NCBI GenBank assembly: GCA_963708045.1 | Contig: OY970181.1 | Coordinates: 887,566-951,565, forward strand | Origin: an uncultured bacterium | Lineage (GTDB): Bacteria; Patescibacteriota; Patescibacteriia; CAIQCM01 | Length of the DNA: 64,000 bases | Direction: 5' to 3' | Shown here: one piece after another, positions 1 to 64,000 of the stretch | Position numbering within the stretch: the first letter of the stretch is position 1 | Layout: each line of letters opens with the position of its first letter | Notes under the pieces: model-generated | The model's input: only the letters and a program-made list of their open reading frames with translations | The model's database searches: none | Told to the model about the DNA's origin: nothing | Translations under genes and position numbers: made by a program

Positions 1-88
1 ACTTATCTTAATTCAAAAATGCTAATTAAACAATGAATATTAAATTACGATAATTTCAATTGTTCGTATTTTAGATTAGAATGGATAA

Positions 89-829
89 ATGATGATTTTA
101 GGTGTAAATGTCAGCAACACGACAAAACAGGCGGCAATTGCAAAAATTGCCGATTTTTTGGCGCAAGATAAACAATTCTTTGTCACTACGCCAAACCCAG
201 AGATTATTCTTTATGCCCACAAAAACCCTGCTTATCGCGAAATATTAAACAAGGCTGATTTTTCCCTGCCCGACGGTATTGGTCTTGTCTTTGCTTCAAA
301 AATTATTCACGAGCCACTTAACGAGCGTATTTCTGGAACCGATATGGTTCCAGAAATTGCCAAACTAGCACGAGAGAAAAAATTAAAAATTGCCGTGCTT
401 GGAGGACTAGACCAAGAGACACTGGAAAAAGCGGCCGCAGTTATGCGCGGGTGGGGGAATGAGGTTGTTTTTGCAAATTATGGCGTACCAAAAGAGCACT
501 GGAAAAATCCTGCGTTTCATGAGAAAATAATTAACGGAATCAATGCTTCGGGCACGCAGATTGTTTTGGCTGGTTTTGGCCATCCCAAACAAGAAGAATG
601 GATTAATAAATATCAAGGAGCGATGCCATCCGTGAAACTCTTTATTGGCATCGGTGGTGCTTTGGATTTTATTGCCGGAGCAAGAAAACGCGCGCCAGCC
701 TGGATGCAAAAAACTGGTTTAGAGTGGTTGTGGCGGCTTATCCAAGAACCGCGTCGCGCCAAGAGAATCTTTAACGCTGTTATCGTTTTCCCTATCGCTG
801 TCATCTATGATCAATTTAGGAAAAAATAA
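89..829 (+). CDS. WecB/TagA/CpsF-family glycosyltransferase (N-acetylmannosaminyl/ManNAcA transferase-like)
   Basis: 246-aa ORF with LGVNV..VTTPNPEI..LPDGIG..IAVLGG..GGALDF pattern typical of the WecG/TagA family. Overlaps gltX start by 23 nt. Confidence 0.6.
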   Translation: MMILGVNVSNTTKQAAIAKIADFLAQDKQFFVTTPNPEIILYAHKNPAYREILNKADFSLPDGIGLVFASKIIHEPLNERISGTDMVPEIAKLAREKKLKIAVLGGLDQETLEKAAAVMRGWGNEVVFANYGVPKEHWKNPAFHEKIINGINASGTQIVLAGFGHPKQEEWINKYQGAMPSVKLFIGIGGALDFIAGARKRAPAWMQKTGLEWLWRLIQEPRRAKRIFNAVIVFPIAVIYDQFRKK

Positions 830-2300
830 AGTTCGTGTCCGTTTCGCGCCGTCGCCCACGGGAATGATGCATTTGGGCGGTTTGCGTACAGCGCTTTATA
901 ACTATTTTTTTGCCAAACATAATGGCGGCGAATTTTTGTTGCGTATTGAAGACACTGACCAAACACGTTTTGTCCCAGGTGCAATTAATAATATTATTGA
1001 AACGTTAAAATGGGCAGGAATGGATTACGACGAAGGTCCGGTTGTTTCGGGCGATGTCGTCTCCGAACGCGGAGGTCACGGGCCGTATATCCAATCGCGC
1101 CGTCTGGATCTTTATAAAAAGTATGCCAACGAATTGGTTGAAAAAGGTTTGGCCTATCCTTGTTTTTGCACTTCCGAGCGCCTAGACAAATTACGCGAAG
1201 AACAAACTTTGCTAAAACGACCGCCCGGCTACGATGGACATTGTCGCGAACTTACTTCTACCGAAATTGACGCCCGACGTGCCCAAAAAATCCCCGAGGT
1301 TATTCGTATGAAAATGCCGCACGAGGGTGTGACTAAATTTAACGACCTAATCCGCGGTGAAATTGAATTTAAAAATGAACTTTTGGACGACCAGGTGCTT
1401 ATCAAATCCGACGGTTTTCCGACTTACCATTTGGCAGTCGTGGTTGATGATCACCTTATGGAGATCACGCACGTCATTCGCGGCGAAGAATGGCTACCCT
1501 CCACACCAAAGCATATTAAGCTTTATGAATTCTTCGGCTGGAAGCCGACTGAATATGCGCACTTGCCGCTTATGCTTAAGCCTGGCGGCGGTAAGCTTTC
1601 AAAACGCGATATGGCTTCGTCGGTTTCCGACTATATTAGCCAAGGCTACCTAAAACCAGCTTTACTTAACTTTATCGCTCTTTTGGGCTGGCACCCGCCT
1701 GGGGACATTGAAAAATTGTCGGTTATGGAGATGATTGAGGTTTTTGAAATGAAAAACGTCGGCAAGTCGGGTGCAGTCTTTATGCCGGACAAGCTTGATT
1801 GGTTAAACGGCGCGTATCTTCGTGAATTACCGCTTGCGGAATTTGCCGAGCTTTGTCGTCCATATTTAGAAAAAGCCGGTTTTATAGATGAAGGCTTTAG
1901 CGAACAAAAAATCGGCATGATTGTAAAGTTGGAACAAGAGCGCGTAAAAAAACTTTCCGAAATCATTCCCGCGGTTGAATATTTTTTCAAACCGCCGCCT
2001 TGCGACAAGAATAAACTTGTCTGGAAAAAACAAACGACCGAGCTTGCCGCGGCGCGCTTAGAAAAAGTTCGCGAAGTCGTCGTGGCGTTAGACGAATCGC
2101 TCTGGAATGCCGCCGAACTTGAAAAAATAATTAAAGAAATGATTACCGCAACAGCGACGCCGGTCGGGGAAACGCTTTGGCCAATGCGCGTGGCGCTAAG
2201 CGGACGCGAAGCTTCGCCTGGACCGTTTGATATTGCCGCCGTTCTTCAAAAAAATGAAACCTTGCGCCGTTTAGATACGGCCATCGCCGCCCTAAAATGA
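807..2300 (+). CDS. gltX: glutamyl-tRNA synthetase
   Basis: N-terminal VRVRFAPSPTGMMHLGG (class I HIGH motif). KLSKR (KMSKS-like) later. Length 497 aa. Confidence 0.85.
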   Translation: MINLGKNKVRVRFAPSPTGMMHLGGLRTALYNYFFAKHNGGEFLLRIEDTDQTRFVPGAINNIIETLKWAGMDYDEGPVVSGDVVSERGGHGPYIQSRRLDLYKKYANELVEKGLAYPCFCTSERLDKLREEQTLLKRPPGYDGHCRELTSTEIDARRAQKIPEVIRMKMPHEGVTKFNDLIRGEIEFKNELLDDQVLIKSDGFPTYHLAVVVDDHLMEITHVIRGEEWLPSTPKHIKLYEFFGWKPTEYAHLPLMLKPGGGKLSKRDMASSVSDYISQGYLKPALLNFIALLGWHPPGDIEKLSVMEMIEVFEMKNVGKSGAVFMPDKLDWLNGAYLRELPLAEFAELCRPYLEKAGFIDEGFSEQKIGMIVKLEQERVKKLSEIIPAVEYFFKPPPCDKNKLVWKKQTTELAAARLEKVREVVVALDESLWNAAELEKIIKEMITATATPVGETLWPMRVALSGREASPGPFDIAAVLQKNETLRRLDTAIAALK

Positions 2301-3508
2301 AAAATTTCTCACAGCAAATATTTGTCATTCTCTCGGTTGTCGCTATTCTAGTCTCGCCTGGAGTTGCTTTTGGCACACCCAAAGAAGATCTTTTAAAAAT
2401 CAACGATCAAATTACTAACAAAAAAAATCAAATAGATACACTTAAACAAAGTATTCAAACGTATCAAAATAAAATTAATAGTTTGGAGAATCAGGAGTTG
2501 TCGCTTGCGAACGAGATTAGTATTTTAGACAACCGTCTTGCCAAAATGGACTTAGATATTCAGTCAACCGAAGCACAAATTGAAGAAATCGGGCTTGAAT
2601 TACAATCACTTGATAATCAAATCTCTACCACCTCTGGCCGATTGTCAAACGACCGGTCGCTTCTTGCTGATTTAATCCGAAAAGTTGACCGCGAAGATGA
2701 ACGCACTGGTTTGGAAACTTTATTTTTAAACGATAATTTTTCCGCCCTTTTTAATCGCGCCAAATATCTAGAAGATCTTCAGGGTGATATGTTAAAAACA
2801 ATAAATGCCGTTCAGGATTCAAAAACACAACTTGAAACAACTCAAGCTGAACGCATTTCCAAAGACGCTGAACTTAAAAAAACTAAGGACGAACTGGCAA
2901 TTGAAAAAATAAAGCTTCAAGACTCGCGTGACAGCAAAGCGTATTTGGTGGATAAGACGCGAAATTCAGAATATCAATTCCGAAATTTTGTCGCTGGGTT
3001 GCAAAACGAAGCAGCGCTTGTTTCAAACGATCTTTCCGCGCTTCAATCGCAAGCGCAAAAAAAATTGCGCGATGTTGACCAGTTTCCGAACGGTAACGTT
3101 GTTCTTTCTTGGCCAGTACCTTCACATATTATCTCAACAGGTTTTCATGATCCGGAATATCCTTTCCGCCGCATTATGGAGCACTCGGGAGCGGATATTA
3201 GCAAAACGCCGCAAGGAACGCCGGTTACCGCCGCCGCCCCTGGTTATGTTCTTAAAGCAAAAGATGCTGGCTATGGCTATAGCTACATCATCATTATGCA
3301 TGGCGATGGCATTGCCACGGTTTATGGCCACCTTTCTCACATTAACGTTGTTACTGATTCGTATGTTAATCGCGGCGACGTTATTGGCCTTTCGGGCGGA
3401 ATGCCAGGAACGCTTGGCGCCGGCCCAATGACCACGGGTCCGCACCTTCATTTTGAAGTTCGTGTTAACGGTATTCCTACCGACCCGACAAATTATTTGG
3501 TCAGTTAG
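2297..3508 (+). CDS. secreted M23-family peptidase with N-terminal coiled coil (EnvC-like murein hydrolase activator/peptidase)
   Basis: Signal peptide, long coiled-coil region, C-terminal HSGADI...GHLSHI...GPHLHFEV LytM/M23 motifs. Confidence 0.75.
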   Translation: MKNFSQQIFVILSVVAILVSPGVAFGTPKEDLLKINDQITNKKNQIDTLKQSIQTYQNKINSLENQELSLANEISILDNRLAKMDLDIQSTEAQIEEIGLELQSLDNQISTTSGRLSNDRSLLADLIRKVDREDERTGLETLFLNDNFSALFNRAKYLEDLQGDMLKTINAVQDSKTQLETTQAERISKDAELKKTKDELAIEKIKLQDSRDSKAYLVDKTRNSEYQFRNFVAGLQNEAALVSNDLSALQSQAQKKLRDVDQFPNGNVVLSWPVPSHIISTGFHDPEYPFRRIMEHSGADISKTPQGTPVTAAAPGYVLKAKDAGYGYSYIIIMHGDGIATVYGHLSHINVVTDSYVNRGDVIGLSGGMPGTLGAGPMTTGPHLHFEVRVNGIPTDPTNYLVS

Positions 3509-3625
3509 AGATTTGAAATTAGATTAAAGAAGCACTAAAAAACCTCCATAAAACGGTGGTTTTTTAAGTTATCCACCATGACGGCATTGTGTTCGGTTTT
3601 TGTTCGGGTTAAAATAGACATAGAT

Positions 3626-4071
3626 GTTAGAGATTTGAAATTAGATTTTAGAAGCCGTGACTTATGACAGAAAAAATTACAACTTTCACTGATTTAATTA
3701 CCTGGACAGAAGCACATAAACTCGTAATAGCGATATATAAAATTACAAAGCTGTTTCCTAGAGAAGAAATGTTTGGATTAACTAATCAAATGCGCCGCGC
3801 GGCGGTCTCAATAACATCAAATATTGCGGAGGGGTTTGGAAGATATAGTTTCAAAGAAAAAATTAGATTCTATTATATCTCCAAAGGGTCAATTACCGAA
3901 TTAAAGAACCAGCTTCTTATCGCACGCGATGTAGAAATCATGACGAAGAAACAGTTTGAAGAAATAGATATACAAATGAACAACACCTACAAACTACTAC
4001 ATGGTCTCATATCAAAAACAAAAGAGTTATCCTTTCCGACTTCTAAAATCTAATCTCTAATTTCTAATCTC
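3626..4071. mobile_element. IVS-like hairpin element carrying the four-helix-bundle gene between inverted repeats built of (A/G)ATTAGA heptamers
   Basis: Left arm GTTAGAGATTTGAAATTAGATTTTAGAAG (3626-3654). Right arm CTTCTAAAATCTAATCTCTAATTTCTAATCTC (4040-4071) is its imperfect reverse complement. A solo left-arm copy sits at 3504-3532. Confidence 0.35.
3664..4053 (+). CDS. four-helix-bundle protein (23S rRNA intervening-sequence protein family)
   Basis: 129 aa with ...ITSNIAEGFGRYSFKEKIRF...SITEL signature. Gene sits exactly in the loop of a ~30-bp inverted repeat (3626-3654 / 4040-4071). Confidence 0.7.
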   Translation: MTEKITTFTDLITWTEAHKLVIAIYKITKLFPREEMFGLTNQMRRAAVSITSNIAEGFGRYSFKEKIRFYYISKGSITELKNQLLIARDVEIMTKKQFEEIDIQMNNTYKLLHGLISKTKELSFPTSKI

Positions 4072-4077
4072 AAACCT

Positions 4078-4671
4078 ATGACTTTTATATCACTCACAAA
4101 AAAACAGCGCGCCGTGTACGAGATCGTAAATTATTACATCCGCTCTTACGAACGCCCGCCAACGGTTCGCGAAATCGGCAAAGAGTTAAATCTTGCCGCC
4201 GCGACAGTGCAAGAGCACGTAAATGCTTTGCGCGAAAAAGGCTACATAGAAAAACACGAAATCGCTCCGCGCAACCTTTTTTCCGCCGCTATCCAGCTTC
4301 CGCTTGCCGGCCTTATCACCGCCGGTGTGCCAATTGAGGCGGTTGAAGAAAAAGAAGTAATGGCCGTTCCCGCGAGTTTAGTAATGGACGGCGCCAACTC
4401 TTACATTCTTAAAGTAAAAGGCCAATCAATGATTGAAGACGGAATTTTGGACGGAGATTATGTTATTGTGGAACGTAATCCTTCGCCAAAGAACGGCGAC
4501 GTTGTTGTTGCGCTCCTGGACAATGCCTTTGCCACCTTAAAACGTTTTTACCGCGAACCAAATCGCATTCGTTTGCAACCAGCCAATTCCTCAATGGATC
4601 CAATTTATGTCCGCGATCTCTCTATTCAAGGTGTTGTTCGCGCCGTAATCCGCCAATTTGCCCGCGCCTAA
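4078..4671 (+). CDS. lexA: LexA repressor (S24 peptidase, SOS regulator)
   Basis: N-terminal wHTH (VREIGKELNLAAATVQEHVNALREKGYI), linker, C-terminal S24 domain with GQSMIEDGILDGDYVIVE and K in ...ALLDNAFATLKRF. Confidence 0.8.
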   Translation: MTFISLTKKQRAVYEIVNYYIRSYERPPTVREIGKELNLAAATVQEHVNALREKGYIEKHEIAPRNLFSAAIQLPLAGLITAGVPIEAVEEKEVMAVPASLVMDGANSYILKVKGQSMIEDGILDGDYVIVERNPSPKNGDVVVALLDNAFATLKRFYREPNRIRLQPANSSMDPIYVRDLSIQGVVRAVIRQFARA

Positions 4672-4676
4672 AAAAT

Positions 4677-4757
4677 GAGATTAGAAATTAGAGATTGGAT
4701 GTTAGAAGCCGAGAGTACAGTACGACTTCTTCATTCAAATTTCTAATCTCTAATCTC
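4677..4757. repeat. cargo-less hairpin element of the ATTAGA-heptamer family (MITE-like)
   Basis: Arms 4677-4708 and 4726-4757 are imperfect reverse complements (GAGATTAGAAATTAGAGATT... / ...AAATTTCTAATCTCTAATCTC). Confidence 0.55.
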
Positions 4758-4770
4758 GCAATTAGAAAAT

Positions 4771-5019
4771 ATGACTCACCAAAAATACAATGACCCGATT
4801 GATGTTTTGGCATCATTTTCCGGAACTAAGGCCGTGCCCCACGTTATTAAATGGGGACGCCATCGTTACAATTTAGAAAAAGTTAACCTAGTTCATATTG
4901 CAAACGAAGGTTTAAATAAAATATTTTATTTTTCCGTGTCCGATAAAATTAATTTCTTTAAACTTCGCTTTGATGCTTCTAATCTTGAGTGGCGTTTACT
5001 GGAACTTTATAGTGAATAG
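4771..5019 (+). CDS. hypothetical small protein between lexA and dinB, flanked on both sides by hairpin elements
   Basis: 82-aa ORF. No recognisable motif. Position suggests SOS-regulon membership. Confidence 0.3.
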   Translation: MTHQKYNDPIDVLASFSGTKAVPHVIKWGRHRYNLEKVNLVHIANEGLNKIFYFSVSDKINFFKLRFDASNLEWRLLELYSE

Positions 5020-5029
5020 ATGTAATTGT

Positions 5030-5105
5030 GAAATTAGAGATTAGAAATTAGAATGAAGAAGTTTAATATTCGTCTTCTAAAATCTAATCTCTAATTTCCA
5101 ATCTC
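5030..5105. repeat. cargo-less hairpin element of the ATTAGA-heptamer family (MITE-like)
   Basis: Arms 5030-5061 and 5074-5105 are imperfect reverse complements. 12-nt loop. Confidence 0.55.
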
Positions 5106-5112
5106 ATAGAGT

Positions 5113-6333
5113 ATGAAAATCGTAATGCACGCCGATATGAATAGTTATTTTGCATCGGTGGAACAGCAGGCTAACCCGTTTCTTCGTGGCAAACCAGTGG
5201 CTATCTGTTCGCGTATTTCACGAAATGCCTGCATTATCGCTTGTTCTGTTGAAGCAAAAAAACTTGGCATTAAAACGGGTTTTAGTTTAAACGAAGCCAA
5301 AGTTATTGCGCCAAATATTATCGCTTTGGAAGTTGATCCGCCAAAAGTTCGCACGGTGACCAAAAAAATTTTCACGATTTTTGCCGACTTTACATCGGCA
5401 ATAGAACCTTATTCAATTGACGAAGCGTTTATGGATGTTACTGGTTATGTTAATAGTTTTGAAGCAGCGCACGAGATGGCTTTGGTCATAAAAAAACGAA
5501 TCAGGAACGAAGTAGGGGAATGGCTGGGTTGTTCCATTGGAATTTCCTATACGCGCTGGCTTGCTAAATTTGCTGGTGAATTGCAAAAACCCGACGGCCT
5601 TACGATCCTAAAAAAAGAAGACCTAGCGCGTATTTATAAAAACCGCCCCGTTGACGAAGCATGGGGGATTGCTAAAGGCTGGAAAACCAGATTAAATGCA
5701 CTCGGTATTAACACCCTTGGCGAACTTCTTGTCTATAACCCATTGGAACTTAAACGACGTTTTGGAATGCCCGGATATATTATTTGGGCAAATGTGAGCG
5801 GGTTGGATATTAAGGAGGTCAAAACTGCAACCAATGAACAACAAAAAAGCATTGGCCATTCTTATGTTTTTCACAAACGCACGGCCGACGAACAAATGAT
5901 CTCGGCGATTGCCATGAAACTTTGTGAGCGCGTTGGCTGCCGCCTGCGCAAGCTCGGTATGGAGACTAGGGGGATTAGAGTTGACTGGAGTTGCGGAGAA
6001 AACGGAGATAGTCGCCGAGTGCGCTGTTTTGACTCTGTTTTTGAGTCATACGACATTTATAATGCGGCTTTTAAGACCTTCCGCAACGCTTGGAATCGTT
6101 CCGTTGTTACTTTTATGGGTATAACCGCTTTTGACCTTGTACCGACAAACGGACAAATTTCAATTTTTAACAACAAACAAAAAAAGCGCGGACTTAGCAC
6201 CGCGCTTGATCTTGTAAATGATCGCTATGGAGCTTATACCGTCTTCCGCGGTCAAATGTGGGGGACAGAAGAAAGCGCACCCGACCGCGTCGGTTTTAGA
6301 CAAACCGTTCCTGTTCCCGCATTTATTAATTAG
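5113..6333 (+). CDS. dinB: Y-family DNA polymerase (DNA polymerase IV / DinB-like)
   Basis: HADMNSYFASVE (catalytic Asp motif), SIDEAFMDVTG, little-finger region. Directly downstream of lexA. Confidence 0.8.
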   Translation: MKIVMHADMNSYFASVEQQANPFLRGKPVAICSRISRNACIIACSVEAKKLGIKTGFSLNEAKVIAPNIIALEVDPPKVRTVTKKIFTIFADFTSAIEPYSIDEAFMDVTGYVNSFEAAHEMALVIKKRIRNEVGEWLGCSIGISYTRWLAKFAGELQKPDGLTILKKEDLARIYKNRPVDEAWGIAKGWKTRLNALGINTLGELLVYNPLELKRRFGMPGYIIWANVSGLDIKEVKTATNEQQKSIGHSYVFHKRTADEQMISAIAMKLCERVGCRLRKLGMETRGIRVDWSCGENGDSRRVRCFDSVFESYDIYNAAFKTFRNAWNRSVVTFMGITAFDLVPTNGQISIFNNKQKKRGLSTALDLVNDRYGAYTVFRGQMWGTEESAPDRVGFRQTVPVPAFIN

Positions 6334-8008
6334 CTATAGGCGAGGGAAGTGGCCGTAAATCAAGTTCGGTTAGAATTTTTTTATCAAGCGTAAAAACCAT
6401 TACTGTCTCCGGTTCAGTAAGATTCAGAAGGCGTACACCACTCCTTGCTCCATCGGTCCAGTTAAGTTCTCGAGCGGTATTTGCAGCGGAATTTGCGGTT
6501 TTATGCCAAAGAGCTTGTTCGTCGCCGGATGTGGTGTCCATACGAACCAAACTAACACTTGACCCGTTCACGTCCCAGACTGCAATTCCGGTGTCCGGAA
6601 GCGAGTTGTCGTAAAATCCTCGCTCGCGATTTTCAATAAGAAAATATTCTGTACCAGCGGCTGGACCATTTGGTTGGTCGCGATCAACACGAATCACGGT
6701 ATGGGAATCTTCAATTGAACCAAGTTTTAAATTTGTAACTTCTTGCGCTTTAGGAATTACGGTTGGTGTAAGCCAACCAAGCTGAATACGAGCATAAGGA
6801 TCTATTTGCAAGTCAGTATGCGGTGCGCTCATTAATGAAAATTTACCAAGCGACGAGTCGGGGATATTAAAAATTTGTTTAGCAAAACAGTGGGCAATTG
6901 CACCAAACTCTGTCGCCTCACCGAGCGGATTACCAATATAAAGCTCGCCAACCGTATTCAAAGTTACCCCATCAACAACCATAGGTTTTTGTTCTGGCGT
7001 TTCCGCCGAATAAACACTAGAAACAGCATCGGCAGGCTCGCCAGATTGCGGGATAACGATAAAAATTGCCAACTCGTCAAACGTTAATTTACCATCGCCA
7101 TTAGTATCGTATTTTTTAAAATCAAAATCAGCGTTAGCCTTTTTAATAGCTTCGGCGCGACGCTCGTTGGCGCCAGTGCTAAAACCATCTTTCCCGTGGA
7201 TAAGCGGATCGTCTGACCAATAATGCTCGGGTTGATATTCAGCTCCATACCAACCAAGCACTCCAGCATTAATAACAGAAACGTGATTATCAGATTCGGT
7301 TTTAAAGTAGTCAGCAACGCTTGGTGCTGTACCAAAAACAACCCGTTCAATGGAGGTTTTGTCAGGTGCAGCCGCATCGGGTCGCTTGGGATCCCATAAA
7401 ATTAACAGGACATTCTTTTTTGTCGGATTAACCACGGTTGGTGTGACCGTAACCGGCGTCGTTGCGGTTGGATTCGGTGCTTTCGTGGAATCGCGATCAG
7501 TAATTATCGTCGGTGACGCATCGCGTTCGTTTGTCCACCAGTATTCACCGGTAACGGAAATGTCAGTGCCGAATTTATAAGACGTAAAAAAAGCGTCTGG
7601 CACGGAAATAACTTTTTTTGACCAGTTATCGCCAAAAATAGTTTTGGCGATATTCGGAGTTGTGAGCCAACGCAAAACGCCACCGTGGGCAACGGCATAA
7701 ACCTTGGCGCTTGAAGCAATTTTTACAATATTGTCTCCGGGACGAATTGTCACTAGTCCCGATAAAGACAAGGCGGCTAATTCCGTATCAGTGATCGTTT
7801 TAACGGTTTTAAAATCGGCGTACCAAGTAAAATATGTCGCTTCGTTGGGAAAAGCCAAACGCTTGCCGCCTGCGAGAACAAGATAAACTGCCGATCTTGA
7901 ACCTTTAACCAAGTCGCCTTCGGCAGGGGAATAGGCGGCGCTTGCCGGCCTCGACAGTGCGCTAATTATAAATATTACGATTAGAATTTTTATTTTATTC
8001 ATATTCAA
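6326..8008 (-). CDS. secreted multidomain protein: paralogous N-terminal domain + Pro/Thr linker + M6-like metalloprotease domain with degenerate HExxH (HCFAK), predicted catalytically inactive
   Basis: Signal peptide. N-domain paralogous to that of 7995..10052. C-domain aligns with 10135..11394 (VVDGVT..., EF-hand-like DTNGDGKLTFDEL, FSLMSAPH), but HELSH is replaced by HCFAK. Confidence 0.5.
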   Translation of the reverse strand: MNMNKIKILIVIFIISALSRPASAAYSPAEGDLVKGSRSAVYLVLAGGKRLAFPNEATYFTWYADFKTVKTITDTELAALSLSGLVTIRPGDNIVKIASSAKVYAVAHGGVLRWLTTPNIAKTIFGDNWSKKVISVPDAFFTSYKFGTDISVTGEYWWTNERDASPTIITDRDSTKAPNPTATTPVTVTPTVVNPTKKNVLLILWDPKRPDAAAPDKTSIERVVFGTAPSVADYFKTESDNHVSVINAGVLGWYGAEYQPEHYWSDDPLIHGKDGFSTGANERRAEAIKKANADFDFKKYDTNGDGKLTFDELAIFIVIPQSGEPADAVSSVYSAETPEQKPMVVDGVTLNTVGELYIGNPLGEATEFGAIAHCFAKQIFNIPDSSLGKFSLMSAPHTDLQIDPYARIQLGWLTPTVIPKAQEVTNLKLGSIEDSHTVIRVDRDQPNGPAAGTEYFLIENRERGFYDNSLPDTGIAVWDVNGSSVSLVRMDTTSGDEQALWHKTANSAANTARELNWTDGARSGVRLLNLTEPETVMVFTLDKKILTELDLRPLPSPIAN

Positions 8009-10052
8009 ATGCTCCTAAATCCAAAGCACTTCCCGTCGCTGTACGGACTTTTCCGCGAGCTAAATCAACATATTCATATTGTACCTGATTTAAGACAGTA
8101 GCTAAAGGCAATGCTTCCGATTTATCAATTAACGGCGACCCATTGAGCGGCTTAAAATTTGTATCAAGCATTGGATTAGTTCCAGATATTATTTTATTAT
8201 CGTTCGTTACCGTGCCTGTAAAATCAGGACGAGCAATGTCATAACCGCTAGAAATCCAATTAGTTCCAAGATGAAGTTGTCCGTTTCTGCTAAGCATTAA
8301 AAGTTGGGTCGTGCCGGTGACTACATACGTATTGTTGCGCATATCAACATGTTCATCATTAGTGCTAGCGTCAACAATGATTGTGTACCAGAAGTCGCTG
8401 CTATTCGCGCTCATTATAACTGTGTTGTTATAAAAGTAGAGCGTGCCCTTACGAAAATCCTGTTCAAAACCTTCGGTATCGCCGCCGTAATGAACTAGCC
8501 GCTCGGCGTCATTTGGTCCAGAAATAAGAATATTGCCGTAAACAAAAGTTTCGCGATAACGAGGATCGGCGAGTGCGTGTATAACGTGTTCTTGAGCATC
8601 AACCAGATCAATCAAGCGCGACGTGCCTTCAATATAATTATAACGGACGACGGTTCCAGCGGAACGATCTTTAATGTTTGCGCCAAGCGAACCGGCCCGC
8701 AGTCGGCCAAAACGATTAAACTGGATCGTTACGCCCAGTGTTTGGGTATAAACGTTATGTTCTAACCAAGAATCAGCGTTGCCATTACCAAATATATTAT
8801 TTCCTTCCAAAAGCACATCACGCACCAGTGTTGCTTCTACTTCGTCTTTAGCAAGTGTAAAAAATCCAAATCCAGAATCCGAAAGCTCACAGCCACGTAC
8901 GGTAATATTATTTCCACCAACAACCGCGACTGATGACGATCCTTTTCCCCAAGATACGACCGAACCGTCGGTTCTTGTGTGTTTATTTGCTTGGTTAGCG
9001 CCTTTTATAATCAAACCCTCAATGGTTATATAACCGGGACGATAGTTATAAAGCTGCCCATCGCCGCGTTCTATTGCAATAAGCGCTTGCTCTTGGTTTG
9101 GCAAATAGGATGTAAAATGCAAATTCGGACCGGCAACCGCGTTTTCTCCGCTCAAAACCGGCCGTTCGCCGTTTGGCCCGACCACGCCACAAACACGAAT
9201 TGGCTGATCGGCGGTACCGGTTCCGGAAATTAAAATTTGCTCACGATATGGTTCCGCTTTCCAAAATATTCTTACTGTATCGCCGGCGCCAAGCGTATAC
9301 CAAGGCACTTCGCCGATAGTAGCATATTCCTTATTTGGTCCGACGTCATAAGTATGAGAAACACCAGGCAAGCAAGCTATTGATAATGGCGGCGCAGTTG
9401 GCGTTGGGTCAGAAACGGGCGTTGGATCGGGGACTGGCGTTGGACTTGGTGCAGGTGCCGGACTCGGTGCAGGCGTTCCACCACCACTCCCACCACCACC
9501 CGAAGAATTAGCCAATACAGGCACTGGTACTTTTTTGTCGTCATTAATGGTTAGCGCCGAGCTTGTTTCATTTTCTTTCCAATATTGTCCAAACGCAGTA
9601 ATTGGGCTGCCCTGTTTATATGAGGCATAAAAAGCGTCAGGTATCGTAATTATTTTTTTTGACCAGCCTTGTCCAAAAATTGACGTGGCAATTGTCTCGT
9701 TTTGCATCCAGCGCAAAGTTCCATTCTTTGCCACTGCAAAAATTTTGTTAGGATCAGAACTTATTCTTACCGGAGCTATGCCCGGTCGCAGAGTAACCAA
9801 CCCCGTAAGAGGTATCACAGCAAGTTCGTTGTCTGTAATAAATTTTACATTAGAAAAATTTGCATACCACGAAAAGTATGTAGGTTCATTTGGAAACGCC
9901 ATTCTTTTTCCATCAGTGGTAATATAATAAACTGCAGACAAAGAACCTTTAACAAGATCGCCAGGGGATAGCGTTTCCGCTTTACCAGAAAATGGACTTA
10001 GGATCAGAACCGAAACAAAAACTATGAGTATGAATTTAAATAATCTATTCAT
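7995..10052 (-). CDS. secreted protein: paralogous N-terminal domain + Gly/Ser/Pro/Thr linker + right-handed parallel beta-helix (pectate-lyase-like) domain
   Basis: Likely start at MNRLFKFILIVFVSVL signal peptide (internal Met of the 697-aa ORF). Repetitive NNITV/GNNIFGNGN beta-helix-like turns. Possible polysaccharide lyase or hydrolase. Confidence 0.5.
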   Translation of the reverse strand: MNRLFKFILIVFVSVLILSPFSGKAETLSPGDLVKGSLSAVYYITTDGKRMAFPNEPTYFSWYANFSNVKFITDNELAVIPLTGLVTLRPGIAPVRISSDPNKIFAVAKNGTLRWMQNETIATSIFGQGWSKKIITIPDAFYASYKQGSPITAFGQYWKENETSSALTINDDKKVPVPVLANSSGGGGSGGGTPAPSPAPAPSPTPVPDPTPVSDPTPTAPPLSIACLPGVSHTYDVGPNKEYATIGEVPWYTLGAGDTVRIFWKAEPYREQILISGTGTADQPIRVCGVVGPNGERPVLSGENAVAGPNLHFTSYLPNQEQALIAIERGDGQLYNYRPGYITIEGLIIKGANQANKHTRTDGSVVSWGKGSSSVAVVGGNNITVRGCELSDSGFGFFTLAKDEVEATLVRDVLLEGNNIFGNGNADSWLEHNVYTQTLGVTIQFNRFGRLRAGSLGANIKDRSAGTVVRYNYIEGTSRLIDLVDAQEHVIHALADPRYRETFVYGNILISGPNDAERLVHYGGDTEGFEQDFRKGTLYFYNNTVIMSANSSDFWYTIIVDASTNDEHVDMRNNTYVVTGTTQLLMLSRNGQLHLGTNWISSGYDIARPDFTGTVTNDNKIISGTNPMLDTNFKPLNGSPLIDKSEALPLATVLNQVQYEYVDLARGKVRTATGSALDLGAFEYE

Positions 10053-10134
10053 ATATTTTAAAATATTTTCATCAAAATACCTTATCATAATTAAATTATT
10101 ATGAACAGGTGGGCTATTAAAAAATTCACCGCAA

Positions 10135-19840: not shown

Positions 19841-20603
19841 CGACGGTCAGAGTGTTTTGATCATAAGCCGGGATCACCGTTGCCGAAGCAAACGGATCCG
19901 ACGGCACCCTAGAAACACTGTCTACCAAACCCAGCACCAAGCCAATGGGAATATTTGGTTCGCCGCCGGAAGTTATGACCATGTCACCGACGGAAAATTC
20001 GGCATCGTGAGGAACAAGTCCTAATTTAATTACCAATCCCCGATTACCCGAAACGATTCCATTCGCTTCGGTGTGCCCAGAAACCAGCGCCGCCACAACA
20101 CACTTCTGATCAATCGTTAAAAGAACTGTTGCGCGTCCTCGTCCAACAGCAACAACTTTGCCAATCATAACCCCAGACCCATAAACAACTCCGTCACCAA
20201 TCATAACCCCAGATTCGTCCCCGCGATCAATTATAAGGGCGTGTGTGGAAGCGGATGGATCAATACCAACAACATTAGCGGCAATCAATTGTAAATCACT
20301 CCGTTTTTTAACATCTAAAAGTTTTCGCAAAGAATCATTTTCCTGTCTTGTCGCATCAAGCTCAGCTGAAGCAACAAGTGATAAAGCAAGTTTGTCTTTT
20401 AAATTATTATTTTCGCGAATAAGATTGCCGGCGCCTAAAATTGCGCGACCATAATTTGCAAAATTAATTGCAAACGATCTTCCACCTCCAGCGATATTTA
20501 AAAGGCCGCGCGTCAAAGCAGCTTCCGGTTTATTAAATATCGGAACAAGGTGAAAAACGCAAAAAATTGCGATGATAATAATTGAAAAACGAATTTTTTT
20601 CAT
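19818..20603 (-). CDS. mreC: rod shape-determining protein MreC
   Basis: N-terminal TM, coiled coil, beta-rich C-domain. Position after mreB. Confidence 0.6.
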   Translation of the reverse strand: MKKIRFSIIIIAIFCVFHLVPIFNKPEAALTRGLLNIAGGGRSFAINFANYGRAILGAGNLIRENNNLKDKLALSLVASAELDATRQENDSLRKLLDVKKRSDLQLIAANVVGIDPSASTHALIIDRGDESGVMIGDGVVYGSGVMIGKVVAVGRGRATVLLTIDQKCVVAALVSGHTEANGIVSGNRGLVIKLGLVPHDAEFSVGDMVITSGGEPNIPIGLVLGLVDSVSRVPSDPFASATVIPAYDQNTLTVVAVIHKK

Positions 20604-20614
20604 CGCGAGATAAA

Positions 20615-21655
20615 TTAATTGGCTCGAGCCGAAGGCAAGGCGATGGTTTTAAGTAGGTTGGGATCTTCAAGCAAAAGTCCGGTACCGCGAACAACGCAGG
20701 TTAACGGATCGTCGGCAACGCGAACGGGAATATGAGCCGCTTCGGAAATTGCCGACGAAAGACCACGCAAGAGCGCGCCGCCCCCAGCCAAGATAATGCC
20801 GCGTTCGTAAATATCGGCAACGAGTTCGGGTGGTGTGATTTCTAGCGTTGATTTGATATTTTCAATAATATTTCTAACCGAACGCGCCAATGATTCGCGA
20901 ATCTGCTCATCGGTCACGATTACTTCTCGAGGTAAACCCGTCATCATATCGCGTCCGCGCATTTCCATTGATAACGGCTCAGAAAGAGGCACGGCGGAAC
21001 CAAGACGAATTTTTATATTTTCAGCAACGTGCTCGCCAAGAATCATATTAAAGTGATCGCGTCCGTATTGAACAATATTTTTGTTCATCTCATCGCCAGC
21101 GATCGGAAGCGACTTCCAAGTAACAATTCCCGAAAGCGAGACAACGGCAATTTCGGTCGTGCCGCCGCCAATATCCACAATCATCGTTCCGATAGATTCA
21201 GTGATCGGAAGACGCGCACCAATCGCGGCAACAATCGGCTGTTCAACCAGAATTGCGTCGCGTGCGCCGGCGGAGAGAACCGCGTCTTCTACCGCTTTTC
21301 GTTCAACTTCAGTAACGTCCAAAGGCACACCAACAACAACTTTAGGACGCGGCGAAAAAATTGTTGAATTACTATGAATTTTTTCAATAAAATACTTCAG
21401 CATTTTTTCAGCAACTTCAAAATCGGAAATAATGCCTTTGTTTAGCGGGCGCGACGTGGTGATATAGCCCGGTGTTTTACCCATCATTTCTCGCGCTTCG
21501 TGACCAACAGCCAAAATCTGGCCAGTGCGATTGTTTACCGCAACAACCGATGGCTCGTTTATCACAATCCCCTTGTCGCGTACGAAAAGCAAGGTATTGG
21601 CCGTGCCCAAGTCTATTCCGATATCTTTTGACATTGATCCAAAAAATTTTGCCAT
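20615..21655 (-). CDS. mreB: rod shape-determining actin homolog MreB
   Basis: DIGIDLGTANTLLF phosphate-1 motif, DIGGGTTE phosphate-2, actin-fold length. Confidence 0.85.
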   Translation of the reverse strand: MAKFFGSMSKDIGIDLGTANTLLFVRDKGIVINEPSVVAVNNRTGQILAVGHEAREMMGKTPGYITTSRPLNKGIISDFEVAEKMLKYFIEKIHSNSTIFSPRPKVVVGVPLDVTEVERKAVEDAVLSAGARDAILVEQPIVAAIGARLPITESIGTMIVDIGGGTTEIAVVSLSGIVTWKSLPIAGDEMNKNIVQYGRDHFNMILGEHVAENIKIRLGSAVPLSEPLSMEMRGRDMMTGLPREVIVTDEQIRESLARSVRNIIENIKSTLEITPPELVADIYERGIILAGGGALLRGLSSAISEAAHIPVRVADDPLTCVVRGTGLLLEDPNLLKTIALPSARAN

Positions 21656-21679
21656 AGTCGTTTTTATTCGTTTGATGTT

Positions 21680-22075
21680 TTATGGGTTCTTAACTTCCGT
21701 TTTTTGCTTTAAAGAAATAAAGAAAAATTCTACAAGCGTCGCGGCGGCGGCAAGCATTATTCCATTCCACCACACAAGCATTTCTTTTTTAAAAAGAAAA
21801 AGCGAGACGACGGCGAGCACACCCACGATAATCGCTTGGCGAAAAGAAGCAGCCGCCAGCCGAGAAACGATTTCGTCGCGGTGGAAAATAATGCGGATAA
21901 TAAGACCAAAAAGAGAAAACAAACCAACAACGGAAAAAAACAAAGAAACATACAAAAGCGCGTGGCCAAAAAAACCGGTCGTGTTAGGATCAACGCGAAA
22001 AACAACTAACGCAAAGGTGGAAAGCGCCAAAGCGGTGGCCAAGGACATTACGGTTAAGTAAGCGCGTAGCGACAT
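21680..22075 (-). CDS. hypothetical 4-TM membrane protein
   Basis: 131 aa, four hydrophobic segments. The overlapping plus-strand ORF 21525..22061 is judged spurious. Confidence 0.35.
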   Translation of the reverse strand: MSLRAYLTVMSLATALALSTFALVVFRVDPNTTGFFGHALLYVSLFFSVVGLFSLFGLIIRIIFHRDEIVSRLAAASFRQAIIVGVLAVVSLFLFKKEMLVWWNGIMLAAAATLVEFFFISLKQKTEVKNP

Positions 22076-22114
22076 AATTACTTTAAAAATATACCGAGTT
22101 CTTAAGGCAACTTA

Positions 22115-22432
22115 TCAGAATTGTTCATCATTAACAAGTGTCCCGCGAAGGCTTATTTTAAGGTCATTAAAAACCAGACCCGAAGCCTGGTTCATAGCCG
22201 AAAAAAGACCATTTTTAAGGGCTTTTAGTTCAACCGCAGCGGCGGCCGAAACCGAAATCGCGTGAATAACGCCGTTCTTTTCACTAACCAGACGAATTCG
22301 CTCGGCAATTAAAGGATTTTTGGCAATAATATAATTCTGTCCTGCTTCAAGCGCCAAAGCAACCATTGCCTGGCAACCAAGTCTGACCGGCATCCGGCTT
22401 TGCATAAATTTTCCGAGTGAGGCAAATGACAT
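22115..22432 (-). CDS. hypothetical protein (weak resemblance to DUF464/Prp-like fold, unverified)
   Basis: 105-aa ORF. GVIHAISVSAAAAVE segment. No catalytic Cys. Confidence 0.3.
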   Translation of the reverse strand: MSFASLGKFMQSRMPVRLGCQAMVALALEAGQNYIIAKNPLIAERIRLVSEKNGVIHAISVSAAAAVELKALKNGLFSAMNQASGLVFNDLKISLRGTLVNDEQF

Positions 22433-22434
22433 AT

Positions 22435-22507
22435 TAACTTTTAACTGTTAACTTTTAACTATTAGTATTCGTTTACCTAAAAGTTAAAAGTTAAAACCTG
22501 AAAGTTA
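22435..22507. repeat. imperfect palindrome built of AAGTTAA/TTAACTT heptamers
   Basis: Arms 22435-22466 and 22477-22507 are reverse-complementary with a 10-nt loop. A solo arm of the same family sits at 35567-35595. Confidence 0.5.
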
Positions 22508-22508
22508 T

Positions 22509-25481
22509 TTAAAATTCCCTAAATTCGCAGATATCCTTAAAGTCGCAATTCTTGCACTTATACTCGTTAGGGTCGGCGCCAAAATCGCTTTTGCGAATTT
22601 GTTCAATACTGGATTGGATATATGTTCGCATCTTATCCAAATCTTTGTCCGTTCCCAAAAATTCCACGCTTGAGCCGTTATCCAAAAAAACAAAAATCAG
22701 TGATGATGGTTTTTTGCCAAGCACTTCAAGCGCCGCGATTTGATAAACCAACAATTGTTCTTTTTCTTCAAAACCAATGTCGTCTTCGGCTTTTGCTTTG
22801 CCAGTTTTATAGTCAACAATGCGAATCGTGCCGTCCAAAAGCTCGTCAACGCGGTCAATCGCCCCTCTAAAAGTCGCGTCACCGAATTTAAGATTGAATT
22901 TTTTTTCCAACCAAAGCGGTTTGATCGTTTGATCTTTTACTGAATCATAATATAACAACAGCTGTTTTTTCCCTTTGCCACGATATTCTTCTTTACTATT
23001 CGCATTATCAAACCATTCGTCAATCCAGCTTGCTTCATAAAGCGCGTCTAATTCTTCGCGCTTAATTAGCTCGCCCACCGTTTTTGGTTTTACTGCGCCG
23101 GCATCAAATAGACTTGTTTGCGCAGAAGCTTGCCGCTCGGCCACCGTTTCAAACATTTTCTGAAGCGCCGCGTGCATGGTTTTTCCAAAAGAAAATTGCC
23201 CCTTTCCCTTAATCGGAATCCTTAAAATGTGCGCGAACTTAAACTGCAGCGGACAGTTTTCAAAAGCCTTAAGTTGCGTGAAGGAAAAGGAATCCGAAAT
23301 TAAGGTTTTGGGTTTTGGGTTACAGGTTACAGGAGAAGGCGCAGCATTTCCCTCCCTTAAGGTAAGGGAGGGCGGGGGTGGGTTATGTTCCTTATTTGAT
23401 TTTTCTTGCGCCGTCGCGCCATATCCCAACTCAACCAAAAAGCGCGATGGTTTGCGTTTGCGCGCGCCGCCGTAATCATCGGCCGAAGTTAAAAACAAAC
23501 CTTTTTTAGCGCGAGTCATTCCAACATAAAAAAGTCGTCGCTCTTCTTCCAGGTGGTGATCGCCTTCCGGCAAAATTTCCTTAATAAGCGCGGGTGGCAG
23601 TTCAATCGCTTCGGCACGCTCACCCGAAGGAAACCGACGGTCAATCAGTGAAACCAAAAATACATAATCAAACTCCAGACCCTTAGAAGCGTGCACCGTA
23701 AGAACGCGAACCGCTTCGGGGCCAACGTCCGGATCAAAAGCCAGTCGCCCATCTTCCCCTGCCTCAAGCTGCAATTTTATCCTTTCCAAAAACAATTTAG
23801 CCGTTGGTTCTATTTCGTTCGCGACAAATTCTTCAACCACCTTCCAAAATTGATTGATATAATTTAGTGTGTCGTGATTAAGTTGGTTGTCTTCGCCGAC
23901 TAAGCGTCGTAAATAGCCAGTGTCTTCCAAAAAAGCAAAAATAACAACACGAACGTCGCTCTTTTTTGCAAGCTCGGTATGTCGCTCTATAAAACTTAAA
24001 AATTTATTAATTTTTGCGAGACCATCGGCTGTTACACCGAGCGTTGCCGCCTTGCCACAAGCCTCATAAAGCGACCAGGTGCCCTTTGCCGCGGCGTGCG
24101 TAAGCTTAACCGTGTCATCATGCGAAAGCTCAACAACTGGACCCACGAGCATCCGGTAAAGCGACGGGCTTTCGTGATAATTATCCAAAAGTTTTAAATA
24201 GTTGATAATATCCAGCACCACCGTTTTTTGATAAAGACCGCGCGAGGCGTAAAAAATATACGGAATCCCCGCCGCGGCAAGCGCCGCAATAAACGGATTA
24301 GCGCCATCGTTTGACCGTGATAAAATCGCGAATTGTGAATAATTGGTTTTGGGGTCGCTTATCAAAGTATCTTGAATTTTTTTAACCACCAACCGTGCCT
24401 CGTCGGTTATTGTTTCACCGTGCAAATGTTCAACTTTGCCCAAATCGGCATTATTCGCGTGTAATTTTTTTGACAAGCCATCACCAAGTTGCGCTTCAAG
24501 ACGATTTGGATTGTTAGCCTGAATAAATTTATAGGCCGCGTCCAAAATCGTTTGCGGCGAACGATAGTTTTCGGTAAGGATAACTTGTTTTGTCGTCGGG
24601 TAAAACTGTTTAAACTGCAAGATATTAGAAACCGACGCGCCGCGGAATTTATAAACCGACTGGTCGTCGTCGCCGACAACGGTAATATTTGCTTTGTCAC
24701 CCGCAAGCAAACGCAATAATTCAAATTGCGCAATGTTCGTGTCTTGAAACTCGTCAACGATCAAATATTTAAATTGCGAACGATATTTTTCTAAAATTGC
24801 GGGGCGAGTTTTAAAAAGACGAACAACCTCATTAATCAGATCGCCAAAGTCCATTGCTTCGTTTTCGCGCAGGAGTTGCGTATACACATGATAAGCCTCG
24901 GCCACTTCGTTAAGGCGCGTCGTCTCGTCAGTATCAGCTGGTCTGTCTTTATCTAGTTGTACGCTTTGCGCATACGCCAAATATTCAGCCGGCTGAATGA
25001 CTTCGTCTTTGGCGCGGCTAAAATGTTTTAAAAGCGCGTGAATAAACTTAGTCGGATTCCCTAACGGCTTGTAGTAATCTAATTTAAAACGATCAAGATT
25101 ATTTCTAATGAGCAACCATTGATCAGTTTCCGACAATAATTTGAAAGAATTAGGTAAGCCAATTGCAAGGCCGTGGTCACGCAAAATTCTTTCACCAAAC
25201 GCATGAAAAGTCATTACCCAAAGATCCACATAACCGTAAGGAAGCAGTTTATCTATGCGCTCTTCCATTTCACCTGCCGCTTTGTCGGTAAAAGTGACGG
25301 CCAAAATTTCATCGGTTTTAGCTTTGCCGGTTTCCACAAGATACGCCAGGCGTTTCGTTAGCACCGACGTCTTTCCCGTGCCTGCGCCAGCCACAATTAA
25401 AAGCGGACCATTATCGTGGATAATAGCCTCTTTTTGCGCCTCATTCGCACCTGCAAGTAATTTCTCGCTGGCTTCCGACAT
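22509..25481 (-). CDS. UvrD/PcrA-like superfamily-1 helicase fused to a C-terminal PD-(D/E)XK (Cas4/AddB-like) nuclease with Cys cluster
   Basis: AGAGTGKT Walker A, VDEFQDTN, helicase motifs. C-terminal IVDYKTGK...CKNCDFKDICEF. Probable start MSEASEKLL (the upstream extension overlaps the neighbouring gene). In-frame repeat/hairpin insertion at 23290-23400. Confidence 0.75.
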   Translation of the reverse strand: MSEASEKLLAGANEAQKEAIIHDNGPLLIVAGAGTGKTSVLTKRLAYLVETGKAKTDEILAVTFTDKAAGEMEERIDKLLPYGYVDLWVMTFHAFGERILRDHGLAIGLPNSFKLLSETDQWLLIRNNLDRFKLDYYKPLGNPTKFIHALLKHFSRAKDEVIQPAEYLAYAQSVQLDKDRPADTDETTRLNEVAEAYHVYTQLLRENEAMDFGDLINEVVRLFKTRPAILEKYRSQFKYLIVDEFQDTNIAQFELLRLLAGDKANITVVGDDDQSVYKFRGASVSNILQFKQFYPTTKQVILTENYRSPQTILDAAYKFIQANNPNRLEAQLGDGLSKKLHANNADLGKVEHLHGETITDEARLVVKKIQDTLISDPKTNYSQFAILSRSNDGANPFIAALAAAGIPYIFYASRGLYQKTVVLDIINYLKLLDNYHESPSLYRMLVGPVVELSHDDTVKLTHAAAKGTWSLYEACGKAATLGVTADGLAKINKFLSFIERHTELAKKSDVRVVIFAFLEDTGYLRRLVGEDNQLNHDTLNYINQFWKVVEEFVANEIEPTAKLFLERIKLQLEAGEDGRLAFDPDVGPEAVRVLTVHASKGLEFDYVFLVSLIDRRFPSGERAEAIELPPALIKEILPEGDHHLEEERRLFYVGMTRAKKGLFLTSADDYGGARKRKPSRFLVELGYGATAQEKSNKEHNPPPPSLTLREGNAAPSPVTCNPKPKTLISDSFSFTQLKAFENCPLQFKFAHILRIPIKGKGQFSFGKTMHAALQKMFETVAERQASAQTSLFDAGAVKPKTVGELIKREELDALYEASWIDEWFDNANSKEEYRGKGKKQLLLYYDSVKDQTIKPLWLEKKFNLKFGDATFRGAIDRVDELLDGTIRIVDYKTGKAKAEDDIGFEEKEQLLVYQIAALEVLGKKPSSLIFVFLDNGSSVEFLGTDKDLDKMRTYIQSSIEQIRKSDFGADPNEYKCKNCDFKDICEFREF

Positions 25482-25564
25482 AGAAGCCAGTTTACCACAC
25501 GAAACATTCAACAAAAACACCCCCGACTTTAATAGAAAGTGGGGGTGTTTTTGTTGTACTATTT

Positions 25565-26356
25565 TTAGAGTTGCGTGACGAGTTCGTTGGAATAAACACC
25601 GCAAGCGCCGCCCAAGTATTCGCAAACGCGAATATGATACGAACCTGATCCGCTAAACGCCTCAAGGTTGGTCGTGCGTGCCGCTGGATCGCTCAGGTAG
25701 ATATATTGATCGCCGTCGCGGGTTGGATAAGTTGGTGTCGCATTCTTTGACCAAACAATTTTAAAACCGTTCTTTGAATAACCATTAAGTGTCCAGCTGA
25801 CCGTCGCGCCCGTTACCGTTGCTGAGATAGAACTTACGGCATTGGATGTTTCATTCTTTGCTTCTGGTTTTTTTACTTCAGGTTTTTTTTCTTCAGCTTT
25901 TGGTGTTATTTTTAGCTTTGCAAGTGTTGTACAAAACAGCGCGTGCGCCTTAGCTTTGGTTGCGGCGTCAAAAACGCCGGTTTCCGGCAAGCCGTTATTT
26001 TTTTGAAAACTAAAGAGGGCGGCGCGAGTTACTTTTCCAAAGTAACCAGTGCTCTTAAGTTTAAAGAAACCTTTTTCGCGTAAAAAATCCTGCAACCGTC
26101 GGACGCTGGTGGTCTCTTCTGCTTCGCCGTCGCCAAGCGAAAGCTCGGCATCGGCGACATAACACGCTGTTCCTTTTTTAAGATCGTCCAATCGTTTTTG
26201 CAATTTTGTAATTAGCGTTTGTAACTGTTCTATGCCGTAATTGGCAAAAACGTCCTCGCCTACCGTCGTCACTGCTCCAGCCGGAACAGGCGGAAATGCT
26301 CCCGCAATGATCAAAAAAGCCAAGACAACGCCGATAAACCGGTATTTTTTAGTCAT
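25565..26356 (-). CDS. secreted protein with peptidoglycan-binding (PGBD-like) domain
   Basis: Signal peptide. VRRLQDFLREKGFF...GYFGKVTRAALFSFQKNNGLPETGVFD matches the PG_binding_1 pattern. Confidence 0.55.
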   Translation of the reverse strand: MTKKYRFIGVVLAFLIIAGAFPPVPAGAVTTVGEDVFANYGIEQLQTLITKLQKRLDDLKKGTACYVADAELSLGDGEAEETTSVRRLQDFLREKGFFKLKSTGYFGKVTRAALFSFQKNNGLPETGVFDAATKAKAHALFCTTLAKLKITPKAEEKKPEVKKPEAKNETSNAVSSISATVTGATVSWTLNGYSKNGFKIVWSKNATPTYPTRDGDQYIYLSDPAARTTNLEAFSGSGSYHIRVCEYLGGACGVYSNELVTQL

Positions 26357-26387
26357 AAATTAAATATTTAAGAGTTATCTTAAATTA

Positions 26388-26398
26388 ATTATAGCACA
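26388..26398 (-). promoter_or_regulatory. extended -10 box TGTGCTATAAT
   Basis: Minus-strand TGnTATAAT about 30 nt upstream of the 25565..26356 start codon. The same TTTGTGCTATAAT box recurs at 44155 and 58553. Confidence 0.4.
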
Positions 26399-26433
26399 AA
26401 TACTCGTTCTTTGCCGCGCGAAAAATCTATATC

Positions 26434-28788
26434 TTAAACCTCTATCTTTTGATACAACTTCTTTTGAAAAGAAAAAAATAACGAACGAATATGTTCAACA
26501 TTGCCAAGCACCTGTTCGGCATTGGCGATGGCATTATATTTTAAATTTAAAAGAATTGGCAATTGTTCTTCGCCCAGCTCATCCACGCCTTTTTCCGCGT
26601 ACTTGGATAAAGCAAAATTTACAAATTCTTTTTGTTTTTCGTTTAACCCCTCGTAAATTATGTCTTTCGTTTGCTCTATCCGCTCAGCCCTGGTAACCGG
26701 ACGGGTTAGAAACGATAAGTAAGCTAAAACGTCAAAAAGATCGCTTTGTTCGGCGTCAACCAACTGTTGAAAAGTTTGGAGTACGTCGGCACTATAACCT
26801 AATTCAGCAAGCTTTCCCAAAAAAACTTTTCGCGTCGTTGGATTAGACCAAATTTTTCTAAGCTCGTCTTCATTTTTGAAAAATTCCGGCAAAACGCCAA
26901 ACATATTTTCCAAAAATTCCTGAACCGAAAGCGGTTTGCCGTCGGCACCCCAAAACGAGGTAGAGATCATATGCTTAATCTCGCGCTCTTTGCCGTCACG
27001 GAGTTTAATCTTCAATTTCACCTTTGGTGAATTATCACAAATACATGGAGCTTGACCGCAAACAGAACAGGTTCGCGGCGGTCGTTCACATTCACAAGGT
27101 TTTTTGCCGCACATTTTACATTTTTCTGGTGTCGGCGGCTTGCCGGTTGATACATCAATCGGTTCGCCGTCCCATTCGGGGTCGGAAAAATGTTTATAAG
27201 CGTCAACAAAGTCGTAAATTGTAAAATATTCTTTGCCGTCAAAAAGCCGCGTGCCGCGCCCAATAATCTGCTTAAATTCAATCATTGAATTTATCGGACG
27301 CATTAAAATAATATTGCGGATATTCCGCGCGTCAACGCCCGTAGAAAGTTTTTGCGAGGTCGTTAAAATCGTAGGAATAGTTTTTTCGTTATCTTGAAAC
27401 TCGCGCAAAAATTGTTCACCACGCCCGCCGTCGTTGGCAGTTACGCGCACGCAGTAATTTGGATCTTTGTTATCTTTCATTTGGTTGACTAAGTCGCGAA
27501 CTGCAGCAGCATGAGCCTGATTAGCGCAAAAAATAATTGTTTTCTCGTTTTGGTTAATTTCATCTAAAATTACACGAACCCGTTTTGCTTCACGTTCTTT
27601 AATAATAATAATTTTATTAAAATCATCCTCTTCATAACGTTTTCCTTCTTCAACCTCACCCTCAATAATTTGGTCATCTGAAGTATAAATATAATCGTCT
27701 AAGGTTGTTTGAACACGTTTAACCTTAAACGGTGTTAAAAAACCGTCGTTTACGCCTTCTTTAAGAGAATAAATATATACAGGATCGCCAAAATATTTAT
27801 AAGTATCGGCATTGCCTTTTCTTTTTGGCGTTGCCGTTAAGCCAAGTTGTACCGCCGGTTTAAAATACTCCAAAATATCGCGCCAAGTACTTTCGTCGTT
27901 GGCACCGCCACGATGACACTCGTCAATAATTATTAAGTCAAAAAAATCAGGAGGGTATTCGCCAAAATACGGACTATTGCCGGAGCCGCTCATAAAAGTC
28001 TGGAAGATTGTAAAATATACGCTCCCACTCATTGGCACGCCGCCTTTTTTCCGAATATCCATCGGATCAATCCGAACCAAAGCGCCGTCGCCAAAAGCCG
28101 AGAAAGCATTAAACGCTTGATCGGCTAAAATATTGCGGTCAGCCAAAAATAAAATTCGCGGTTGCCGCACCCTGTCGCGTTTTAAATTCCAGCGCGTTTG
28201 AAACAACTTCCAGGCAATTTGAAAAGCAATAAAAGTTTTACCCGTGCCCGTCGCGAGCGTCAAAAGCACGCGATTTTTTTCTTCAGCAATCGCGTTCATT
28301 ACATTATTAACCGCGATCTCTTGGTAGTAACGCGGTTTCTTGCTTGTTCCGCCGTCTTCAAACGGTACGGCATCAAATTTTTCTTTCCATTCATTCTGAT
28401 CGGAAAAAGTTTTGTTCCACAGCGCGTCCGGCGTCGGAAAAGCTACAATCTCGCCCTCGCGACCCGTTTTCATTGAAATTTCGTAAATCCCCTTTCCGTT
28501 TGTTGAATATGTATAATCAAGATGCAGTTTGGCCGCATACGCCTTGGCTTGACCCACTCCGGCGCCGACCTCTTCAGTATCAGCCTTGGCTTCTACCACG
28601 CCAAGCTTGCAATTTTTGTAAACCAAAATATAGTCGGCGATTTCCGCTTTGCTTCGCGTGCCGCCCACTTGAATCCGCCCTTCGGTAATATGAAACTCGC
28701 GAAGGATTTTTGACCCTTCCACCACGCCCCACCCACTTTCTTTAAGTTTGGGATCAATATATTCCGCTCGTGTGTCGGCTTCGTTCAT
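26434..28788 (-). CDS. hsdR: Type I restriction enzyme R subunit (compact HsdR)
   Basis: N-terminal EADTRAEYIDP...GW and VVEAK (PD-(D/E)XK). SF2 helicase TLATGTGKT / IIIDECHRG / TTSQKLSTGVD / QIIGRGTR. C-terminal Cys-rich insertion CKMCGKKPCECERPPRTCSVCGQAPCIC. Confidence 0.75.
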   Translation of the reverse strand: MNEADTRAEYIDPKLKESGWGVVEGSKILREFHITEGRIQVGGTRSKAEIADYILVYKNCKLGVVEAKADTEEVGAGVGQAKAYAAKLHLDYTYSTNGKGIYEISMKTGREGEIVAFPTPDALWNKTFSDQNEWKEKFDAVPFEDGGTSKKPRYYQEIAVNNVMNAIAEEKNRVLLTLATGTGKTFIAFQIAWKLFQTRWNLKRDRVRQPRILFLADRNILADQAFNAFSAFGDGALVRIDPMDIRKKGGVPMSGSVYFTIFQTFMSGSGNSPYFGEYPPDFFDLIIIDECHRGGANDESTWRDILEYFKPAVQLGLTATPKRKGNADTYKYFGDPVYIYSLKEGVNDGFLTPFKVKRVQTTLDDYIYTSDDQIIEGEVEEGKRYEEDDFNKIIIIKEREAKRVRVILDEINQNEKTIIFCANQAHAAAVRDLVNQMKDNKDPNYCVRVTANDGGRGEQFLREFQDNEKTIPTILTTSQKLSTGVDARNIRNIILMRPINSMIEFKQIIGRGTRLFDGKEYFTIYDFVDAYKHFSDPEWDGEPIDVSTGKPPTPEKCKMCGKKPCECERPPRTCSVCGQAPCICDNSPKVKLKIKLRDGKEREIKHMISTSFWGADGKPLSVQEFLENMFGVLPEFFKNEDELRKIWSNPTTRKVFLGKLAELGYSADVLQTFQQLVDAEQSDLFDVLAYLSFLTRPVTRAERIEQTKDIIYEGLNEKQKEFVNFALSKYAEKGVDELGEEQLPILLNLKYNAIANAEQVLGNVEHIRSLFFSFQKKLYQKIEV

Positions 28789-28953
28789 AAAGTATTTAAT
28801 TTTGCCTTAAATTAGACGTTTTGTCAACCCTTCAGTAGGGTTATCAACTTCTCTTGTAAAGAACGTTAAAACCTGCTATATTCTATACATAAGAAGTAAT
28901 TCCTCTCGCGTTGGGATACCGCATGGCGTCCCGTTAAAGCGAGGGGTTTTCTT

Positions 28954-29583
28954 TTATGAAAACAGTAACCGCTCGTCAATAATTTTGTCTTTTATAATTT
29001 CATAAAATTCATAATCTCCTCTTTCGTACTTGCGAAATATAGCCCAGGAAATAAAATCAACCGCTTGTAAACCTTTCTCGTCGTGCGAAGCCGCAAGCGA
29101 CATTTCAAATTTACAATCGCGCCTTTTCTTCATCGCTTCGGTTATGTAAGCGATAAAATTATCGCGTAAATTCTTTTTTGTATCCTTTCTGTCAACCACG
29201 AGAAATAGTTGGTTATCGCCGTCAACGCGTTTTGAATTTATCAAACGGTCAAGAATTACGTTTGCCGTGTAGTTATAGAGATAGTTTTTCTGATTTTGCA
29301 AATCAACATAGACCTTTTCTTTATTTAAAATTGTAGTTACTACGGCGATATCTAGCTGTGAAAGCGATTTAAGCACCCTCGTGCGCGTAACATCGTCGCA
29401 ATGATACGCATGAAGTTCTGAAAACTTATGCTTGTGTTTCTTTTTCAAACCATTTTTAACTTTTTTAATTACGCGCTCAAGCAGGCGCGGATCATTCACA
29501 ACAACCAAAGTAAACAAAAACCACTTACTAGATTTCTTAGAAAATCCTAGATCACCGCTTTCATCAAGAAATATATAAGCCAT
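28954..29583 (-). CDS. DUF3800-family protein
   Basis: Starts MAYIFLDESGDLG (DUF3800 N-terminal DESG signature) with a later Q..AVDFISWAI motif. Probable start at the Met preceded by AGGAA. 29 nt downstream of hsdS. Confidence 0.5.
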   Translation of the reverse strand: MAYIFLDESGDLGFSKKSSKWFLFTLVVVNDPRLLERVIKKVKNGLKKKHKHKFSELHAYHCDDVTRTRVLKSLSQLDIAVVTTILNKEKVYVDLQNQKNYLYNYTANVILDRLINSKRVDGDNQLFLVVDRKDTKKNLRDNFIAYITEAMKKRRDCKFEMSLAASHDEKGLQAVDFISWAIFRKYERGDYEFYEIIKDKIIDERLLFS

Positions 29584-29642
29584 ATTCACAATATTCCTGT
29601 CCGGATTAGACATTAGATATTAGGAATTAGATATTCATCGTA

Positions 29643-30851
29643 TTACAGCTCCCCGCTAAACGCCTTTTTGAGAACCGATTTCTTTAATTCTTCCAAATCC
29701 AACAATTTTTGTTTATATAACCCCTCCAGCTTTTTCGTCTGTTCCGATAAGGCGTCAAGCTTTGCAACAATCTTTTTTTGTTGGTGGAGGGATCTTGGAA
29801 ATTGAATAAACACCTCGCGTATCTCTTCCAAGTGAAGATTAGGAACCCCTACCCCTTTTAATCTTTTGTTAAACTGTTTTTTAGCCATAGGTGAATTAAT
29901 AAAATACAACAAAAAATTTGGCAGGATCGCATCTTTAGCACGAATTAACGCCAAACTTACATATATATCAAAAACTAAGTTCCTATCCACCATTGCAGCC
30001 ACTCCAGTCGTACCATTTTTAGCCAACAGGATATCACCCAAGCGAGGCGAAACCCGTTTATGCATTTTCGAGATGTTGTTTTTGGTCAATATATTTAATC
30101 TTTTCCCAATTAATTTTTCCGCTCGTAACATTTCTGAGGATAAAAAAATTATTCCACTATCATAATATGTTGGCGTTTGGTGTGTTCCGTCCGTTATTTT
30201 TTCGGAGATATCGCCCAACCGTTTCTCCTCCCACCCCTCCCCCGGATTAGAAAAGATGCTTTGCAGATACGACTCAAAAAGCTCTTTTGCATTCTGCAAA
30301 TTTTTTTCCGTATTCTTTTTAACCTTCACAATCCCCTCAAACACCTCATCCAAAATTTTTACGATCCGTTGTTGTTCGGGGAGGGGTAAAATTGGAATTT
30401 CAAAATCCTTTAAATCAGTAAATTTTAAATTATTTATATTAGCCCCACTGGAAATTTTTTCCAAATGATCTTTATAAAACGATGAGCTTAAAATATAAAA
30501 AAAATATTTTGAATCAATGCATTCTTTGGGTGTTAATTGACCCATAAATCCACCAAAGGCATATTTGTAATCACCATCAATTAGTGCAATTTTTCCAAGA
30601 TGACTTTTACTACCATTTGCAGTGCATACAATTATCGATCCTCTTCGCACCATTTTATTATCTGGAATCATTATTGTATTGCTTATATATCTCAGGTCGC
30701 TTAAATCTAACAGGCCACTATTTAGATCAATATTATTTGAGCGTAAAACAATATTATCTGAAAAATCTACCTCGTCTTTTTTAGAATAAGTTAGCCCTCT
30801 CGAAAAATCACAAACTTCGCCGAGTTTTTTTGTTTGTAAATTTATTTCCAT
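29643..30851 (-). CDS. hsdS: Type I restriction-modification specificity subunit
   Basis: Two target-recognition domains, each followed by a conserved PLPEQQRIVKILDE / coiled-coil-like motif. 402 aa. Confidence 0.8.
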   Translation of the reverse strand: MEINLQTKKLGEVCDFSRGLTYSKKDEVDFSDNIVLRSNNIDLNSGLLDLSDLRYISNTIMIPDNKMVRRGSIIVCTANGSKSHLGKIALIDGDYKYAFGGFMGQLTPKECIDSKYFFYILSSSFYKDHLEKISSGANINNLKFTDLKDFEIPILPLPEQQRIVKILDEVFEGIVKVKKNTEKNLQNAKELFESYLQSIFSNPGEGWEEKRLGDISEKITDGTHQTPTYYDSGIIFLSSEMLRAEKLIGKRLNILTKNNISKMHKRVSPRLGDILLAKNGTTGVAAMVDRNLVFDIYVSLALIRAKDAILPNFLLYFINSPMAKKQFNKRLKGVGVPNLHLEEIREVFIQFPRSLHQQKKIVAKLDALSEQTKKLEGLYKQKLLDLEELKKSVLKKAFSGEL

Positions 30852-30854
30852 AAT

Positions 30855-31646
30855 TTATTTTAGAAAACCGACCCATTCACTATTCAGATCAAAATAATTA
30901 TATCCATTCTGTGAATCTGATTCTAAGTGGCCAATCCATTCATTATTAATATCAAAAATCATGTAGCCATTTTGTGAATGCTTAATTGCAAACTTTGTTT
31001 GTTCTGCGCTAAAGTCGAAAAACAACAACGAATTTTGTGAATTTTCAAAAATCACAAATTCGTAGGGGGTGCAGTTAAGGTCATAATTATAATAACCAAT
31101 AAAATTTGCGTTAAATCTAGGATTAATTAAATTATTAAATCTTGGATTAATAAGGTTGTTAAATCTAGGATTAATTAAATTATTAAATCTTGGATTAATA
31201 AGGTTGTTAAATCTAGGATTAATTAAATTATTAAATCTTGGATTAATAAGGTTGTTAAATCTAGGATTAATTAAATTATTAAATCTTGGATTAATAAGGT
31301 TGTTAAATCTAGGATTAATTAAATTATTAAATCTTGGATTAATAAGGTTGTTAAATCTAGGGTTTCTATTATTGCTCACTGGCGCTACATCTAAAGTTAA
31401 ATCCAGGAATACGAGAACAGGAATATTGCGACTATCGTTCGTAAAATTTATAAAAATTCTGAGTATGCCAACTTTAAAAAATTGTATTTGTCCAAATACA
31501 AAATTCAATCCTAAATAATTTGCTACACCATTAGCATCTAAAACCTTTATTTTATTAAGAACATCAACAATTATTCCTTTAGGTGTTTTATCAAGTTGAT
31601 TTAACTTATTTTCAAATTTTTCTGTTGCCAATATTTTAATATTCAT
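30855..31646 (-). CDS. repeat protein: RelE/ParE-like N-terminal fold (tentative) + ~13x NPRFNNLI octapeptide repeats + three C-terminal NGYxxFDxNxEWxG (WG-like) repeats
   Basis: Stop codon lies 3 nt from the hsdS start. N-terminal ~90 aa resemble RelE (…KFENKLNQLDKTPKGIIVDVLNKI…KVGILRIFINF…VLVFL). Encoded by perfect 48-bp DNA tandem repeats. Confidence 0.45.
   Translation of the reverse strand: MNIKILATEKFENKLNQLDKTPKGIIVDVLNKIKVLDANGVANYLGLNFVFGQIQFFKVGILRIFINFTNDSRNIPVLVFLDLTLDVAPVSNNRNPRFNNLINPRFNNLINPRFNNLINPRFNNLINPRFNNLINPRFNNLINPRFNNLINPRFNNLINPRFNNLINPRFNNLINPRFNANFIGYYNYDLNCTPYEFVIFENSQNSLLFFDFSAEQTKFAIKHSQNGYMIFDINNEWIGHLESDSQNGYNYFDLNSEWVGFLK
31110..31357. repeat. perfect tandem 48-bp (2 x 24-bp) DNA repeats, ~5 copies, in-frame within a CDS
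   Basis: GTTAAATCTAGGATTAATTAAATTATTAAATCTTGGATTAATAAGGTT repeated head-to-tail at 31110, 31158, 31206, 31254 and 31302. Confidence 0.85.
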
Positions 31647-32017
31647 AAATGTAGGTCAGACATTATGTCTCTCAATGCGTCGTTTCCTTTCCTAATTGAC
31701 TCATTTACCTTTTGAGCCAGTTCTGGAAGACATTGGCTCCTCATATACGCTGTACAATAATCATTGTCCTTAAACTTCTCAATAGATTCATCTATTTGGA
31801 TTTGAAATCTAAAGTAGAAATATATAAAAATACTGGCCAGAATAAGAAAATAAAAAGACTTGGTTTTGTAAAAAGACCCCCAATTCAAAGAATTGTTTAT
31901 GGTTATTTCTGTTACGAAAGCACCGGAAAGTATGCTGAAAATAAAAATACTAAAAATATTTATTATTGTTTTAAAAAGCGGGGATTTTTGTATCTTATCT
32001 TTTAAACAAAGGTGCAT
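31643..32017 (-). CDS. small 2-TM membrane protein, translationally coupled to hsdM
   Basis: Probable start MHLCLKDK. Its ATG lies 1 nt after the hsdM stop. Two hydrophobic helices then a soluble C-terminus. Overlaps the start of the repeat protein (ATGA-type). Confidence 0.4.
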   Translation of the reverse strand: MHLCLKDKIQKSPLFKTIINIFSIFIFSILSGAFVTEITINNSLNWGSFYKTKSFYFLILASIFIYFYFRFQIQIDESIEKFKDNDYCTAYMRSQCLPELAQKVNESIRKGNDALRDIMSDLHL

Positions 32018-32018
32018 A

Positions 32019-33473
32019 TTATAGCCTCGCCATAATACTTTCAATAATTTTTTTTGAATCAACATCTAAAATGACCATATTTTTTAAAACCTCTTTCGGA
32101 TCACGCAAAGCGGCTTCGTCAGCTTTATTCGGATTCTTCACTGATAAATCAAAAGTCGCTTGATCAATGTCCTTAACATTCACACTCCAACTATTGGCGC
32201 TATTGGCTTTGGTTTTTTGTTGGGTGATGAAGTCGGCGAGGTCGGGTTCGTTTAGGGGGTTTCCTTTGCCGAGGTTGCGGTTTAGGTTCAATTGGTAGAA
32301 CCAAACTTTTTTAGTTGGGGCGCCTTTTTCAAAGAAAAGAATTACGGTTTTAACGCCGGCGCCCTGAAAGGTGCCACCGGGGAGGTCTAAAACAGTGTGG
32401 AGGTTGCAGGATTCTAAAAGTAATTTACGCAGGCTGACCGAGGCGTTGTCGATGTTGGAGAGAAAGGTGTTTTTTATGACGATACCGGCGCGGCCGCCGG
32501 CTTTTAACATTTTTATAAAGTGTTGGAGAAATAAAAAAGCGGTTTCGCCGGTTTTAATGGGAAAGTTTTGCTGAAGCTCGGGGCGTTCCTTGCCGCCAAA
32601 GGGCGGGTTAGCTAAAACAATATTGTAGCGATCCTTTTCCATTATATCGGCAAGATTTTCGTTAAGCGTGTTTGTTTTTCTAATATTTGGCGCTTCCACG
32701 CCGTGCAAGATCATATTCATAATGCCAATAATGTATGGCAATGAGATTTTTTCCTTTCCGTATAAAGTTTTCTTTTGAATCGTCGCCCAGTCTTTGGTAG
32801 AAATTTTTTCTCTGTTTTGCGTTAGGTATTGAAACGCTTCAACCAAAAATCCGGCACTGCCGCAGGCGCCGTCGTAAATCGTTTCGCCGACCTTTGGATC
32901 AACAACCTTAACAATCGTTTTAATAAGCGGGCGCGGGGTGTAGTACTGGCCGCCATCTTGGCCGGCGTTGCCCATCCCTTTTATTTTGCTTTCGTATAGG
33001 TGCGACCACTCGTGCTTTTCGGCTTCGGTTTTAAAATGCAAACCATCAATAATGTCCAAAATATTTCGTAGCGCGTAGCCGCTTTGGATTTTATTTTTTA
33101 GTTCGCTAAAAATTTCGCCAATTTTATATTCAACCGTGTCCGAGCTTTCGGAAGCGGCTTTAAACTTTTTTAAGTACGGAAAAAGTTTGTCATTTACAAA
33201 ATCGCGCAAATCATCGCCGGTAAGCGTTTTGTTGTGATCCAATTTTCCGCCAACGGCCTTGGGGCACGCCCAAGCGCTCCAACGGTATTGCGGTTCAAGA
33301 ATGTAATTAAACTTTTTACCCGCCAGTGCCGCTTCGGTCTTTTTTGTTTCCTCCAAGTCATCAAGATACTTTAAAAACAAAATCCAAGAAGTTTGCTCAA
33401 TATAATCAAGCGCTCCGCCAGCATTGTCCGCGCGCAAGATATTATCAATATTTTTTAACGCTTGTTCAAACAT
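32019..33473 (-). CDS. hsdM: Type I restriction-modification DNA methyltransferase subunit (N6-adenine)
   Basis: HsdM N-terminal domain. VLANPPFGG (motif IV NPPF). AdoMet motif DGACGSAGFL. Confidence 0.85.
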   Translation of the reverse strand: MFEQALKNIDNILRADNAGGALDYIEQTSWILFLKYLDDLEETKKTEAALAGKKFNYILEPQYRWSAWACPKAVGGKLDHNKTLTGDDLRDFVNDKLFPYLKKFKAASESSDTVEYKIGEIFSELKNKIQSGYALRNILDIIDGLHFKTEAEKHEWSHLYESKIKGMGNAGQDGGQYYTPRPLIKTIVKVVDPKVGETIYDGACGSAGFLVEAFQYLTQNREKISTKDWATIQKKTLYGKEKISLPYIIGIMNMILHGVEAPNIRKTNTLNENLADIMEKDRYNIVLANPPFGGKERPELQQNFPIKTGETAFLFLQHFIKMLKAGGRAGIVIKNTFLSNIDNASVSLRKLLLESCNLHTVLDLPGGTFQGAGVKTVILFFEKGAPTKKVWFYQLNLNRNLGKGNPLNEPDLADFITQQKTKANSANSWSVNVKDIDQATFDLSVKNPNKADEAALRDPKEVLKNMVILDVDSKKIIESIMARL

Positions 33474-33579
33474 ATTTTTACGCCAAAATCATCTAATTAA
33501 TTATAAAAATATACCGTTTTTTGGCGGAAAAAGCAAGTAAGGAACACAACGCCAAAAACCCTCTCCCGGCCTTCGGCCA

Positions 33580-33603
33580 CCCTCCCCCATTTTTGGGGGA
33601 GGG
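33580..33603. other. GC-rich hairpin CCCTCCCCC-N6-GGGGGAGGG next to a GGCC-ttc-GGCC hairpin in the divergent intergenic region
   Basis: Perfect 9-bp stem. Similar CCCTC...GAGGG hairpins at 35538-35561 and inside the CDS at 23341-23363. Confidence 0.4.
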
Positions 33604-33671
33604 AAAATACCGCGCCCCGAGCTTGCAAAAGTAATTAAAAAATGAGAGAACTTAAACTAGGAGGGACACCA

Positions 33672-34118
33672 ATGGAAACAAGTTCTTTTGAACACGAAAT
33701 ACTGTTGCAATATCTACCCAAACCGATCAGAACCACGATCCTTTTTATCACCCATGACAACACCGACGCCACTCTGGACAAAGAGGCAGAAGCGGCGATC
33801 ACGAACAGTGTATCCATGAGTCACGTTGTCCGTTTGCCCCTAGCAGAAGTTCTTAGGTACATAAGCATGGGAATCTACGACGTCGTCGTCCTTTGGACTG
33901 ATCAGGAAAGTGACGATGAAATTTCGGCGCTTGCGAACAGGCTGAAAAAAGCCAGCCACCCCGAGAACGACGATAGTGAACACTACAAAGTAAAGATCGT
34001 CGTTTTCTCCGCGCGGCAAAACTCTGGTTCTCTGCCTTGCGTCAACGCAAGGGTTGAGCAGCCCAACGTGAACGACCTCGCCATGATTGTCAGTTTGGTC
34101 AACTTACGACACGACTAA
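33672..34118 (+). CDS. hypothetical protein, possibly degenerate CheY-like receiver (REC) fold; GC-rich orphan
   Basis: Start METSSFE preceded by AGGAGGG RBS. Alternating beta/alpha pattern: TILFITHDNTD ... YDVVVLWTDQ ... KIVVFSA. Codon usage differs from neighbours. Confidence 0.3.
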   Translation: METSSFEHEILLQYLPKPIRTTILFITHDNTDATLDKEAEAAITNSVSMSHVVRLPLAEVLRYISMGIYDVVVLWTDQESDDEISALANRLKKASHPENDDSEHYKVKIVVFSARQNSGSLPCVNARVEQPNVNDLAMIVSLVNLRHD

Positions 34119-34190
34119 CTGTCACACATTCAACCTCTAACCCAACTCCACACCACCTCGCTCGCCCAAAAAGCCTGCGAGGTGATTTAT

Positions 34191-35501
34191 TTAAACCAAT
34201 CCTCGTTTTTCGGTGAGCATTTTGGAAAAACCTAGAACACGAGGATCCATAATTAAATCCGAGCGGCGGACGGGACGTTTAAGCGTAATACCATCAAGCG
34301 TTCGGCAGCGCGACAAAGCGACGTAGGATTGGCCGGCGGCAAAAGCGCCGCGACCAAGGTCAATTACAACCTTGTCAAAAGTTTTACCTTGGCTTTTGTG
34401 AATCGTTGTTGCCCAAGCCAAGCGTAAAGGAAACTGCGTAAAACTTCCGAGCGTTTCTCTTGTAATTTCGCCAGACTCGCGATCAAATTTTGTCTTTGCC
34501 TTATTCCACGTGTACGGCAAAATTTCAAAGGTTCGGCCGGTATCCAAAGTTACGTCAATGGACTCGTCTCGCACTTCTCTTACCGTCCCGAGCGTGCCGT
34601 TTACCCAACGGCCTTGATTGTCGTTATTCATTAGCATTACCCGCGCCCCGTTCTTTAGTCGTAGTTCCATTTCGGTCGGCAAATCGCGTTCTTTAAATTC
34701 GCCAACCAGCTTACCTTTGGCAACAGCGACCTTACCACTAAGACGCGCTAGATTATTTTCGTTGTGCGTATCGGCCTGAGTATTAATCGTCATTAAGTGC
34801 ATATGCTCGCCCTTGGGGTCGGAAAAATCTGGATCAAAACGCAAATTTAATTCCGCGAGTTCGGCTTCGGATATTTTCCCATCGCGAACCGCGTTTAAAA
34901 TTTTAATAAAACCTTCGTCGGTCTGCCGATATATTTTATTTAATTCAATATATTCCAAAGCGCCAAATTGCATACATTCACGAATCGCGCCCGAAGAGAA
35001 AAAGAACGGCGTGGCATACATTTTTTCCAATTCTTCAGTTTCCTCGCCGCGCACGATCGGCGGGAGCTGATGCAAGTCGCCAATCATAATAAGTTTTTTG
35101 CCGCCAAACGGCGTTTTATTTTTAAGCGCCGCGCGCAAAAATGTATCAATACAATCCATAAGGTCGGCGCGAACCATAGAAACCTCGTCAATGATTATCG
35201 TTTGCAATTTTTGAAACAGTTTATCTTTGCGCGACAAAGTACCGTCATGCTTGGCTTCTTCAAGCGAGGCGCCGGGGCGCAATTTAAAAAATGAATGAAT
35301 CGTTTGTCCATCAATGTTTACGGCGGCGACCCCGGTTGGTGCAACCACTGCCACCGCCCGTCGTGTCCGCTCCCTAAAGTAACGCAAAAGCGTGGACTTG
35401 CCCGTCCCCGCTTTTCCGGTAATAAACACGTTCTTTTCACCCTTTTCCATCACCTCGTACGCATTTCTAAATTGTTCGTTAAAATCTATCTTGTCCAGCA
35501 T
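34191..35501 (-). CDS. Pif1/RecD-like SF1B helicase
   Basis: GKAGTGKST Walker A, VVAPTGVAAVNIDGQTIHS, IIIDEVSMV, GDLHQLPPIV. These are classic Pif1 family motifs. Confidence 0.7.
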   Translation of the reverse strand: MLDKIDFNEQFRNAYEVMEKGEKNVFITGKAGTGKSTLLRYFRERTRRAVAVVAPTGVAAVNIDGQTIHSFFKLRPGASLEEAKHDGTLSRKDKLFQKLQTIIIDEVSMVRADLMDCIDTFLRAALKNKTPFGGKKLIMIGDLHQLPPIVRGEETEELEKMYATPFFFSSGAIRECMQFGALEYIELNKIYRQTDEGFIKILNAVRDGKISEAELAELNLRFDPDFSDPKGEHMHLMTINTQADTHNENNLARLSGKVAVAKGKLVGEFKERDLPTEMELRLKNGARVMLMNNDNQGRWVNGTLGTVREVRDESIDVTLDTGRTFEILPYTWNKAKTKFDRESGEITRETLGSFTQFPLRLAWATTIHKSQGKTFDKVVIDLGRGAFAAGQSYVALSRCRTLDGITLKRPVRRSDLIMDPRVLGFSKMLTEKRGLV

Positions 35502-35527
35502 AAGTTAATTAAAGCACACAAACACCC

Positions 35528-35570
35528 CTCACCCCAACCCCTCTCCCATTCTTGGGCGAGGGTGATAAAA
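35528..35570 (-). terminator. putative intrinsic terminator after ygjP-like gene (GC hairpin + U-rich tract on minus strand)
   Basis: Minus-sense CACCCTCGCCC-aagaat-GGGAGAGGG followed by GTGTTTGTGTGCTTT. Confidence 0.3.
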
Positions 35571-35573
35571 AAG

Positions 35574-36137
35574 TTAAAAGTTAAAAGTTAAAAGCTCTTT
35601 CCTAAGTTTTTTATGCTCCGGAATCGTCTTCGCGACCAAATCCCAAAATCTTTTTGAGTGATTAAATTCTGCCAAATGACAAAGCTCGTGAACAATAATA
35701 TAATCGGCAAGGTGCGGCGCGAGAAGTGACAGCTTATAATTAAAATTTAGATTCCCCTTTTTTGAACAACTTCCCCAACGCGTTTTTTGATTTTTAATAT
35801 TCACCGCTTTAAAACGAAAACCATAAAATAAATTAAAATGCCTAATCCGATCATTAACAAGGGCGCGTGTGATTTCTTTATATTTTAAATATTCGCTCCG
35901 CGTTCCCTTTTTTACAATTTGTATTTTATGCTCTTTAAAAAAGGCAATTTTGCGGGTGAGCCATACAGCTTTTTCGCGGATAAATTTTTCGGCCAGTGTT
36001 TCATTAGCCCACCACGGCGTTGTCACAACAATTCTACCATCGCAATATACCGCAAGCCGCATCCGCTTGGCTCGTCGGCTTTTCTTTATGGTATAAGGAA
36101 GCGTCGTAGATTTATTTTTTAACGTAAAAAAATTAAT
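35574..36137 (-). CDS. YgjP/DUF45-family metal-dependent hydrolase (M48/WLM-like, HExxH)
   Basis: ...LPYTIKKSRRAKRMRLAVYCDGRIVVTTP...WGSCS...YIIVHELCHLAEFNHSKRFW. Start uncertain: the family-conserved N-terminus overlaps the atpC stop. The only in-frame candidate is ATT at 36135-36137. Confidence 0.55.
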   Translation of the reverse strand: MNFFTLKNKSTTLPYTIKKSRRAKRMRLAVYCDGRIVVTTPWWANETLAEKFIREKAVWLTRKIAFFKEHKIQIVKKGTRSEYLKYKEITRALVNDRIRHFNLFYGFRFKAVNIKNQKTRWGSCSKKGNLNFNYKLSLLAPHLADYIIVHELCHLAEFNHSKRFWDLVAKTIPEHKKLRKELLTFNF

Positions 36138-36576
36138 TTGATTCCGGCGTACCGCTACGCGCGCGATGATGACGATGAGCAACTTTAAGTCGCGCCATTT
36201 CCCGTTCCAAGGCGATAGCAGCATCGGCATAAGCAACAGCATCGTGATCTTTTGCCGCTTCGGCCGTGGCCTCGGCCCGCGCTTTGGCATTTTCAATTTC
36301 CGAAATAACTAAATCCTCGGCGCGGTCGGCCGAGTCGGCTAAAATAATCGCGCGGCTGCCTGGCAAAATTTGTACCGCGCCGCCGGAAACGGCAAAATAT
36401 TTTGTCGCGCCGTTTGCACGGACAACAAGCGCACCCGAAGATACTAAACCAACCAAACCAATATGGTTTGGTAAAACGGTTATTTCACCATCAAACGTCG
36501 GCACGGTTACGCTATCCACTTCTTCCTTAAGTACCGTCTTTTCAGGAGTTGTTATTTCTAAATTCAACTTTGCCAT
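36133..36576 (-). CDS. atpC: ATP synthase F1 epsilon subunit
   Basis: MAKLNLEITTPEKTV... beta-sandwich N-domain plus helical C-domain. Last gene of the atp operon. Confidence 0.8.
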   Translation of the reverse strand: MAKLNLEITTPEKTVLKEEVDSVTVPTFDGEITVLPNHIGLVGLVSSGALVVRANGATKYFAVSGGAVQILPGSRAIILADSADRAEDLVISEIENAKARAEATAEAAKDHDAVAYADAAIALEREMARLKVAHRHHRARSGTPESN

Positions 36577-36653
36577 TTGTAGGGTTTAGGGGTTAGGGGT
36601 TAGCGTTGAGTGTTTTACTAAACGCTATACGCTTGACCCTAAACGCTTTAATA

Positions 36654-38057
<1,404 letters not shown>

Positions 38058-38093
38058 TTATTATATTTACAATTTGCAATTTACTATTTGCCA

Positions 38094-38951
38094 CTAACCC
38101 TCAAGTGCGGCGCGGCCGGCGGAAATTTCCGCGATCTCGGCCGTAATCGCCGACTGACGCGCTTGGTTAAGAGTAAAAGTTAGATCGTCAACCATTTCCG
38201 CGGCGGCATCGGTCGCGCTGCGCATACTCATCATCCGCGCGGAGTGTTCCGAAGCAGCAGCTTCAAGAATTGCCTGGTACAGACGAGCTTCCAAAAAACG
38301 CGGTAAAAGTTCGTTAAGAATTATGCTCGGATCAGGTTCAAAGGCCGCATTCGCCACGTCTTTTTCAATCTGCTCCCCGAGCGCAATTGGCAAAAAACGA
38401 GTAACGCCCGCTGTCTGTTTTAAGGCCGAAATAAAACGCGTTCCCGCAACCCAGACACTACCATAGACCCCAGAAATAAATTCGCTTTGCGAAAGCGACG
38501 CGATCGGACGAATTGACTTAGCACGCGGCGCGTTCGTGAGTCCAGGAAAACTGGCAATAATATTTTTTCCAGCGCGACGCAAAGCCATTTCGGCGTGCCG
38601 GCCGCAAACAATGTAATCAACGTCGGCGTAGGCAGCCATATCCACGAGCACCGACCTAAGAAGTGAAACATTGTACGCACCGCAAAGCCCGCGGTCAGAA
38701 CCAATGACAATGCAAAGCGCTTTCTTTCCCTTAACCTCGGGCACGCAGAGCGTATTTTGGTGCGATGCCCCAAGGTACGACAAATGGCCGAGTAAGCCGT
38801 TCCCAAGCTCTTCGTACCGGCGCGCGGCGGTCGCAAGCATTACCGCACGACGCATTTTGGCTGCGGAGACAAGCTCCATAGCCTTAGTAATTTTTTTGGT
38901 ATTGCCAACCGACTTAATGCGGCTGCGAATTAATCGCGCGGGGACGGCCAT
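38094..38951 (-). CDS. atpG: ATP synthase F1 gamma subunit
   Basis: 285 aa. N- and C-terminal coiled-coil helices. ...ITAEIAEI C-terminus. Confidence 0.85.
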   Translation of the reverse strand: MAVPARLIRSRIKSVGNTKKITKAMELVSAAKMRRAVMLATAARRYEELGNGLLGHLSYLGASHQNTLCVPEVKGKKALCIVIGSDRGLCGAYNVSLLRSVLVDMAAYADVDYIVCGRHAEMALRRAGKNIIASFPGLTNAPRAKSIRPIASLSQSEFISGVYGSVWVAGTRFISALKQTAGVTRFLPIALGEQIEKDVANAAFEPDPSIILNELLPRFLEARLYQAILEAAASEHSARMMSMRSATDAAAEMVDDLTFTLNQARQSAITAEIAEISAGRAALEG

Positions 38952-38968
38952 TGTTTAGGGTTTAGGAC

Positions 38969-40468
38969 TTAATTTGAAAAGGGAAATTCCTTTATCGCTT
39001 TCTTAATCGCTTCTTCTATGTCGGGCGATAGTTCTTTCTTTTCATTTAGAGCTGTAACAACCTCGGTCGCGGAGGTTTCCAAATATTCAAGAAAACTTTT
39101 TTCCCACGCTGTAATCTTTTCCGCCGGAATGGCGTCAAGATAACCATTTACCGCGGCATAAAGAATAATTACTTGTTCCGATACCGCGAGCGGACGATAT
39201 TGACCCTGCTTTAAAATTTCCACAATGCGGCGTCCGCGTTCAATTTGTTTGCGCGTCCCCTCTTCAAGATCAGTCGCAAATTGCGCAAAAGCTTCAAGCT
39301 CGCGGAATTGGGCGAGATCAAGACGCAAACGTCCCGCGACTTTTTTCATCGCTTTAATCTGCGCCGCGCCGCCGACGCGAGAAACCGAAAGTCCGACGTT
39401 AAGTGCTGGCCGAATACCGCGGTAAAACAAATCCGACTCTAAGAAAATTTGACCGTCGGTAATGGAGATAACGTTAGTCGGAATGTACGCGGAAATATCG
39501 CCGGCCTGCGTTTCAATAATTGGAAGCGCCGTAAGTGAGCCGCCGCCTTCTTTTTTGCTCATCCGCGCCGCGCGTTCCAAAAGACGGGAGTGCAAATAGA
39601 AAACGTCGCCCGGGTAGGCTTCGCGTCCCGGTGGACGACGAAGAATGAGGGAAATTTGCCGATACGCCCAAGCGTGTTTGGAAAGATCATCGTAAACCGC
39701 GAGCGCGTCGCGCCCCTTGTCCATAAAATATTCGCCCATCGCCGCGCCAGCGTAAGGCGCAATAAACTGAAGCGCCGCCGCCGAACTGGCCGGAGCAGAA
39801 ACAATGATCGTGTGTTCCATTGCGCCAACTTCGGTGAGTTTGGCAACGATGCGTGCGACTTTGGATTCCTTTTGTCCGATCGCGACGTAAACGCAAATTA
39901 CGTTTTTTCCTTTTTGGTTGATAATCGTGTCCACGGCAACAGCGGTTTTTCCCGTTTGCCGATCGCCAATGATAAGTTCGCGCTGACCGCGGCCGATCGG
40001 AATCATCGCGTCCACGGCTTTAATGCCGGTTTGGAGCGGCGTATTTACCATTTCGCGCGCGAGCACGCCCGGCGCGATTTTTTCTACTGGATATTGCGCC
40101 GACGCTTTTATTTCACCCTTGCCGTCAAGCGGTCGGCCAAGCGGGTCAACGACGCGGCCAATGAGTGCCTCGCCAACGGGAACGGAAAGAATTTTTCCAG
40201 TGCGCTTAACAATATCGCCTTCTTTAATTCCCATCGCATCGCCCAAAATCATCGCGCCGACAGTTTCTTCTTCAAGGTTTAACGCGACGCCAAAAACATT
40301 GCCCGGAAACTCAAGCATTTCCGAAGCCAAGCAATCGGCAAGTCCGGTCATTCGGGCAACGCCGTCGCCGACCTCAATAACCTTGCCAACTTTTTCGGCA
40401 CGGGCATCGGCGGAAAACGAAGCAATTCCCTCTTTCAATTCTTTGATCAATGATTTTGCGTCGGGCAT
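38969..40468 (-). CDS. atpA: ATP synthase F1 alpha subunit
   Basis: GDRQTGKT P-loop. 499 aa. Confidence 0.9.
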
Positions 40469-40472
40469 AAAT

Positions 40473-40865
40473 TTAAATTTTATTTTGAACCAGAATATTT
40501 TTTAAATTATTTATGTTTGTTTTTATTGAACCATCATAACGCGTATCTTCTACCTCCAAAACCATTCCGCCAATAATACTTTCATCAATTTTCTCTTCAA
40601 AAACCACGTTGGAAAATTTTTCGGAGATTTTTTTTCGCGTTGCCGGATTTAATTCTTTAGCCGAAGTAATCTGTCCAGCGCGACGTCCTTCCACCGCAAG
40701 CGCAACGCGCGAAAATTCGGAAAAGATGCGATGTTTTAAATTGCTTTTTCTTTTTCTGGCAAGATCGGACAAAAAAGCGCGAATAACCGACGGCCGCATC
40801 TCGCGCCCAGTACTCATAAGCACGGCGTGCAGTTCCTTGGCATAAGTGGCGGGCGTCTTGCGCAT
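40473..40865 (-). CDS. atpH: ATP synthase delta (OSCP) subunit, short form
   Basis: 130 aa matching the C-terminal part of OSCP (…[17 protein letters not shown]…[16 protein letters not shown]). Sits between atpF and atpA. Confidence 0.55.
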
Positions 40866-40867
40866 AG

Positions 40868-41395
40868 CTATGCTTCTTTAACAATCTTTTCAATTAGGTG
40901 TTTATCTTTGGCGTCGGTCATTTTTTCGCCGATCAATTTTTCCGTGGCACTAGAAATAAGTTCGGCGGCGGCGGCGCGGACTTCGCTAATCATTAGGTCG
41001 CGTTCGGCGGCAAGCTGGCTTTTTCCACCGGCGATGATTGCTGCAACTTCGGCTCTTGCCTTGTCGGTCGCGCTTCCGCGCACCGATTCAGCGGCATCTT
41101 TGGCCGCGGCAACGACTTTTCCAGCTTCGGCACGCGCTTCGGTCAAAATGGCGAGCGATTTAGTTTCGGCCAAGCGCAATTCTTCGCCAATTCGTTCGGC
41201 GTCCTTAAGCGAGTCAGTAATTTTCTTTTGGCGCTTTTCCAAAACACCGATCAGCGGCTTGTAAAGCAAAAATGAGAGCGCCAAAAATAAAATGACGAAG
41301 TTAACGAGTTGGGCGACAAGCAGGCGCCAATCAATTCCTAGTTTTTCGAATAATTCCATAGATTTTTTATGCGAAGGACAAATTTCAGGATTCAA
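40868..41395 (-). CDS. atpF: ATP synthase F0 b subunit
   Basis: Single N-terminal TM then long charged helix (ERQKKITDSLKDAERI...). Confidence 0.7.
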   Translation of the reverse strand: MNPEICPSHKKSMELFEKLGIDWRLLVAQLVNFVILFLALSFLLYKPLIGVLEKRQKKITDSLKDAERIGEELRLAETKSLAILTEARAEAGKVVAAAKDAAESVRGSATDKARAEVAAIIAGGKSQLAAERDLMISEVRAAAAELISSATEKLIGEKMTDAKDKHLIEKIVKEA

Positions 41396-41424
41396 AAAAT
41401 TGAACCCTGTTTTTATCTTCCGTT

Positions 41425-41652
41425 CTAAACAAACTTAATGATGAGCGCCATAACAAAGGCGTAAATCGCGATCGCTTCGGCAAAGGCGATGGCCAAAATC
41501 ATGGCCGTCTGAACTTTGGACGCGGCCTCGGGATTACGACCGACCGCTTCAAGACCCTTTCCGGCGAGAAGGCCGATCGCTAAGGCCGGACCGAATCCGC
41601 CAACAGCGATCGCAAGCGCGGCGGCGATGGATTTGACTGCTTCTATTTCCAT
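41425..41652 (-). CDS. atpE: ATP synthase F0 c subunit
   Basis: 75 aa, two TM helices, GLEAVGRNPEAASK loop, conserved carboxylate helix. Confidence 0.8.
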   Translation of the reverse strand: MEIEAVKSIAAALAIAVGGFGPALAIGLLAGKGLEAVGRNPEAASKVQTAMILAIAFAEAIAIYAFVMALIIKFV

Positions 41653-41730
41653 ATTATTTTAAGATAAGAATTAAGATCTATGAATTAAAAAGTTTGTACA
41701 AGCTTCTTCATTCTAAGATCAAATCTCCTA

Positions 41731-42534
41731 TCACGAGTGGGCGGGGGCGTGTTCGTGCCCTTCGTGCGCTGTGGTCGCACCGGTAAGAAAGACAAGGGTA
41801 AGCATTGAAAAGACCAGCGCTTGGACAAAGCCGACGAAAATTTCCAAAAGCAGGAACGGCAGAGGAACAATATACGGCACGAGCGTACCAATAACAAGCA
41901 GTAAGATTTCACCGGCAAAAATATTTCCAAACAATCGGAAGGTAAACGATACGACCTTGGAAAACTCAGAAATAAATTCTAGAAGACCGACAAAGGTACC
42001 GATGAAGTATGGTTTTTTCCAAGGGGCGACAAAAAACTTTCCGCCATAACGCCAAATGCCAAGTGAGGCAACGCCAAAAATTTGCGTCGCAAAAAACGCG
42101 ACAATCGCAATCGCGGCCGTAAAATTTAAGTCTGCCGACGATGAACGAATAAATGGAATTAGCACCAACTTACCTTCAACGTGTTCCCAAATGCCAATTG
42201 AACCCAAACCCGGAACCAACTCAACCCAGTTAGACGCAATCACCGCGATAAAAATAGTCGCGACAATCGGAAAAAATTTTTTCGTTTTTTCGCGGTCGTT
42301 GGTCACCGAATCAACCATTCCCATTAACAACTCTATAATTTGCTCAACAGCATTTTGCAAACGTCCAGGAATCGCTTTTATTTTAAAACGAAAGACCGCG
42401 GCAAAAATAACTAACGCCAAAGTAATCACCCAACCGACCATAAGTGTGTTGGTAACTGGGAAATTTCCGATATGAAATATTGGTTCAGCGGCCAAAGAAA
42501 TATTCATAAGAAAGGACAATAGTTTATCATCCAC
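41731..42534 (-). CDS. atpB: ATP synthase F0 a subunit
   Basis: Polytopic. Conserved ...FRLFGNIFAGEILL... Arg-containing helix. Confidence 0.8.
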   Translation of the reverse strand: MDDKLLSFLMNISLAAEPIFHIGNFPVTNTLMVGWVITLALVIFAAVFRFKIKAIPGRLQNAVEQIIELLMGMVDSVTNDREKTKKFFPIVATIFIAVIASNWVELVPGLGSIGIWEHVEGKLVLIPFIRSSSADLNFTAAIAIVAFFATQIFGVASLGIWRYGGKFFVAPWKKPYFIGTFVGLLEFISEFSKVVSFTFRLFGNIFAGEILLLVIGTLVPYIVPLPFLLLEIFVGFVQALVFSMLTLVFLTGATTAHEGHEHAPAHS

Positions 42535-42600
42535 CTTTGACTATGACAAGGGATTGTTTTTAAAAAACGTGAGAAACTAGCCGTTCTCGGGTCACCACTC

Positions 42601-42629
42601 TTGACAAATTGGCTTTTTCTTGCTAAAAA
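42601..42629 (+). promoter_or_regulatory. putative sigma70-type promoter TTGACA-N17-TAAAAA for the plus-strand orphan gene
   Basis: TTGACAaattggctttttcttgcTAAAAAg about 85 nt upstream of ATG 42716. GGAGG RBS at 42703-42707. Confidence 0.3.
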
Positions 42630-42715
42630 GATTGGCTGCTTAAACTTTGTTTAACCCAAAAGTTGGCAGAGAATTTTCTAGGACGTAAGGAAAATTGAGA
42701 GGGAGGACTTTGAAA

Positions 42716-43621
42716 ATGACGAACGCAAGCACAGATAAACGACCGACTATTGTCAGTATTCACTCAACGCCTGGAATGCAGTATGACGTAGCAAGCGGAG
42801 GAATCGGTTTTTGCGTACCTTATGAAGTCAGCAATCAAAAACCGGTGAATCTGAAATTTTTTGCATTGGCCGCGGGTGGTTGTCCAATAGCTAGCACGCC
42901 TTGTGCAATTAGAATCTACGCCAAAAGCGACCTCAATAACGCAGTGGAGACTTTGGAGATAGCAAGCAAAGAAAAATCCGCCCAGTTTACTCTCCCTGAC
43001 AAATACAGAGATGACTTGTGCGATTACGTGCTAGTCGTCACCATGTGGAATCCAGAAGACACCAATGAGAACGTGTCGATTGAGATTCAATTCGTTCCAT
43101 TCGGATTGGAGGAACTTGCCGCCGAAGAAGATGAGGACACCGGAGTAAACCCTGGCGGAAAACTGGCCGACACTGTCGCCAGTCTGGCTATCCAAATTCC
43201 AGAGCTTGCTACCCAGTTCGGGGAAATCAAACGTCTCTGTGACGGTATGGATACTGAGCTTCAACAAGTCTCAGGAAAGACGGCCGATCTTCCCAAGACA
43301 CTTCATTCAATCGGGTTGCAACTTGAGCTCGTGACAAATGAAGCACGGAGACTGAATCAACTCCCCAACGACATCGCGTCACGAATAGCCCAGGTCGTTG
43401 CGGATGCAATCAATCCGCTCAAAAACGAAATGTCCGCGATGCGAACTACGCTTGAGGCGCTCGCAAAAATGCCACGAGCAACTTCGGCCGGTGTAAAGCC
43501 ACCGGCGAAGACCGATGACAAAACGGAGAAAGTGAAAATCTCAGGCAAGCGGTTGGTGTGGCGAATCGCAGTAGTCCTCGCCGTTGGGGCTGGACTGATC
43601 ACACTCATTCTGCGATTCTGA
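42716..43621 (+). CDS. hypothetical tail-anchored protein (beta-rich N-domain, coiled coil, C-terminal TM); GC-rich orphan
   Basis: Start MTNASTDK after GAGGGAGG RBS. C-terminal WRIAVVLAVGAGLITLILRF TM. Markedly higher GC than flanking atp genes. Opposite strand. Confidence 0.35.
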   Translation: MTNASTDKRPTIVSIHSTPGMQYDVASGGIGFCVPYEVSNQKPVNLKFFALAAGGCPIASTPCAIRIYAKSDLNNAVETLEIASKEKSAQFTLPDKYRDDLCDYVLVVTMWNPEDTNENVSIEIQFVPFGLEELAAEEDEDTGVNPGGKLADTVASLAIQIPELATQFGEIKRLCDGMDTELQQVSGKTADLPKTLHSIGLQLELVTNEARRLNQLPNDIASRIAQVVADAINPLKNEMSAMRTTLEALAKMPRATSAGVKPPAKTDDKTEKVKISGKRLVWRIAVVLAVGAGLITLILRF

Positions 43622-43639
43622 CATCGGTCAGAACACAGA

Positions 43640-43675
43640 AAAAGCCAGGGGAGGAAACTCCTTCCCTGGCTTTTA
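43640..43675. terminator. bidirectional intrinsic terminator between convergent genes
   Basis: AAAA-GCCAGGGGAGG-aaact-CCTTCCCTGGC-TTTT. 11-bp stem with one G-T wobble. Confidence 0.65.
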
Positions 43676-43686
43676 TAATATTTAAA

Positions 43687-44130
43687 TTAAATTTCCGCCG
43701 CCGCTTCGTTAAAGGCCACAAGCGGCACGTGTGAACTTTTCTTTTCCGCCGCCGCCGCAAGTTTGGCATCTTCACCGGCTTCTTCTTTTTTAAACTTGAC
43801 GCTAAAAATTGGCGACCAGCGATTGTTGTGCTCGTCCATAAATTCCACGCTTTCCCGAGCCGCGTATTTATTAATCGCCACGTCCGAAAGCGTTTCCGTA
43901 TAGGCCTTAATTTCCAGTTTTAGAAGATCAATTTTTCCAAGCGCTTCCGTGTTCCGGCCTTGAATGTCGTTTTCTATTGATTTCTTTTTGTCGCGAATTG
44001 CTTTGGCTTCTTCTACTTTGTCGCAGTATTCCTTACTCGCCGCAAGTTCGTCGCGCATCATTTTATTGAGTTCGCGCAATTCTTTGCGTTTTCCTTCAAG
44101 TTGTTCGTGGATTTCTTTAATGTCTTGCAT
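43687..44130 (-). CDS. hypothetical coiled-coil protein
   Basis: 147 aa, charged helical N-half. Own extended -10 promoter. Confidence 0.3.
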   Translation of the reverse strand: MQDIKEIHEQLEGKRKELRELNKMMRDELAASKEYCDKVEEAKAIRDKKKSIENDIQGRNTEALGKIDLLKLEIKAYTETLSDVAINKYAARESVEFMDEHNNRWSPIFSVKFKKEEAGEDAKLAAAAEKKSSHVPLVAFNEAAAEI

Positions 44131-44154
44131 AACGTAAAATTATTTTAAGTCATC

Positions 44155-44165
44155 ATTATAGCACA
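44155..44165 (-). promoter_or_regulatory. extended -10 box TGTGCTATAAT
   Basis: Minus-strand TTTGTGCTATAATG about 25 nt upstream of ATG at 44130. Confidence 0.4.
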
Positions 44166-44187
44166 AACCTATCCCCTGCGTTTAAGA

Positions 44188-44808
44188 TTATTCTAAATTA
44201 AATTTTCGGACTTCGGCAACCTGCAAGTGTTCAAGTTCACGGTGGATCGCTGGGCTGGCTTTTTTAAAACCGGTTTGCATTATTTGGAGCGTGTCGCCGT
44301 GTGAAACCAAAAGAATATTCTTTTCGGAATATTTATTTTCTATTTCTTTAACTAGTTCTACCGCGCGCTTTTGCACGTCCGCCGCGCTTTCAACATTCTT
44401 TTCCTTATGCTCGGGATTATGTTTATCAATGTCCCAAGTTTTTTGATAATTAGAATTGTGAGTTTTTTCCCAATCGCCAAACCAGCGCTCGCGAAGGCGG
44501 TCGTCAAAAATTATTCCATTTTTTACGCCCAAAACTTCTTGCGCTACCTCGGCCGTTCTTTTGCACCGCGAAAATGGTGAGCTATAAATAACTGTATTCT
44601 CATTAAGCACGCCATCAGCTTTAAATTTTGAAACCGACGTTCGCACCTGTTCTTCACCTTCTTTGGTAAGTGTGTATTCTTCCTTTTTCCCATCTTCCAG
44701 ACCACTTAAGATTATTCCCGCAACATTAGCCGTGCTTTGCCCGTGCCGCAAAACGAAATAATTATTTTTTAATTCTTTAAGATACAGCATGAATTTATAT
44801 TGATTCAA
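44188..44808 (-). CDS. histidine phosphatase superfamily (phosphoglycerate-mutase-like) protein
   Basis: YFVLRHGQSTANV RHG motif near N-terminus. Later LLVSHGDTL His motif. Confidence 0.6.
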   Translation of the reverse strand: MNQYKFMLYLKELKNNYFVLRHGQSTANVAGIILSGLEDGKKEEYTLTKEGEEQVRTSVSKFKADGVLNENTVIYSSPFSRCKRTAEVAQEVLGVKNGIIFDDRLRERWFGDWEKTHNSNYQKTWDIDKHNPEHKEKNVESAADVQKRAVELVKEIENKYSEKNILLVSHGDTLQIMQTGFKKASPAIHRELEHLQVAEVRKFNLE

Positions 44809-45277
44809 TGATTTTTAATTCTTGTTCCAAAATTGTATTCCCCTCTCCTTCGCCAAAAAGGAAACGACCAGTAAATTTTTTATCCGCTAAAAACAGTGGC
44901 ATCCAGTGAATGTCGTCGGGGAACATTTCGTTAAAAGGAATTTTATCAAGATCAAACCATTGCGGTTTCATTTCCTCGCTTTCCGCGGGCTCGCCAGAAA
45001 AATCAACGGATTTAAAAATATTAACTTGAAGTATGCCCGGCTTGTTCTTGAAATCAAAATTAATAACACCCATCTTTTCAAGACCATTAACTTCAATTCC
45101 AGCCTCTTCTTTTACCTCACGTCGCGCCGCGGCCTCTATTGTTTCGCTTGGTTCCACTTTTCCACCAAAACCATTCCATCGTCCCGCGCCAAAACCGCGT
45201 TTTTTCATTCCCAAAAGCACGCGATTATTCTTTTGGACGATGAGCAGAGTCATTTGTTTGATTGTTTGGCCGTCCAT
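44795..45277 (-). CDS. NUDIX hydrolase (MutT-like)
   Basis: Nudix box GGKVEPSETIEAAARREVKEEAGIEV. Confidence 0.7.
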   Translation of the reverse strand: MDGQTIKQMTLLIVQKNNRVLLGMKKRGFGAGRWNGFGGKVEPSETIEAAARREVKEEAGIEVNGLEKMGVINFDFKNKPGILQVNIFKSVDFSGEPAESEEMKPQWFDLDKIPFNEMFPDDIHWMPLFLADKKFTGRFLFGEGEGNTILEQELKIIESI

Positions 45278-45305
45278 ATTTTAAATTTGTTAAATATTAT
45301 TACGA

Positions 45306-45461
45306 TTAACCAAAAATCTTATTTCTTAACTCTTCAACTTCCGCGTCGTTTTCATAAAATTCGCCTTTGCCGAGTTTAAATAACAATGGAATAACGCCGC
45401 ATTTACCGCACTCGCCCCATTTGCACTTGCCGACGTTCTTTTTTGAAAGCGACTGGCACAT
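45306..45461 (-). CDS. candidate small Cys-containing protein (CX10CX4CX2C) in alternative frame to listed ORF 45326..45511
   Basis: My own translation gives MCQSLSKKNVGKCKWGECGKCGVIPLLFKLGKGEFYENDAEVEELRNKIFG. Its composition is more protein-like than the low-complexity listed frame. Could start earlier at CTG. Confidence 0.2.
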   Translation of the reverse strand: MCQSLSKKNVGKCKWGECGKCGVIPLLFKLGKGEFYENDAEVEELRNKIFG

Positions 45462-45527
45462 TGCAATTTCTTTATCAAATATTTTTTTCCATATTGCAAA
45501 TATTTTATCACGGGGCAGTAATTATTT

Positions 45528-45983
45528 TTATAACTTATTATTTAATCGCTTAAGCGCATCGGAAATAAGCCACGAACTGGATTGCACTTTGCCGCCAGCG
45601 CCGACGTTGTACTTCATTTCGCAGCCGATTTCGGCGCACACGTTAACTTCTGGAGTATTGTGCGTAAGCCTGTCGCCGCCGTTTGCAAAAATATCCGGTT
45701 TTAATTTCCTGAGCGCATTGCTGACGCTCATGTCGGTCGGATCAATTTCGTGGTCGGTAAAAACAACTTCGTCAACGCAAGAAAAAGATTCAATGATTTC
45801 CTTGCGTTCGTCTTGATTCATAAAGACGAAGCCTTTCTTTTTCGCAAGCCAGTTATCGTTATTGATTATTACAACTAACCGATCTCCCAGTTTTTTCGCC
45901 TCATTAAACATCCGGACGTGCCCAATATGCACCGGATCAAAACCACCACTTACAGCAACGACAATAATTTTTTTATTATCCAT
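45528..45983 (-). CDS. cytidylyltransferase-like nucleotidyltransferase (RfaE domain II / glycerol-3-P cytidylyltransferase-like)
   Basis: IIVVAVSGGFDPVHIGHVRMF HxGH motif. ~150 aa. Confidence 0.6.
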   Translation of the reverse strand: MDNKKIIVVAVSGGFDPVHIGHVRMFNEAKKLGDRLVVIINNDNWLAKKKGFVFMNQDERKEIIESFSCVDEVVFTDHEIDPTDMSVSNALRKLKPDIFANGGDRLTHNTPEVNVCAEIGCEMKYNVGAGGKVQSSSWLISDALKRLNNKL

Positions 45984-46015
45984 CGCAGATATAACAATAA
46001 CAAATTAAATAAATT

Positions 46016-46291
46016 CTACTTTTTTAATTCTTCTTTTGGAAGCGAATATTTATGTTCTTCCCATTTGGCGATGACGCCGTTTAAAAGGTTGGCAAGTTCT
46101 TTGGCAACAAAATGATTGAGAAAAACACGCGAAGCGAGGGCGGCGGTTACTTGACCGTTAACGTTTACGGTGGAAATAAAATCAATCACAATATCCCGTT
46201 CTTGCGCCGTAATCTGAACAACGTTGGCGTAATTGCCACGAATGTCTTCGGGTTTAGCAATCAATTGGTTTGGTTTATTTTCTTCTGGCAT
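46016..46291 (-). CDS. hypothetical protein
   Basis: 91-aa ORF. GGTTTAG-family repeat immediately upstream of its start. Confidence 0.3.
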   Translation of the reverse strand: MPEENKPNQLIAKPEDIRGNYANVVQITAQERDIVIDFISTVNVNGQVTAALASRVFLNHFVAKELANLLNGVIAKWEEHKYSLPKEELKK

Positions 46292-46332
46292 AGTGCTGGG
46301 GGTTAGCGTTAAGGGTTTAGAGGTTAGTAACC

Positions 46333-46656
46333 TTATCCGAGCTTAAATTTAATTATTTTGACAATTGTATTTGCATTAACCTTATCACCATAATATGTTT
46401 TAAAAGTTTCAATCATTTCTTCGTTGCTCGCGTATTTTTCGTGACCATCATAATCGCTTGCTTCAACAGCGCCCAGTTTTTTCTCGTACACGTTGATTAT
46501 TTTTGCGTTGGCGAACTTTTCTTTGGTATCAGAATTTACCAACTTCAATTCATCACCAATTTGCAAATCTTTATCATCAAACAACCGCCAAGTGACGATC
46601 TTCTCGCCCTTGAGTATCAAGTCGGCTAGATGCGATTTAAATCTAAGTGTTTTCAC
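46333..46656 (-). CDS. ASCH-domain (PUA-like) protein
   Basis: 107 aa. ...LILKGEKIVTWRL... beta-barrel pattern typical of ASCH. Confidence 0.45.
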   Translation of the reverse strand: MKTLRFKSHLADLILKGEKIVTWRLFDDKDLQIGDELKLVNSDTKEKFANAKIINVYEKKLGAVEASDYDGHEKYASNEEMIETFKTYYGDKVNANTIVKIIKFKLG

Positions 46657-46662
46657 AATAAA

Positions 46663-49379
46663 CTACTTTCCGTGACATTTCTTATATTTTTTCCCTGATC
46701 CGCAAGGACACAAGTCGTTGCGGCCGATTTTTTCTTCGTTTTCAATTGAAGTCGCCGCTTCTTTAGCCACGCCACCCTCATTTGTTATTTGGTCAGAAGT
46801 TTTGGCCGGAGCGGTGACGGTGATTCCGCGCCGGTCAAAAAGCGATTGCTGGTTTTGCGAAGCGGCAAAGCCAACTTTAAAAACCGTACCGGCAACCTGT
46901 TTGTCTATCGCAAGCAAAAGTTCGCCAAACATTCTAAATGCTTCGCGCTTATATTCAACAAGCGGATCGCGCTGGCCATAACCACGCAGGCCAATTCCGG
47001 CGCGCAGGTGGTCAATGTTGTCCAAGTGCTCAATCCACATCTGGTCAATTGAGCGAAGCATTACCGCTTGTTCAACCTTGGCAAGCATTTCCTTGTCGGT
47101 AAATTGTTTTTTAAGCGTTTCACGAACCGCCGTGGCGATTTCAATTAAATATTTAATCATCGCGTCGCGCGCTTCAACGTCACCAAGTTTTCCGCCCGAA
47201 CCGGCGGCATCGGCAAATTCTTTAAGCTTAGCTTCGGCGTCCGATGGCAACGGAAAAATCGTGCGAATATCTTTGTCAATTTCGGTAAAATTCCACGCTT
47301 TACGGTCATCACCGGCAGTGTGAAATTGAATGATGCGTTTTATTTCCCGTTCTGCCGAAGCCATTACAAGCTCAGCCGTATCGCTCGCGTGCAAGATTTC
47401 CGCACGGCGGCGATAAACTGTTTCGCGGTGCTTGTTTAAAACATCATCGTAATCCAGTAAGTGTTTACGAATATCAAAGTTGTGTCCTTCAACTTTTCCT
47501 TGCGCGCTTTCAATCGCTTTTGACACCATTCCGTGCTCTATTGGCATATCGTCGGGAAGTCCCAAACGATTAAGCATTGCTTTCATTCTATCAGTCGCAA
47601 AAATACGCATTAGGTCGTCGTCAAGCGACACAAAAAATTGCGTGGATCCTGGATCGCCTTGACGACCGGCGCGACCGCGCAACTGATTGTCTATGCGCCG
47701 CGATTCATGGCGCTCGGTGCCGATGACATGAAGTCCGCCCGCCGCGCGAACTTTTTCCGCTTCTTCGGGCTTGGCGGATTACCACCAAGAATAATGTCCA
47801 CACCGCGGCCAGCCATATTGGTCGCGAGTGTTACCGCGCCGGCGCGACCAGCTTGGGCAACAAATTCTGCTTCGCGTTCGTGGTTTTTGGCGTTCAAAAT
47901 ATTGTGTTTAATTCCTTCGCGTTCAAGCAAGGCCGAAAGGGCTTCGTTTTTTTCAATGGAAATCGTACCCAAAAGAACCGGTTGGCCTTTGGCCACGCGT
48001 TCTTTTATGTCCGCGACCACGGCGTTAAATTTTGCCGCTTCATTTTTGTAGATCCGATCCTGAAGATCTTTTCTTACGATCGGCTTATTGGTCGGCACGG
48101 TGACGACTTCTAATTTATAAATTTTAAAGAATTCCTCAGCTTCGGTTGCCGCCGTTCCGGTCATTCCGGCGAGCTTAGGATACATTCGGAAAAGATTTTG
48201 AAAAGTAATCGTCGCAAGCGTTTGCGATTCGCGTTGAATTTTTACATTTTCTTTTGCTTCAATCGCTTGGTGCAAACCTTCAGAATAGCGGCGTCCGTGC
48301 ATCAGCCGGCCGGTAAATTCGTCAACGATAATTACTTCACCGTTCGTGACAACGTAATTCTTGTCCAACTTATAAAGCGTGTGCGCTTTAAGCGCGGAGT
48401 CCAAGTGAAAAATCGTTTTAGAATCGTTTTCCTTCCACGGATCGCGATTAAGTTCGGCGGCAAGGTGAACCGCGCCTTCGTCAGTAAAAGTTGCCGAATG
48501 CATTTTTTCGTCAACGACGTAATCTTTTTCCGGAATCAAACGGCGGATGGTTTTCGCGTATTCGTAATACATCTGCGTCGCCTCTTCGGCCGGCGCGGAA
48601 ATAATCAGCGGCGTGCGCGCTTCGTCAATCAAAATTGAGTCAACTTCGTCAATGACCGCAAAATTTGGCGGACGTTGAACCATTCGTTCCAGATCGGGCA
48701 CCATATTGTCGCGCAAATAATCAAAACCAAATTCATTATTCGTGCCATACGTTATGTCCGCGGCATACGCTTCGCGTCTGGAGCACGGTCGCAAAAAAGA
48801 ATATTCAATACGGAACGAACCAGTGAGGTCGCGCTTTGCATCTTCTTCGCCGCCTTCGGTATTCTTTTCGCTTGCCTTAAAATCAGGATCGTAAAGATAC
48901 GACGTTTCGTGGTTAACGATACCAACAGAAAGTCCAAGCGCGCGATATATTTGTCCCATCCACGTCGCATCGCGGCGCGCGAGATAATCATTGACCGTCA
49001 CCAAATGAACGCCTTTTCCCGAAAGTGCGTTTAGGTAAATCGGTGCCGTCGCGACCAAAGTTTTTCCTTCACCAGTTCGCATTTCCGCAACCGCGCCAGA
49101 GTGCAAAATCATTCCACCAATAAGCTGAACGTCATAGTGGCGCTGATGAAGCGTCCGCTTGCCAGCTTCGCGAACGCAAGCAAACGCTTCCGGCAATAAT
49201 ATATCAAGTGTTTCGCCGTTCTTAAGGCGTTCACGAAATTCAACGGTTTTTCCACTAAGTTCCTCGTCGGACAAAGCGCTAATTTTTTCTTCAAGCGCAT
49301 TAATCTTAACAATCTCAGGCTGGAATTTTTTTACCGCCCGCGCGTTAGTGTCGCCAAAAATTTTTGTAATTATGGACAT
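46663..49379 (-). CDS. secA: preprotein translocase SecA, interrupted by an apparent 1-nt frameshift (~47766)
   Basis: N-part 47691..49379 ends ...[13 protein letters not shown] then out-of-frame junk. C-part frame reads ...[43 protein letters not shown]... to C-terminal [15 protein letters not shown] zinc finger. Restoring one G in the GG run at 47766-47767 fuses them. Confidence 0.8.
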
Positions 49380-49576
49380 AATTTTAAGAAAAACGGGCGG
49401 TTAAAAATTAGAAACCCATTTTAAGACTTTATATGAAAAACCAATTTTTATCAAGATTAAACAAGTTCGGGTTCGCGAATCTCAACATCTCAAACAGGCT
49501 CCGAGATTTCTCACCCTGGACAAAACAACCAGACGGGCTCGGAATGACGCCGTGAGAATTAATTTTATAAATTAAG

Positions 49577-49605
49577 ATCGGGTCAGCCGTGTGGCCGACC
49601 CGATA
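49577..49605 (-). terminator. hairpin immediately after RT stop codon (possible terminator)
   Basis: Minus-sense ATCGGGTCGGCC-acac-GGCTGACCCGAT (12-bp stem incl. one G-U) followed by CTTAATTTATAAAATT. Confidence 0.35.
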
Positions 49606-49606
49606 A

Positions 49607-50410
49607 TTAAGAACTCTTCTGCGGAACTCGTCCCTCGGCAACAGCAAGCCGATACAAACGATAAGGTTCTACAAGCGACGGCGGTAGTCCCCCACGGTAC
49701 ACATTGCGCACCCATCCCAAATTTCCCTCCACTTCCGACTGGCTACGCTCCCCCTGACAAGCGCGGTTAAGCATAGCTCGATAACGACGAATCTTTTTCC
49801 GCGACAAGCGAACCCCATCGGTGCGATAGGCGCGACCTTTTCGTAAAGCAAAAAGGGGCGAACCAATAGAAAGACCAGTGACTTCAACCGAACCATTGTC
49901 AATTGATCGACGCTTGCATTTGTCCCAAGCAAGACGAAAACCGCATTCCTGGATAATCGTCCTGATTTTGGCGATTGACTCACCAATCTCGGAACTATCA
50001 TCTCCAGAAAAACAAAGATCATCTACGTAACGAGTAAACCTGATTCCAGAAGAAAGCTCGCGCTTTAGCCGCACATCCATTTCCCGACAAGCAAGATTAA
50101 AAAGAACCGGTGAAGTCAGCGCACCCTGCGGTATTGCCCCGCGATAACTAACGAGCTTCACCAGAATCTTAATCACCGACGGCGCAAAATTCATTTCGGA
50201 AAAAATTTTACGAAGCCGCCTTTCGGTCACTTGCCCAAACGCGTCGCGCAAGTCGCAAAAGTAAAAGTATCTTCCATTGCGATGCTTAAGCGCGTTTGAG
50301 AACGGCGAATGTCCGCGAACACAACCATGAACTATCCGAAGCAGACGATCGCGACCGCGCAAGTATCTGTAATGTTGATCAAGAAGGACGCGCAAACGAT
50401 TTTGAACCAA
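49607..50410 (-). CDS. reverse transcriptase, retron-type (NAxxH and VTG motifs); N-terminus interrupted by in-frame TAA
   Basis: HGCVRGHSPFSNALKH (motif 2 with NAxxH), YFYFCDLRDAFGQV (motif A), IPQGALTSPVLFNL (motif B), RYVDDLCFSG (YxDD), SVEVTGLSIG (VTG). In-frame upstream ...GRTPKKNGGYRKHFSPPPEIRLVQNRL is RT motif 1, but a TAA (50488-50490) separates it from a GGAGG-preceded ATG (50554-50556, MENGISLGVLCSVLGLSLEVIQ*). GC-rich. Confidence 0.7.
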   Translation of the reverse strand: MVQNRLRVLLDQHYRYLRGRDRLLRIVHGCVRGHSPFSNALKHRNGRYFYFCDLRDAFGQVTERRLRKIFSEMNFAPSVIKILVKLVSYRGAIPQGALTSPVLFNLACREMDVRLKRELSSGIRFTRYVDDLCFSGDDSSEIGESIAKIRTIIQECGFRLAWDKCKRRSIDNGSVEVTGLSIGSPLFALRKGRAYRTDGVRLSRKKIRRYRAMLNRACQGERSQSEVEGNLGWVRNVYRGGLPPSLVEPYRLYRLAVAEGRVPQKSS

Positions 50411-50993
50411 GCGAATTTCCGGCGGCGGCGAAAAGTGCTTTCTATACCCGCCGTTCTTTTTCGGCGTCCGACCAAGACGATATTTTTCGCTAACCGCAAG
50501 TGCTTACTGAATTACCTCCAATGAAAGCCCCAAAACGGAGCAGAGAACACCAAGGCTTATTCCGTTTTCCATTGCCCCTCCCGTGTACAATTGTAAAGAG
50601 CGTTGAAAAGAAACGAGGGAACGAACCCGACGGCTCGCTCCCCCTCATAACAGCGCGACATTGAAGCACGCGGCCTTAACTCGTGCCCAAGCAAAACCCC
50701 AAAGCGACACTATTGCCGTAAGCAGCTTGAAGGCTGCATACCAGTGGCCGCGGGGCGCGTGGCACACGCGACAAGGCTACCCGCCAGAATTGCAGCAAGA
50801 GCAAGAGTTTGTGTTCAGTTGAACGTCTCCGCCTTGATGCGTTTTGAGCACGGCGCAACACCGCACCCTTGGCTAATTCGCTTGGCGCCGCCAGGTGCGA
50901 ACAAAGCCAATCCGATTACCGGCCTTTTGCCGATTGACGGAATTTACCGCTGTATGATAGTCCCTGGTAACTAAACCAACGGGGCATACCAAA

Positions 50994-51022
50994 AAACTAT
51001 GTGCTTTTCGCATTTTTGTCAA
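50994..51022 (-). promoter_or_regulatory. putative promoter TTGACA-N17-TAGTTT driving the RT-associated non-coding region
   Basis: Located right after the terminator of the upstream gene, at the 5' edge of the GC-rich island. Confidence 0.3.
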
Positions 51023-51026
51023 GACT

Positions 51027-51056
51027 AAAACAAAACCTCCCGAAGGAGGTTTTGTT
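51027..51056 (-). terminator. intrinsic terminator of the 51087..51587 gene
   Basis: AACAAAACCTCC-cgaa-GGAGGTTTTGTT perfect 12-bp stem running into a U tract on the minus strand. Confidence 0.6.
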
Positions 51057-51086
51057 GATATGTTTTTAAATTATTGCTAAGAAATA

Positions 51087-51587
51087 TCAACTAAATTTTT
51101 TTTGCAAACTTCTCTCTTCTTCCTCAAACCTTTCTACTATGTCTTTATGCCCTCTTCTTTTTAGCTCGTTTTTTATTATTTCCGCAGATCTTTTTAACAT
51201 TAATAATTGATCGTAATGTTCATTGGCTTCGTTCCTGTAATCTTGAACCTCCCCGAATTTATTTCTTCCTGCTTGATCAATTTTGTCGCCACTTTCATCT
51301 AAATCAATCAGCATAGCATCAAATAATTTAGGTCTTAAGCGCGACCCACTAACAAATCCATGGTAACCGTCTACCAAATCTTTTAGAGGCAATGTCTTGA
51401 GATATTCAATCTTATCTTTCCAAATTTTAAGTTTTTCCCACTGCCGATCCGTTTCTTTTTCATTTCCTTCGTAGAAGAAGAATTTTTGAGATACAGACTC
51501 AACTAGATCTTGTTCCTCTTTCTCCTGAACATGCTCCACGTTAGCTTCGGAAGGTACAAATTTTTCATTTTCTGACATAAAAACCAT
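51087..51587 (-). CDS. hypothetical acidic protein
   Basis: 166 aa, AT-rich like host. Separated from the RT island by its own terminator. Confidence 0.3.
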   Translation of the reverse strand: MVFMSENEKFVPSEANVEHVQEKEEQDLVESVSQKFFFYEGNEKETDRQWEKLKIWKDKIEYLKTLPLKDLVDGYHGFVSGSRLRPKLFDAMLIDLDESGDKIDQAGRNKFGEVQDYRNEANEHYDQLLMLKRSAEIIKNELKRRGHKDIVERFEEEERSLQKKFS

Positions 51588-51611
51588 TTTAGAAAAATAG
51601 TAACAATTTAT

Positions 51612-51983
51612 TTAAACCAATTCCGTCTCTGTCCCCGCCTCTTTGGCTGTTCTACTGCCAGAACGGCGAACGTCTATTTTTTCGGCTTTTCGTTTGGTAA
51701 TTTCGCGTTTTAATTCATCCTTAGCAAGATCAATCGCTTTATAAAGTTCGGTGGCCGCGGTTTCAACCCTAATTAGCGTTCCTTTTAATTTAAGATTGGC
51801 GACGACTTCAAAAATCTCGCCTTTTTTGTGGTGGTTGCTTGATTTAAAAACTTCAACGCGCACCTCTACCGGACCGCCGGAATTTTGGAGATATTTATCA
51901 AGACCGCCGATTTTCTTTTCCACACCAGCAATAATCGCATCGGTTAGTTTAAGATCTTTTGAAGAGATGTCTATTTTAAGCAT
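51612..51983 (-). CDS. hpf: ribosome hibernation promoting factor / RaiA family
   Basis: MLKIDISSKDLKLTDAIIAGVEKKIGGLDKYL... beta-alpha-beta-beta-beta-alpha pattern of the sigma-54 modulation protein family. Confidence 0.7.
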   Translation of the reverse strand: MLKIDISSKDLKLTDAIIAGVEKKIGGLDKYLQNSGGPVEVRVEVFKSSNHHKKGEIFEVVANLKLKGTLIRVETAATELYKAIDLAKDELKREITKRKAEKIDVRRSGSRTAKEAGTETELV

Positions 51984-52088
51984 ATCTTTGTTTATGAATC
52001 ATGAAACACGCAACATGAAACATTTTAACCCCCGCAAAACGGGAGCGGATATGCTTCGTGTTTCATGCTTCATGCTTCATGCTTCATG
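51984..52088. repeat. imperfect palindrome built of CATGAAA/CATGAAG heptamers with GC hairpin core
   Basis: TGAATCATGAAACACGCAACATGAAAC ... GTGTTTCATGCTTCATGCTTCATGCTTCATG flanking CCCCCGCaaaacGGGAGCGG. Confidence 0.5.
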
Positions 52089-53042
52089 TCAAAATCCCAC
52101 GTACTGAATTTCCTCGTGCAAACTAATTCCATACTCGTCCGACACTTTCATTTTAGCATAAGCAATGAGTTCGCGCACTTCCGCGGCGGTCGCGCCACCT
52201 GCGTTTACGAAAAAGTTTGCGTGTTGCTCCGAAATCTGCGCGCCGCCGATTTTTTTTCCTTTTAGACCAAGTGATTCAACGAGCCAAGCGGCTGGAATTT
52301 TTTTCCAAGCAAAATATTCTGGCGGCATTTTTTCTTTAACCCGATCCGACAATTCGTCGGTTGAAGAAAATTCAAAATTCTTAAAAACACAACCAGCGCT
52401 TCCTACCCCTGCCGGATTGGCAACATTTCTCTTTGCGACAATCTCGTCCATTCTTGCGATAAGCGCTGTTCGGTCGCCCGGACGCAAAGAAAAAGTAGCT
52501 CCTAATATTAGATACGGTTCTTTTTTAAAAATAGATCCACGATAAGCAAAGCAGCATTCGTTTTTATTAAGGCTGACCAAACGATTGTCGCGTAAATCAA
52601 TTACTTGAACATTTAAGACGGCGTCACCCATCGCCGCTCCATACCCGCCAGCATTACCGCGAAGCGCCCCGCCAACCGTGCCCGGAAGTCCTGCTGACCA
52701 TTCCAAACCAGCCAAACCAGCTTCGGCGGTAAGTCGCGCCAAAAGTGCCGAGATCGCGCCAGCTTCGGCATAAATTTTTTCCGTGTTAATTTCAATTTTG
52801 CGAAGCGCCGGCACAATCGTTAGTCCACGAATTCCGTCGTCGGAAACAAGAATATTGCTTCCCCCGCCAAGAATAAAAACTGGCAAACCGTCTTCGTTTG
52901 CGGCGGCAAGCGCCGCCTTAATTTCGTCCGCGGTTTTAGCTTCAAAATAAAAATCAGCGAAGCCGCCGATGCGGTAGGTTGTGTGATTGCTCAAAAGTTC
53001 TTTTGTTTTCAACCGATCTCCAAATATTTCTTGTAACTTCAT
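52089..53042 (-). CDS. murB: UDP-N-acetylenolpyruvoylglucosamine reductase
   Basis: FAD-binding PCMH domain: NHTTYRIGGFADFY...ILGGGSNILVSD. C-terminal MurB domain. Confidence 0.8.
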   Translation of the reverse strand: MKLQEIFGDRLKTKELLSNHTTYRIGGFADFYFEAKTADEIKAALAAANEDGLPVFILGGGSNILVSDDGIRGLTIVPALRKIEINTEKIYAEAGAISALLARLTAEAGLAGLEWSAGLPGTVGGALRGNAGGYGAAMGDAVLNVQVIDLRDNRLVSLNKNECCFAYRGSIFKKEPYLILGATFSLRPGDRTALIARMDEIVAKRNVANPAGVGSAGCVFKNFEFSSTDELSDRVKEKMPPEYFAWKKIPAAWLVESLGLKGKKIGGAQISEQHANFFVNAGGATAAEVRELIAYAKMKVSDEYGISLHEEIQYVGF

Positions 53043-53082
53043 GAATATCTAATATCTAATGTCTAATGTCTAATCCGATGGA

Positions 53083-54123
53083 TTAAAGAGTTTTATCAAG
53101 TAGTGCGATTGCGAGACCTAGTACTGCGGCGGCGGTGCTAATAATCCAGGCGCGCATTACTACCTTTTGTTCTGGCCAACCTTTGGCTTCAAAATGATGG
53201 TGCAGGGGCGTTGAAAGAAAAATCTTTTTTTTGCGGAACTTTTTTGAACAAAGTTGAACAATGACGGAAAGCGATTCTAAAACAAAAACAAAACCAATGA
53301 TGAGCAGAAGCAATTCTTGGTTAAGAAGAAACGCAATTACCGCAAGCGTTATCCCAAGCGACATTGCGCCGGTGTCGCCCATAAAAAACCGTGCCGGGTT
53401 AACGTTGAACCAAAGAAAAGCTAACGTCGCACCACAAACTACGGCGCAGAAACTGGCAATGTCGTATTTGCCGCCCGCAAAAGCAATCGCGCCAAAGGCA
53501 GCAAAGGCGCTTGCGAGCGTCCCGCCAGCCAAACCATCCAGACCATCGGTTTCGTTAACAGAAAAAGAGGTTGCGACAACAACCAAAATAAAAAATGGAA
53601 TAAACAACCAACCAATTGCAATGTCACCAAAAAAAGGCACATGAACAAAATTCCAGCCTAGTTTAAAATAAAACCACCAGGCGCCAACCGCGGAAACAAG
53701 CGTGTAGAGAATTAAACGATGACGCATCCGGAGACCGCCGCCCTTAGGACCAATCCGTCGCACATTCCAATAATCATCAACAATACCAATTATCGCCGCC
53801 GCAACAAGAGTAAAAAGCGGCAACCAAGTTTCTCGGCGAGAAAGAAAAGTCAGGTTGTTAAAAAAGCCGCCCCAGATTTGTGCAACAAGGGCGAAGACAA
53901 TTGCAAAAATAAGCGTCGTTCCCCAAATAATCACCCCGCCCATAGTTGGTGTTCCCGCTTTTTTGGCATGAAGAGCAACCATAATCGGCGCGCTCGCGGC
54001 ATCGCGAATGGATTTACCCATTTTGTAACGATAAAGAAAACCCGACCAAAGCGGGGTGATAAGAACGGCAAAAACAAATGAAAGAATGGTTAAGAAAAAA
54101 ATTCTAATAACATTCGCATCCAT
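53083..54123 (-). CDS. mraY: phospho-N-acetylmuramoyl-pentapeptide transferase
   Basis: 10-TM. ...NVDGLDGLAGG... and GDTGAMSLG signature motifs. Confidence 0.85.
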   Translation of the reverse strand: MDANVIRIFFLTILSFVFAVLITPLWSGFLYRYKMGKSIRDAASAPIMVALHAKKAGTPTMGGVIIWGTTLIFAIVFALVAQIWGGFFNNLTFLSRRETWLPLFTLVAAAIIGIVDDYWNVRRIGPKGGGLRMRHRLILYTLVSAVGAWWFYFKLGWNFVHVPFFGDIAIGWLFIPFFILVVVATSFSVNETDGLDGLAGGTLASAFAAFGAIAFAGGKYDIASFCAVVCGATLAFLWFNVNPARFFMGDTGAMSLGITLAVIAFLLNQELLLLIIGFVFVLESLSVIVQLCSKKFRKKKIFLSTPLHHHFEAKGWPEQKVVMRAWIISTAAAVLGLAIALLDKTL

Positions 54124-54128
54124 AGTGA

Positions 54129-54584
54129 TCAGCTTTTTAAATTAATAAGAATAAGGTATCCCCCAGCGACCAAGCACATCGCTTCAAGAAACAATGTGAG
54201 GCTGGCAAGAAGCAAAGCTGGACCGCGACTTTTTACCGCGACCAATCGTGAAAGAATGGAATTGACCAAAAAAACAACGGTCGCGATTATCGGCACGACC
54301 AAAACCATCCGCGCCGAACCAACATCGTCCAAGCCAAGGTAAATACTATAATGCAATCCGATAATCTTGTTTTGAATAATCAATTGCCAAAAACGAACTA
54401 AAATAAACAGCCAAATAAGGACATTTAATATGGCCGAGACGAGAAAAACCGTTTTAATTTGCCGGTCGGAAAGAAGTGGTCCGAACCAGCCTTTTATCCT
54501 TAAAAACATAGGATATAAGCATATCGGTTTTTGCTCCACCTGTCCACGCTCTTGACGAAAACAAATAAAAACGATAGTATCCAC
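54129..54584 (-). CDS. hypothetical membrane protein
   Basis: Three to four TM segments. Start uncertain (possibly MFLRIKG). Confidence 0.3.
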   Translation of the reverse strand: MDTIVFICFRQERGQVEQKPICLYPMFLRIKGWFGPLLSDRQIKTVFLVSAILNVLIWLFILVRFWQLIIQNKIIGLHYSIYLGLDDVGSARMVLVVPIIATVVFLVNSILSRLVAVKSRGPALLLASLTLFLEAMCLVAGGYLILINLKS

Positions 54585-54603
54585 AACATAAACATAATCC
54601 CTT

Positions 54604-54882
54604 ATGGCTCATAAAAAAGCAGGCGGCTCAACTAGTTACGGCCGAGATTCACAGCCAAAATATCTCGGCGTTAAGCGCTCCGACGGCTCGGTTGTAAAAA
54701 CCGGCGAAGTTTTGGTGCGCCAACGCGGTACCAAGTGGCACCCGGGGAAAAATGTCGGACGCGGAACGGACGACACCCTTTTTGCCTTGGCCGACGGTTT
54801 GGTTAAATTTTCCAACCGTAAAGTCGCGCGATACTCTGGAAGACTTGATTCGCGGACGTTCGTAAGTGTAACTGCCAAATAA
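54604..54882 (+). CDS. rpmA: 50S ribosomal protein L27
   Basis: [25 protein letters not shown]...GTKWHPG. Confidence 0.9.
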
Positions 54883-55066
54883 AACAAAAAACATCCTCCG
54901 CTTTAGCGGAGGATTTTTTTTATAATTTTATACAGATGGCGCAAAAAAATTTATTCTTTCCCGAAACGGTTTAATCTCTATAAAAAACAGGGTTTGATTT
55001 TAAAAATACAAACATCAACACAAACTTTTGAGGGGAAGAATTAATTTTTTTGCGCCAAAAGGTAAT

Positions 55067-56695
55067 TTACTTTGATTTTTGTTTAATGGCCGCGCGCATA
55101 AATTCACGGAAGAGCGGATGCGGCGCAAGCGGGCGCGTTTTAAATTCAGGATGAAATTGCGTGCCGACAAAAAACGGATGATTTTTAATTTCAATGATTT
55201 CAACCAACTTATTATCAGGCGACGTTCCTGCGATCGTGAGCCCGGCTTTGGCCAACTCGTCGCGATAATCATTATTCAGTTCGTAACGGTGCCGGTGGCG
55301 TTCGGAAATTAATTTTTTACCATAGGCATTCCTTGAAATCGTTCCCGGCGCAAGCAAGCACGGATAAGCACCAAGACGCATCGTGCCACCATACTTTTTC
55401 TGGCGAACCAAACCTTCTTGGTCAGGCATTATGTGCACAATTAAATGCGGCGCATCAGATTTTATTTCCGCCGTGTTAGCCGAATCCAATCCGACAACAT
55501 TGCGGGCGTATTCAATGGCCGCCAGTTGCATTCCATAGCACAGACCAAGATACGGAATCTTTTTTTCGCGAACGTATTTAATCGCAGCAATTTTTCCTTC
55601 AACCCCGCGCGTGCCAAAACCACCCGGGATAACCACGCCGTCGTAATCCGACAATTCCTTAAGGCGTTCTGGTTCGGTTTCGTATAATTCAGAATTTAGC
55701 CAATGCAGTTCCGGTTTATGTTTAAAAAACCAAGCCGCGTGCTTAATTGATTCAATTACCGAAATATACACGTCAGAAAGGGTGAAATCGCCGGTAGAAA
55801 AATATTTACCAATAACCGCAATTTTAACCGGCTTCTCCGACTCGTGAACTTTTTTCAAAAACTTGCGCCATTCTTTAAGATCTTTTTTGCGCGCGCGCAA
55901 ACCAAGTTTTTTAAAAATCCGCGTGGAGATACCTTCCTTTTCCAAATTGATCGGAACGTCATAAACCGAATCCGCGTCCGGCGCCGAAATAACGTCGCGC
56001 TTGTCCACGTTACAGAACAAAGCAATCTTGCGCTTTCTCGGTTCGTCCAGCGGTACCTCGGCGCGACCCAAAATTATATCCGGCTGAATGCCGACCGAGT
56101 TAAGAAGCTGATTAGCGTTTTGGGTCGGCTTGGTTTTCATTTCCCCGATCTTTGAAGGGATCGGCAAAAACGAAACTAACACAAAAAGAACATCCTTGGG
56201 GTGTTTAAGACGCATCATCCGGCCCGCTTCCAAAAACAAAGCGTTTTGATACTCACCGACTGTGCCACCAACTTCTATCATCATTATTTCGGCACGCGAG
56301 AGCTTAGCCGCTTTTTTAATCCGGCGAATGACCTCCTCGGGAATGTGCGGCACAACTTCAACGCACTTGCCGCCGTATTCCAAATTGCGTTCTTTTTCAA
56401 TGACCGTCTGATAAACACGACCCGTGGTCATGTAGTTTGTGGAGTTGACGTCAATGTCTAAAAAGCGTTCGTAAGTGCCAATATCTTGATCAGTTTCATC
56501 GCCATCTTCGGTCACAAAAACCTCGCCGTGTTCCACCGGATTCATCGTGCCGGCGTCAACGTTGATATATGGATCAATTTTCATCGCGGAGACGCGAAAA
56601 CCTTTTGATTGAAGAATTTTAGCGATGGAAGCAGAGGCCGTGCCTTTTCCGACACCGCTCATAACTCCGCCAACGATGAAAATATATTTAGTCAT
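55067..56695 (-). CDS. pyrG: CTP synthase
   Basis: MTKYIFIVGGVMSGVGKG N-terminus. C-terminal GATase with GLCYGMQ, FHPEF. Confidence 0.9.
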   Translation of the reverse strand: MTKYIFIVGGVMSGVGKGTASASIAKILQSKGFRVSAMKIDPYINVDAGTMNPVEHGEVFVTEDGDETDQDIGTYERFLDIDVNSTNYMTTGRVYQTVIEKERNLEYGGKCVEVVPHIPEEVIRRIKKAAKLSRAEIMMIEVGGTVGEYQNALFLEAGRMMRLKHPKDVLFVLVSFLPIPSKIGEMKTKPTQNANQLLNSVGIQPDIILGRAEVPLDEPRKRKIALFCNVDKRDVISAPDADSVYDVPINLEKEGISTRIFKKLGLRARKKDLKEWRKFLKKVHESEKPVKIAVIGKYFSTGDFTLSDVYISVIESIKHAAWFFKHKPELHWLNSELYETEPERLKELSDYDGVVIPGGFGTRGVEGKIAAIKYVREKKIPYLGLCYGMQLAAIEYARNVVGLDSANTAEIKSDAPHLIVHIMPDQEGLVRQKKYGGTMRLGAYPCLLAPGTISRNAYGKKLISERHRHRYELNNDYRDELAKAGLTIAGTSPDNKLVEIIEIKNHPFFVGTQFHPEFKTRPLAPHPLFREFMRAAIKQKSK

Positions 56696-56757
56696 TTATG
56701 TGATTCTACTCCCACCGCCGCAGAAGTGGTAGTGTGGATAATTTTTTTATTTGCGCC

Positions 56758-57246
56758 TTAATATTTTCGGCAAAAAACTTCTATCGTAGAAACGGCTTTT
56801 TTGGCAATTGAAACGCTGTTCTTATAACTTATGAGGCGCGGCAAATCGCGATATGGAATCCATTTTATCGCCTGAACGCGATTTCGTCCTTCAGGTCGGC
56901 CATGTTCGTCGCCTGCCGCTTCCATTAAAAAATACGTAATGTATTTATGAACCGTTTCGCCAACGTGCTCGTACTTATCCTTAAACCAAATTGATGTTGT
57001 TCCAAGAAACGACACCGGATAAATTTTACCGAGTCCCATTTCTTCGCAGGTTTCGCGCACCGCCGCACCGCTCGGCGTTTCCCCTTTTTCAATCCTCCCC
57101 TTGGCAAACGCCCATTTACCGTAAGAATCTTTGATGAGCCCCGCAAGAATACCATGCGACGTACGCCGAAAAACCACCCCGCCGGCAGAATATTCAACCC
57201 GAGTTTTTTTGTTTCCAATCTTCGCCTTTACCACCACTTGCGTCAT
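56758..57246 (-). CDS. NUDIX hydrolase
   Basis: GRIEKGETPSGAAVRETCEEMGL Nudix box. Start probably MTQVVVKAK (the longer ORF would overlap ctpA). Confidence 0.6.
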   Translation of the reverse strand: MTQVVVKAKIGNKKTRVEYSAGGVVFRRTSHGILAGLIKDSYGKWAFAKGRIEKGETPSGAAVRETCEEMGLGKIYPVSFLGTTSIWFKDKYEHVGETVHKYITYFLMEAAGDEHGRPEGRNRVQAIKWIPYRDLPRLISYKNSVSIAKKAVSTIEVFCRKY

Positions 57247-57259
57247 AATAAAATTTAAA

Positions 57260-58540
57260 CTATTTCGTAATCTGGGCGCCGACAATTTCAAGCGCTTTCA
57301 TAAGCTGCCGGTCGGTACCAGACTTAACGTCGTCCTCGGAATTTTTTATCGTCACGTTTGGCGTAATTCCTTGTTTGTCAATTGAACGTTTTTTTGGCGT
57401 CAACCATTCGGCAATCGTAAGTTTGATTGACGAACCGTCGGGAAGATCCTGATAGTTCTGAACCGATCCCTTGCCAAAAGTTGTTTCGCCGACAAGCGTC
57501 GCCTTGCCATAGTCTTGAAGCGCCCCCGAAACAATTTCCGACGCCGAAGCCGAACCTTGGTTTACGAGCACTACCGTCGGCAGATCGCCAAAAACCGGTT
57601 TTCGTTTTGGTTTAAATGACTGCTCGCGACCGTCAGACGTGCGTTCAATTACCGCCGTGTCACTCACCCAACCGCCGACAATTTCAACAGCTGCGTCAAG
57701 ATAACCACCAGGGTCATTGCGTAAATCAAGAATCACAGCCTTTGCACCATGCAAAACCGCATCGCGAGCCGCTTTGTCAAAACCAGAAACCGTATCATCG
57801 CCAAATTGACTGATCGTAATTTTTGCGATTCCCCCTTTAACATCATCTTTGCCCAAAGAATTAATCATTTTTGATTGCACCGAAGCAACGACAATTTTTG
57901 CTCGCGTTATCGGAAAATCGCGTGGTTCTTTCCATCCCTCGCGAAAAATTGAAAGTGTAACCACCGATCCGCCCGGACCACGAATTTTAGAAACCGCCGC
58001 GTCAAGTGACATTGCGCTCGTGTCTTCTTTATTGATCGCAAAAATCATATCGCCAGCCATCAGCCCAGCTTTGGCGGCCGGAGTTTCGGGAAGTGGCGCA
58101 ATAACGATGATCTGCGAATTCTTGTAGCCAATTTCCGCGCCAATGCCTTCAAAAGTTCCATCTAACTCGTTCGCAAAATCTTTTGCCTCGGCAGGGTCAA
58201 AATATACCGAATATGGATCCTTAAGCGCCGAAACAACGCCCTTGAGCGCTCCATAGTAAAGTTCGGTTTCATTAACCGGTTGGCGCAAATATTCCTTTTT
58301 TACAAGCGACCAAATGTCCCAGAATTTTGAAAAATCGATGTCCTTATCGGCATAACTCGGTGGCGCGTTTTTGTCAGTTACTTTGCCCTGGGCAACAACA
58401 CCAGGCGCTTCTATTTTACTACCGTAATATAAACCAAAAGAAAAACCACCGAGCGTCAAAACAACGGCCACATAAACCGCGGTGCCGATTAAAAAAAACT
58501 TATTTGCAAATTGACGTTTTGTTTTTTGAGGGGTGTCCAT
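57260..58540 (-). CDS. ctpA: carboxy-terminal processing protease (S41, tail-specific protease) with PDZ domain
   Basis: N-terminal TM. PDZ (GLMAGDMIFAINKE). S41 motifs GGSVVTLS... and DLRNDPGG, catalytic Ser/Lys region. Confidence 0.75.
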   Translation of the reverse strand: MDTPQKTKRQFANKFFLIGTAVYVAVVLTLGGFSFGLYYGSKIEAPGVVAQGKVTDKNAPPSYADKDIDFSKFWDIWSLVKKEYLRQPVNETELYYGALKGVVSALKDPYSVYFDPAEAKDFANELDGTFEGIGAEIGYKNSQIIVIAPLPETPAAKAGLMAGDMIFAINKEDTSAMSLDAAVSKIRGPGGSVVTLSIFREGWKEPRDFPITRAKIVVASVQSKMINSLGKDDVKGGIAKITISQFGDDTVSGFDKAARDAVLHGAKAVILDLRNDPGGYLDAAVEIVGGWVSDTAVIERTSDGREQSFKPKRKPVFGDLPTVVLVNQGSASASEIVSGALQDYGKATLVGETTFGKGSVQNYQDLPDGSSIKLTIAEWLTPKKRSIDKQGITPNVTIKNSEDDVKSGTDRQLMKALEIVGAQITK

Positions 58541-58552
58541 AAGAATAATTAA

Positions 58553-58562
58553 TTATAGCACT
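58553..58562 (-). promoter_or_regulatory. extended -10 box GTGCTATAAT only ~11 nt upstream of the ctpA ATG (possibly leaderless mRNA)
   Basis: Minus-sense GTGCTATAATtaattattcttATG. Confidence 0.35.
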
Positions 58563-59812
58563 TATTCGCGGCGAATGTCGGCGCCGAGAGCATTCAATCT
58601 TTCTGCAAGACGTTCGTAACCGCGATCAAGTATTTCCGCGTCGTGGACAACGGTCTCGCCTTTGGCAATCAACCCAGCAATCACCATCGTCGCGCCAGCG
58701 CGGATATCAAGCGCCTTGATCTCGTAACCGTGAAGTGGCGTCGGGCCAGAAATAACCACGCGATGTGGATCACAAACAACGGCGTTCGCGCCCATTTTGA
58801 CAAGCCAAGGAATGTGCGCCAATCGTCCTTCATACATCGGATCGTGAATCATAGACATTCCATTCGCTTGCGTGGCCAAAACCGAGAACGGCGCCTGCAA
58901 GTCAGTAGCAAAACCAGGATACGGCAAGGTTTGCAGGCGGAATGGTTTGATTGCCTTCGTCGCGGCAATATGCAATTTCCCATTGTCAAAAGTTGTTTCA
59001 ATACCAATTGCGTGGACAAGATTTAAAACAGCATCCAAGTCATTAATCTCCACACCCGAAAGCGTCGTCGCGCCACCCGTTGCCGCCACGGCCACGAGAA
59101 ACGTTCCAACTTCAAGCATATCCGAAGAAACAGTATGGTCGGTGCCACGCAAAGTTTTTGCACCAGTGATCGTAATTGTGTGCGTCCCCGCCCCTTCAAT
59201 CGTGGCGCCCATTGCCACGAGCATTGCGCAAAGTTTTTGCACATGCGGCTCGGCGGCAGCAATCTTGATGGTAGTTTTTTCTGGAACCAACGCCGCGGCC
59301 ATGAGCGCGTTCTCGGTCGCGGTCACGGAAAAAACAGGGAGGATATCGCTCGCGCCATGCAAGGCGCCAGAAATTGAAACGGTCGCGTCGGAAATTTTTA
59401 CCTGAGCGCCCATTTTTTCAAAAACGTTAAAGTGGTCGTCAAGCGGACGCTTGCCGATAATGTCCCCGCCCGGCTCGGGCAAAGTAACGGAACCAAACCG
59501 CGCCAAAAGCGGACCCATAAGCAAAACCGAACCGCGCATCCCGGCAACTAATTTGGCGTCAAGGTGTCCGATGTTCACATCGCGAGCGCACAATCTAACT
59601 TCGTGATCACCCGTCCAGTCGGCCGTCGCGCCCAAAGAACGCAAAATCGCAAGCATCTTATCGACATCCGAAATCCGTGGTACATTTCTTATGACAACAG
59701 GCTCGGCAGTTAAAAGCGAAGCGCAAAGTACCGGCAAAACTTCGTTCTTAGATCCAAACACCTCGATTTCGCCGTTTAGCTTGTTTCCTCCGTTAATGAT
59801 GAATTTACTCAT
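58562..59812 (-). CDS. murA: UDP-N-acetylglucosamine 1-carboxyvinyltransferase
   Basis: MSKFIINGGNKLNGEIEVFGSKNEVLP... EPT fold. Active-site Cys region. Confidence 0.9.
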   Translation of the reverse strand: MSKFIINGGNKLNGEIEVFGSKNEVLPVLCASLLTAEPVVIRNVPRISDVDKMLAILRSLGATADWTGDHEVRLCARDVNIGHLDAKLVAGMRGSVLLMGPLLARFGSVTLPEPGGDIIGKRPLDDHFNVFEKMGAQVKISDATVSISGALHGASDILPVFSVTATENALMAAALVPEKTTIKIAAAEPHVQKLCAMLVAMGATIEGAGTHTITITGAKTLRGTDHTVSSDMLEVGTFLVAVAATGGATTLSGVEINDLDAVLNLVHAIGIETTFDNGKLHIAATKAIKPFRLQTLPYPGFATDLQAPFSVLATQANGMSMIHDPMYEGRLAHIPWLVKMGANAVVCDPHRVVISGPTPLHGYEIKALDIRAGATMVIAGLIAKGETVVHDAEILDRGYERLAERLNALGADIRRE

Positions 59813-59851
59813 TTTTTTAATCTTAGGCTTAAGTATCCAGAATAAACTAAA

Positions 59852-60604
59852 ATGAAATACAAAACAAGAATCGGAATTCTAATTGGCGCTATCTTAGTTT
59901 TTTTAATTTTAACGCCGATCGTCGTCCTCTATACCTCCGGCTTTCGTTATAACGCCAAAAAACAACGCGTGGAAAAAGTTGGAATAATTTTTGTCCGTTC
60001 GCGCCCATCGGGCGCCGATATTTTTATTGACGGAAAAAAGCGTCCAGAAACAACCCCGGCCAGAATACGAAATCTTTTGCCCGGAAATTACGATATTAAA
60101 ATTAGCAAAACCGGATATACTTCTTGGGAAAAAACCCTGCCTTCGGAAAGTGAATTAACAACCTTTGCCGAAAACATCGCCCTTTTTAAAAATATTGATC
60201 CAGAAGAAGTTAGTCTGACTCCCAAAAAAGCGCTTAGCGCGGCAGAGTTAAAAGTTTTGGATCGCGAAGAGCAAAAAAGCTTTTCCGCAAAAAACGAAAC
60301 CGTTCGCACTGACGGCTTTGAAATCTGGATTGACGATGGCAAGGGCGGACACGACACGATTACCCGCCTTTCTGAAAAAATTAAAACCGTGCTTTTTTAT
60401 AGCGATAACGGTTGGATTATTTACGAAACCGATAATTCCATTCACGCCATAGAACGCGATGGCCGCGACAAAAGAAATGACTATGTGCTCGCCTCCGGCT
60501 GGAGCAACTTAAACGGCCTCGCCTTGTCTAGTGACGAAAGCGTCCTCTATTTTATCGCCGACAAAGACGGCGTTCCCCAACTTTATAAACGACAATTGCG
60601 GTAA
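59852..60604 (+). CDS. PEGA-domain membrane-anchored protein
   Basis: N-terminal TM. RSRPSGADIFIDGKK...TPARIRNLLPGNYDIKISKTGYTSWEKTL matches the PEGA beta-sandwich pattern. Confidence 0.5.
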   Translation: MKYKTRIGILIGAILVFLILTPIVVLYTSGFRYNAKKQRVEKVGIIFVRSRPSGADIFIDGKKRPETTPARIRNLLPGNYDIKISKTGYTSWEKTLPSESELTTFAENIALFKNIDPEEVSLTPKKALSAAELKVLDREEQKSFSAKNETVRTDGFEIWIDDGKGGHDTITRLSEKIKTVLFYSDNGWIIYETDNSIHAIERDGRDKRNDYVLASGWSNLNGLALSSDESVLYFIADKDGVPQLYKRQLR

Positions 60605-60653
60605 TTTTGCAAACAAAAAATTTCTCCTTTTACGGAGAAATTTTTTTATCTAA

Positions 60654-61490
60654 CTAACTTTTAATATATTCGTCCAGCGCCTCTTCCCAATTTCTAAGCT
60701 GAGGCAATTTTGTGTTCAGAAGCATTCCGTAGCGCGGGCGCGGCGCGGCAAGCGGCTCGTCGCGGCGGGCAATGGCGGTGACTTCGGCTTTAAGCCCAGC
60801 CAGTTCAATCGCTTTGGCCGCAAGCTGATACCAAGTCGCGACGCCCGAGTTTACAATATGATAAATGCCGTACGGTTTTTTGTTTTCAACAATTTCACGC
60901 ACCGCCTTGGCCACGTCGGGCGCATACGTTGGCGAGGCGACTTCGTCGTGCACCGCCGATACGCGACCGTCGCCCTGCGCTTTTCTTACGACTTCGTCAA
61001 TAAAACTTTCCTTGGCGTTTTCCGAAGTCCCTGGAAAACCAAAAAGCCGCGAGGTTCTAATGAGATATGTTTTGGTATTGTCTTCAAGCGCAAATTTTTC
61101 TGATCGTTCTTTGGCCTCACCAAAAACCGAAAGCGGTTCGGTTTTTTCCGATTCTTTATTGCCAGCGCTCCCCCGTCCGGAAAAAACATGCTCCGAAGAA
61201 AAGTGCACCAGTGTCATTCCCATAATATCGGCAATGTCCGCGAGCGAAGCAAGGGGCATAGCGTTATTAATCATCGCGCGGTCAGGTTCAGCCTCTGCGG
61301 CATCAATATCGTTCCAGCCAGCCGCGTTTATAATGACGTCAATGTCCGAAGTAAGCGTTTTAGCGATTGACTCGGACGAGGAAATATCAAATTCGTCGCG
61401 GCTAAGCGCCACGACTTCGTGTTTTCCGGTAAATTCATTAACAAGCGCGCTCCCAAGCATTCCTTTTGCGCCTAAGATCACTACTTTCAT
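60654..61490 (-). CDS. rfbD: dTDP-4-dehydrorhamnose reductase (RmlD) / NAD-dependent epimerase family
   Basis: MKVVILGAKGMLGSAL Rossmann start. ...NAAGWNDID...LVHFSSEHVF... RmlD-like. Confidence 0.7.
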   Translation of the reverse strand: MKVVILGAKGMLGSALVNEFTGKHEVVALSRDEFDISSSESIAKTLTSDIDVIINAAGWNDIDAAEAEPDRAMINNAMPLASLADIADIMGMTLVHFSSEHVFSGRGSAGNKESEKTEPLSVFGEAKERSEKFALEDNTKTYLIRTSRLFGFPGTSENAKESFIDEVVRKAQGDGRVSAVHDEVASPTYAPDVAKAVREIVENKKPYGIYHIVNSGVATWYQLAAKAIELAGLKAEVTAIARRDEPLAAPRPRYGMLLNTKLPQLRNWEEALDEYIKS

Positions 61491-61664
61491 AAAAGAAACT
61501 CTAACAAAAATTCCTACTTTAATCAAGAGTTTAAACTAGGGTTTAGGGTTTAGAGGTTAGGGGTTAGTACTTTTCCTATAGACAATGCCAAAAAAATAAA
61601 TGCGGCCTAAAGTCTCGTGACTCCAAGCCGCATATTAAGTGACGTTAGCTAGTCCGTTGACTAG

Positions 61665-62984
61665 CTATTTTGAACAACCTTTGCCAAGCTGTTGACACTG
61701 TGCAAGATCGCGACCAATCGCGCCCACTTCAACATGAACTCTATCCGACTCCTCCAAGAGGCGTAACAGCTTTGCGCGCTTTTCCTCGGACAGCTTGTTC
61801 CACCGTGCAGTGAGACCGCTTGTTGTCTTCATTTTCGCTTCGTACCACCGATGAAAAATCGGCGCAACGAACGCGGTCATAGAAACGCAGAATGCGAAGG
61901 TCGTGAATACCATCCCCATCCTTTTCACAATACCCTTATCCTTCCACTTCCAACGAATCACCGCGACCAGCACAAGTACAAAGGCAATCCCGCCGACATA
62001 GTCCGTCGGAATCCTGCCAAGCCACTCCTCATGCCACCAAATTTCGCCCGGCCTGAACCGCTCAAGCGTAAAGCTTGGGTTAAGAACAAACCAGAGAAAG
62101 TCCCACGACACGCACATTACGAAGTAGATGGCGAGAATCTCCACCTCTTTCGCGAGCGTCCACTTGAGCACACCCCAATAGCGGCCAAAGGCGAACGGCA
62201 GGTGTAGAAGAACAAACGGTAGGACAAACATGAACAAATGGTAACCCGTGAGATCCTTTCCGCTCATAATGAGCGCGTAGACAGTGTTGTGCTCGTGATA
62301 GGTCGGCGCAAGCAAAGCCCAGCCAACCTCGCGTTCAATGCAGATTTCAACCAGAGCGAACAGCAATGCCCAAATGAAGAGCACGCCCGTCTCCAAGCTG
62401 ATCGTCTGCATATCAACAATTGCCGTGAGAATCCAAACAGCGAACGAGAGAATCATGCAGAGCGTGAGCGTATCGCTAGCGCTCCCCGTGGCAACGAAGA
62501 TTGCGGCAAACCCGATCGCGGCAAAGCGCAAAGCAGTAATAAAGGTGTGGTAATATCCGGCGATCGTGATGAATGTTTTTGAATCCTTGCTGATCCAATC
62601 ACAAGTCATACAAGAAAACCCCCAGTCGTAGCGTGCGATCTTGCCCTTATTCACCGATCGCTGAACGCTCTTTACCCACAAGCAAGCGCCAAAGACAGCA
62701 AGCACGAAGACGAGCAGCGAAAACTTTAACGCAGGCGATTCCCACTTTGTTTCTGCGCAAGCTAGAACGACGAAGCCAATGAGCGGCACCATCCCGAACA
62801 CGTCGCCGTACTTATGGACATTAAAGTCCTGCCAGTGCAAAAACGGCCGGTCGCACCACTCCTTGTTTATACGTCTCGGAATCTGCCACCGCGCAATGGA
62901 AAAACGTTGCACGACTTCAAATCCAAGCGGAAAAAGCACGATTCCAATTGCCACAACCAAAACAAACAGCGCATATTGACTCAT
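61665..62984 (-). CDS. hypothetical polytopic membrane protein (GC-rich)
   Basis: Start MSQYALF after AAGGGGGA RBS. About 10 TM segments, Trp/His-rich loops. Confidence 0.4.
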   Translation of the reverse strand: MSQYALFVLVVAIGIVLFPLGFEVVQRFSIARWQIPRRINKEWCDRPFLHWQDFNVHKYGDVFGMVPLIGFVVLACAETKWESPALKFSLLVFVLAVFGACLWVKSVQRSVNKGKIARYDWGFSCMTCDWISKDSKTFITIAGYYHTFITALRFAAIGFAAIFVATGSASDTLTLCMILSFAVWILTAIVDMQTISLETGVLFIWALLFALVEICIEREVGWALLAPTYHEHNTVYALIMSGKDLTGYHLFMFVLPFVLLHLPFAFGRYWGVLKWTLAKEVEILAIYFVMCVSWDFLWFVLNPSFTLERFRPGEIWWHEEWLGRIPTDYVGGIAFVLVLVAVIRWKWKDKGIVKRMGMVFTTFAFCVSMTAFVAPIFHRWYEAKMKTTSGLTARWNKLSEEKRAKLLRLLEESDRVHVEVGAIGRDLAQCQQLGKGCSK

Positions 62985-63063
62985 CACTATCCCCCTTTTT
63001 GAGGTTGTTTCTAATGTAAAAATTGCTAATAATCGGCTAGAATAAGCCGACGATTCTGACCAG

Positions 63064-63092
63064 AACTTAGCATAAAAATGCTGTTTTGTCAA
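63064..63092 (-). promoter_or_regulatory. putative promoter TTGACA-N17-TAAGTT upstream of membrane protein gene
   Basis: Minus-sense cTTGACAaaacagcatttttatgcTAAGTTc. Confidence 0.3.
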
Positions 63093-63314
63093 GACAGGAC
63101 GCGTTTCGCTAAAATTCTATATTTTATCCAACTATGATATTTCTAATTACCGTTGACGGTCTAGTATATAGAGTTGACGAATGGATTATTTTATGCTAAT
63201 AAAACTAGTTATTGTGATTGATCGTGCAAACTTATCATAAATACAATTATGACAATTTTGCAGGGTTTTTCACTGAACACTTTAACCCTGACACAAACGC
63301 ACGGAGGAAATTCA

Positions 63315-63713
63315 ATGGCGACAAAAACGAAAATATTCCACCTAGGAGATGTCTTGAGCGTCATCACCGGATTCATTGTTTCGCCTGAAGGCACGGGCGG
63401 AATGAGGGCAATCCTTGATTTTATGCTCAAACATCGGAACACGGCCGCAGATATTACTTCAAGAACCGCAATTCCGGAATGTGGAGCATTCTTGATCGAA
63501 CAGCTCCCTTTCCTAGACCCATCTAGTCTTCCTTTCGCTGCCGTTGACGATCTGAGAAAGATACGAGAGACTCGTCGCACAAGGCAACGGAACGCAATGA
63601 TTTTGAGGTGGCTCACCAATCTGAACACGGGTCACTATGGGACTACCTATGGCGTAACCTATTGTGTGAAACCACTGCCCCGCAAAACCAAAACACGAAA
63701 CAAGCGCCCATAA
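63315..63713 (+). CDS. hypothetical protein (GC-rich orphan)
   Basis: Start MATKTKIFHLGD after GGAGGA RBS. Basic C-terminus. Confidence 0.3.
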   Translation: MATKTKIFHLGDVLSVITGFIVSPEGTGGMRAILDFMLKHRNTAADITSRTAIPECGAFLIEQLPFLDPSSLPFAAVDDLRKIRETRRTRQRNAMILRWLTNLNTGHYGTTYGVTYCVKPLPRKTKTRNKRP

Positions 63714-63776
63714 GAAATACAACCGCAGCTACCTAATCGCCATACCCCGCCTGGATCGCATCCAAGCGGGGTATTA

Positions 63777-64000
63777 TTAAATAAACAAAATTCCCAAAAC
63801 AATAATTCCTAAAATAATTCGGTACCAGCCAAAGGGCGTAAAGCTTTTTGTTCGGACGTAATTCATAAAAAACTTAATCACCCAGAGTGCCGTCATAAAT
63901 GCGACTACAAAACCAAAGGCTAAAATAACCATCTCGTGACCGCTCAGCGCGGCGTGATGTTTTAAAAATGAATATCCCGTTGCCGCGACCATTGTTGGGA
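63777..64000 (-). CDS. uppP: undecaprenyl-diphosphatase (BacA/UppP), C-terminal fragment, gene continues beyond window
   Basis: ...TKSFTPFGWYRIILGIIVLGILF typical BacA C-terminus. Confidence 0.55.
   Translation of the reverse strand, partial: PTMVAATGYSFLKHHAALSGHEMVILAFGFVVAFMTALWVIKFFMNYVRTKSFTPFGWYRIILGIIVLGILFI

Follow-up and report, generated by a model that had tools for sequence, protein, structure and literature searches.

Background

Atypical genes, the class to which horizontally acquired genes and ORFans belong, have been described as lying more often below the GC content of their genome (bioRxiv 10.1101/193490). Low use of the Shine-Dalgarno (SD) sequence has been reported for Parcubacteria, about half of which are without the anti-SD motif (PMC9297842), and the ribosomes of Flavobacteriia are "blind" to the SD, a strong SD being kept on rpsU for autoregulation. 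Retrons are composed of a reverse transcriptase (RT), an msr/msd non-coding RNA and an effector and serve in anti-phage defence, and phage "moron" units have their own promoter and terminator.

Here we analyzed a window of 64,000 nucleotides of the chromosome of a tiny uncultured Patescibacteria (CPR) bacterium, nearest to Ca. Moranbacteria, having 61 genes, in which a sequence-only reading had proposed GC-rich insertions of recent horizontal origin. The open reading frames which it had named at 33672-34118 (+), 42716-43621 (+), 63315-63713 (+) and 61665-62984 (-) are all present, and the RT which it had placed in the region was found as an RVT_1 reverse transcriptase at 49607-50410/50572 (-). 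The three plus-strand genes are called ORFan 1, ORFan 2 and ORFan 3 in the order of their positions; the fourth frame encodes a membrane protein.

Ribosome-binding sites

The signal which discriminates these five genes is the ribosome-binding site, and not mainly their GC content. Their anti-SD duplex energies (-9.5 to -10.8 kcal/mol) are lower than those of all other genes in the set of 61, the 56 native genes having a mean of -0.59 kcal/mol (sd 2.5, minimum -7.9); these energies are predictions, and the 16S rRNA 3′ end of this genome lies outside the window. Just 0.9% of random 18-mers drawn from the window reach -9.5 kcal/mol. The GGAGG motifs which had been claimed for the three ORFans were found 7, 9 and 7 nt ahead of the ATG, at 33660-33664 (-10.7 kcal/mol), 42702-42706 (-10.7 kcal/mol) and 63303-63307 (-9.5 kcal/mol) respectively, all on the plus strand. 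On the minus strand, the RT has GGAGG within GGGAGGGG at 50577-50581, 4 nt ahead of its ATG at 50572 and the strongest of the 61 genes (-10.8 kcal/mol), and the membrane protein has the SD-like GGGGG (AAAGGGGGA) at 62991-62995, 6 nt ahead of the ATG and the fourth strongest (-10.0 kcal/mol). The exceptional status of the GGAGG sites in this window had escaped the sequence-only reading.

The native leaders pair with the anti-SD more poorly than random sequence does; they are 72% A+T and 14% G, carry a 5-mer SD in one case out of 56, and are enriched in A at positions -6 to -4, and GGAGG as a whole occurs at chance level (49 observed against 55 expected). Low SD use is also typical of related CPR loci. 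A strong SD on five genes of a genome without classical SD use makes them probable imports, against which it counts that in 80 other CPR loci the GC of SD-led ORFs exceeded that of the adjacent ones by only a little (z 0.24, p = 0.02); if the anti-SD is absent here, as in many Parcubacteria (PMC9297842), GGAGG would be an inert relic.

Base composition and codon usage

The description of these genes as GC-rich islands in an AT-rich backbone was overstated, as the whole window has 44.0% GC. The mean GC of the 61 genes is 0.437 (sd 0.056), and the five genes (0.486-0.501; ranks 6, 7, 8, 10 and 11) are all above it with an excess of about 6 points and z-scores of just 0.9-1.1. Core genes such as atpE (0.553), atpG (0.536), murA (0.521), rpmA (0.52), atpA (0.512) and atpD (0.510) are GC-richer, rmlD is equal to or above the five, and the ATP synthase operon and murA form the GC maxima of the interval. 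The real compositional outlier is AT-rich, namely the genes of the type I restriction-modification operon (GC 0.256-0.350). The general pattern of GC-rich islands is therefore ordinary variation between genes.

The composition check was not without positive result, for a difference is obtained when the genes are grouped by SD status: the SD-led five have GC of 0.496 against 0.433 in the others (Mann-Whitney p = 8e-4) and GC3 of 0.532 against 0.418 (Mann-Whitney p = 9e-4). Codon bias is atypical in four of the five, with z-scores of 9.0 (membrane protein, the highest of the 61), 6.3 (ORFan 2), 5.7 (ORFan 1), 3.1 and 1.7 (ORFan 3), and cysteine is enriched 2.4-4 fold in four of the five. In their RSCU deviations the three ORFans are correlated with each other (r = 0.54-0.67; the 99th percentile of native pairs is 0.53) with no strand effect, which could mean absence of native bias instead of a common donor.

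Distribution and features of the five genes

Each of the five is a single-gene unit which is followed by a terminator-like hairpin. ORFan 1 (33672-34118, plus strand; GC 0.488, GC3 0.59) lies between hsdM and a Pif1-like helicase gene in a defence neighbourhood of hsdR, DUF3800, hsdS, hsdM, Pif1 and YgjP. It encodes a soluble protein of 148 aa with an alternating strand-helix pattern, for which no Pfam, PADLOC, NCBIfam or PHROG family was matched; its AF2 model (pLDDT 54) has a beta-alpha-beta fold and gave no match in the fold search. A terminator-like hairpin at 34154-34184 (-20.1 kcal/mol, z -6.5) separates it from the convergent helicase gene.

ORFan 2 (42716-43621, plus strand; GC 0.498) is inserted in head-on orientation, with atpB on one side and a 147-aa gene on the other. 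Its 301 aa comprise a beta-rich N-terminal region, long coiled-coil-like helices (146-251) and, by hydrophobicity, one C-terminal hydrophobic helix (279-301), on account of which the protein is predicted to be tail-anchored. The AF2 model has pLDDT 44, and PDB yields weak coiled-coil matches only. A 16-bp terminator hairpin at 43640-43674 (z -5.7) follows, bidirectional between the convergent genes.

ORFan 3 (63315-63713, plus strand; GC 0.486) encodes 132 aa with a basic C-terminus and is separated from the convergent uppP by a terminator hairpin at 63742-63774 (z -4.1). In sequence it faintly resembles phage protein families without assigned function, namely DUF7736 (E = 0.0018; 18.8 bits, under the cut-off of 25) and phrog_18585 and phrog_15963 (E about 7e-4).

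A plausible own promoter had been proposed for each ORFan, and consensus-like sites were found ahead of ORFans 2 and 3, with none for ORFan 1. The site of ORFan 2 (42601-42629, plus strand; TTGACA, 17 nt, TAAAAA) was read directly, the consensus scan having missed it because the second hexamer ends in A; for ORFan 3 the best site is at 63086-63115 (plus strand; TTGTCA, 18 nt, TAAAAT; 10 of 12 matches) and the scan gave a second one at 63218-63247 (plus strand). The three are lone plus-strand genes as described, but the native rpmA (54604-54882) and a PEGA-domain gene (59852-60604) are on the plus strand also. No mutual similarity was found among the three small proteins, in agreement with the earlier remark that they share no obvious motifs. 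Each of them matched only itself among 5.8e9 proteins, and the search in phage and plasmid databases which had been suggested for them gave no phage, plasmid or viral-contig match (50,697 phage records and IMG/VR contigs included).

The membrane protein (61665-62984, minus strand; 439 aa, GC3 0.60) is polytopic with about 10 hydrophobic segments and consists of two unrelated membrane modules of about 200 aa which are fused; stand-alone homologues are known separately for residues 6-201 and 200-390, and the halves are dissimilar to one another. It has no Pfam family, but it is not an orphan as had been supposed, for 384 relatives were found, the best with 54% identity over full length. The cell-envelope genes rmlD, PEGA protein and uppP surround it, and its Caballeronia homologue stands between glycosyltransferase and phosphatase genes. 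A 15-bp terminator hairpin (61600-61633, minus strand) follows the gene.

The retron-type RT (49607-50572, minus strand) has 321 codons, of which codon 23 is an in-frame stop, TAA (50506-50504); the catalytic motifs PKKNGGYR, NALKH, DLRDAF, PQG, YVDD and VTG are intact. It matched the PADLOC models RT_II-A (3.4e-40) and RT_VI (9e-39) and the NCBIfam model retron_St85 (1e-34, under that model's cut-off), and its top PDB matches are retron RTs throughout, the alignment with Kva2 running across the stop codon. Its relatives, at 32% identity or less, are located on plasmids and phages, and the family is one borne by mobile elements and defence islands. The 267-aa RT call was recovered in two Logan assemblies, and an identical RT is present in two strains. 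Upstream of the gene lies a candidate structured RNA of about 386 nt (50605-50990, minus strand), GC-rich (about 54%) and non-coding with no long ORF in any of the frames, which may be a retron msr/msd. Its MFE is -166.8 kcal/mol, with a z-score of -4.1 for the minus strand and of -2.3 for the antisense; it ends in a 13-bp hairpin with a U-tract (50644-50615), and this region had no Rfam match and no blastn match. The promoter-like site before the island (50994-51022, minus strand; TTGACA, 17 nt, TAGTTT with the second hexamer weak) was read directly and was not reported by the scan. A terminator hairpin at 49577-49604 (minus strand, z -6.6) follows the RT gene. The element is presumably decaying.

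Origin of the five genes

The explanation which we prefer, and hold to be fairly probable, is that the five single-gene units are xenologues from one or more SD-using donors with somewhat higher GC. Such donor or donors, with SD-dependent translation, would have supplied the units, which would have come to lie in the intergenic spaces that separate operons of housekeeping genes, three of the five head-on to the prevailing gene direction, and would have retained the donor-type signals, namely a GGAGG spaced 4-9 nt from the start codon, raised GC3, non-native codons and more cysteine. The units may be expressed. The data favour the horizontal acquisition proposed earlier in the case of the RT and all three ORFans, with weaker backing for the membrane protein; that it was recent was not borne out. 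No donor, integrase, transposase, tRNA target, flanking direct repeat or common flank motif was found around the units, AtpB identity reaches 64% at best in a set of 185,579 species genomes, and the gene order is no longer shared beyond the atp operon.

It is unlikely that the case is ordinary GC variation together with selected GGAGG ORFs, the small ORFs being native and lineage-specific with unsampled relatives. The GC z-scores of about 1, the equally GC-rich core genes and the lack of mobility signatures agree with this, and even the closest genomes that have been sampled are very remote, so that fast-evolving small proteins would look orphan anyway. Some selection bias also remains, as three genes had been picked partly for their GGAGG. 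However, by chance all five leaders would fall in the top 0.9% of anti-SD pairing with a probability of about 6e-11. GC and not SD had been the reason for picking the membrane protein and the RT, which nevertheless fall in the same SD class, and the differences of GC3 and codon usage are significant when the genes are split by SD status.

Quite unlikely is a small native class of genes which would be translated by a special route that depends on the SD, while the organism otherwise does without it, in analogy to rpsU of Flavobacteriia; we read the contrast as import instead. The perfect and well-spaced SD motifs suggest maintenance, the RT is identical in two strains, and Bacteroidia keep an anti-SD which is hardly used and serves particular genes (PMC13000453, PMC9976891). 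Against such a class, the five have no common function, three being without relatives and one a disrupted retron RT; atypical codon usage and GC3 are not predicted by a translational regulon; and the anti-SD motif is missing in about half of the Parcubacteria (PMC9297842).

A reading of ORFans 1 and 3 as ORFs which arose by chance or have decayed, by which only the RT, the membrane protein and ORFan 2 would encode anything, is very unlikely. Both have no homologues and low-confidence structure predictions, a random sequence of 64 kb should contain a few ORFs of 130-150 codons, and in ORFan 3 the codon-position GC is flat (0.47/0.47/0.48 for the longer 63249-63713 ORF) and an antisense ORF overlaps. 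But each of the two combines a top-1% SD, a rightly spaced ATG, a gap-filling ORF and a terminator hairpin, ORFan 1 shows the GC1 > GC2 pattern typical of coding sequence, and the three weak phage-family matches of ORFan 3 agree on one region.

Misassembly had been named as a possible refutation. In the Logan assembly of ERR12035931, ORFan 1 is joined independently to the Pif1-like helicase gene, a 7.9 kb contig has PEGA, rmlD, membrane protein, ORFan 3 and uppP arranged as in the window, and another contig joins murB, hpf, a 166-aa gene, RT and secA; the second run ERR15459707 likewise has hpf, a 163-aa variant, RT and secA together. The junctions of ORFan 2 were absent from the independent Logan assemblies searched, so that four of the five contexts recur. 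That GC-richer segments of another organism were misjoined to the CPR contig is extremely unlikely, since these runs rebuild the joins of four units and every unit is one gene with native genes on both sides within a few hundred bases, although the 1.19-Mb contig was derived from a metagenome and a frameshift in secA may be an assembly error.

Comparison with known systems

The RT is like those of retrons in its best matches to retron models and solved retron RTs, in its NAxxH and VTG motifs, and in the structured GC-rich non-coding region upstream on the same strand. Unlike in retrons, it is stopped in frame and has no effector gene, its scores are nearly equal for several types and under the NCBIfam cut-offs and hence give no clear type, and the upstream RNA has no convincing a1/a2 repeats and a terminator-like hairpin at its end. 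With the phage "moron"-like units the five share their monocistronic form, two having promoter-like sites, and ORFan 3 its faint similarity, under the family thresholds, to DUF7736, phrog_18585 and phrog_15963; unlike morons they are without prophage context.

The A/T-rich native leaders without SD resemble those of the SD-independent Bacteroidia (PMC13000453, PMC9976891) and of the Parcubacteria lacking the anti-SD (PMC9297842). Here, in contrast to these groups, a handful of accessory genes have a perfect GGAGG, and where the SD-bearing exception of Flavobacteriia is a ribosomal protein gene, here it is ORFans.

There is a likeness also to the atypical horizontally acquired genes and ORFans (GeneMarkS-2; bioRxiv 10.1101/193490), which are likewise single genes of small size that lack homologues and deviate in GC, GC3 and codon usage, and which sit between housekeeping operons, some of them beside defence genes. 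Unlike typical members of that class, the five units deviate to higher GC, have no mobility genes or attachment sites, and have the translation signal as their clearest marker. The event is of an ordinary kind, seen here through an unusually clean marker.

Genomic setting of the five features

The analysis concerned five features named by the sequence-only reading, i.e. three genes called ORFan 1 (33672-34118, plus strand), ORFan 2 (42716-43621, plus strand) and ORFan 3 (63315-63713, plus strand), a membrane protein gene (61665-62984, minus strand) and a retron-type reverse transcriptase (RT) gene (49607-50572, minus strand) with a candidate RNA upstream. The open reading frames and GGAGG motifs of that reading were all found at their positions. 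The window, which has an overall GC of 44.0%, belongs to a contig of 1,188,223 bp and is a stretch of bacterial chromosome with housekeeping genes including atp, secA, mur and pyrG. A scan of 185,579 species genomes gave AtpB matches in Patescibacteria-type MAGs only, the best being Ca. Moranbacteria and unclassified Patescibacteria with 58-64% identity. A phage or prophage origin of the interval was rejected, as its genes are housekeeping genes and megablast against phages gave no match.

The first 26 kb carry gltX, an M23 peptidase gene, lexA, dinB, alr, serS, a class II aminoacyl-tRNA synthetase gene and greA, along with genes for a PBP2-type transpeptidase, mreC, mreB and an AddA-like helicase-nuclease. 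A defence-type neighbourhood occupies 26434-36296 and contains a type I restriction-modification operon (hsdR 26434-28788, a DUF3800 gene 28954-29613, hsdS 29643-30851, two very AT-rich small genes and hsdM 32019-33473), ORFan 1 and the Pfam-annotated genes of a Pif1-like helicase and a YgjP-like metallopeptidase. The ATP synthase operon atpBEFHAGD lies at 42534-36654. Pfam annotation also identified genes for a histidine phosphatase, a NUDIX protein, a cytidylyltransferase, DUF3467 and ASCH proteins, as well as secA, hpf, murB, mraY, pyrG, a second NUDIX protein, an S41 protease, murA and rmlD. By this annotation nearly all genes of the interval are on the minus strand; the earlier description of minus-strand territory had overlooked the native plus-strand gene rpmA (54604-54882; ribosomal protein L27, 52% GC, no Shine-Dalgarno motif), found through a Pfam match on a contig of the Logan assemblies (independent assemblies of runs ERR12035931 and ERR15459707).

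Some other observations were made along the window. Gene orientation flips at about 6300 (plus at 89-6333, minus from 6326 onward) and GC skew is persistently negative from about 6300 onward; this switch may be a replication-related boundary. Arrays of 3-4 TCTAATN heptads were found at 3511-5102, 29605-29631 and 53048-53074 (22 matches against 0.37 expected), with inverted copies around 4725-5062. The genes with these arrays in their leaders are lexA (4078), a small ORF (4771), dinB (5113), the DUF3800 gene and murB; the arrays could serve as an operator, possibly of SOS type, or represent a lineage-specific leader element. Two 49-nt copies of 88% identity (11517-11565 and 11612-11660), each with a palindrome (GGCGACGCAT...ATGCGTCGCC), are both within the 417-nt intergenic region 11395-11810. 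The secA gene (46663-49379, minus strand) is split in two ORFs by a frameshift near 47760-47790, where one frame runs to a stop at 47691 and the conserved sequence continues in another frame; since the gene is essential and the genome reduced, the probable cause is either a polymorphism or an error in the assembly.

Shine-Dalgarno contrast

The 22 nt upstream of every gene were surveyed as leaders. The leaders of the native genes (the 56 of the 61 window genes other than the five features) contain 72% A+T and 14% G; A is over-represented from -6 to -4 and T at position -1, and a 5-mer Shine-Dalgarno (SD) motif was found in only one of them. Each of the five features is preceded, 4-9 nt ahead of its start codon, by a purine-rich motif that complements the 3' tail of 16S rRNA. 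For all 61 genes the duplex energy was calculated by pairing positions -20 to -3 with the anti-SD CACCUCCUU, and the five lowest energies were exactly those of the five features: -10.8 kcal/mol for the RT, -10.7 for both ORFan 1 and ORFan 2, -10.0 for the membrane protein (AAAGGGGGA 6 nt from the ATG) and -9.5 for ORFan 3. The 56 other genes have a mean of -0.59 (sd 2.5) and a minimum of -7.9 kcal/mol, so that the two sets do not overlap. Random 18-mers of the window average -1.88 and therefore pair better than the native leaders do, and only 0.9% of them reach -9.5. GGAGG as a word shows no enrichment: it occurs 49 times in the window, against 55 expected. The membrane protein and the RT had been chosen by the sequence-only reading for their GC and not for a ribosome binding site, so the coincidence of the SD signal with the five features is not merely a product of selection.

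SD use was likewise low at the related CPR loci which were fetched, and this fits the report that about half of Parcubacteria have no detectable anti-SD motif (Tsurumaki et al. 2022, PMC9297842). The 64-kb window itself contains no rRNA gene. At the CPR loci beyond the window SD-led ORFs are only marginally GC-richer, hence no general claim is made for CPR.

GC and codon composition

The five features had been described as GC-rich insertions in an AT-rich backbone, which proved to be overstated. The gene GC has a mean of 0.437 and a standard deviation of 0.056 (n=61), and the features, with GC of 0.486-0.501 (ranks 6, 7, 8, 10 and 11 of 61), deviate by z of only 0.9-1.1. They are exceeded by atpE, atpG, murA, atpA and atpD and equalled by rpmA and rmlD, and the bulge of the sliding profile at 36.5-40.5 kb is the ATP synthase operon; the annotation is to be corrected accordingly, the most GC-rich stretches of the interval being this operon and murA. 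The sole strong GC outliers are AT-rich, namely 30855-31646 (25.6%), 31643-32065 (30.0%) and hsdS (35.0%).

The ORF 30855-31646 (minus strand), situated between hsdS and hsdM, carries at 31110-31361 a perfect 48-nt tandem repeat of 5.2 copies encoding 16-aa units and has no family match; this gene and its 140-aa neighbour are the two most extreme compositional outliers in the window.

The sliding-window GC and codon-usage analysis proposed earlier thus showed no GC islands, and a modest, significant shift came out when the composition was re-tested with SD status as the grouping variable (Mann-Whitney). SD-led genes have a GC of 0.496 against 0.433 for the others (+6 points, p = 8e-4) and a GC3 of 0.532 against 0.418 (+11 points, p = 9e-4), and in four of the five the frequency of cysteine is 2.4-4 times the native one. 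Among the five features, Karlin-type codon bias, measured against a same-protein resampling null, was strongest in the membrane protein (z 9.0, top of the 61), followed by ORFan 2 (6.3), ORFan 1 (5.7), the RT (3.1) and ORFan 3 (1.7). The remaining high values belong to the AT-rich restriction-modification genes, atpD and the gene of a 166-aa acidic protein (51087-51587, minus strand; 34.9% GC, z 5.4, no family match), which stands outside the SD-led class because it is AT-rich and has no SD motif.

The RSCU deviations of the three ORFans are correlated with each other (pairwise r = 0.54, 0.58 and 0.67), against 0.01 +/- 0.22 and a 99th percentile of 0.53 for native pairs. Strand bias was rejected as the source of this common codon usage, native plus-strand genes inter-correlating at 0.08 on average. 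The same correlation would also arise from a joint lack of the native codon bias, so a common donor is not proven by it.

The ORFans and the membrane protein

Among 5.8 billion proteins ORFans 1-3 hit only themselves, and no match was found by tblastn in phage and plasmid records, in viral contigs or by sequence in the PDB; the search for phage or plasmid relatives, which had been suggested as a check, therefore gave none. The three proteins are not similar to each other. ORFan 1 (148 aa) is soluble with alternating strands and helices and lies between hsdM and the Pif1-like helicase gene. Between the start of hsdM and ORFan 1 there is a GC-rich double hairpin (33551-33604, including CCCTCCCCCATTTTTGGGGGAGGG) which is terminator-like on the minus strand. 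ORFan 2 (301 aa) is beta-rich towards the N-terminus, has long helices at 146-251 and carries a single hydrophobic helix at the C-terminus; it is placed head-on between atpB and a 147-aa gene, with a promoter-like TTGACA-17-TAAAAA and a 16-bp terminator. Single-sequence structure models of ORFan 1 and ORFan 2 were of low confidence (pLDDT 54 and 44, respectively), and a fold search with them returned nothing at E <= 0.001. ORFan 3 (132 aa) matches DUF7736 (Pfam PF24875) below the cut-off (18.8 bits against 25, E = 0.0018, profile positions 1-56 of 59), with concordant sub-threshold matches to phrog_18585 and phrog_15963 (E about 7e-4), phage-associated families of unknown function.

The membrane protein is no orphan: an exhaustive HMMER search found 384 relatives, the best with 54% identity over the full length. 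It consists of two joined modules, each also found as separate proteins of about 200 aa; internal duplication was rejected, the modules being unrelated to each other. A Caballeronia homologue is flanked by glycosyltransferase and phosphatase genes, and the neighbours here are rmlD, a PEGA protein gene and uppP, so a role in the cell envelope is a reasonable guess.

The reverse transcriptase island

Against the PADLOC retron RT models the RT scored between 3e-40 and 1e-27 (RT_II-A 3e-40, RT_VI 9e-39), against 2e-11 for group II and about 1e-5 to 1e-6 for Drt2 and Drt3a, and in the PDB its best matches were retron RTs without exception (Ec67, Ec86, Kva2, Ec83, Ec78 and Eco8). NAxxH and VTG are the retron-specific RT motifs. 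Both are present in the translation, which reads ...SPFSNALKHRNG... and ...GSVEVTGLSIG..., along with an intact YVDD, PQG and PKKNGGYR. These matches and motifs place the RT in the retron clade. It is not assignable to a type, because its scores are similar against several retron types, all NCBIfam scores are below the cut-off (retron_St85 120 against 235, Ec67 116 against 450, TIR retron 116 against 600 bits) and its nearest relatives in metagenomes, plasmids and phages have at most 32% identity. A search of metagenomes for close relatives gave only RT-protease fusions of 29-30% identity, and none were found in viral contigs. A group II intron was rejected (TIGR04416 43.6 bits against a cut-off of 300, no Rfam intron match), as was a diversity-generating retroelement: the RT fits retron models, no TR/VR was found and the search of the whole window gave no direct repeat of at least 40 nt at the RT region.

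The RT frame is stand-alone, has 321 codons and starts with an ATG at 50572, which GGAGG precedes by 4 nt. An in-frame TAA at 50506-50504, between this ATG and RT motif 1, interrupts the frame, and the alignment to the Retron-Kva2 RT crosses the TAA. Gene callers on the two independent Logan assemblies report only the 267-aa remainder, and one of these assemblies has a 163-aa instead of the 166-aa neighbouring gene and is therefore a different strain; for these reasons the stop codon appears real.

Upstream of the RT about 450 nt of about 54% GC have 3-7 stops in every frame and no coding potential. A candidate structured RNA of about 386 nt is predicted here (50990-50605, minus strand; fold z -4.1, antisense -2.3), preceded by a promoter-like site (51022-50994, minus strand) and ending in a 13-bp hairpin with a U-tract (50644-50615). 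It had no Rfam match at gathering or at E <= 5, no blastn match and no tmRNA call by ARAGORN. The a1/a2 search found no helix near the RT start, joining to the 5' part, that was better than in shuffled controls. Among repeats, only a perfect inverted pair of 11 nt (50875-50885 and 50407-50417; about 0.07 expected by chance) stood out, and its second arm is within the RT ORF. The candidate may be a retron RNA. As to an effector, the RT neighbours (the 166-aa gene and a 72-aa ORF) gave no PADLOC, Pfam, NCBIfam or PHROG family, and neither an effector gene nor a fused effector domain was found. We read the RT island, i.e. the RT together with the candidate RNA, as a retron-like element which is no longer intact.

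Insertion, mobility and assembly

All five units are monocistronic, with a strong hairpin after the gene. The search for signs of mobility found no tRNA in the window, no unit-flanking repeats and no integrase or transposase among the annotated genes, and no flanking motif or cassette structure common to the five units. In 80 atpB neighbourhoods from CPR genomes nothing was conserved outside the atp operon, and as even the closest genomes have at most 64% AtpB identity, the relatives are too distant for synteny to inform on insertion. We infer the insertion of the five units from signals rather than from an empty site.

Assembly chimerism, in which the units would come from misjoined sequence, is unlikely, for the Logan assemblies reproduce the contexts of four of them. 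ORFan 1 is joined there to the helicase gene, the membrane protein and ORFan 3 lie in the order PEGA, rmlD, membrane protein, ORFan 3 and uppP, and the RT is found with murB, hpf, the 166-aa gene and secA. The context of ORFan 2 was not recovered in these assemblies.

Origin and significance

Horizontal acquisition is, in our assessment, the best explanation for the five features and a rather probable one. The earlier proposal of acquisition from a higher-GC donor is kept to this extent, through the SD contrast and not on the grounds it had stressed. In its overall kind the case is an ordinary acquisition of accessory genes, together with a retron-like element in decay, and the clean contrast of SD and no-SD leaders is the one feature worth genome-wide follow-up. 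If the reading holds, the translation signal, which sets apart 5 of the 61 genes without overlap, would be a far sharper marker of import than GC in SD-independent lineages such as many CPR bacteria and Bacteroidia, and it raises the question of whether imported genes can be expressed by an SD-blind host. A retron-type RT, apparently decaying, is now documented on a Patescibacteria chromosome; no description of retrons in Patescibacteria was found in the literature searched.

A more far-reaching proposition, to which we give only a slim chance, is that a Parcubacteria-type host translates its own genes without SD yet keeps a few accessory and defence genes with a perfect SD, the RT and the RNA of about 386 nt being an unclassified, effector-less retron-like element of CPR bacteria. 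If this is true and the anti-SD is absent from the ribosome, SD motifs would be a clean and datable marker of import in SD-blind lineages. If it is true and the ribosome still has an anti-SD that it can use, the SD-led genes would be a class whose translation is controlled separately, switched on for instance by phage attack or a change in ribosome composition; such a class may be likened to the bS21-dependent SD recognition in Flavobacteriia.

Follow-up and report, generated by a model that had tools for sequence, protein, structure and literature searches.

In the window, that is, the whole stretch of 64,000 nucleotides of Patescibacteria DNA that was analyzed, the intergenic site between hpf and secA appears to hold an accessory cassette made of a retron-family reverse transcriptase (RT) and its cognate structured RNA, without an effector. 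We hold this view of its anatomy and classification with reasonable confidence, and the best reading of the locus is a new, effector-less variant of the retrons. Current understanding treats retrons as defence systems of three parts, akin to toxin/antitoxin systems, and to our knowledge an effector is found in each of the 13 types described so far. Their tripartite organization, with either a separate effector gene or an effector domain fused to the RT, was set out by Mestre et al. (2020). The cassette also adds to the very small number of retron-like elements known from Patescibacteria, a group in which DGRs have been reported to make up about 80% of RTs (PMC8632793).

The cassette is ∼1.45–1.5 kb long and contains only the RT gene and the RNA, with secA on one side and hpf, followed by murB and mraY, on the other. 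It should be noted that secA carries a 1-nt frameshift in this record, 2.7 kb from the RT gene. The neighbours of SecA in sequence comparisons point to Patescibacteria, and Candidatus Uhrbacteria (∼60% identity) was the nearest group with a name. The original prediction had placed an island between secA and hpf-murB, and the insertion was confirmed by empty hpf-secA sites in close relatives (L126, L129 and L127), which also exclude a chimeric join. Both edges are marked by hairpins recovered in a terminator scan; the hairpins, promoter, RNA and RT gene described below are all given on the minus strand. The left-edge hairpin (AACAAAACCTCCTTCGGGAGGTTTTGTT, 51029..51056), the terminator of the transcript of hpf and the neighbouring 166-aa gene, lies directly 3' of the hpf stop codon in L001 and is absent from the empty sites of L126 and L129. 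The right-edge hairpin (ATCGGGTCGGCC-ACAC-GGCTGACCCGAT, 49577..49604), which is 3' of the RT stop codon, is common to the cassettes of the window, L001 and L002 and is missing at empty sites.

The cassettes of L001 and L002 were compared together with their flanks. SecA and Hpf were 95.4% and 98.4% identical between these two loci, but their RTs only 47%; DNA identity fell from 86–97% to 40–60% exactly across the cassette and rose to 89–94% beyond it, returning to about 94% from the right-edge hairpin onward. The boundaries were sharp and identical in three genomes. Such divergent RTs between sharp boundaries, in backgrounds with 95%-identical SecA, indicate an exchangeable accessory cassette, and near-identical genomic backgrounds could be found with the cassette present, absent or swapped for a very different allele. 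The same insertion with the same flanks was seen in independent metagenomes, and the two-part layout of RT and RNA recurred in unrelated genomic contexts. The island had been described as GC-rich as a whole; this held mainly for the RNA (GC 0.564), the only clearly GC-rich part. The RT gene has a GC content of 0.493, secA of 0.479 and the window of 0.440.

The RT gene occupies 49607..50572 (321 codons), an assignment based on translation, HMMs, homologs, structures and dN/dS. Its ATG start codon (50572-50570) is preceded by a Shine-Dalgarno sequence (GGGAGGGG, 50582-50575) and its stop codon is at 49609-49607. The frame reads MENGISLGVLCSVLGLSLEVIQ*ALAVSEKYRLGRTPKKNGGYRKHF...SNALKH...RYVDDL...VEVTGLS, with the NAxxH motif at 50296-50282, YVDD at 50029-50018 and VTG at 49882-49874. 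All motifs predicted for this frame (motif 1, NAxxH, motifs A and B, YVDD and VTG) were present in the translation, and NAxxH and VTG were invariant in the alignment of the RT family. The predicted start codon and ribosome-binding site were both found as well, with the ATG 16 nt away from the position first given for it (50554-50556). Domain searches revealed a protein of ∼320 aa with no extra or fused effector domain.

Classification by HMMs, by sequence matches in the PDB and by fold search agreed with the predicted retron-type RT and supported this assignment over group II, DGR or DRT enzymes. The top 25 PADLOC matches were all retron RTs, the best of which was RT_VI (1.7e-41). Retron models of NCBIfam gave 1e-33 to 1e-35 (retron_St85, 3e-35), values that are below their curated cut-offs, compared with 2.5e-11 for a group II model (TIGR04416, 43 bits versus a cut-off of 300), 1.1e-05 for Drt2 (24.8 bits, cut-off 390) and 2.5e-06 for Drt3a. 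Both the PDB sequence matches and the Foldseek results were led by the retron RTs Ec67, Ec86, Eco7, Ec83 and Ec78. On the other hand, the window RT scored only 114–140 bits against every typed retron model, about half of the 250–390 bits that typed RTs obtain with their own models, which places it outside the 13 described types; by these profile comparisons it belongs to none of them. RT_VI was the top PADLOC model in four of the five core family members, including the window RT (for which it was marginally first), with a lead of at most 13 bits among core members and less than 2 bits for the window RT and P0004, and in the wider clade it did not rank first. The family is small; at 50% identity it forms about 8 clusters, of which some are in Patescibacteria. 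Peptide patterns derived from the RT alignment found no relative in genome contigs, the search of metagenome contigs yielded only one RT, 28% identical (L003), and no relative was found in the viral contigs searched.

As written in the record, the RT gene is a pseudogene. The predicted interruption of the frame by a TAA was confirmed, and its true position is codon 23 (50506-50504), ahead of motif 1 and 16 nt from the site originally assigned to it (50488-50490). The longest open reading frame of the interrupted gene begins at a TTG at 50410. Intact homologs are 319–328 aa long and have Q, R or D at this position, with a CAA (Gln) codon in the closest one; a single C-to-T change (CAA to TAA) would thus truncate the RT in the window genome. 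The dN/dS ratio was 0.11–0.12 between the window RT and its relatives and 0.13 between the intact genes of L001 and L004. A ratio of ∼0.12 suggests that the TAA is recent, or an error. Most likely, the window carries a population variant of the gene, or an allele that became inactive very recently; in relatives the gene is intact and under purifying selection, and the cassette is probably inactive in the window genome.

The alternative that the RT is intact in the organism, with a TAA that arose by sequencing or consensus error or that the deposited genome contains as a minor variant, has a real if minor chance of being correct. The frameshift in the essential secA means that the record holds at least one probable error, and the TAA could be another; moreover, the RT gene has no other lesion, its dN/dS of 0.12 is like that of intact genes, and one base separates it from the CAA state of its closest homolog. 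However, an identical truncated product of 267 aa was called in the Logan assemblies of two different runs (ERR12035931 and ERR15459707), where an intact 321-codon ORF led by the ATG and Shine-Dalgarno sequence would have been called instead, and this agreement favours a real mutation. In addition, secA alone was broken among ∼16 syntenic genes compared, so errors are not frequent. The window copy is probably dead, or else misrepresented by the record, and secA needs checking.

Upstream of the RT gene, about 420 nt of non-coding DNA extend from a -10 hexamer to the ATG. The predicted promoter (50994..51022), read from the sequence, was found here, with TTGACA at 51022-51017, a 17-nt spacer and TAGTTT at 50999-50994. 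Its -35 element is invariant in L001 and L002, with TTGACT at the matching place in L124 and L135, and its -10 element is weak; a consensus promoter scanner did not list the site. A structured, retron ncRNA-like RNA of ∼385 nt (50606..50990) lies here, with ends placed according to this promoter and a downstream T-run. Its minimum free energy was -167 kcal/mol, more stable than all of 100 shuffled sequences (z = -3.4). The structured and GC-rich character of the stretch was as predicted, and its length was smaller than the ∼480–500 nt proposed. The RNA ends with a hairpin (GGGGGAGCGAGCC-GUCG-GGUUCGUUCCCUC) and a T-run, recovered by the terminator scan at 50605..50644; this stem-loop (50644-50615), the example quoted in the original prediction, is followed by GTTTCTTTTC and is terminator-like. 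Compensatory changes preserve the hairpin in L001, L002 and L124, a long hairpin without a T-run occupies its place in L133, and about 35 nt separate it from the RT start.

No Rfam family matched the RNA at the gathering threshold over the whole window, and a relaxed scan of 49300-51200 (E up to 10) also left it unmatched, including by msr models. Thus, it appears to represent a structured RNA family that is new and absent from Rfam. The DNA pattern CCTGG-N18-40-GGTGYGGYGTTGCGCC, taken from the RNA, gave only chance matches in GC-rich genomes among the matches listed for genome contigs. A hidden ORF in the RNA was considered and rejected in both sense and antisense orientation. When both strands were compared among L001, L002 and L124, no conserved ORF could be observed: the open frames differed in register, were broken by non-triplet indels and had no conserved start codon or Shine-Dalgarno sequence, and neither strand was consistently open.

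Homologs of the RNA could be identified upstream of the RT in L001, L004, L002, L124, L135 and L133, with lengths of ∼330–385 nt in the family. Alignment indicated homology in five lineages, and the signature hairpin described below (P4) added L135 and L133; in L132, where the sequence ahead of the RT was limited to 249 nt, no RNA motif was found. The proposed structured RNA upstream of the RT and on the same strand thus has homologs in six lineages, and these comparisons support the view that the non-coding DNA encodes a conserved structured RNA, located on the RT strand and always found alongside this RT family.

Helices were judged from the folds of individual sequences and from hand-registered helices; MAFFT segment alignments misaligned L002 and L124 in P3 and P6, so that alifold counts in these segments are not meaningful. 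Independent minimum free energy folds of four sequences produced the same layout, which starts with a 5' hairpin, ends with the 3' hairpin and has a long-range closing helix and several arms between them, and the covariation was strong. The 5' hairpin (P0, 50962..50983), immediately upstream of the long-range helix, was present in the window, L001, L002 and L124 and had compensatory changes in its outer stem. The closing helix (P1) is formed by an a1-like 5' strand (UCAUACAGCG, 50948..50957) and an a2-like 3' strand (CGCUGUUAUGA, 50645..50655; inverted repeat I1, with one bulged U), which paired in all four folds and the second of which directly abuts the 3' hairpin. A search for a1/a2 inverted repeats by folding and covariance had been suggested, and this long-range helix of 10 bp is a candidate for them. 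Both partners of 7 of the 10 pairs differ between L124 and the window, and all 10 positions could pair in L002. For L135, no P1-like helix could be proposed with confidence. A conserved GGU(U)AAA (50948-50943) overlaps the last base of the 5' strand of P1 and runs 3' of it, and G50947 may be proposed as a candidate priming G by analogy with retrons.

The P4 hairpin (50846..50868; 10 bp, UUG loop, invariant GUUGCG) was the signature of the RNA family. All 60 cells were paired across six lineages, with 4 of the 10 pairs changed on both sides; none of 500 shuffles reached its covariation score, and slid controls paired at only 23–62%. Its G-U pairs place the RNA on the RT strand, and P4 is likely to be the site recognized by the RT. 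A long irregular hairpin (P6, 50665..50785) adjoins the 3' strand of P1 and has a 19-nt insertion at its apex that is specific to the window. Every homolog has a long arm at this position with a variable apex, and P6 is a candidate template (msd-like) arm by analogy.

The original prediction that no effector gene is present on the island agreed with our analysis: the three syntenic cassettes contained no gene besides the RNA and the RT, no ORF of at least 40 aa within 3.5 kb was common to the non-syntenic loci, and the neighbours matched nothing in PADLOC or PHROGs. It should be noted that DNA was available for only about seven loci, including three close relatives, and the lack of an effector is therefore a statement about few contexts; an effector acting in trans may still exist. 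The 166-aa gene (51087-51587) next to the island had been described as host-like in composition and equipped with its own terminator, neither of which was borne out. With a GC content of 0.349 it is AT-richer than the host, and it is located between hpf and the left-edge hairpin, the one found immediately 3' of hpf in relatives. It had also been suggested as an effector to be checked. This candidate was rejected: the gene is absent from all relatives, L001 and L002 included, and is thus not a conserved partner, it had no family matches, and the hpf terminator separates it from the RNA promoter.

On the basis of these observations, the cassette is best seen as a two-part retroelement of the retron family that is accessory, exchanged by horizontal transfer and resident in the hpf-secA site. 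The RT would be translated by read-through of the terminator (the RT of L124 appears to have a promoter of its own) and would bind the RNA through P4, P0 and P1. As in retrons, priming might occur from the 2'-OH of a conserved G beside the closing helix (about G50947), and the RT could then copy the adjacent long arm P6 into single-stranded msDNA. The resulting complex of RT, RNA and DNA may serve in anti-phage defence, and a toxic or sensing activity could come either from the cDNA/RNA or from a factor of the host. The steps of msDNA synthesis and defence are tentative, and we would give them somewhat less than an even chance. The stronger hypothesis, that of a retron lineage without a protein effector in which an RT and a ∼330–385-nt RNA alone form an exchangeable immunity cassette, is a serious but doubtful possibility. 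It would demand that the reverse-transcribed DNA or RNP both senses and acts, or recruits a core host factor. If it is borne out, the cDNA/RNP would itself be the effector or would plug into a host pathway, an effector-free mechanism not described for the retron clade and present here in bacteria with minimal genomes. The intact cassettes of L001 (about 5375-6825) and L002 (about 7576-9010) offer a compact test object, with two alleles in the same genomic background.

Among other explanations, a two-part defence system similar to DRT2 or DRT9 deserves attention, although we consider it unlikely. In such a system the cDNA itself would be the effector, as repetitive or homopolymeric DNA or as a cDNA-encoded gene, rather than a branched msDNA that guards a toxin. 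The architecture is the same (one small RT, an upstream structured ncRNA and no other gene), and RT-ncRNA structures of DRT2 and DRT9 were among the fold matches. However, Drt2 and Drt3a are matched only marginally (1e-5) next to retrons (1e-35 to 1e-41), the retron hallmarks NAxxH and VTG are present, and a Neo-like encoded product is disfavoured by the lack of a conserved stop-free frame on both strands of the RNA. It is quite improbable that the cassette is a type VI-like retron with an unannotated effector, in which, as in Retron-Vpa2 and Retron-Sen3, a small toxin ORF lies concealed within a hybrid RNA. The rank of RT_VI as best PADLOC model in four of five core members could be read in this way, as could the RNA, which is similar in size and layout to type VI ncRNA/hyRNA, with one stem-loop ahead of the 5' inverted repeat, a repeat that pairs over a long range and another stem-loop that is long and variable. 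The type VI entries also include one from a CPR bacterium. Yet the RT_VI score is only about half that of typed members and does not lead in the wider clade, no HTH gene was found and the ∼35 nt between terminator and RT start leave no room for one, and the hidden toxin ORF is contradicted by the shifting registers, non-triplet indels, lack of a conserved start or Shine-Dalgarno sequence and strand inconsistency noted above.

A decaying remnant of a three-part retron, which lost its effector and is non-functional across the family, could account for the nonsense codon in the window copy and for the absence of an effector at any locus. We regard it as very improbable, given that relatives have full-length RTs under purifying selection (dN/dS 0.13, L001–L004), that compensatory changes maintain the RNA helices, that the boundaries are sharp and identical in three genomes and that the two-part layout recurs in unrelated contexts. 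Finally, hardly any credence is left for an element unrelated to retrons, be it the RT of a group II intron or of a DGR, or for contamination or a chimeric join of contigs, in spite of the weak group II HMM match (2.5e-11) and the predominance of DGRs among RTs of CPR genomes (PMC8632793), since retron HMMs and structures lead by more than 20 orders of magnitude, no intron or other relevant Rfam family was detected in the whole window at the gathering threshold or in 49300-51200 at E up to 10, and the same insertion and flanks occur in independent metagenomes with empty sites defining the junctions, which disposes of the join that had been named as a possible refutation. A DGR was also rejected directly, as no template/variable repeat could be found and blastn of the cassette against the 64-kb window gave only chance-level matches.

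The effector-less retron variant that we favour can be compared with several known systems. With the RTs of group II introns it shares the palm and fingers fold, but it lacks intron RNA domains and a maturase X or En domain, and the RT has only 320 aa. DRT2 (UG2) and DRT9 (UG28) likewise combine a small RT with a structured ncRNA located upstream and lack a separate protein effector; they belong to another RT clade (HMM matches of ∼1e-5 and lower-ranked fold matches), and the cassette has no stop-free frame for a Neo-like product. Similarity could also be observed with Ec86 (type II-A) and Ec67 (type I-C), which have the same RT fold with an N-terminal helix pair, NAxxH, YxDD and VTG. Their ncRNA likewise precedes the RT; it has inverted repeats at its termini and a G beside the 5' repeat, to which the a1/a2-like strands and G50947 of the cassette may correspond. 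In contrast to them, the cassette has no effector protein or fused domain, and its RNA is about twice as long, with 5–6 arms; the resemblance to msr/msd is one of architecture only. A terminator between ncRNA and RT is atypical of retrons in general, whereas the cassette has a terminator-like hairpin at this place. The same hairpin before the RT distinguishes it from the type VI retrons (Retron-Vpa2 and Retron-Sen3; RT clade 3, Mestre et al. 2020), as does the lack of both the Cro/C1-type HTH gene, which in type VI is upstream of the RT or overlaps it, and the small-protein toxin ORF that they carry in the RNA. In other respects type VI RNAs are similar: they also precede the RT on its own strand, measure a few hundred nt (the Sen3 ncRNA element within about 280 nt and the Vpa2 hyRNA about 470 nt), have a conserved stem-loop just ahead of the 5' inverted repeat and a long-range inverted repeat that closes a multi-arm structure, as in the cassette RNA, and contain a stem-loop (SL3) whose variable apex is like that of the long arm P6.

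The RT gene is located on the minus strand, where an ATG at 50572-50570, preceded by GGGAGGGG (50582-50575), opens a 321-codon frame that closes with a TAA at 49609-49607. All RT motifs named in the original prediction were found in this frame (translated as TPKKNGGYRKHF, SNALKH, RYVDDL and VEVTGLS), and the rest of its description of the gene also matched the sequence; the ATG and the in-frame TAA both exist, although they had been placed 16 nt too low. This TAA occupies codon 23 (50506-50504, minus strand), and the longest stop-free RT ORF begins at TTG 50410, past motif 1. As written, the gene cannot yield a complete RT.

Classification as a retron-type RT was upheld by several comparisons. 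The top 25 PADLOC models for the window RT were all retron RTs (RT_VI, 1.7e-41; RT_II-A, 4.6e-41), and its NCBIfam matches were retron St85, Ec67 and TIR-RT (~1e-34), followed by group II (2.5e-11) and Drt2/Drt3a (~1e-5). Retron RTs Ec67, Ec86, Kva2, Ec83 and Ec78 were the first PDB matches of the family profile and were also ranked first by Foldseek using the AlphaFold model (pLDDT 73). Against each of the typed retron models, core family RTs scored only 114-140 bits, compared with 250-275 bits for the nearest outgroup RTs and 258-394 bits for two type XIII RTs. RT_VI was the best model in four of five core members, with a lead of <2 bits for the window RT and member P0004 and <=13 bits for member P0030, and the best retron model differed from member to member in the wider clade. 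The protein, which has no extra domain, is classified here as a retron-family RT assigned to no described type. This is a small family. A word-indexed search of 5.8 billion proteins, in which scores fell from at least 290 bits to at most 130 bits, recovered six members, and an exhaustive profile search gave ~8 clusters (50% identity) above 195 bits and, below them, a graded tail of ~290-350-aa RTs.

Upstream of the RT on the same strand, the promoter-like TTGACA-N17-TAGTTT was present at 51022-50994, and the structured nature of the non-coding DNA, also predicted originally, was confirmed by folding, homologues and covariation. This minus-strand stretch of ~385 nt (56% G+C; window mean, 44%), with a 13-bp hairpin and T-run at 50644-50605, had an MFE of -167 kcal/mol, beating all 100 shuffles (z = -3.4). 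Homologous sequence was found 5' of the RT in loci L001, L004 and L002 (RTs 74%, 75% and 47% identical to the window RT) and L124 (~39%, measured to L001), and the signature hairpin, P4, also upstream of the RTs of L135 and L133, which are more distant. When the RNAs of the window, L001, L002 and L124 were folded independently (MFE), one layout emerged, consisting of P0, a hairpin at the 5' end, P1, a long-range helix of 10 bp (50957-50948 with 50655-50645, minus strand), arms P2 to P5 and a long arm with a variable tip (P6), and a strong hairpin lies immediately 3' of the P1 3' strand. P4 (50868-50846, minus strand), with its UUG loop and invariant GUUGCG, was paired in 60 of 60 cells from six lineages, with both sides changed in four of ten pairs; its covariation score was reached by none of 500 shuffles, and slid controls paired in 23-62%. 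For P1, comparison of the window with L124 showed both sides changed in seven of ten pairs, and L002 retained pairing at all ten positions. Covariation thus supports P4 and P1 as RNA helices, and G-U pairs place the RNA on the RT strand. A conserved GGU(U)AAA overlaps the final base of the P1 5' strand and extends 3' of it. Open frames are present because the sequence is GC-rich, and on both strands they showed lineage-dependent register and non-triplet indels; no conserved peptide was found on either strand when lineages were compared. The RNA had no Rfam match, and the whole 64 kb (window 1-64000) contained neither a tRNA gene nor, at gathering threshold, any Rfam family. On comparative sequence grounds, the upstream DNA encodes an RNA belonging to the RT.

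The predicted lack of an effector on the cassette was borne out, as the three syntenic cassettes contained RNA and RT and nothing else, and no ORF of at least 40 aa within 3.5 kb was common to the non-syntenic loci. Cassette neighbours gave no PADLOC or PHROGs matches. The adjacent 166-aa acidic ORF (51087-51587, minus strand) had no match in Pfam, NCBIfam, PADLOC or PHROGs, clustered with no other protein of the collection and was present only in this genome, being missing from L001, L002 and three relatives' loci without the RT cassette (L126, L127 and L129). It had been considered host-like in composition, with its own terminator; instead, it is AT-rich (35% G+C; 0.349), and it lies between the hpf stop and a hairpin that in relatives comes straight after hpf. 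In L133 (3109-5000; GCA_027425155.1, DAIBWE010000001.1; a GC-rich genome), seven small same-strand ORFs (46-131 aa; no family match) precede RT P0264, a context that may be a mobile element; the RNA there is compact, at ~205 nt, and its final hairpin, of 18 bp, has no T-run.

The gene order murB-hpf-[RNA-RT]-secA was found in L001 and L002, both from one sample, with the element at the same place as in the window. The window's host is a Patescibacteria genome (a contig of 1.19 Mb), and the closest named SecA, at ~60% identity, is from Candidatus Uhrbacteria. Empty sites were observed in relatives whose SecA is just as similar, namely L126 (SecA 88% identical to L001; hpf-to-secA gap, 69 nt), L129 (76%; 58 nt) and L127 (76%; 253 nt, occupied by a small inverted-repeat element). 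L001 and L002 were 95.4% identical in SecA, 98.4% in Hpf and 47% in RT, with strongly diverged RNAs. Their DNA identity was 86-97% in hpf, dropped sharply to 40-60% between the hpf stop and the post-RT hairpin (L001 ~5347-6824) and was 89-94% past it, a pattern showing that a cassette of ~1.45 kb was replaced or exchanged at a hotspot. Such cassette swapping is typical of defence loci, and we infer a defence role. The surroundings of more distant family members were unrelated, and in each case a stretch of 320-700 nt without genes lay 5' of the RT. The L127 gap, without an RT, holds a complete small inverted-repeat element (3748-3870; GTCATTCCGAG...CTCGGAATGAC), ~77% identical to a truncated copy in the window between the RT hairpin and the secA promoter (49470-49560); thus, the hpf-secA intergenic site gathers several kinds of insertion.

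The TAA lies inside a conserved N-terminal element, since RT homology begins at residue 7-10; in its place, intact homologues encode Gln (as CAA in the closest one), Arg or Asp. The dN/dS values of the window RT (0.12 against L001 and 0.11 against L004) resembled that of the intact pair L001-L004 (0.13), so the lesion is either very recent or not real. The same 267-aa truncated product was present in Logan assemblies of two runs (ERR12035931 and ERR15459707), which favours a real TAA allele. Against this counts a 1-nt frameshift near 47751-47769 (minus strand, near ...GGTAATCCGCCAAGCCCGAAGAAGCGG...) in secA, the sole other broken gene among ~16 compared, which splits it (49379..46663, minus strand) into ORFs of 562 and 339 aa, whereas SecA in relatives is a single 905-aa protein. 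Because secA is essential, its frameshift is probably a record error or minor variant. Both Logan contigs end at one point, 660 nt into secA (~window 48720), pointing to strain heterogeneity or a repeat at that position. Elsewhere, at 35574-36576 (minus strand), same-strand ORFs of 240 and 147 aa overlap by ~160 nt and could represent another frameshifted gene.

Like retron ncRNAs, the RNA here places a stem-loop ahead of its 5' inverted repeat, encloses several arms with a long-range repeat and carries a single long arm of variable sequence adjoining the 3' repeat; the closest layout parallel is the type VI ncRNA/hyRNA (2025-2026 preprints). On the basis of this parallel, we propose that the RT would prime retron-style at the G after P1 and copy the P6 arm into DNA. 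For the window, L001 and L002 cassettes, the RT would have to be expressed by read-through of the RNA terminator; the L124 RNA is equipped with a promoter and terminator of its own, and a second promoter serves the RT. Retrons are defined by an effector, and type VI by HTH and small-protein genes, whereas the cassette carries none of these; DRT2 and DRT9 are functionally similar two-part systems, yet unrelated. Judged from its sequence, the element fits best as a novel retron variant that lacks an effector, with putative msDNA production.
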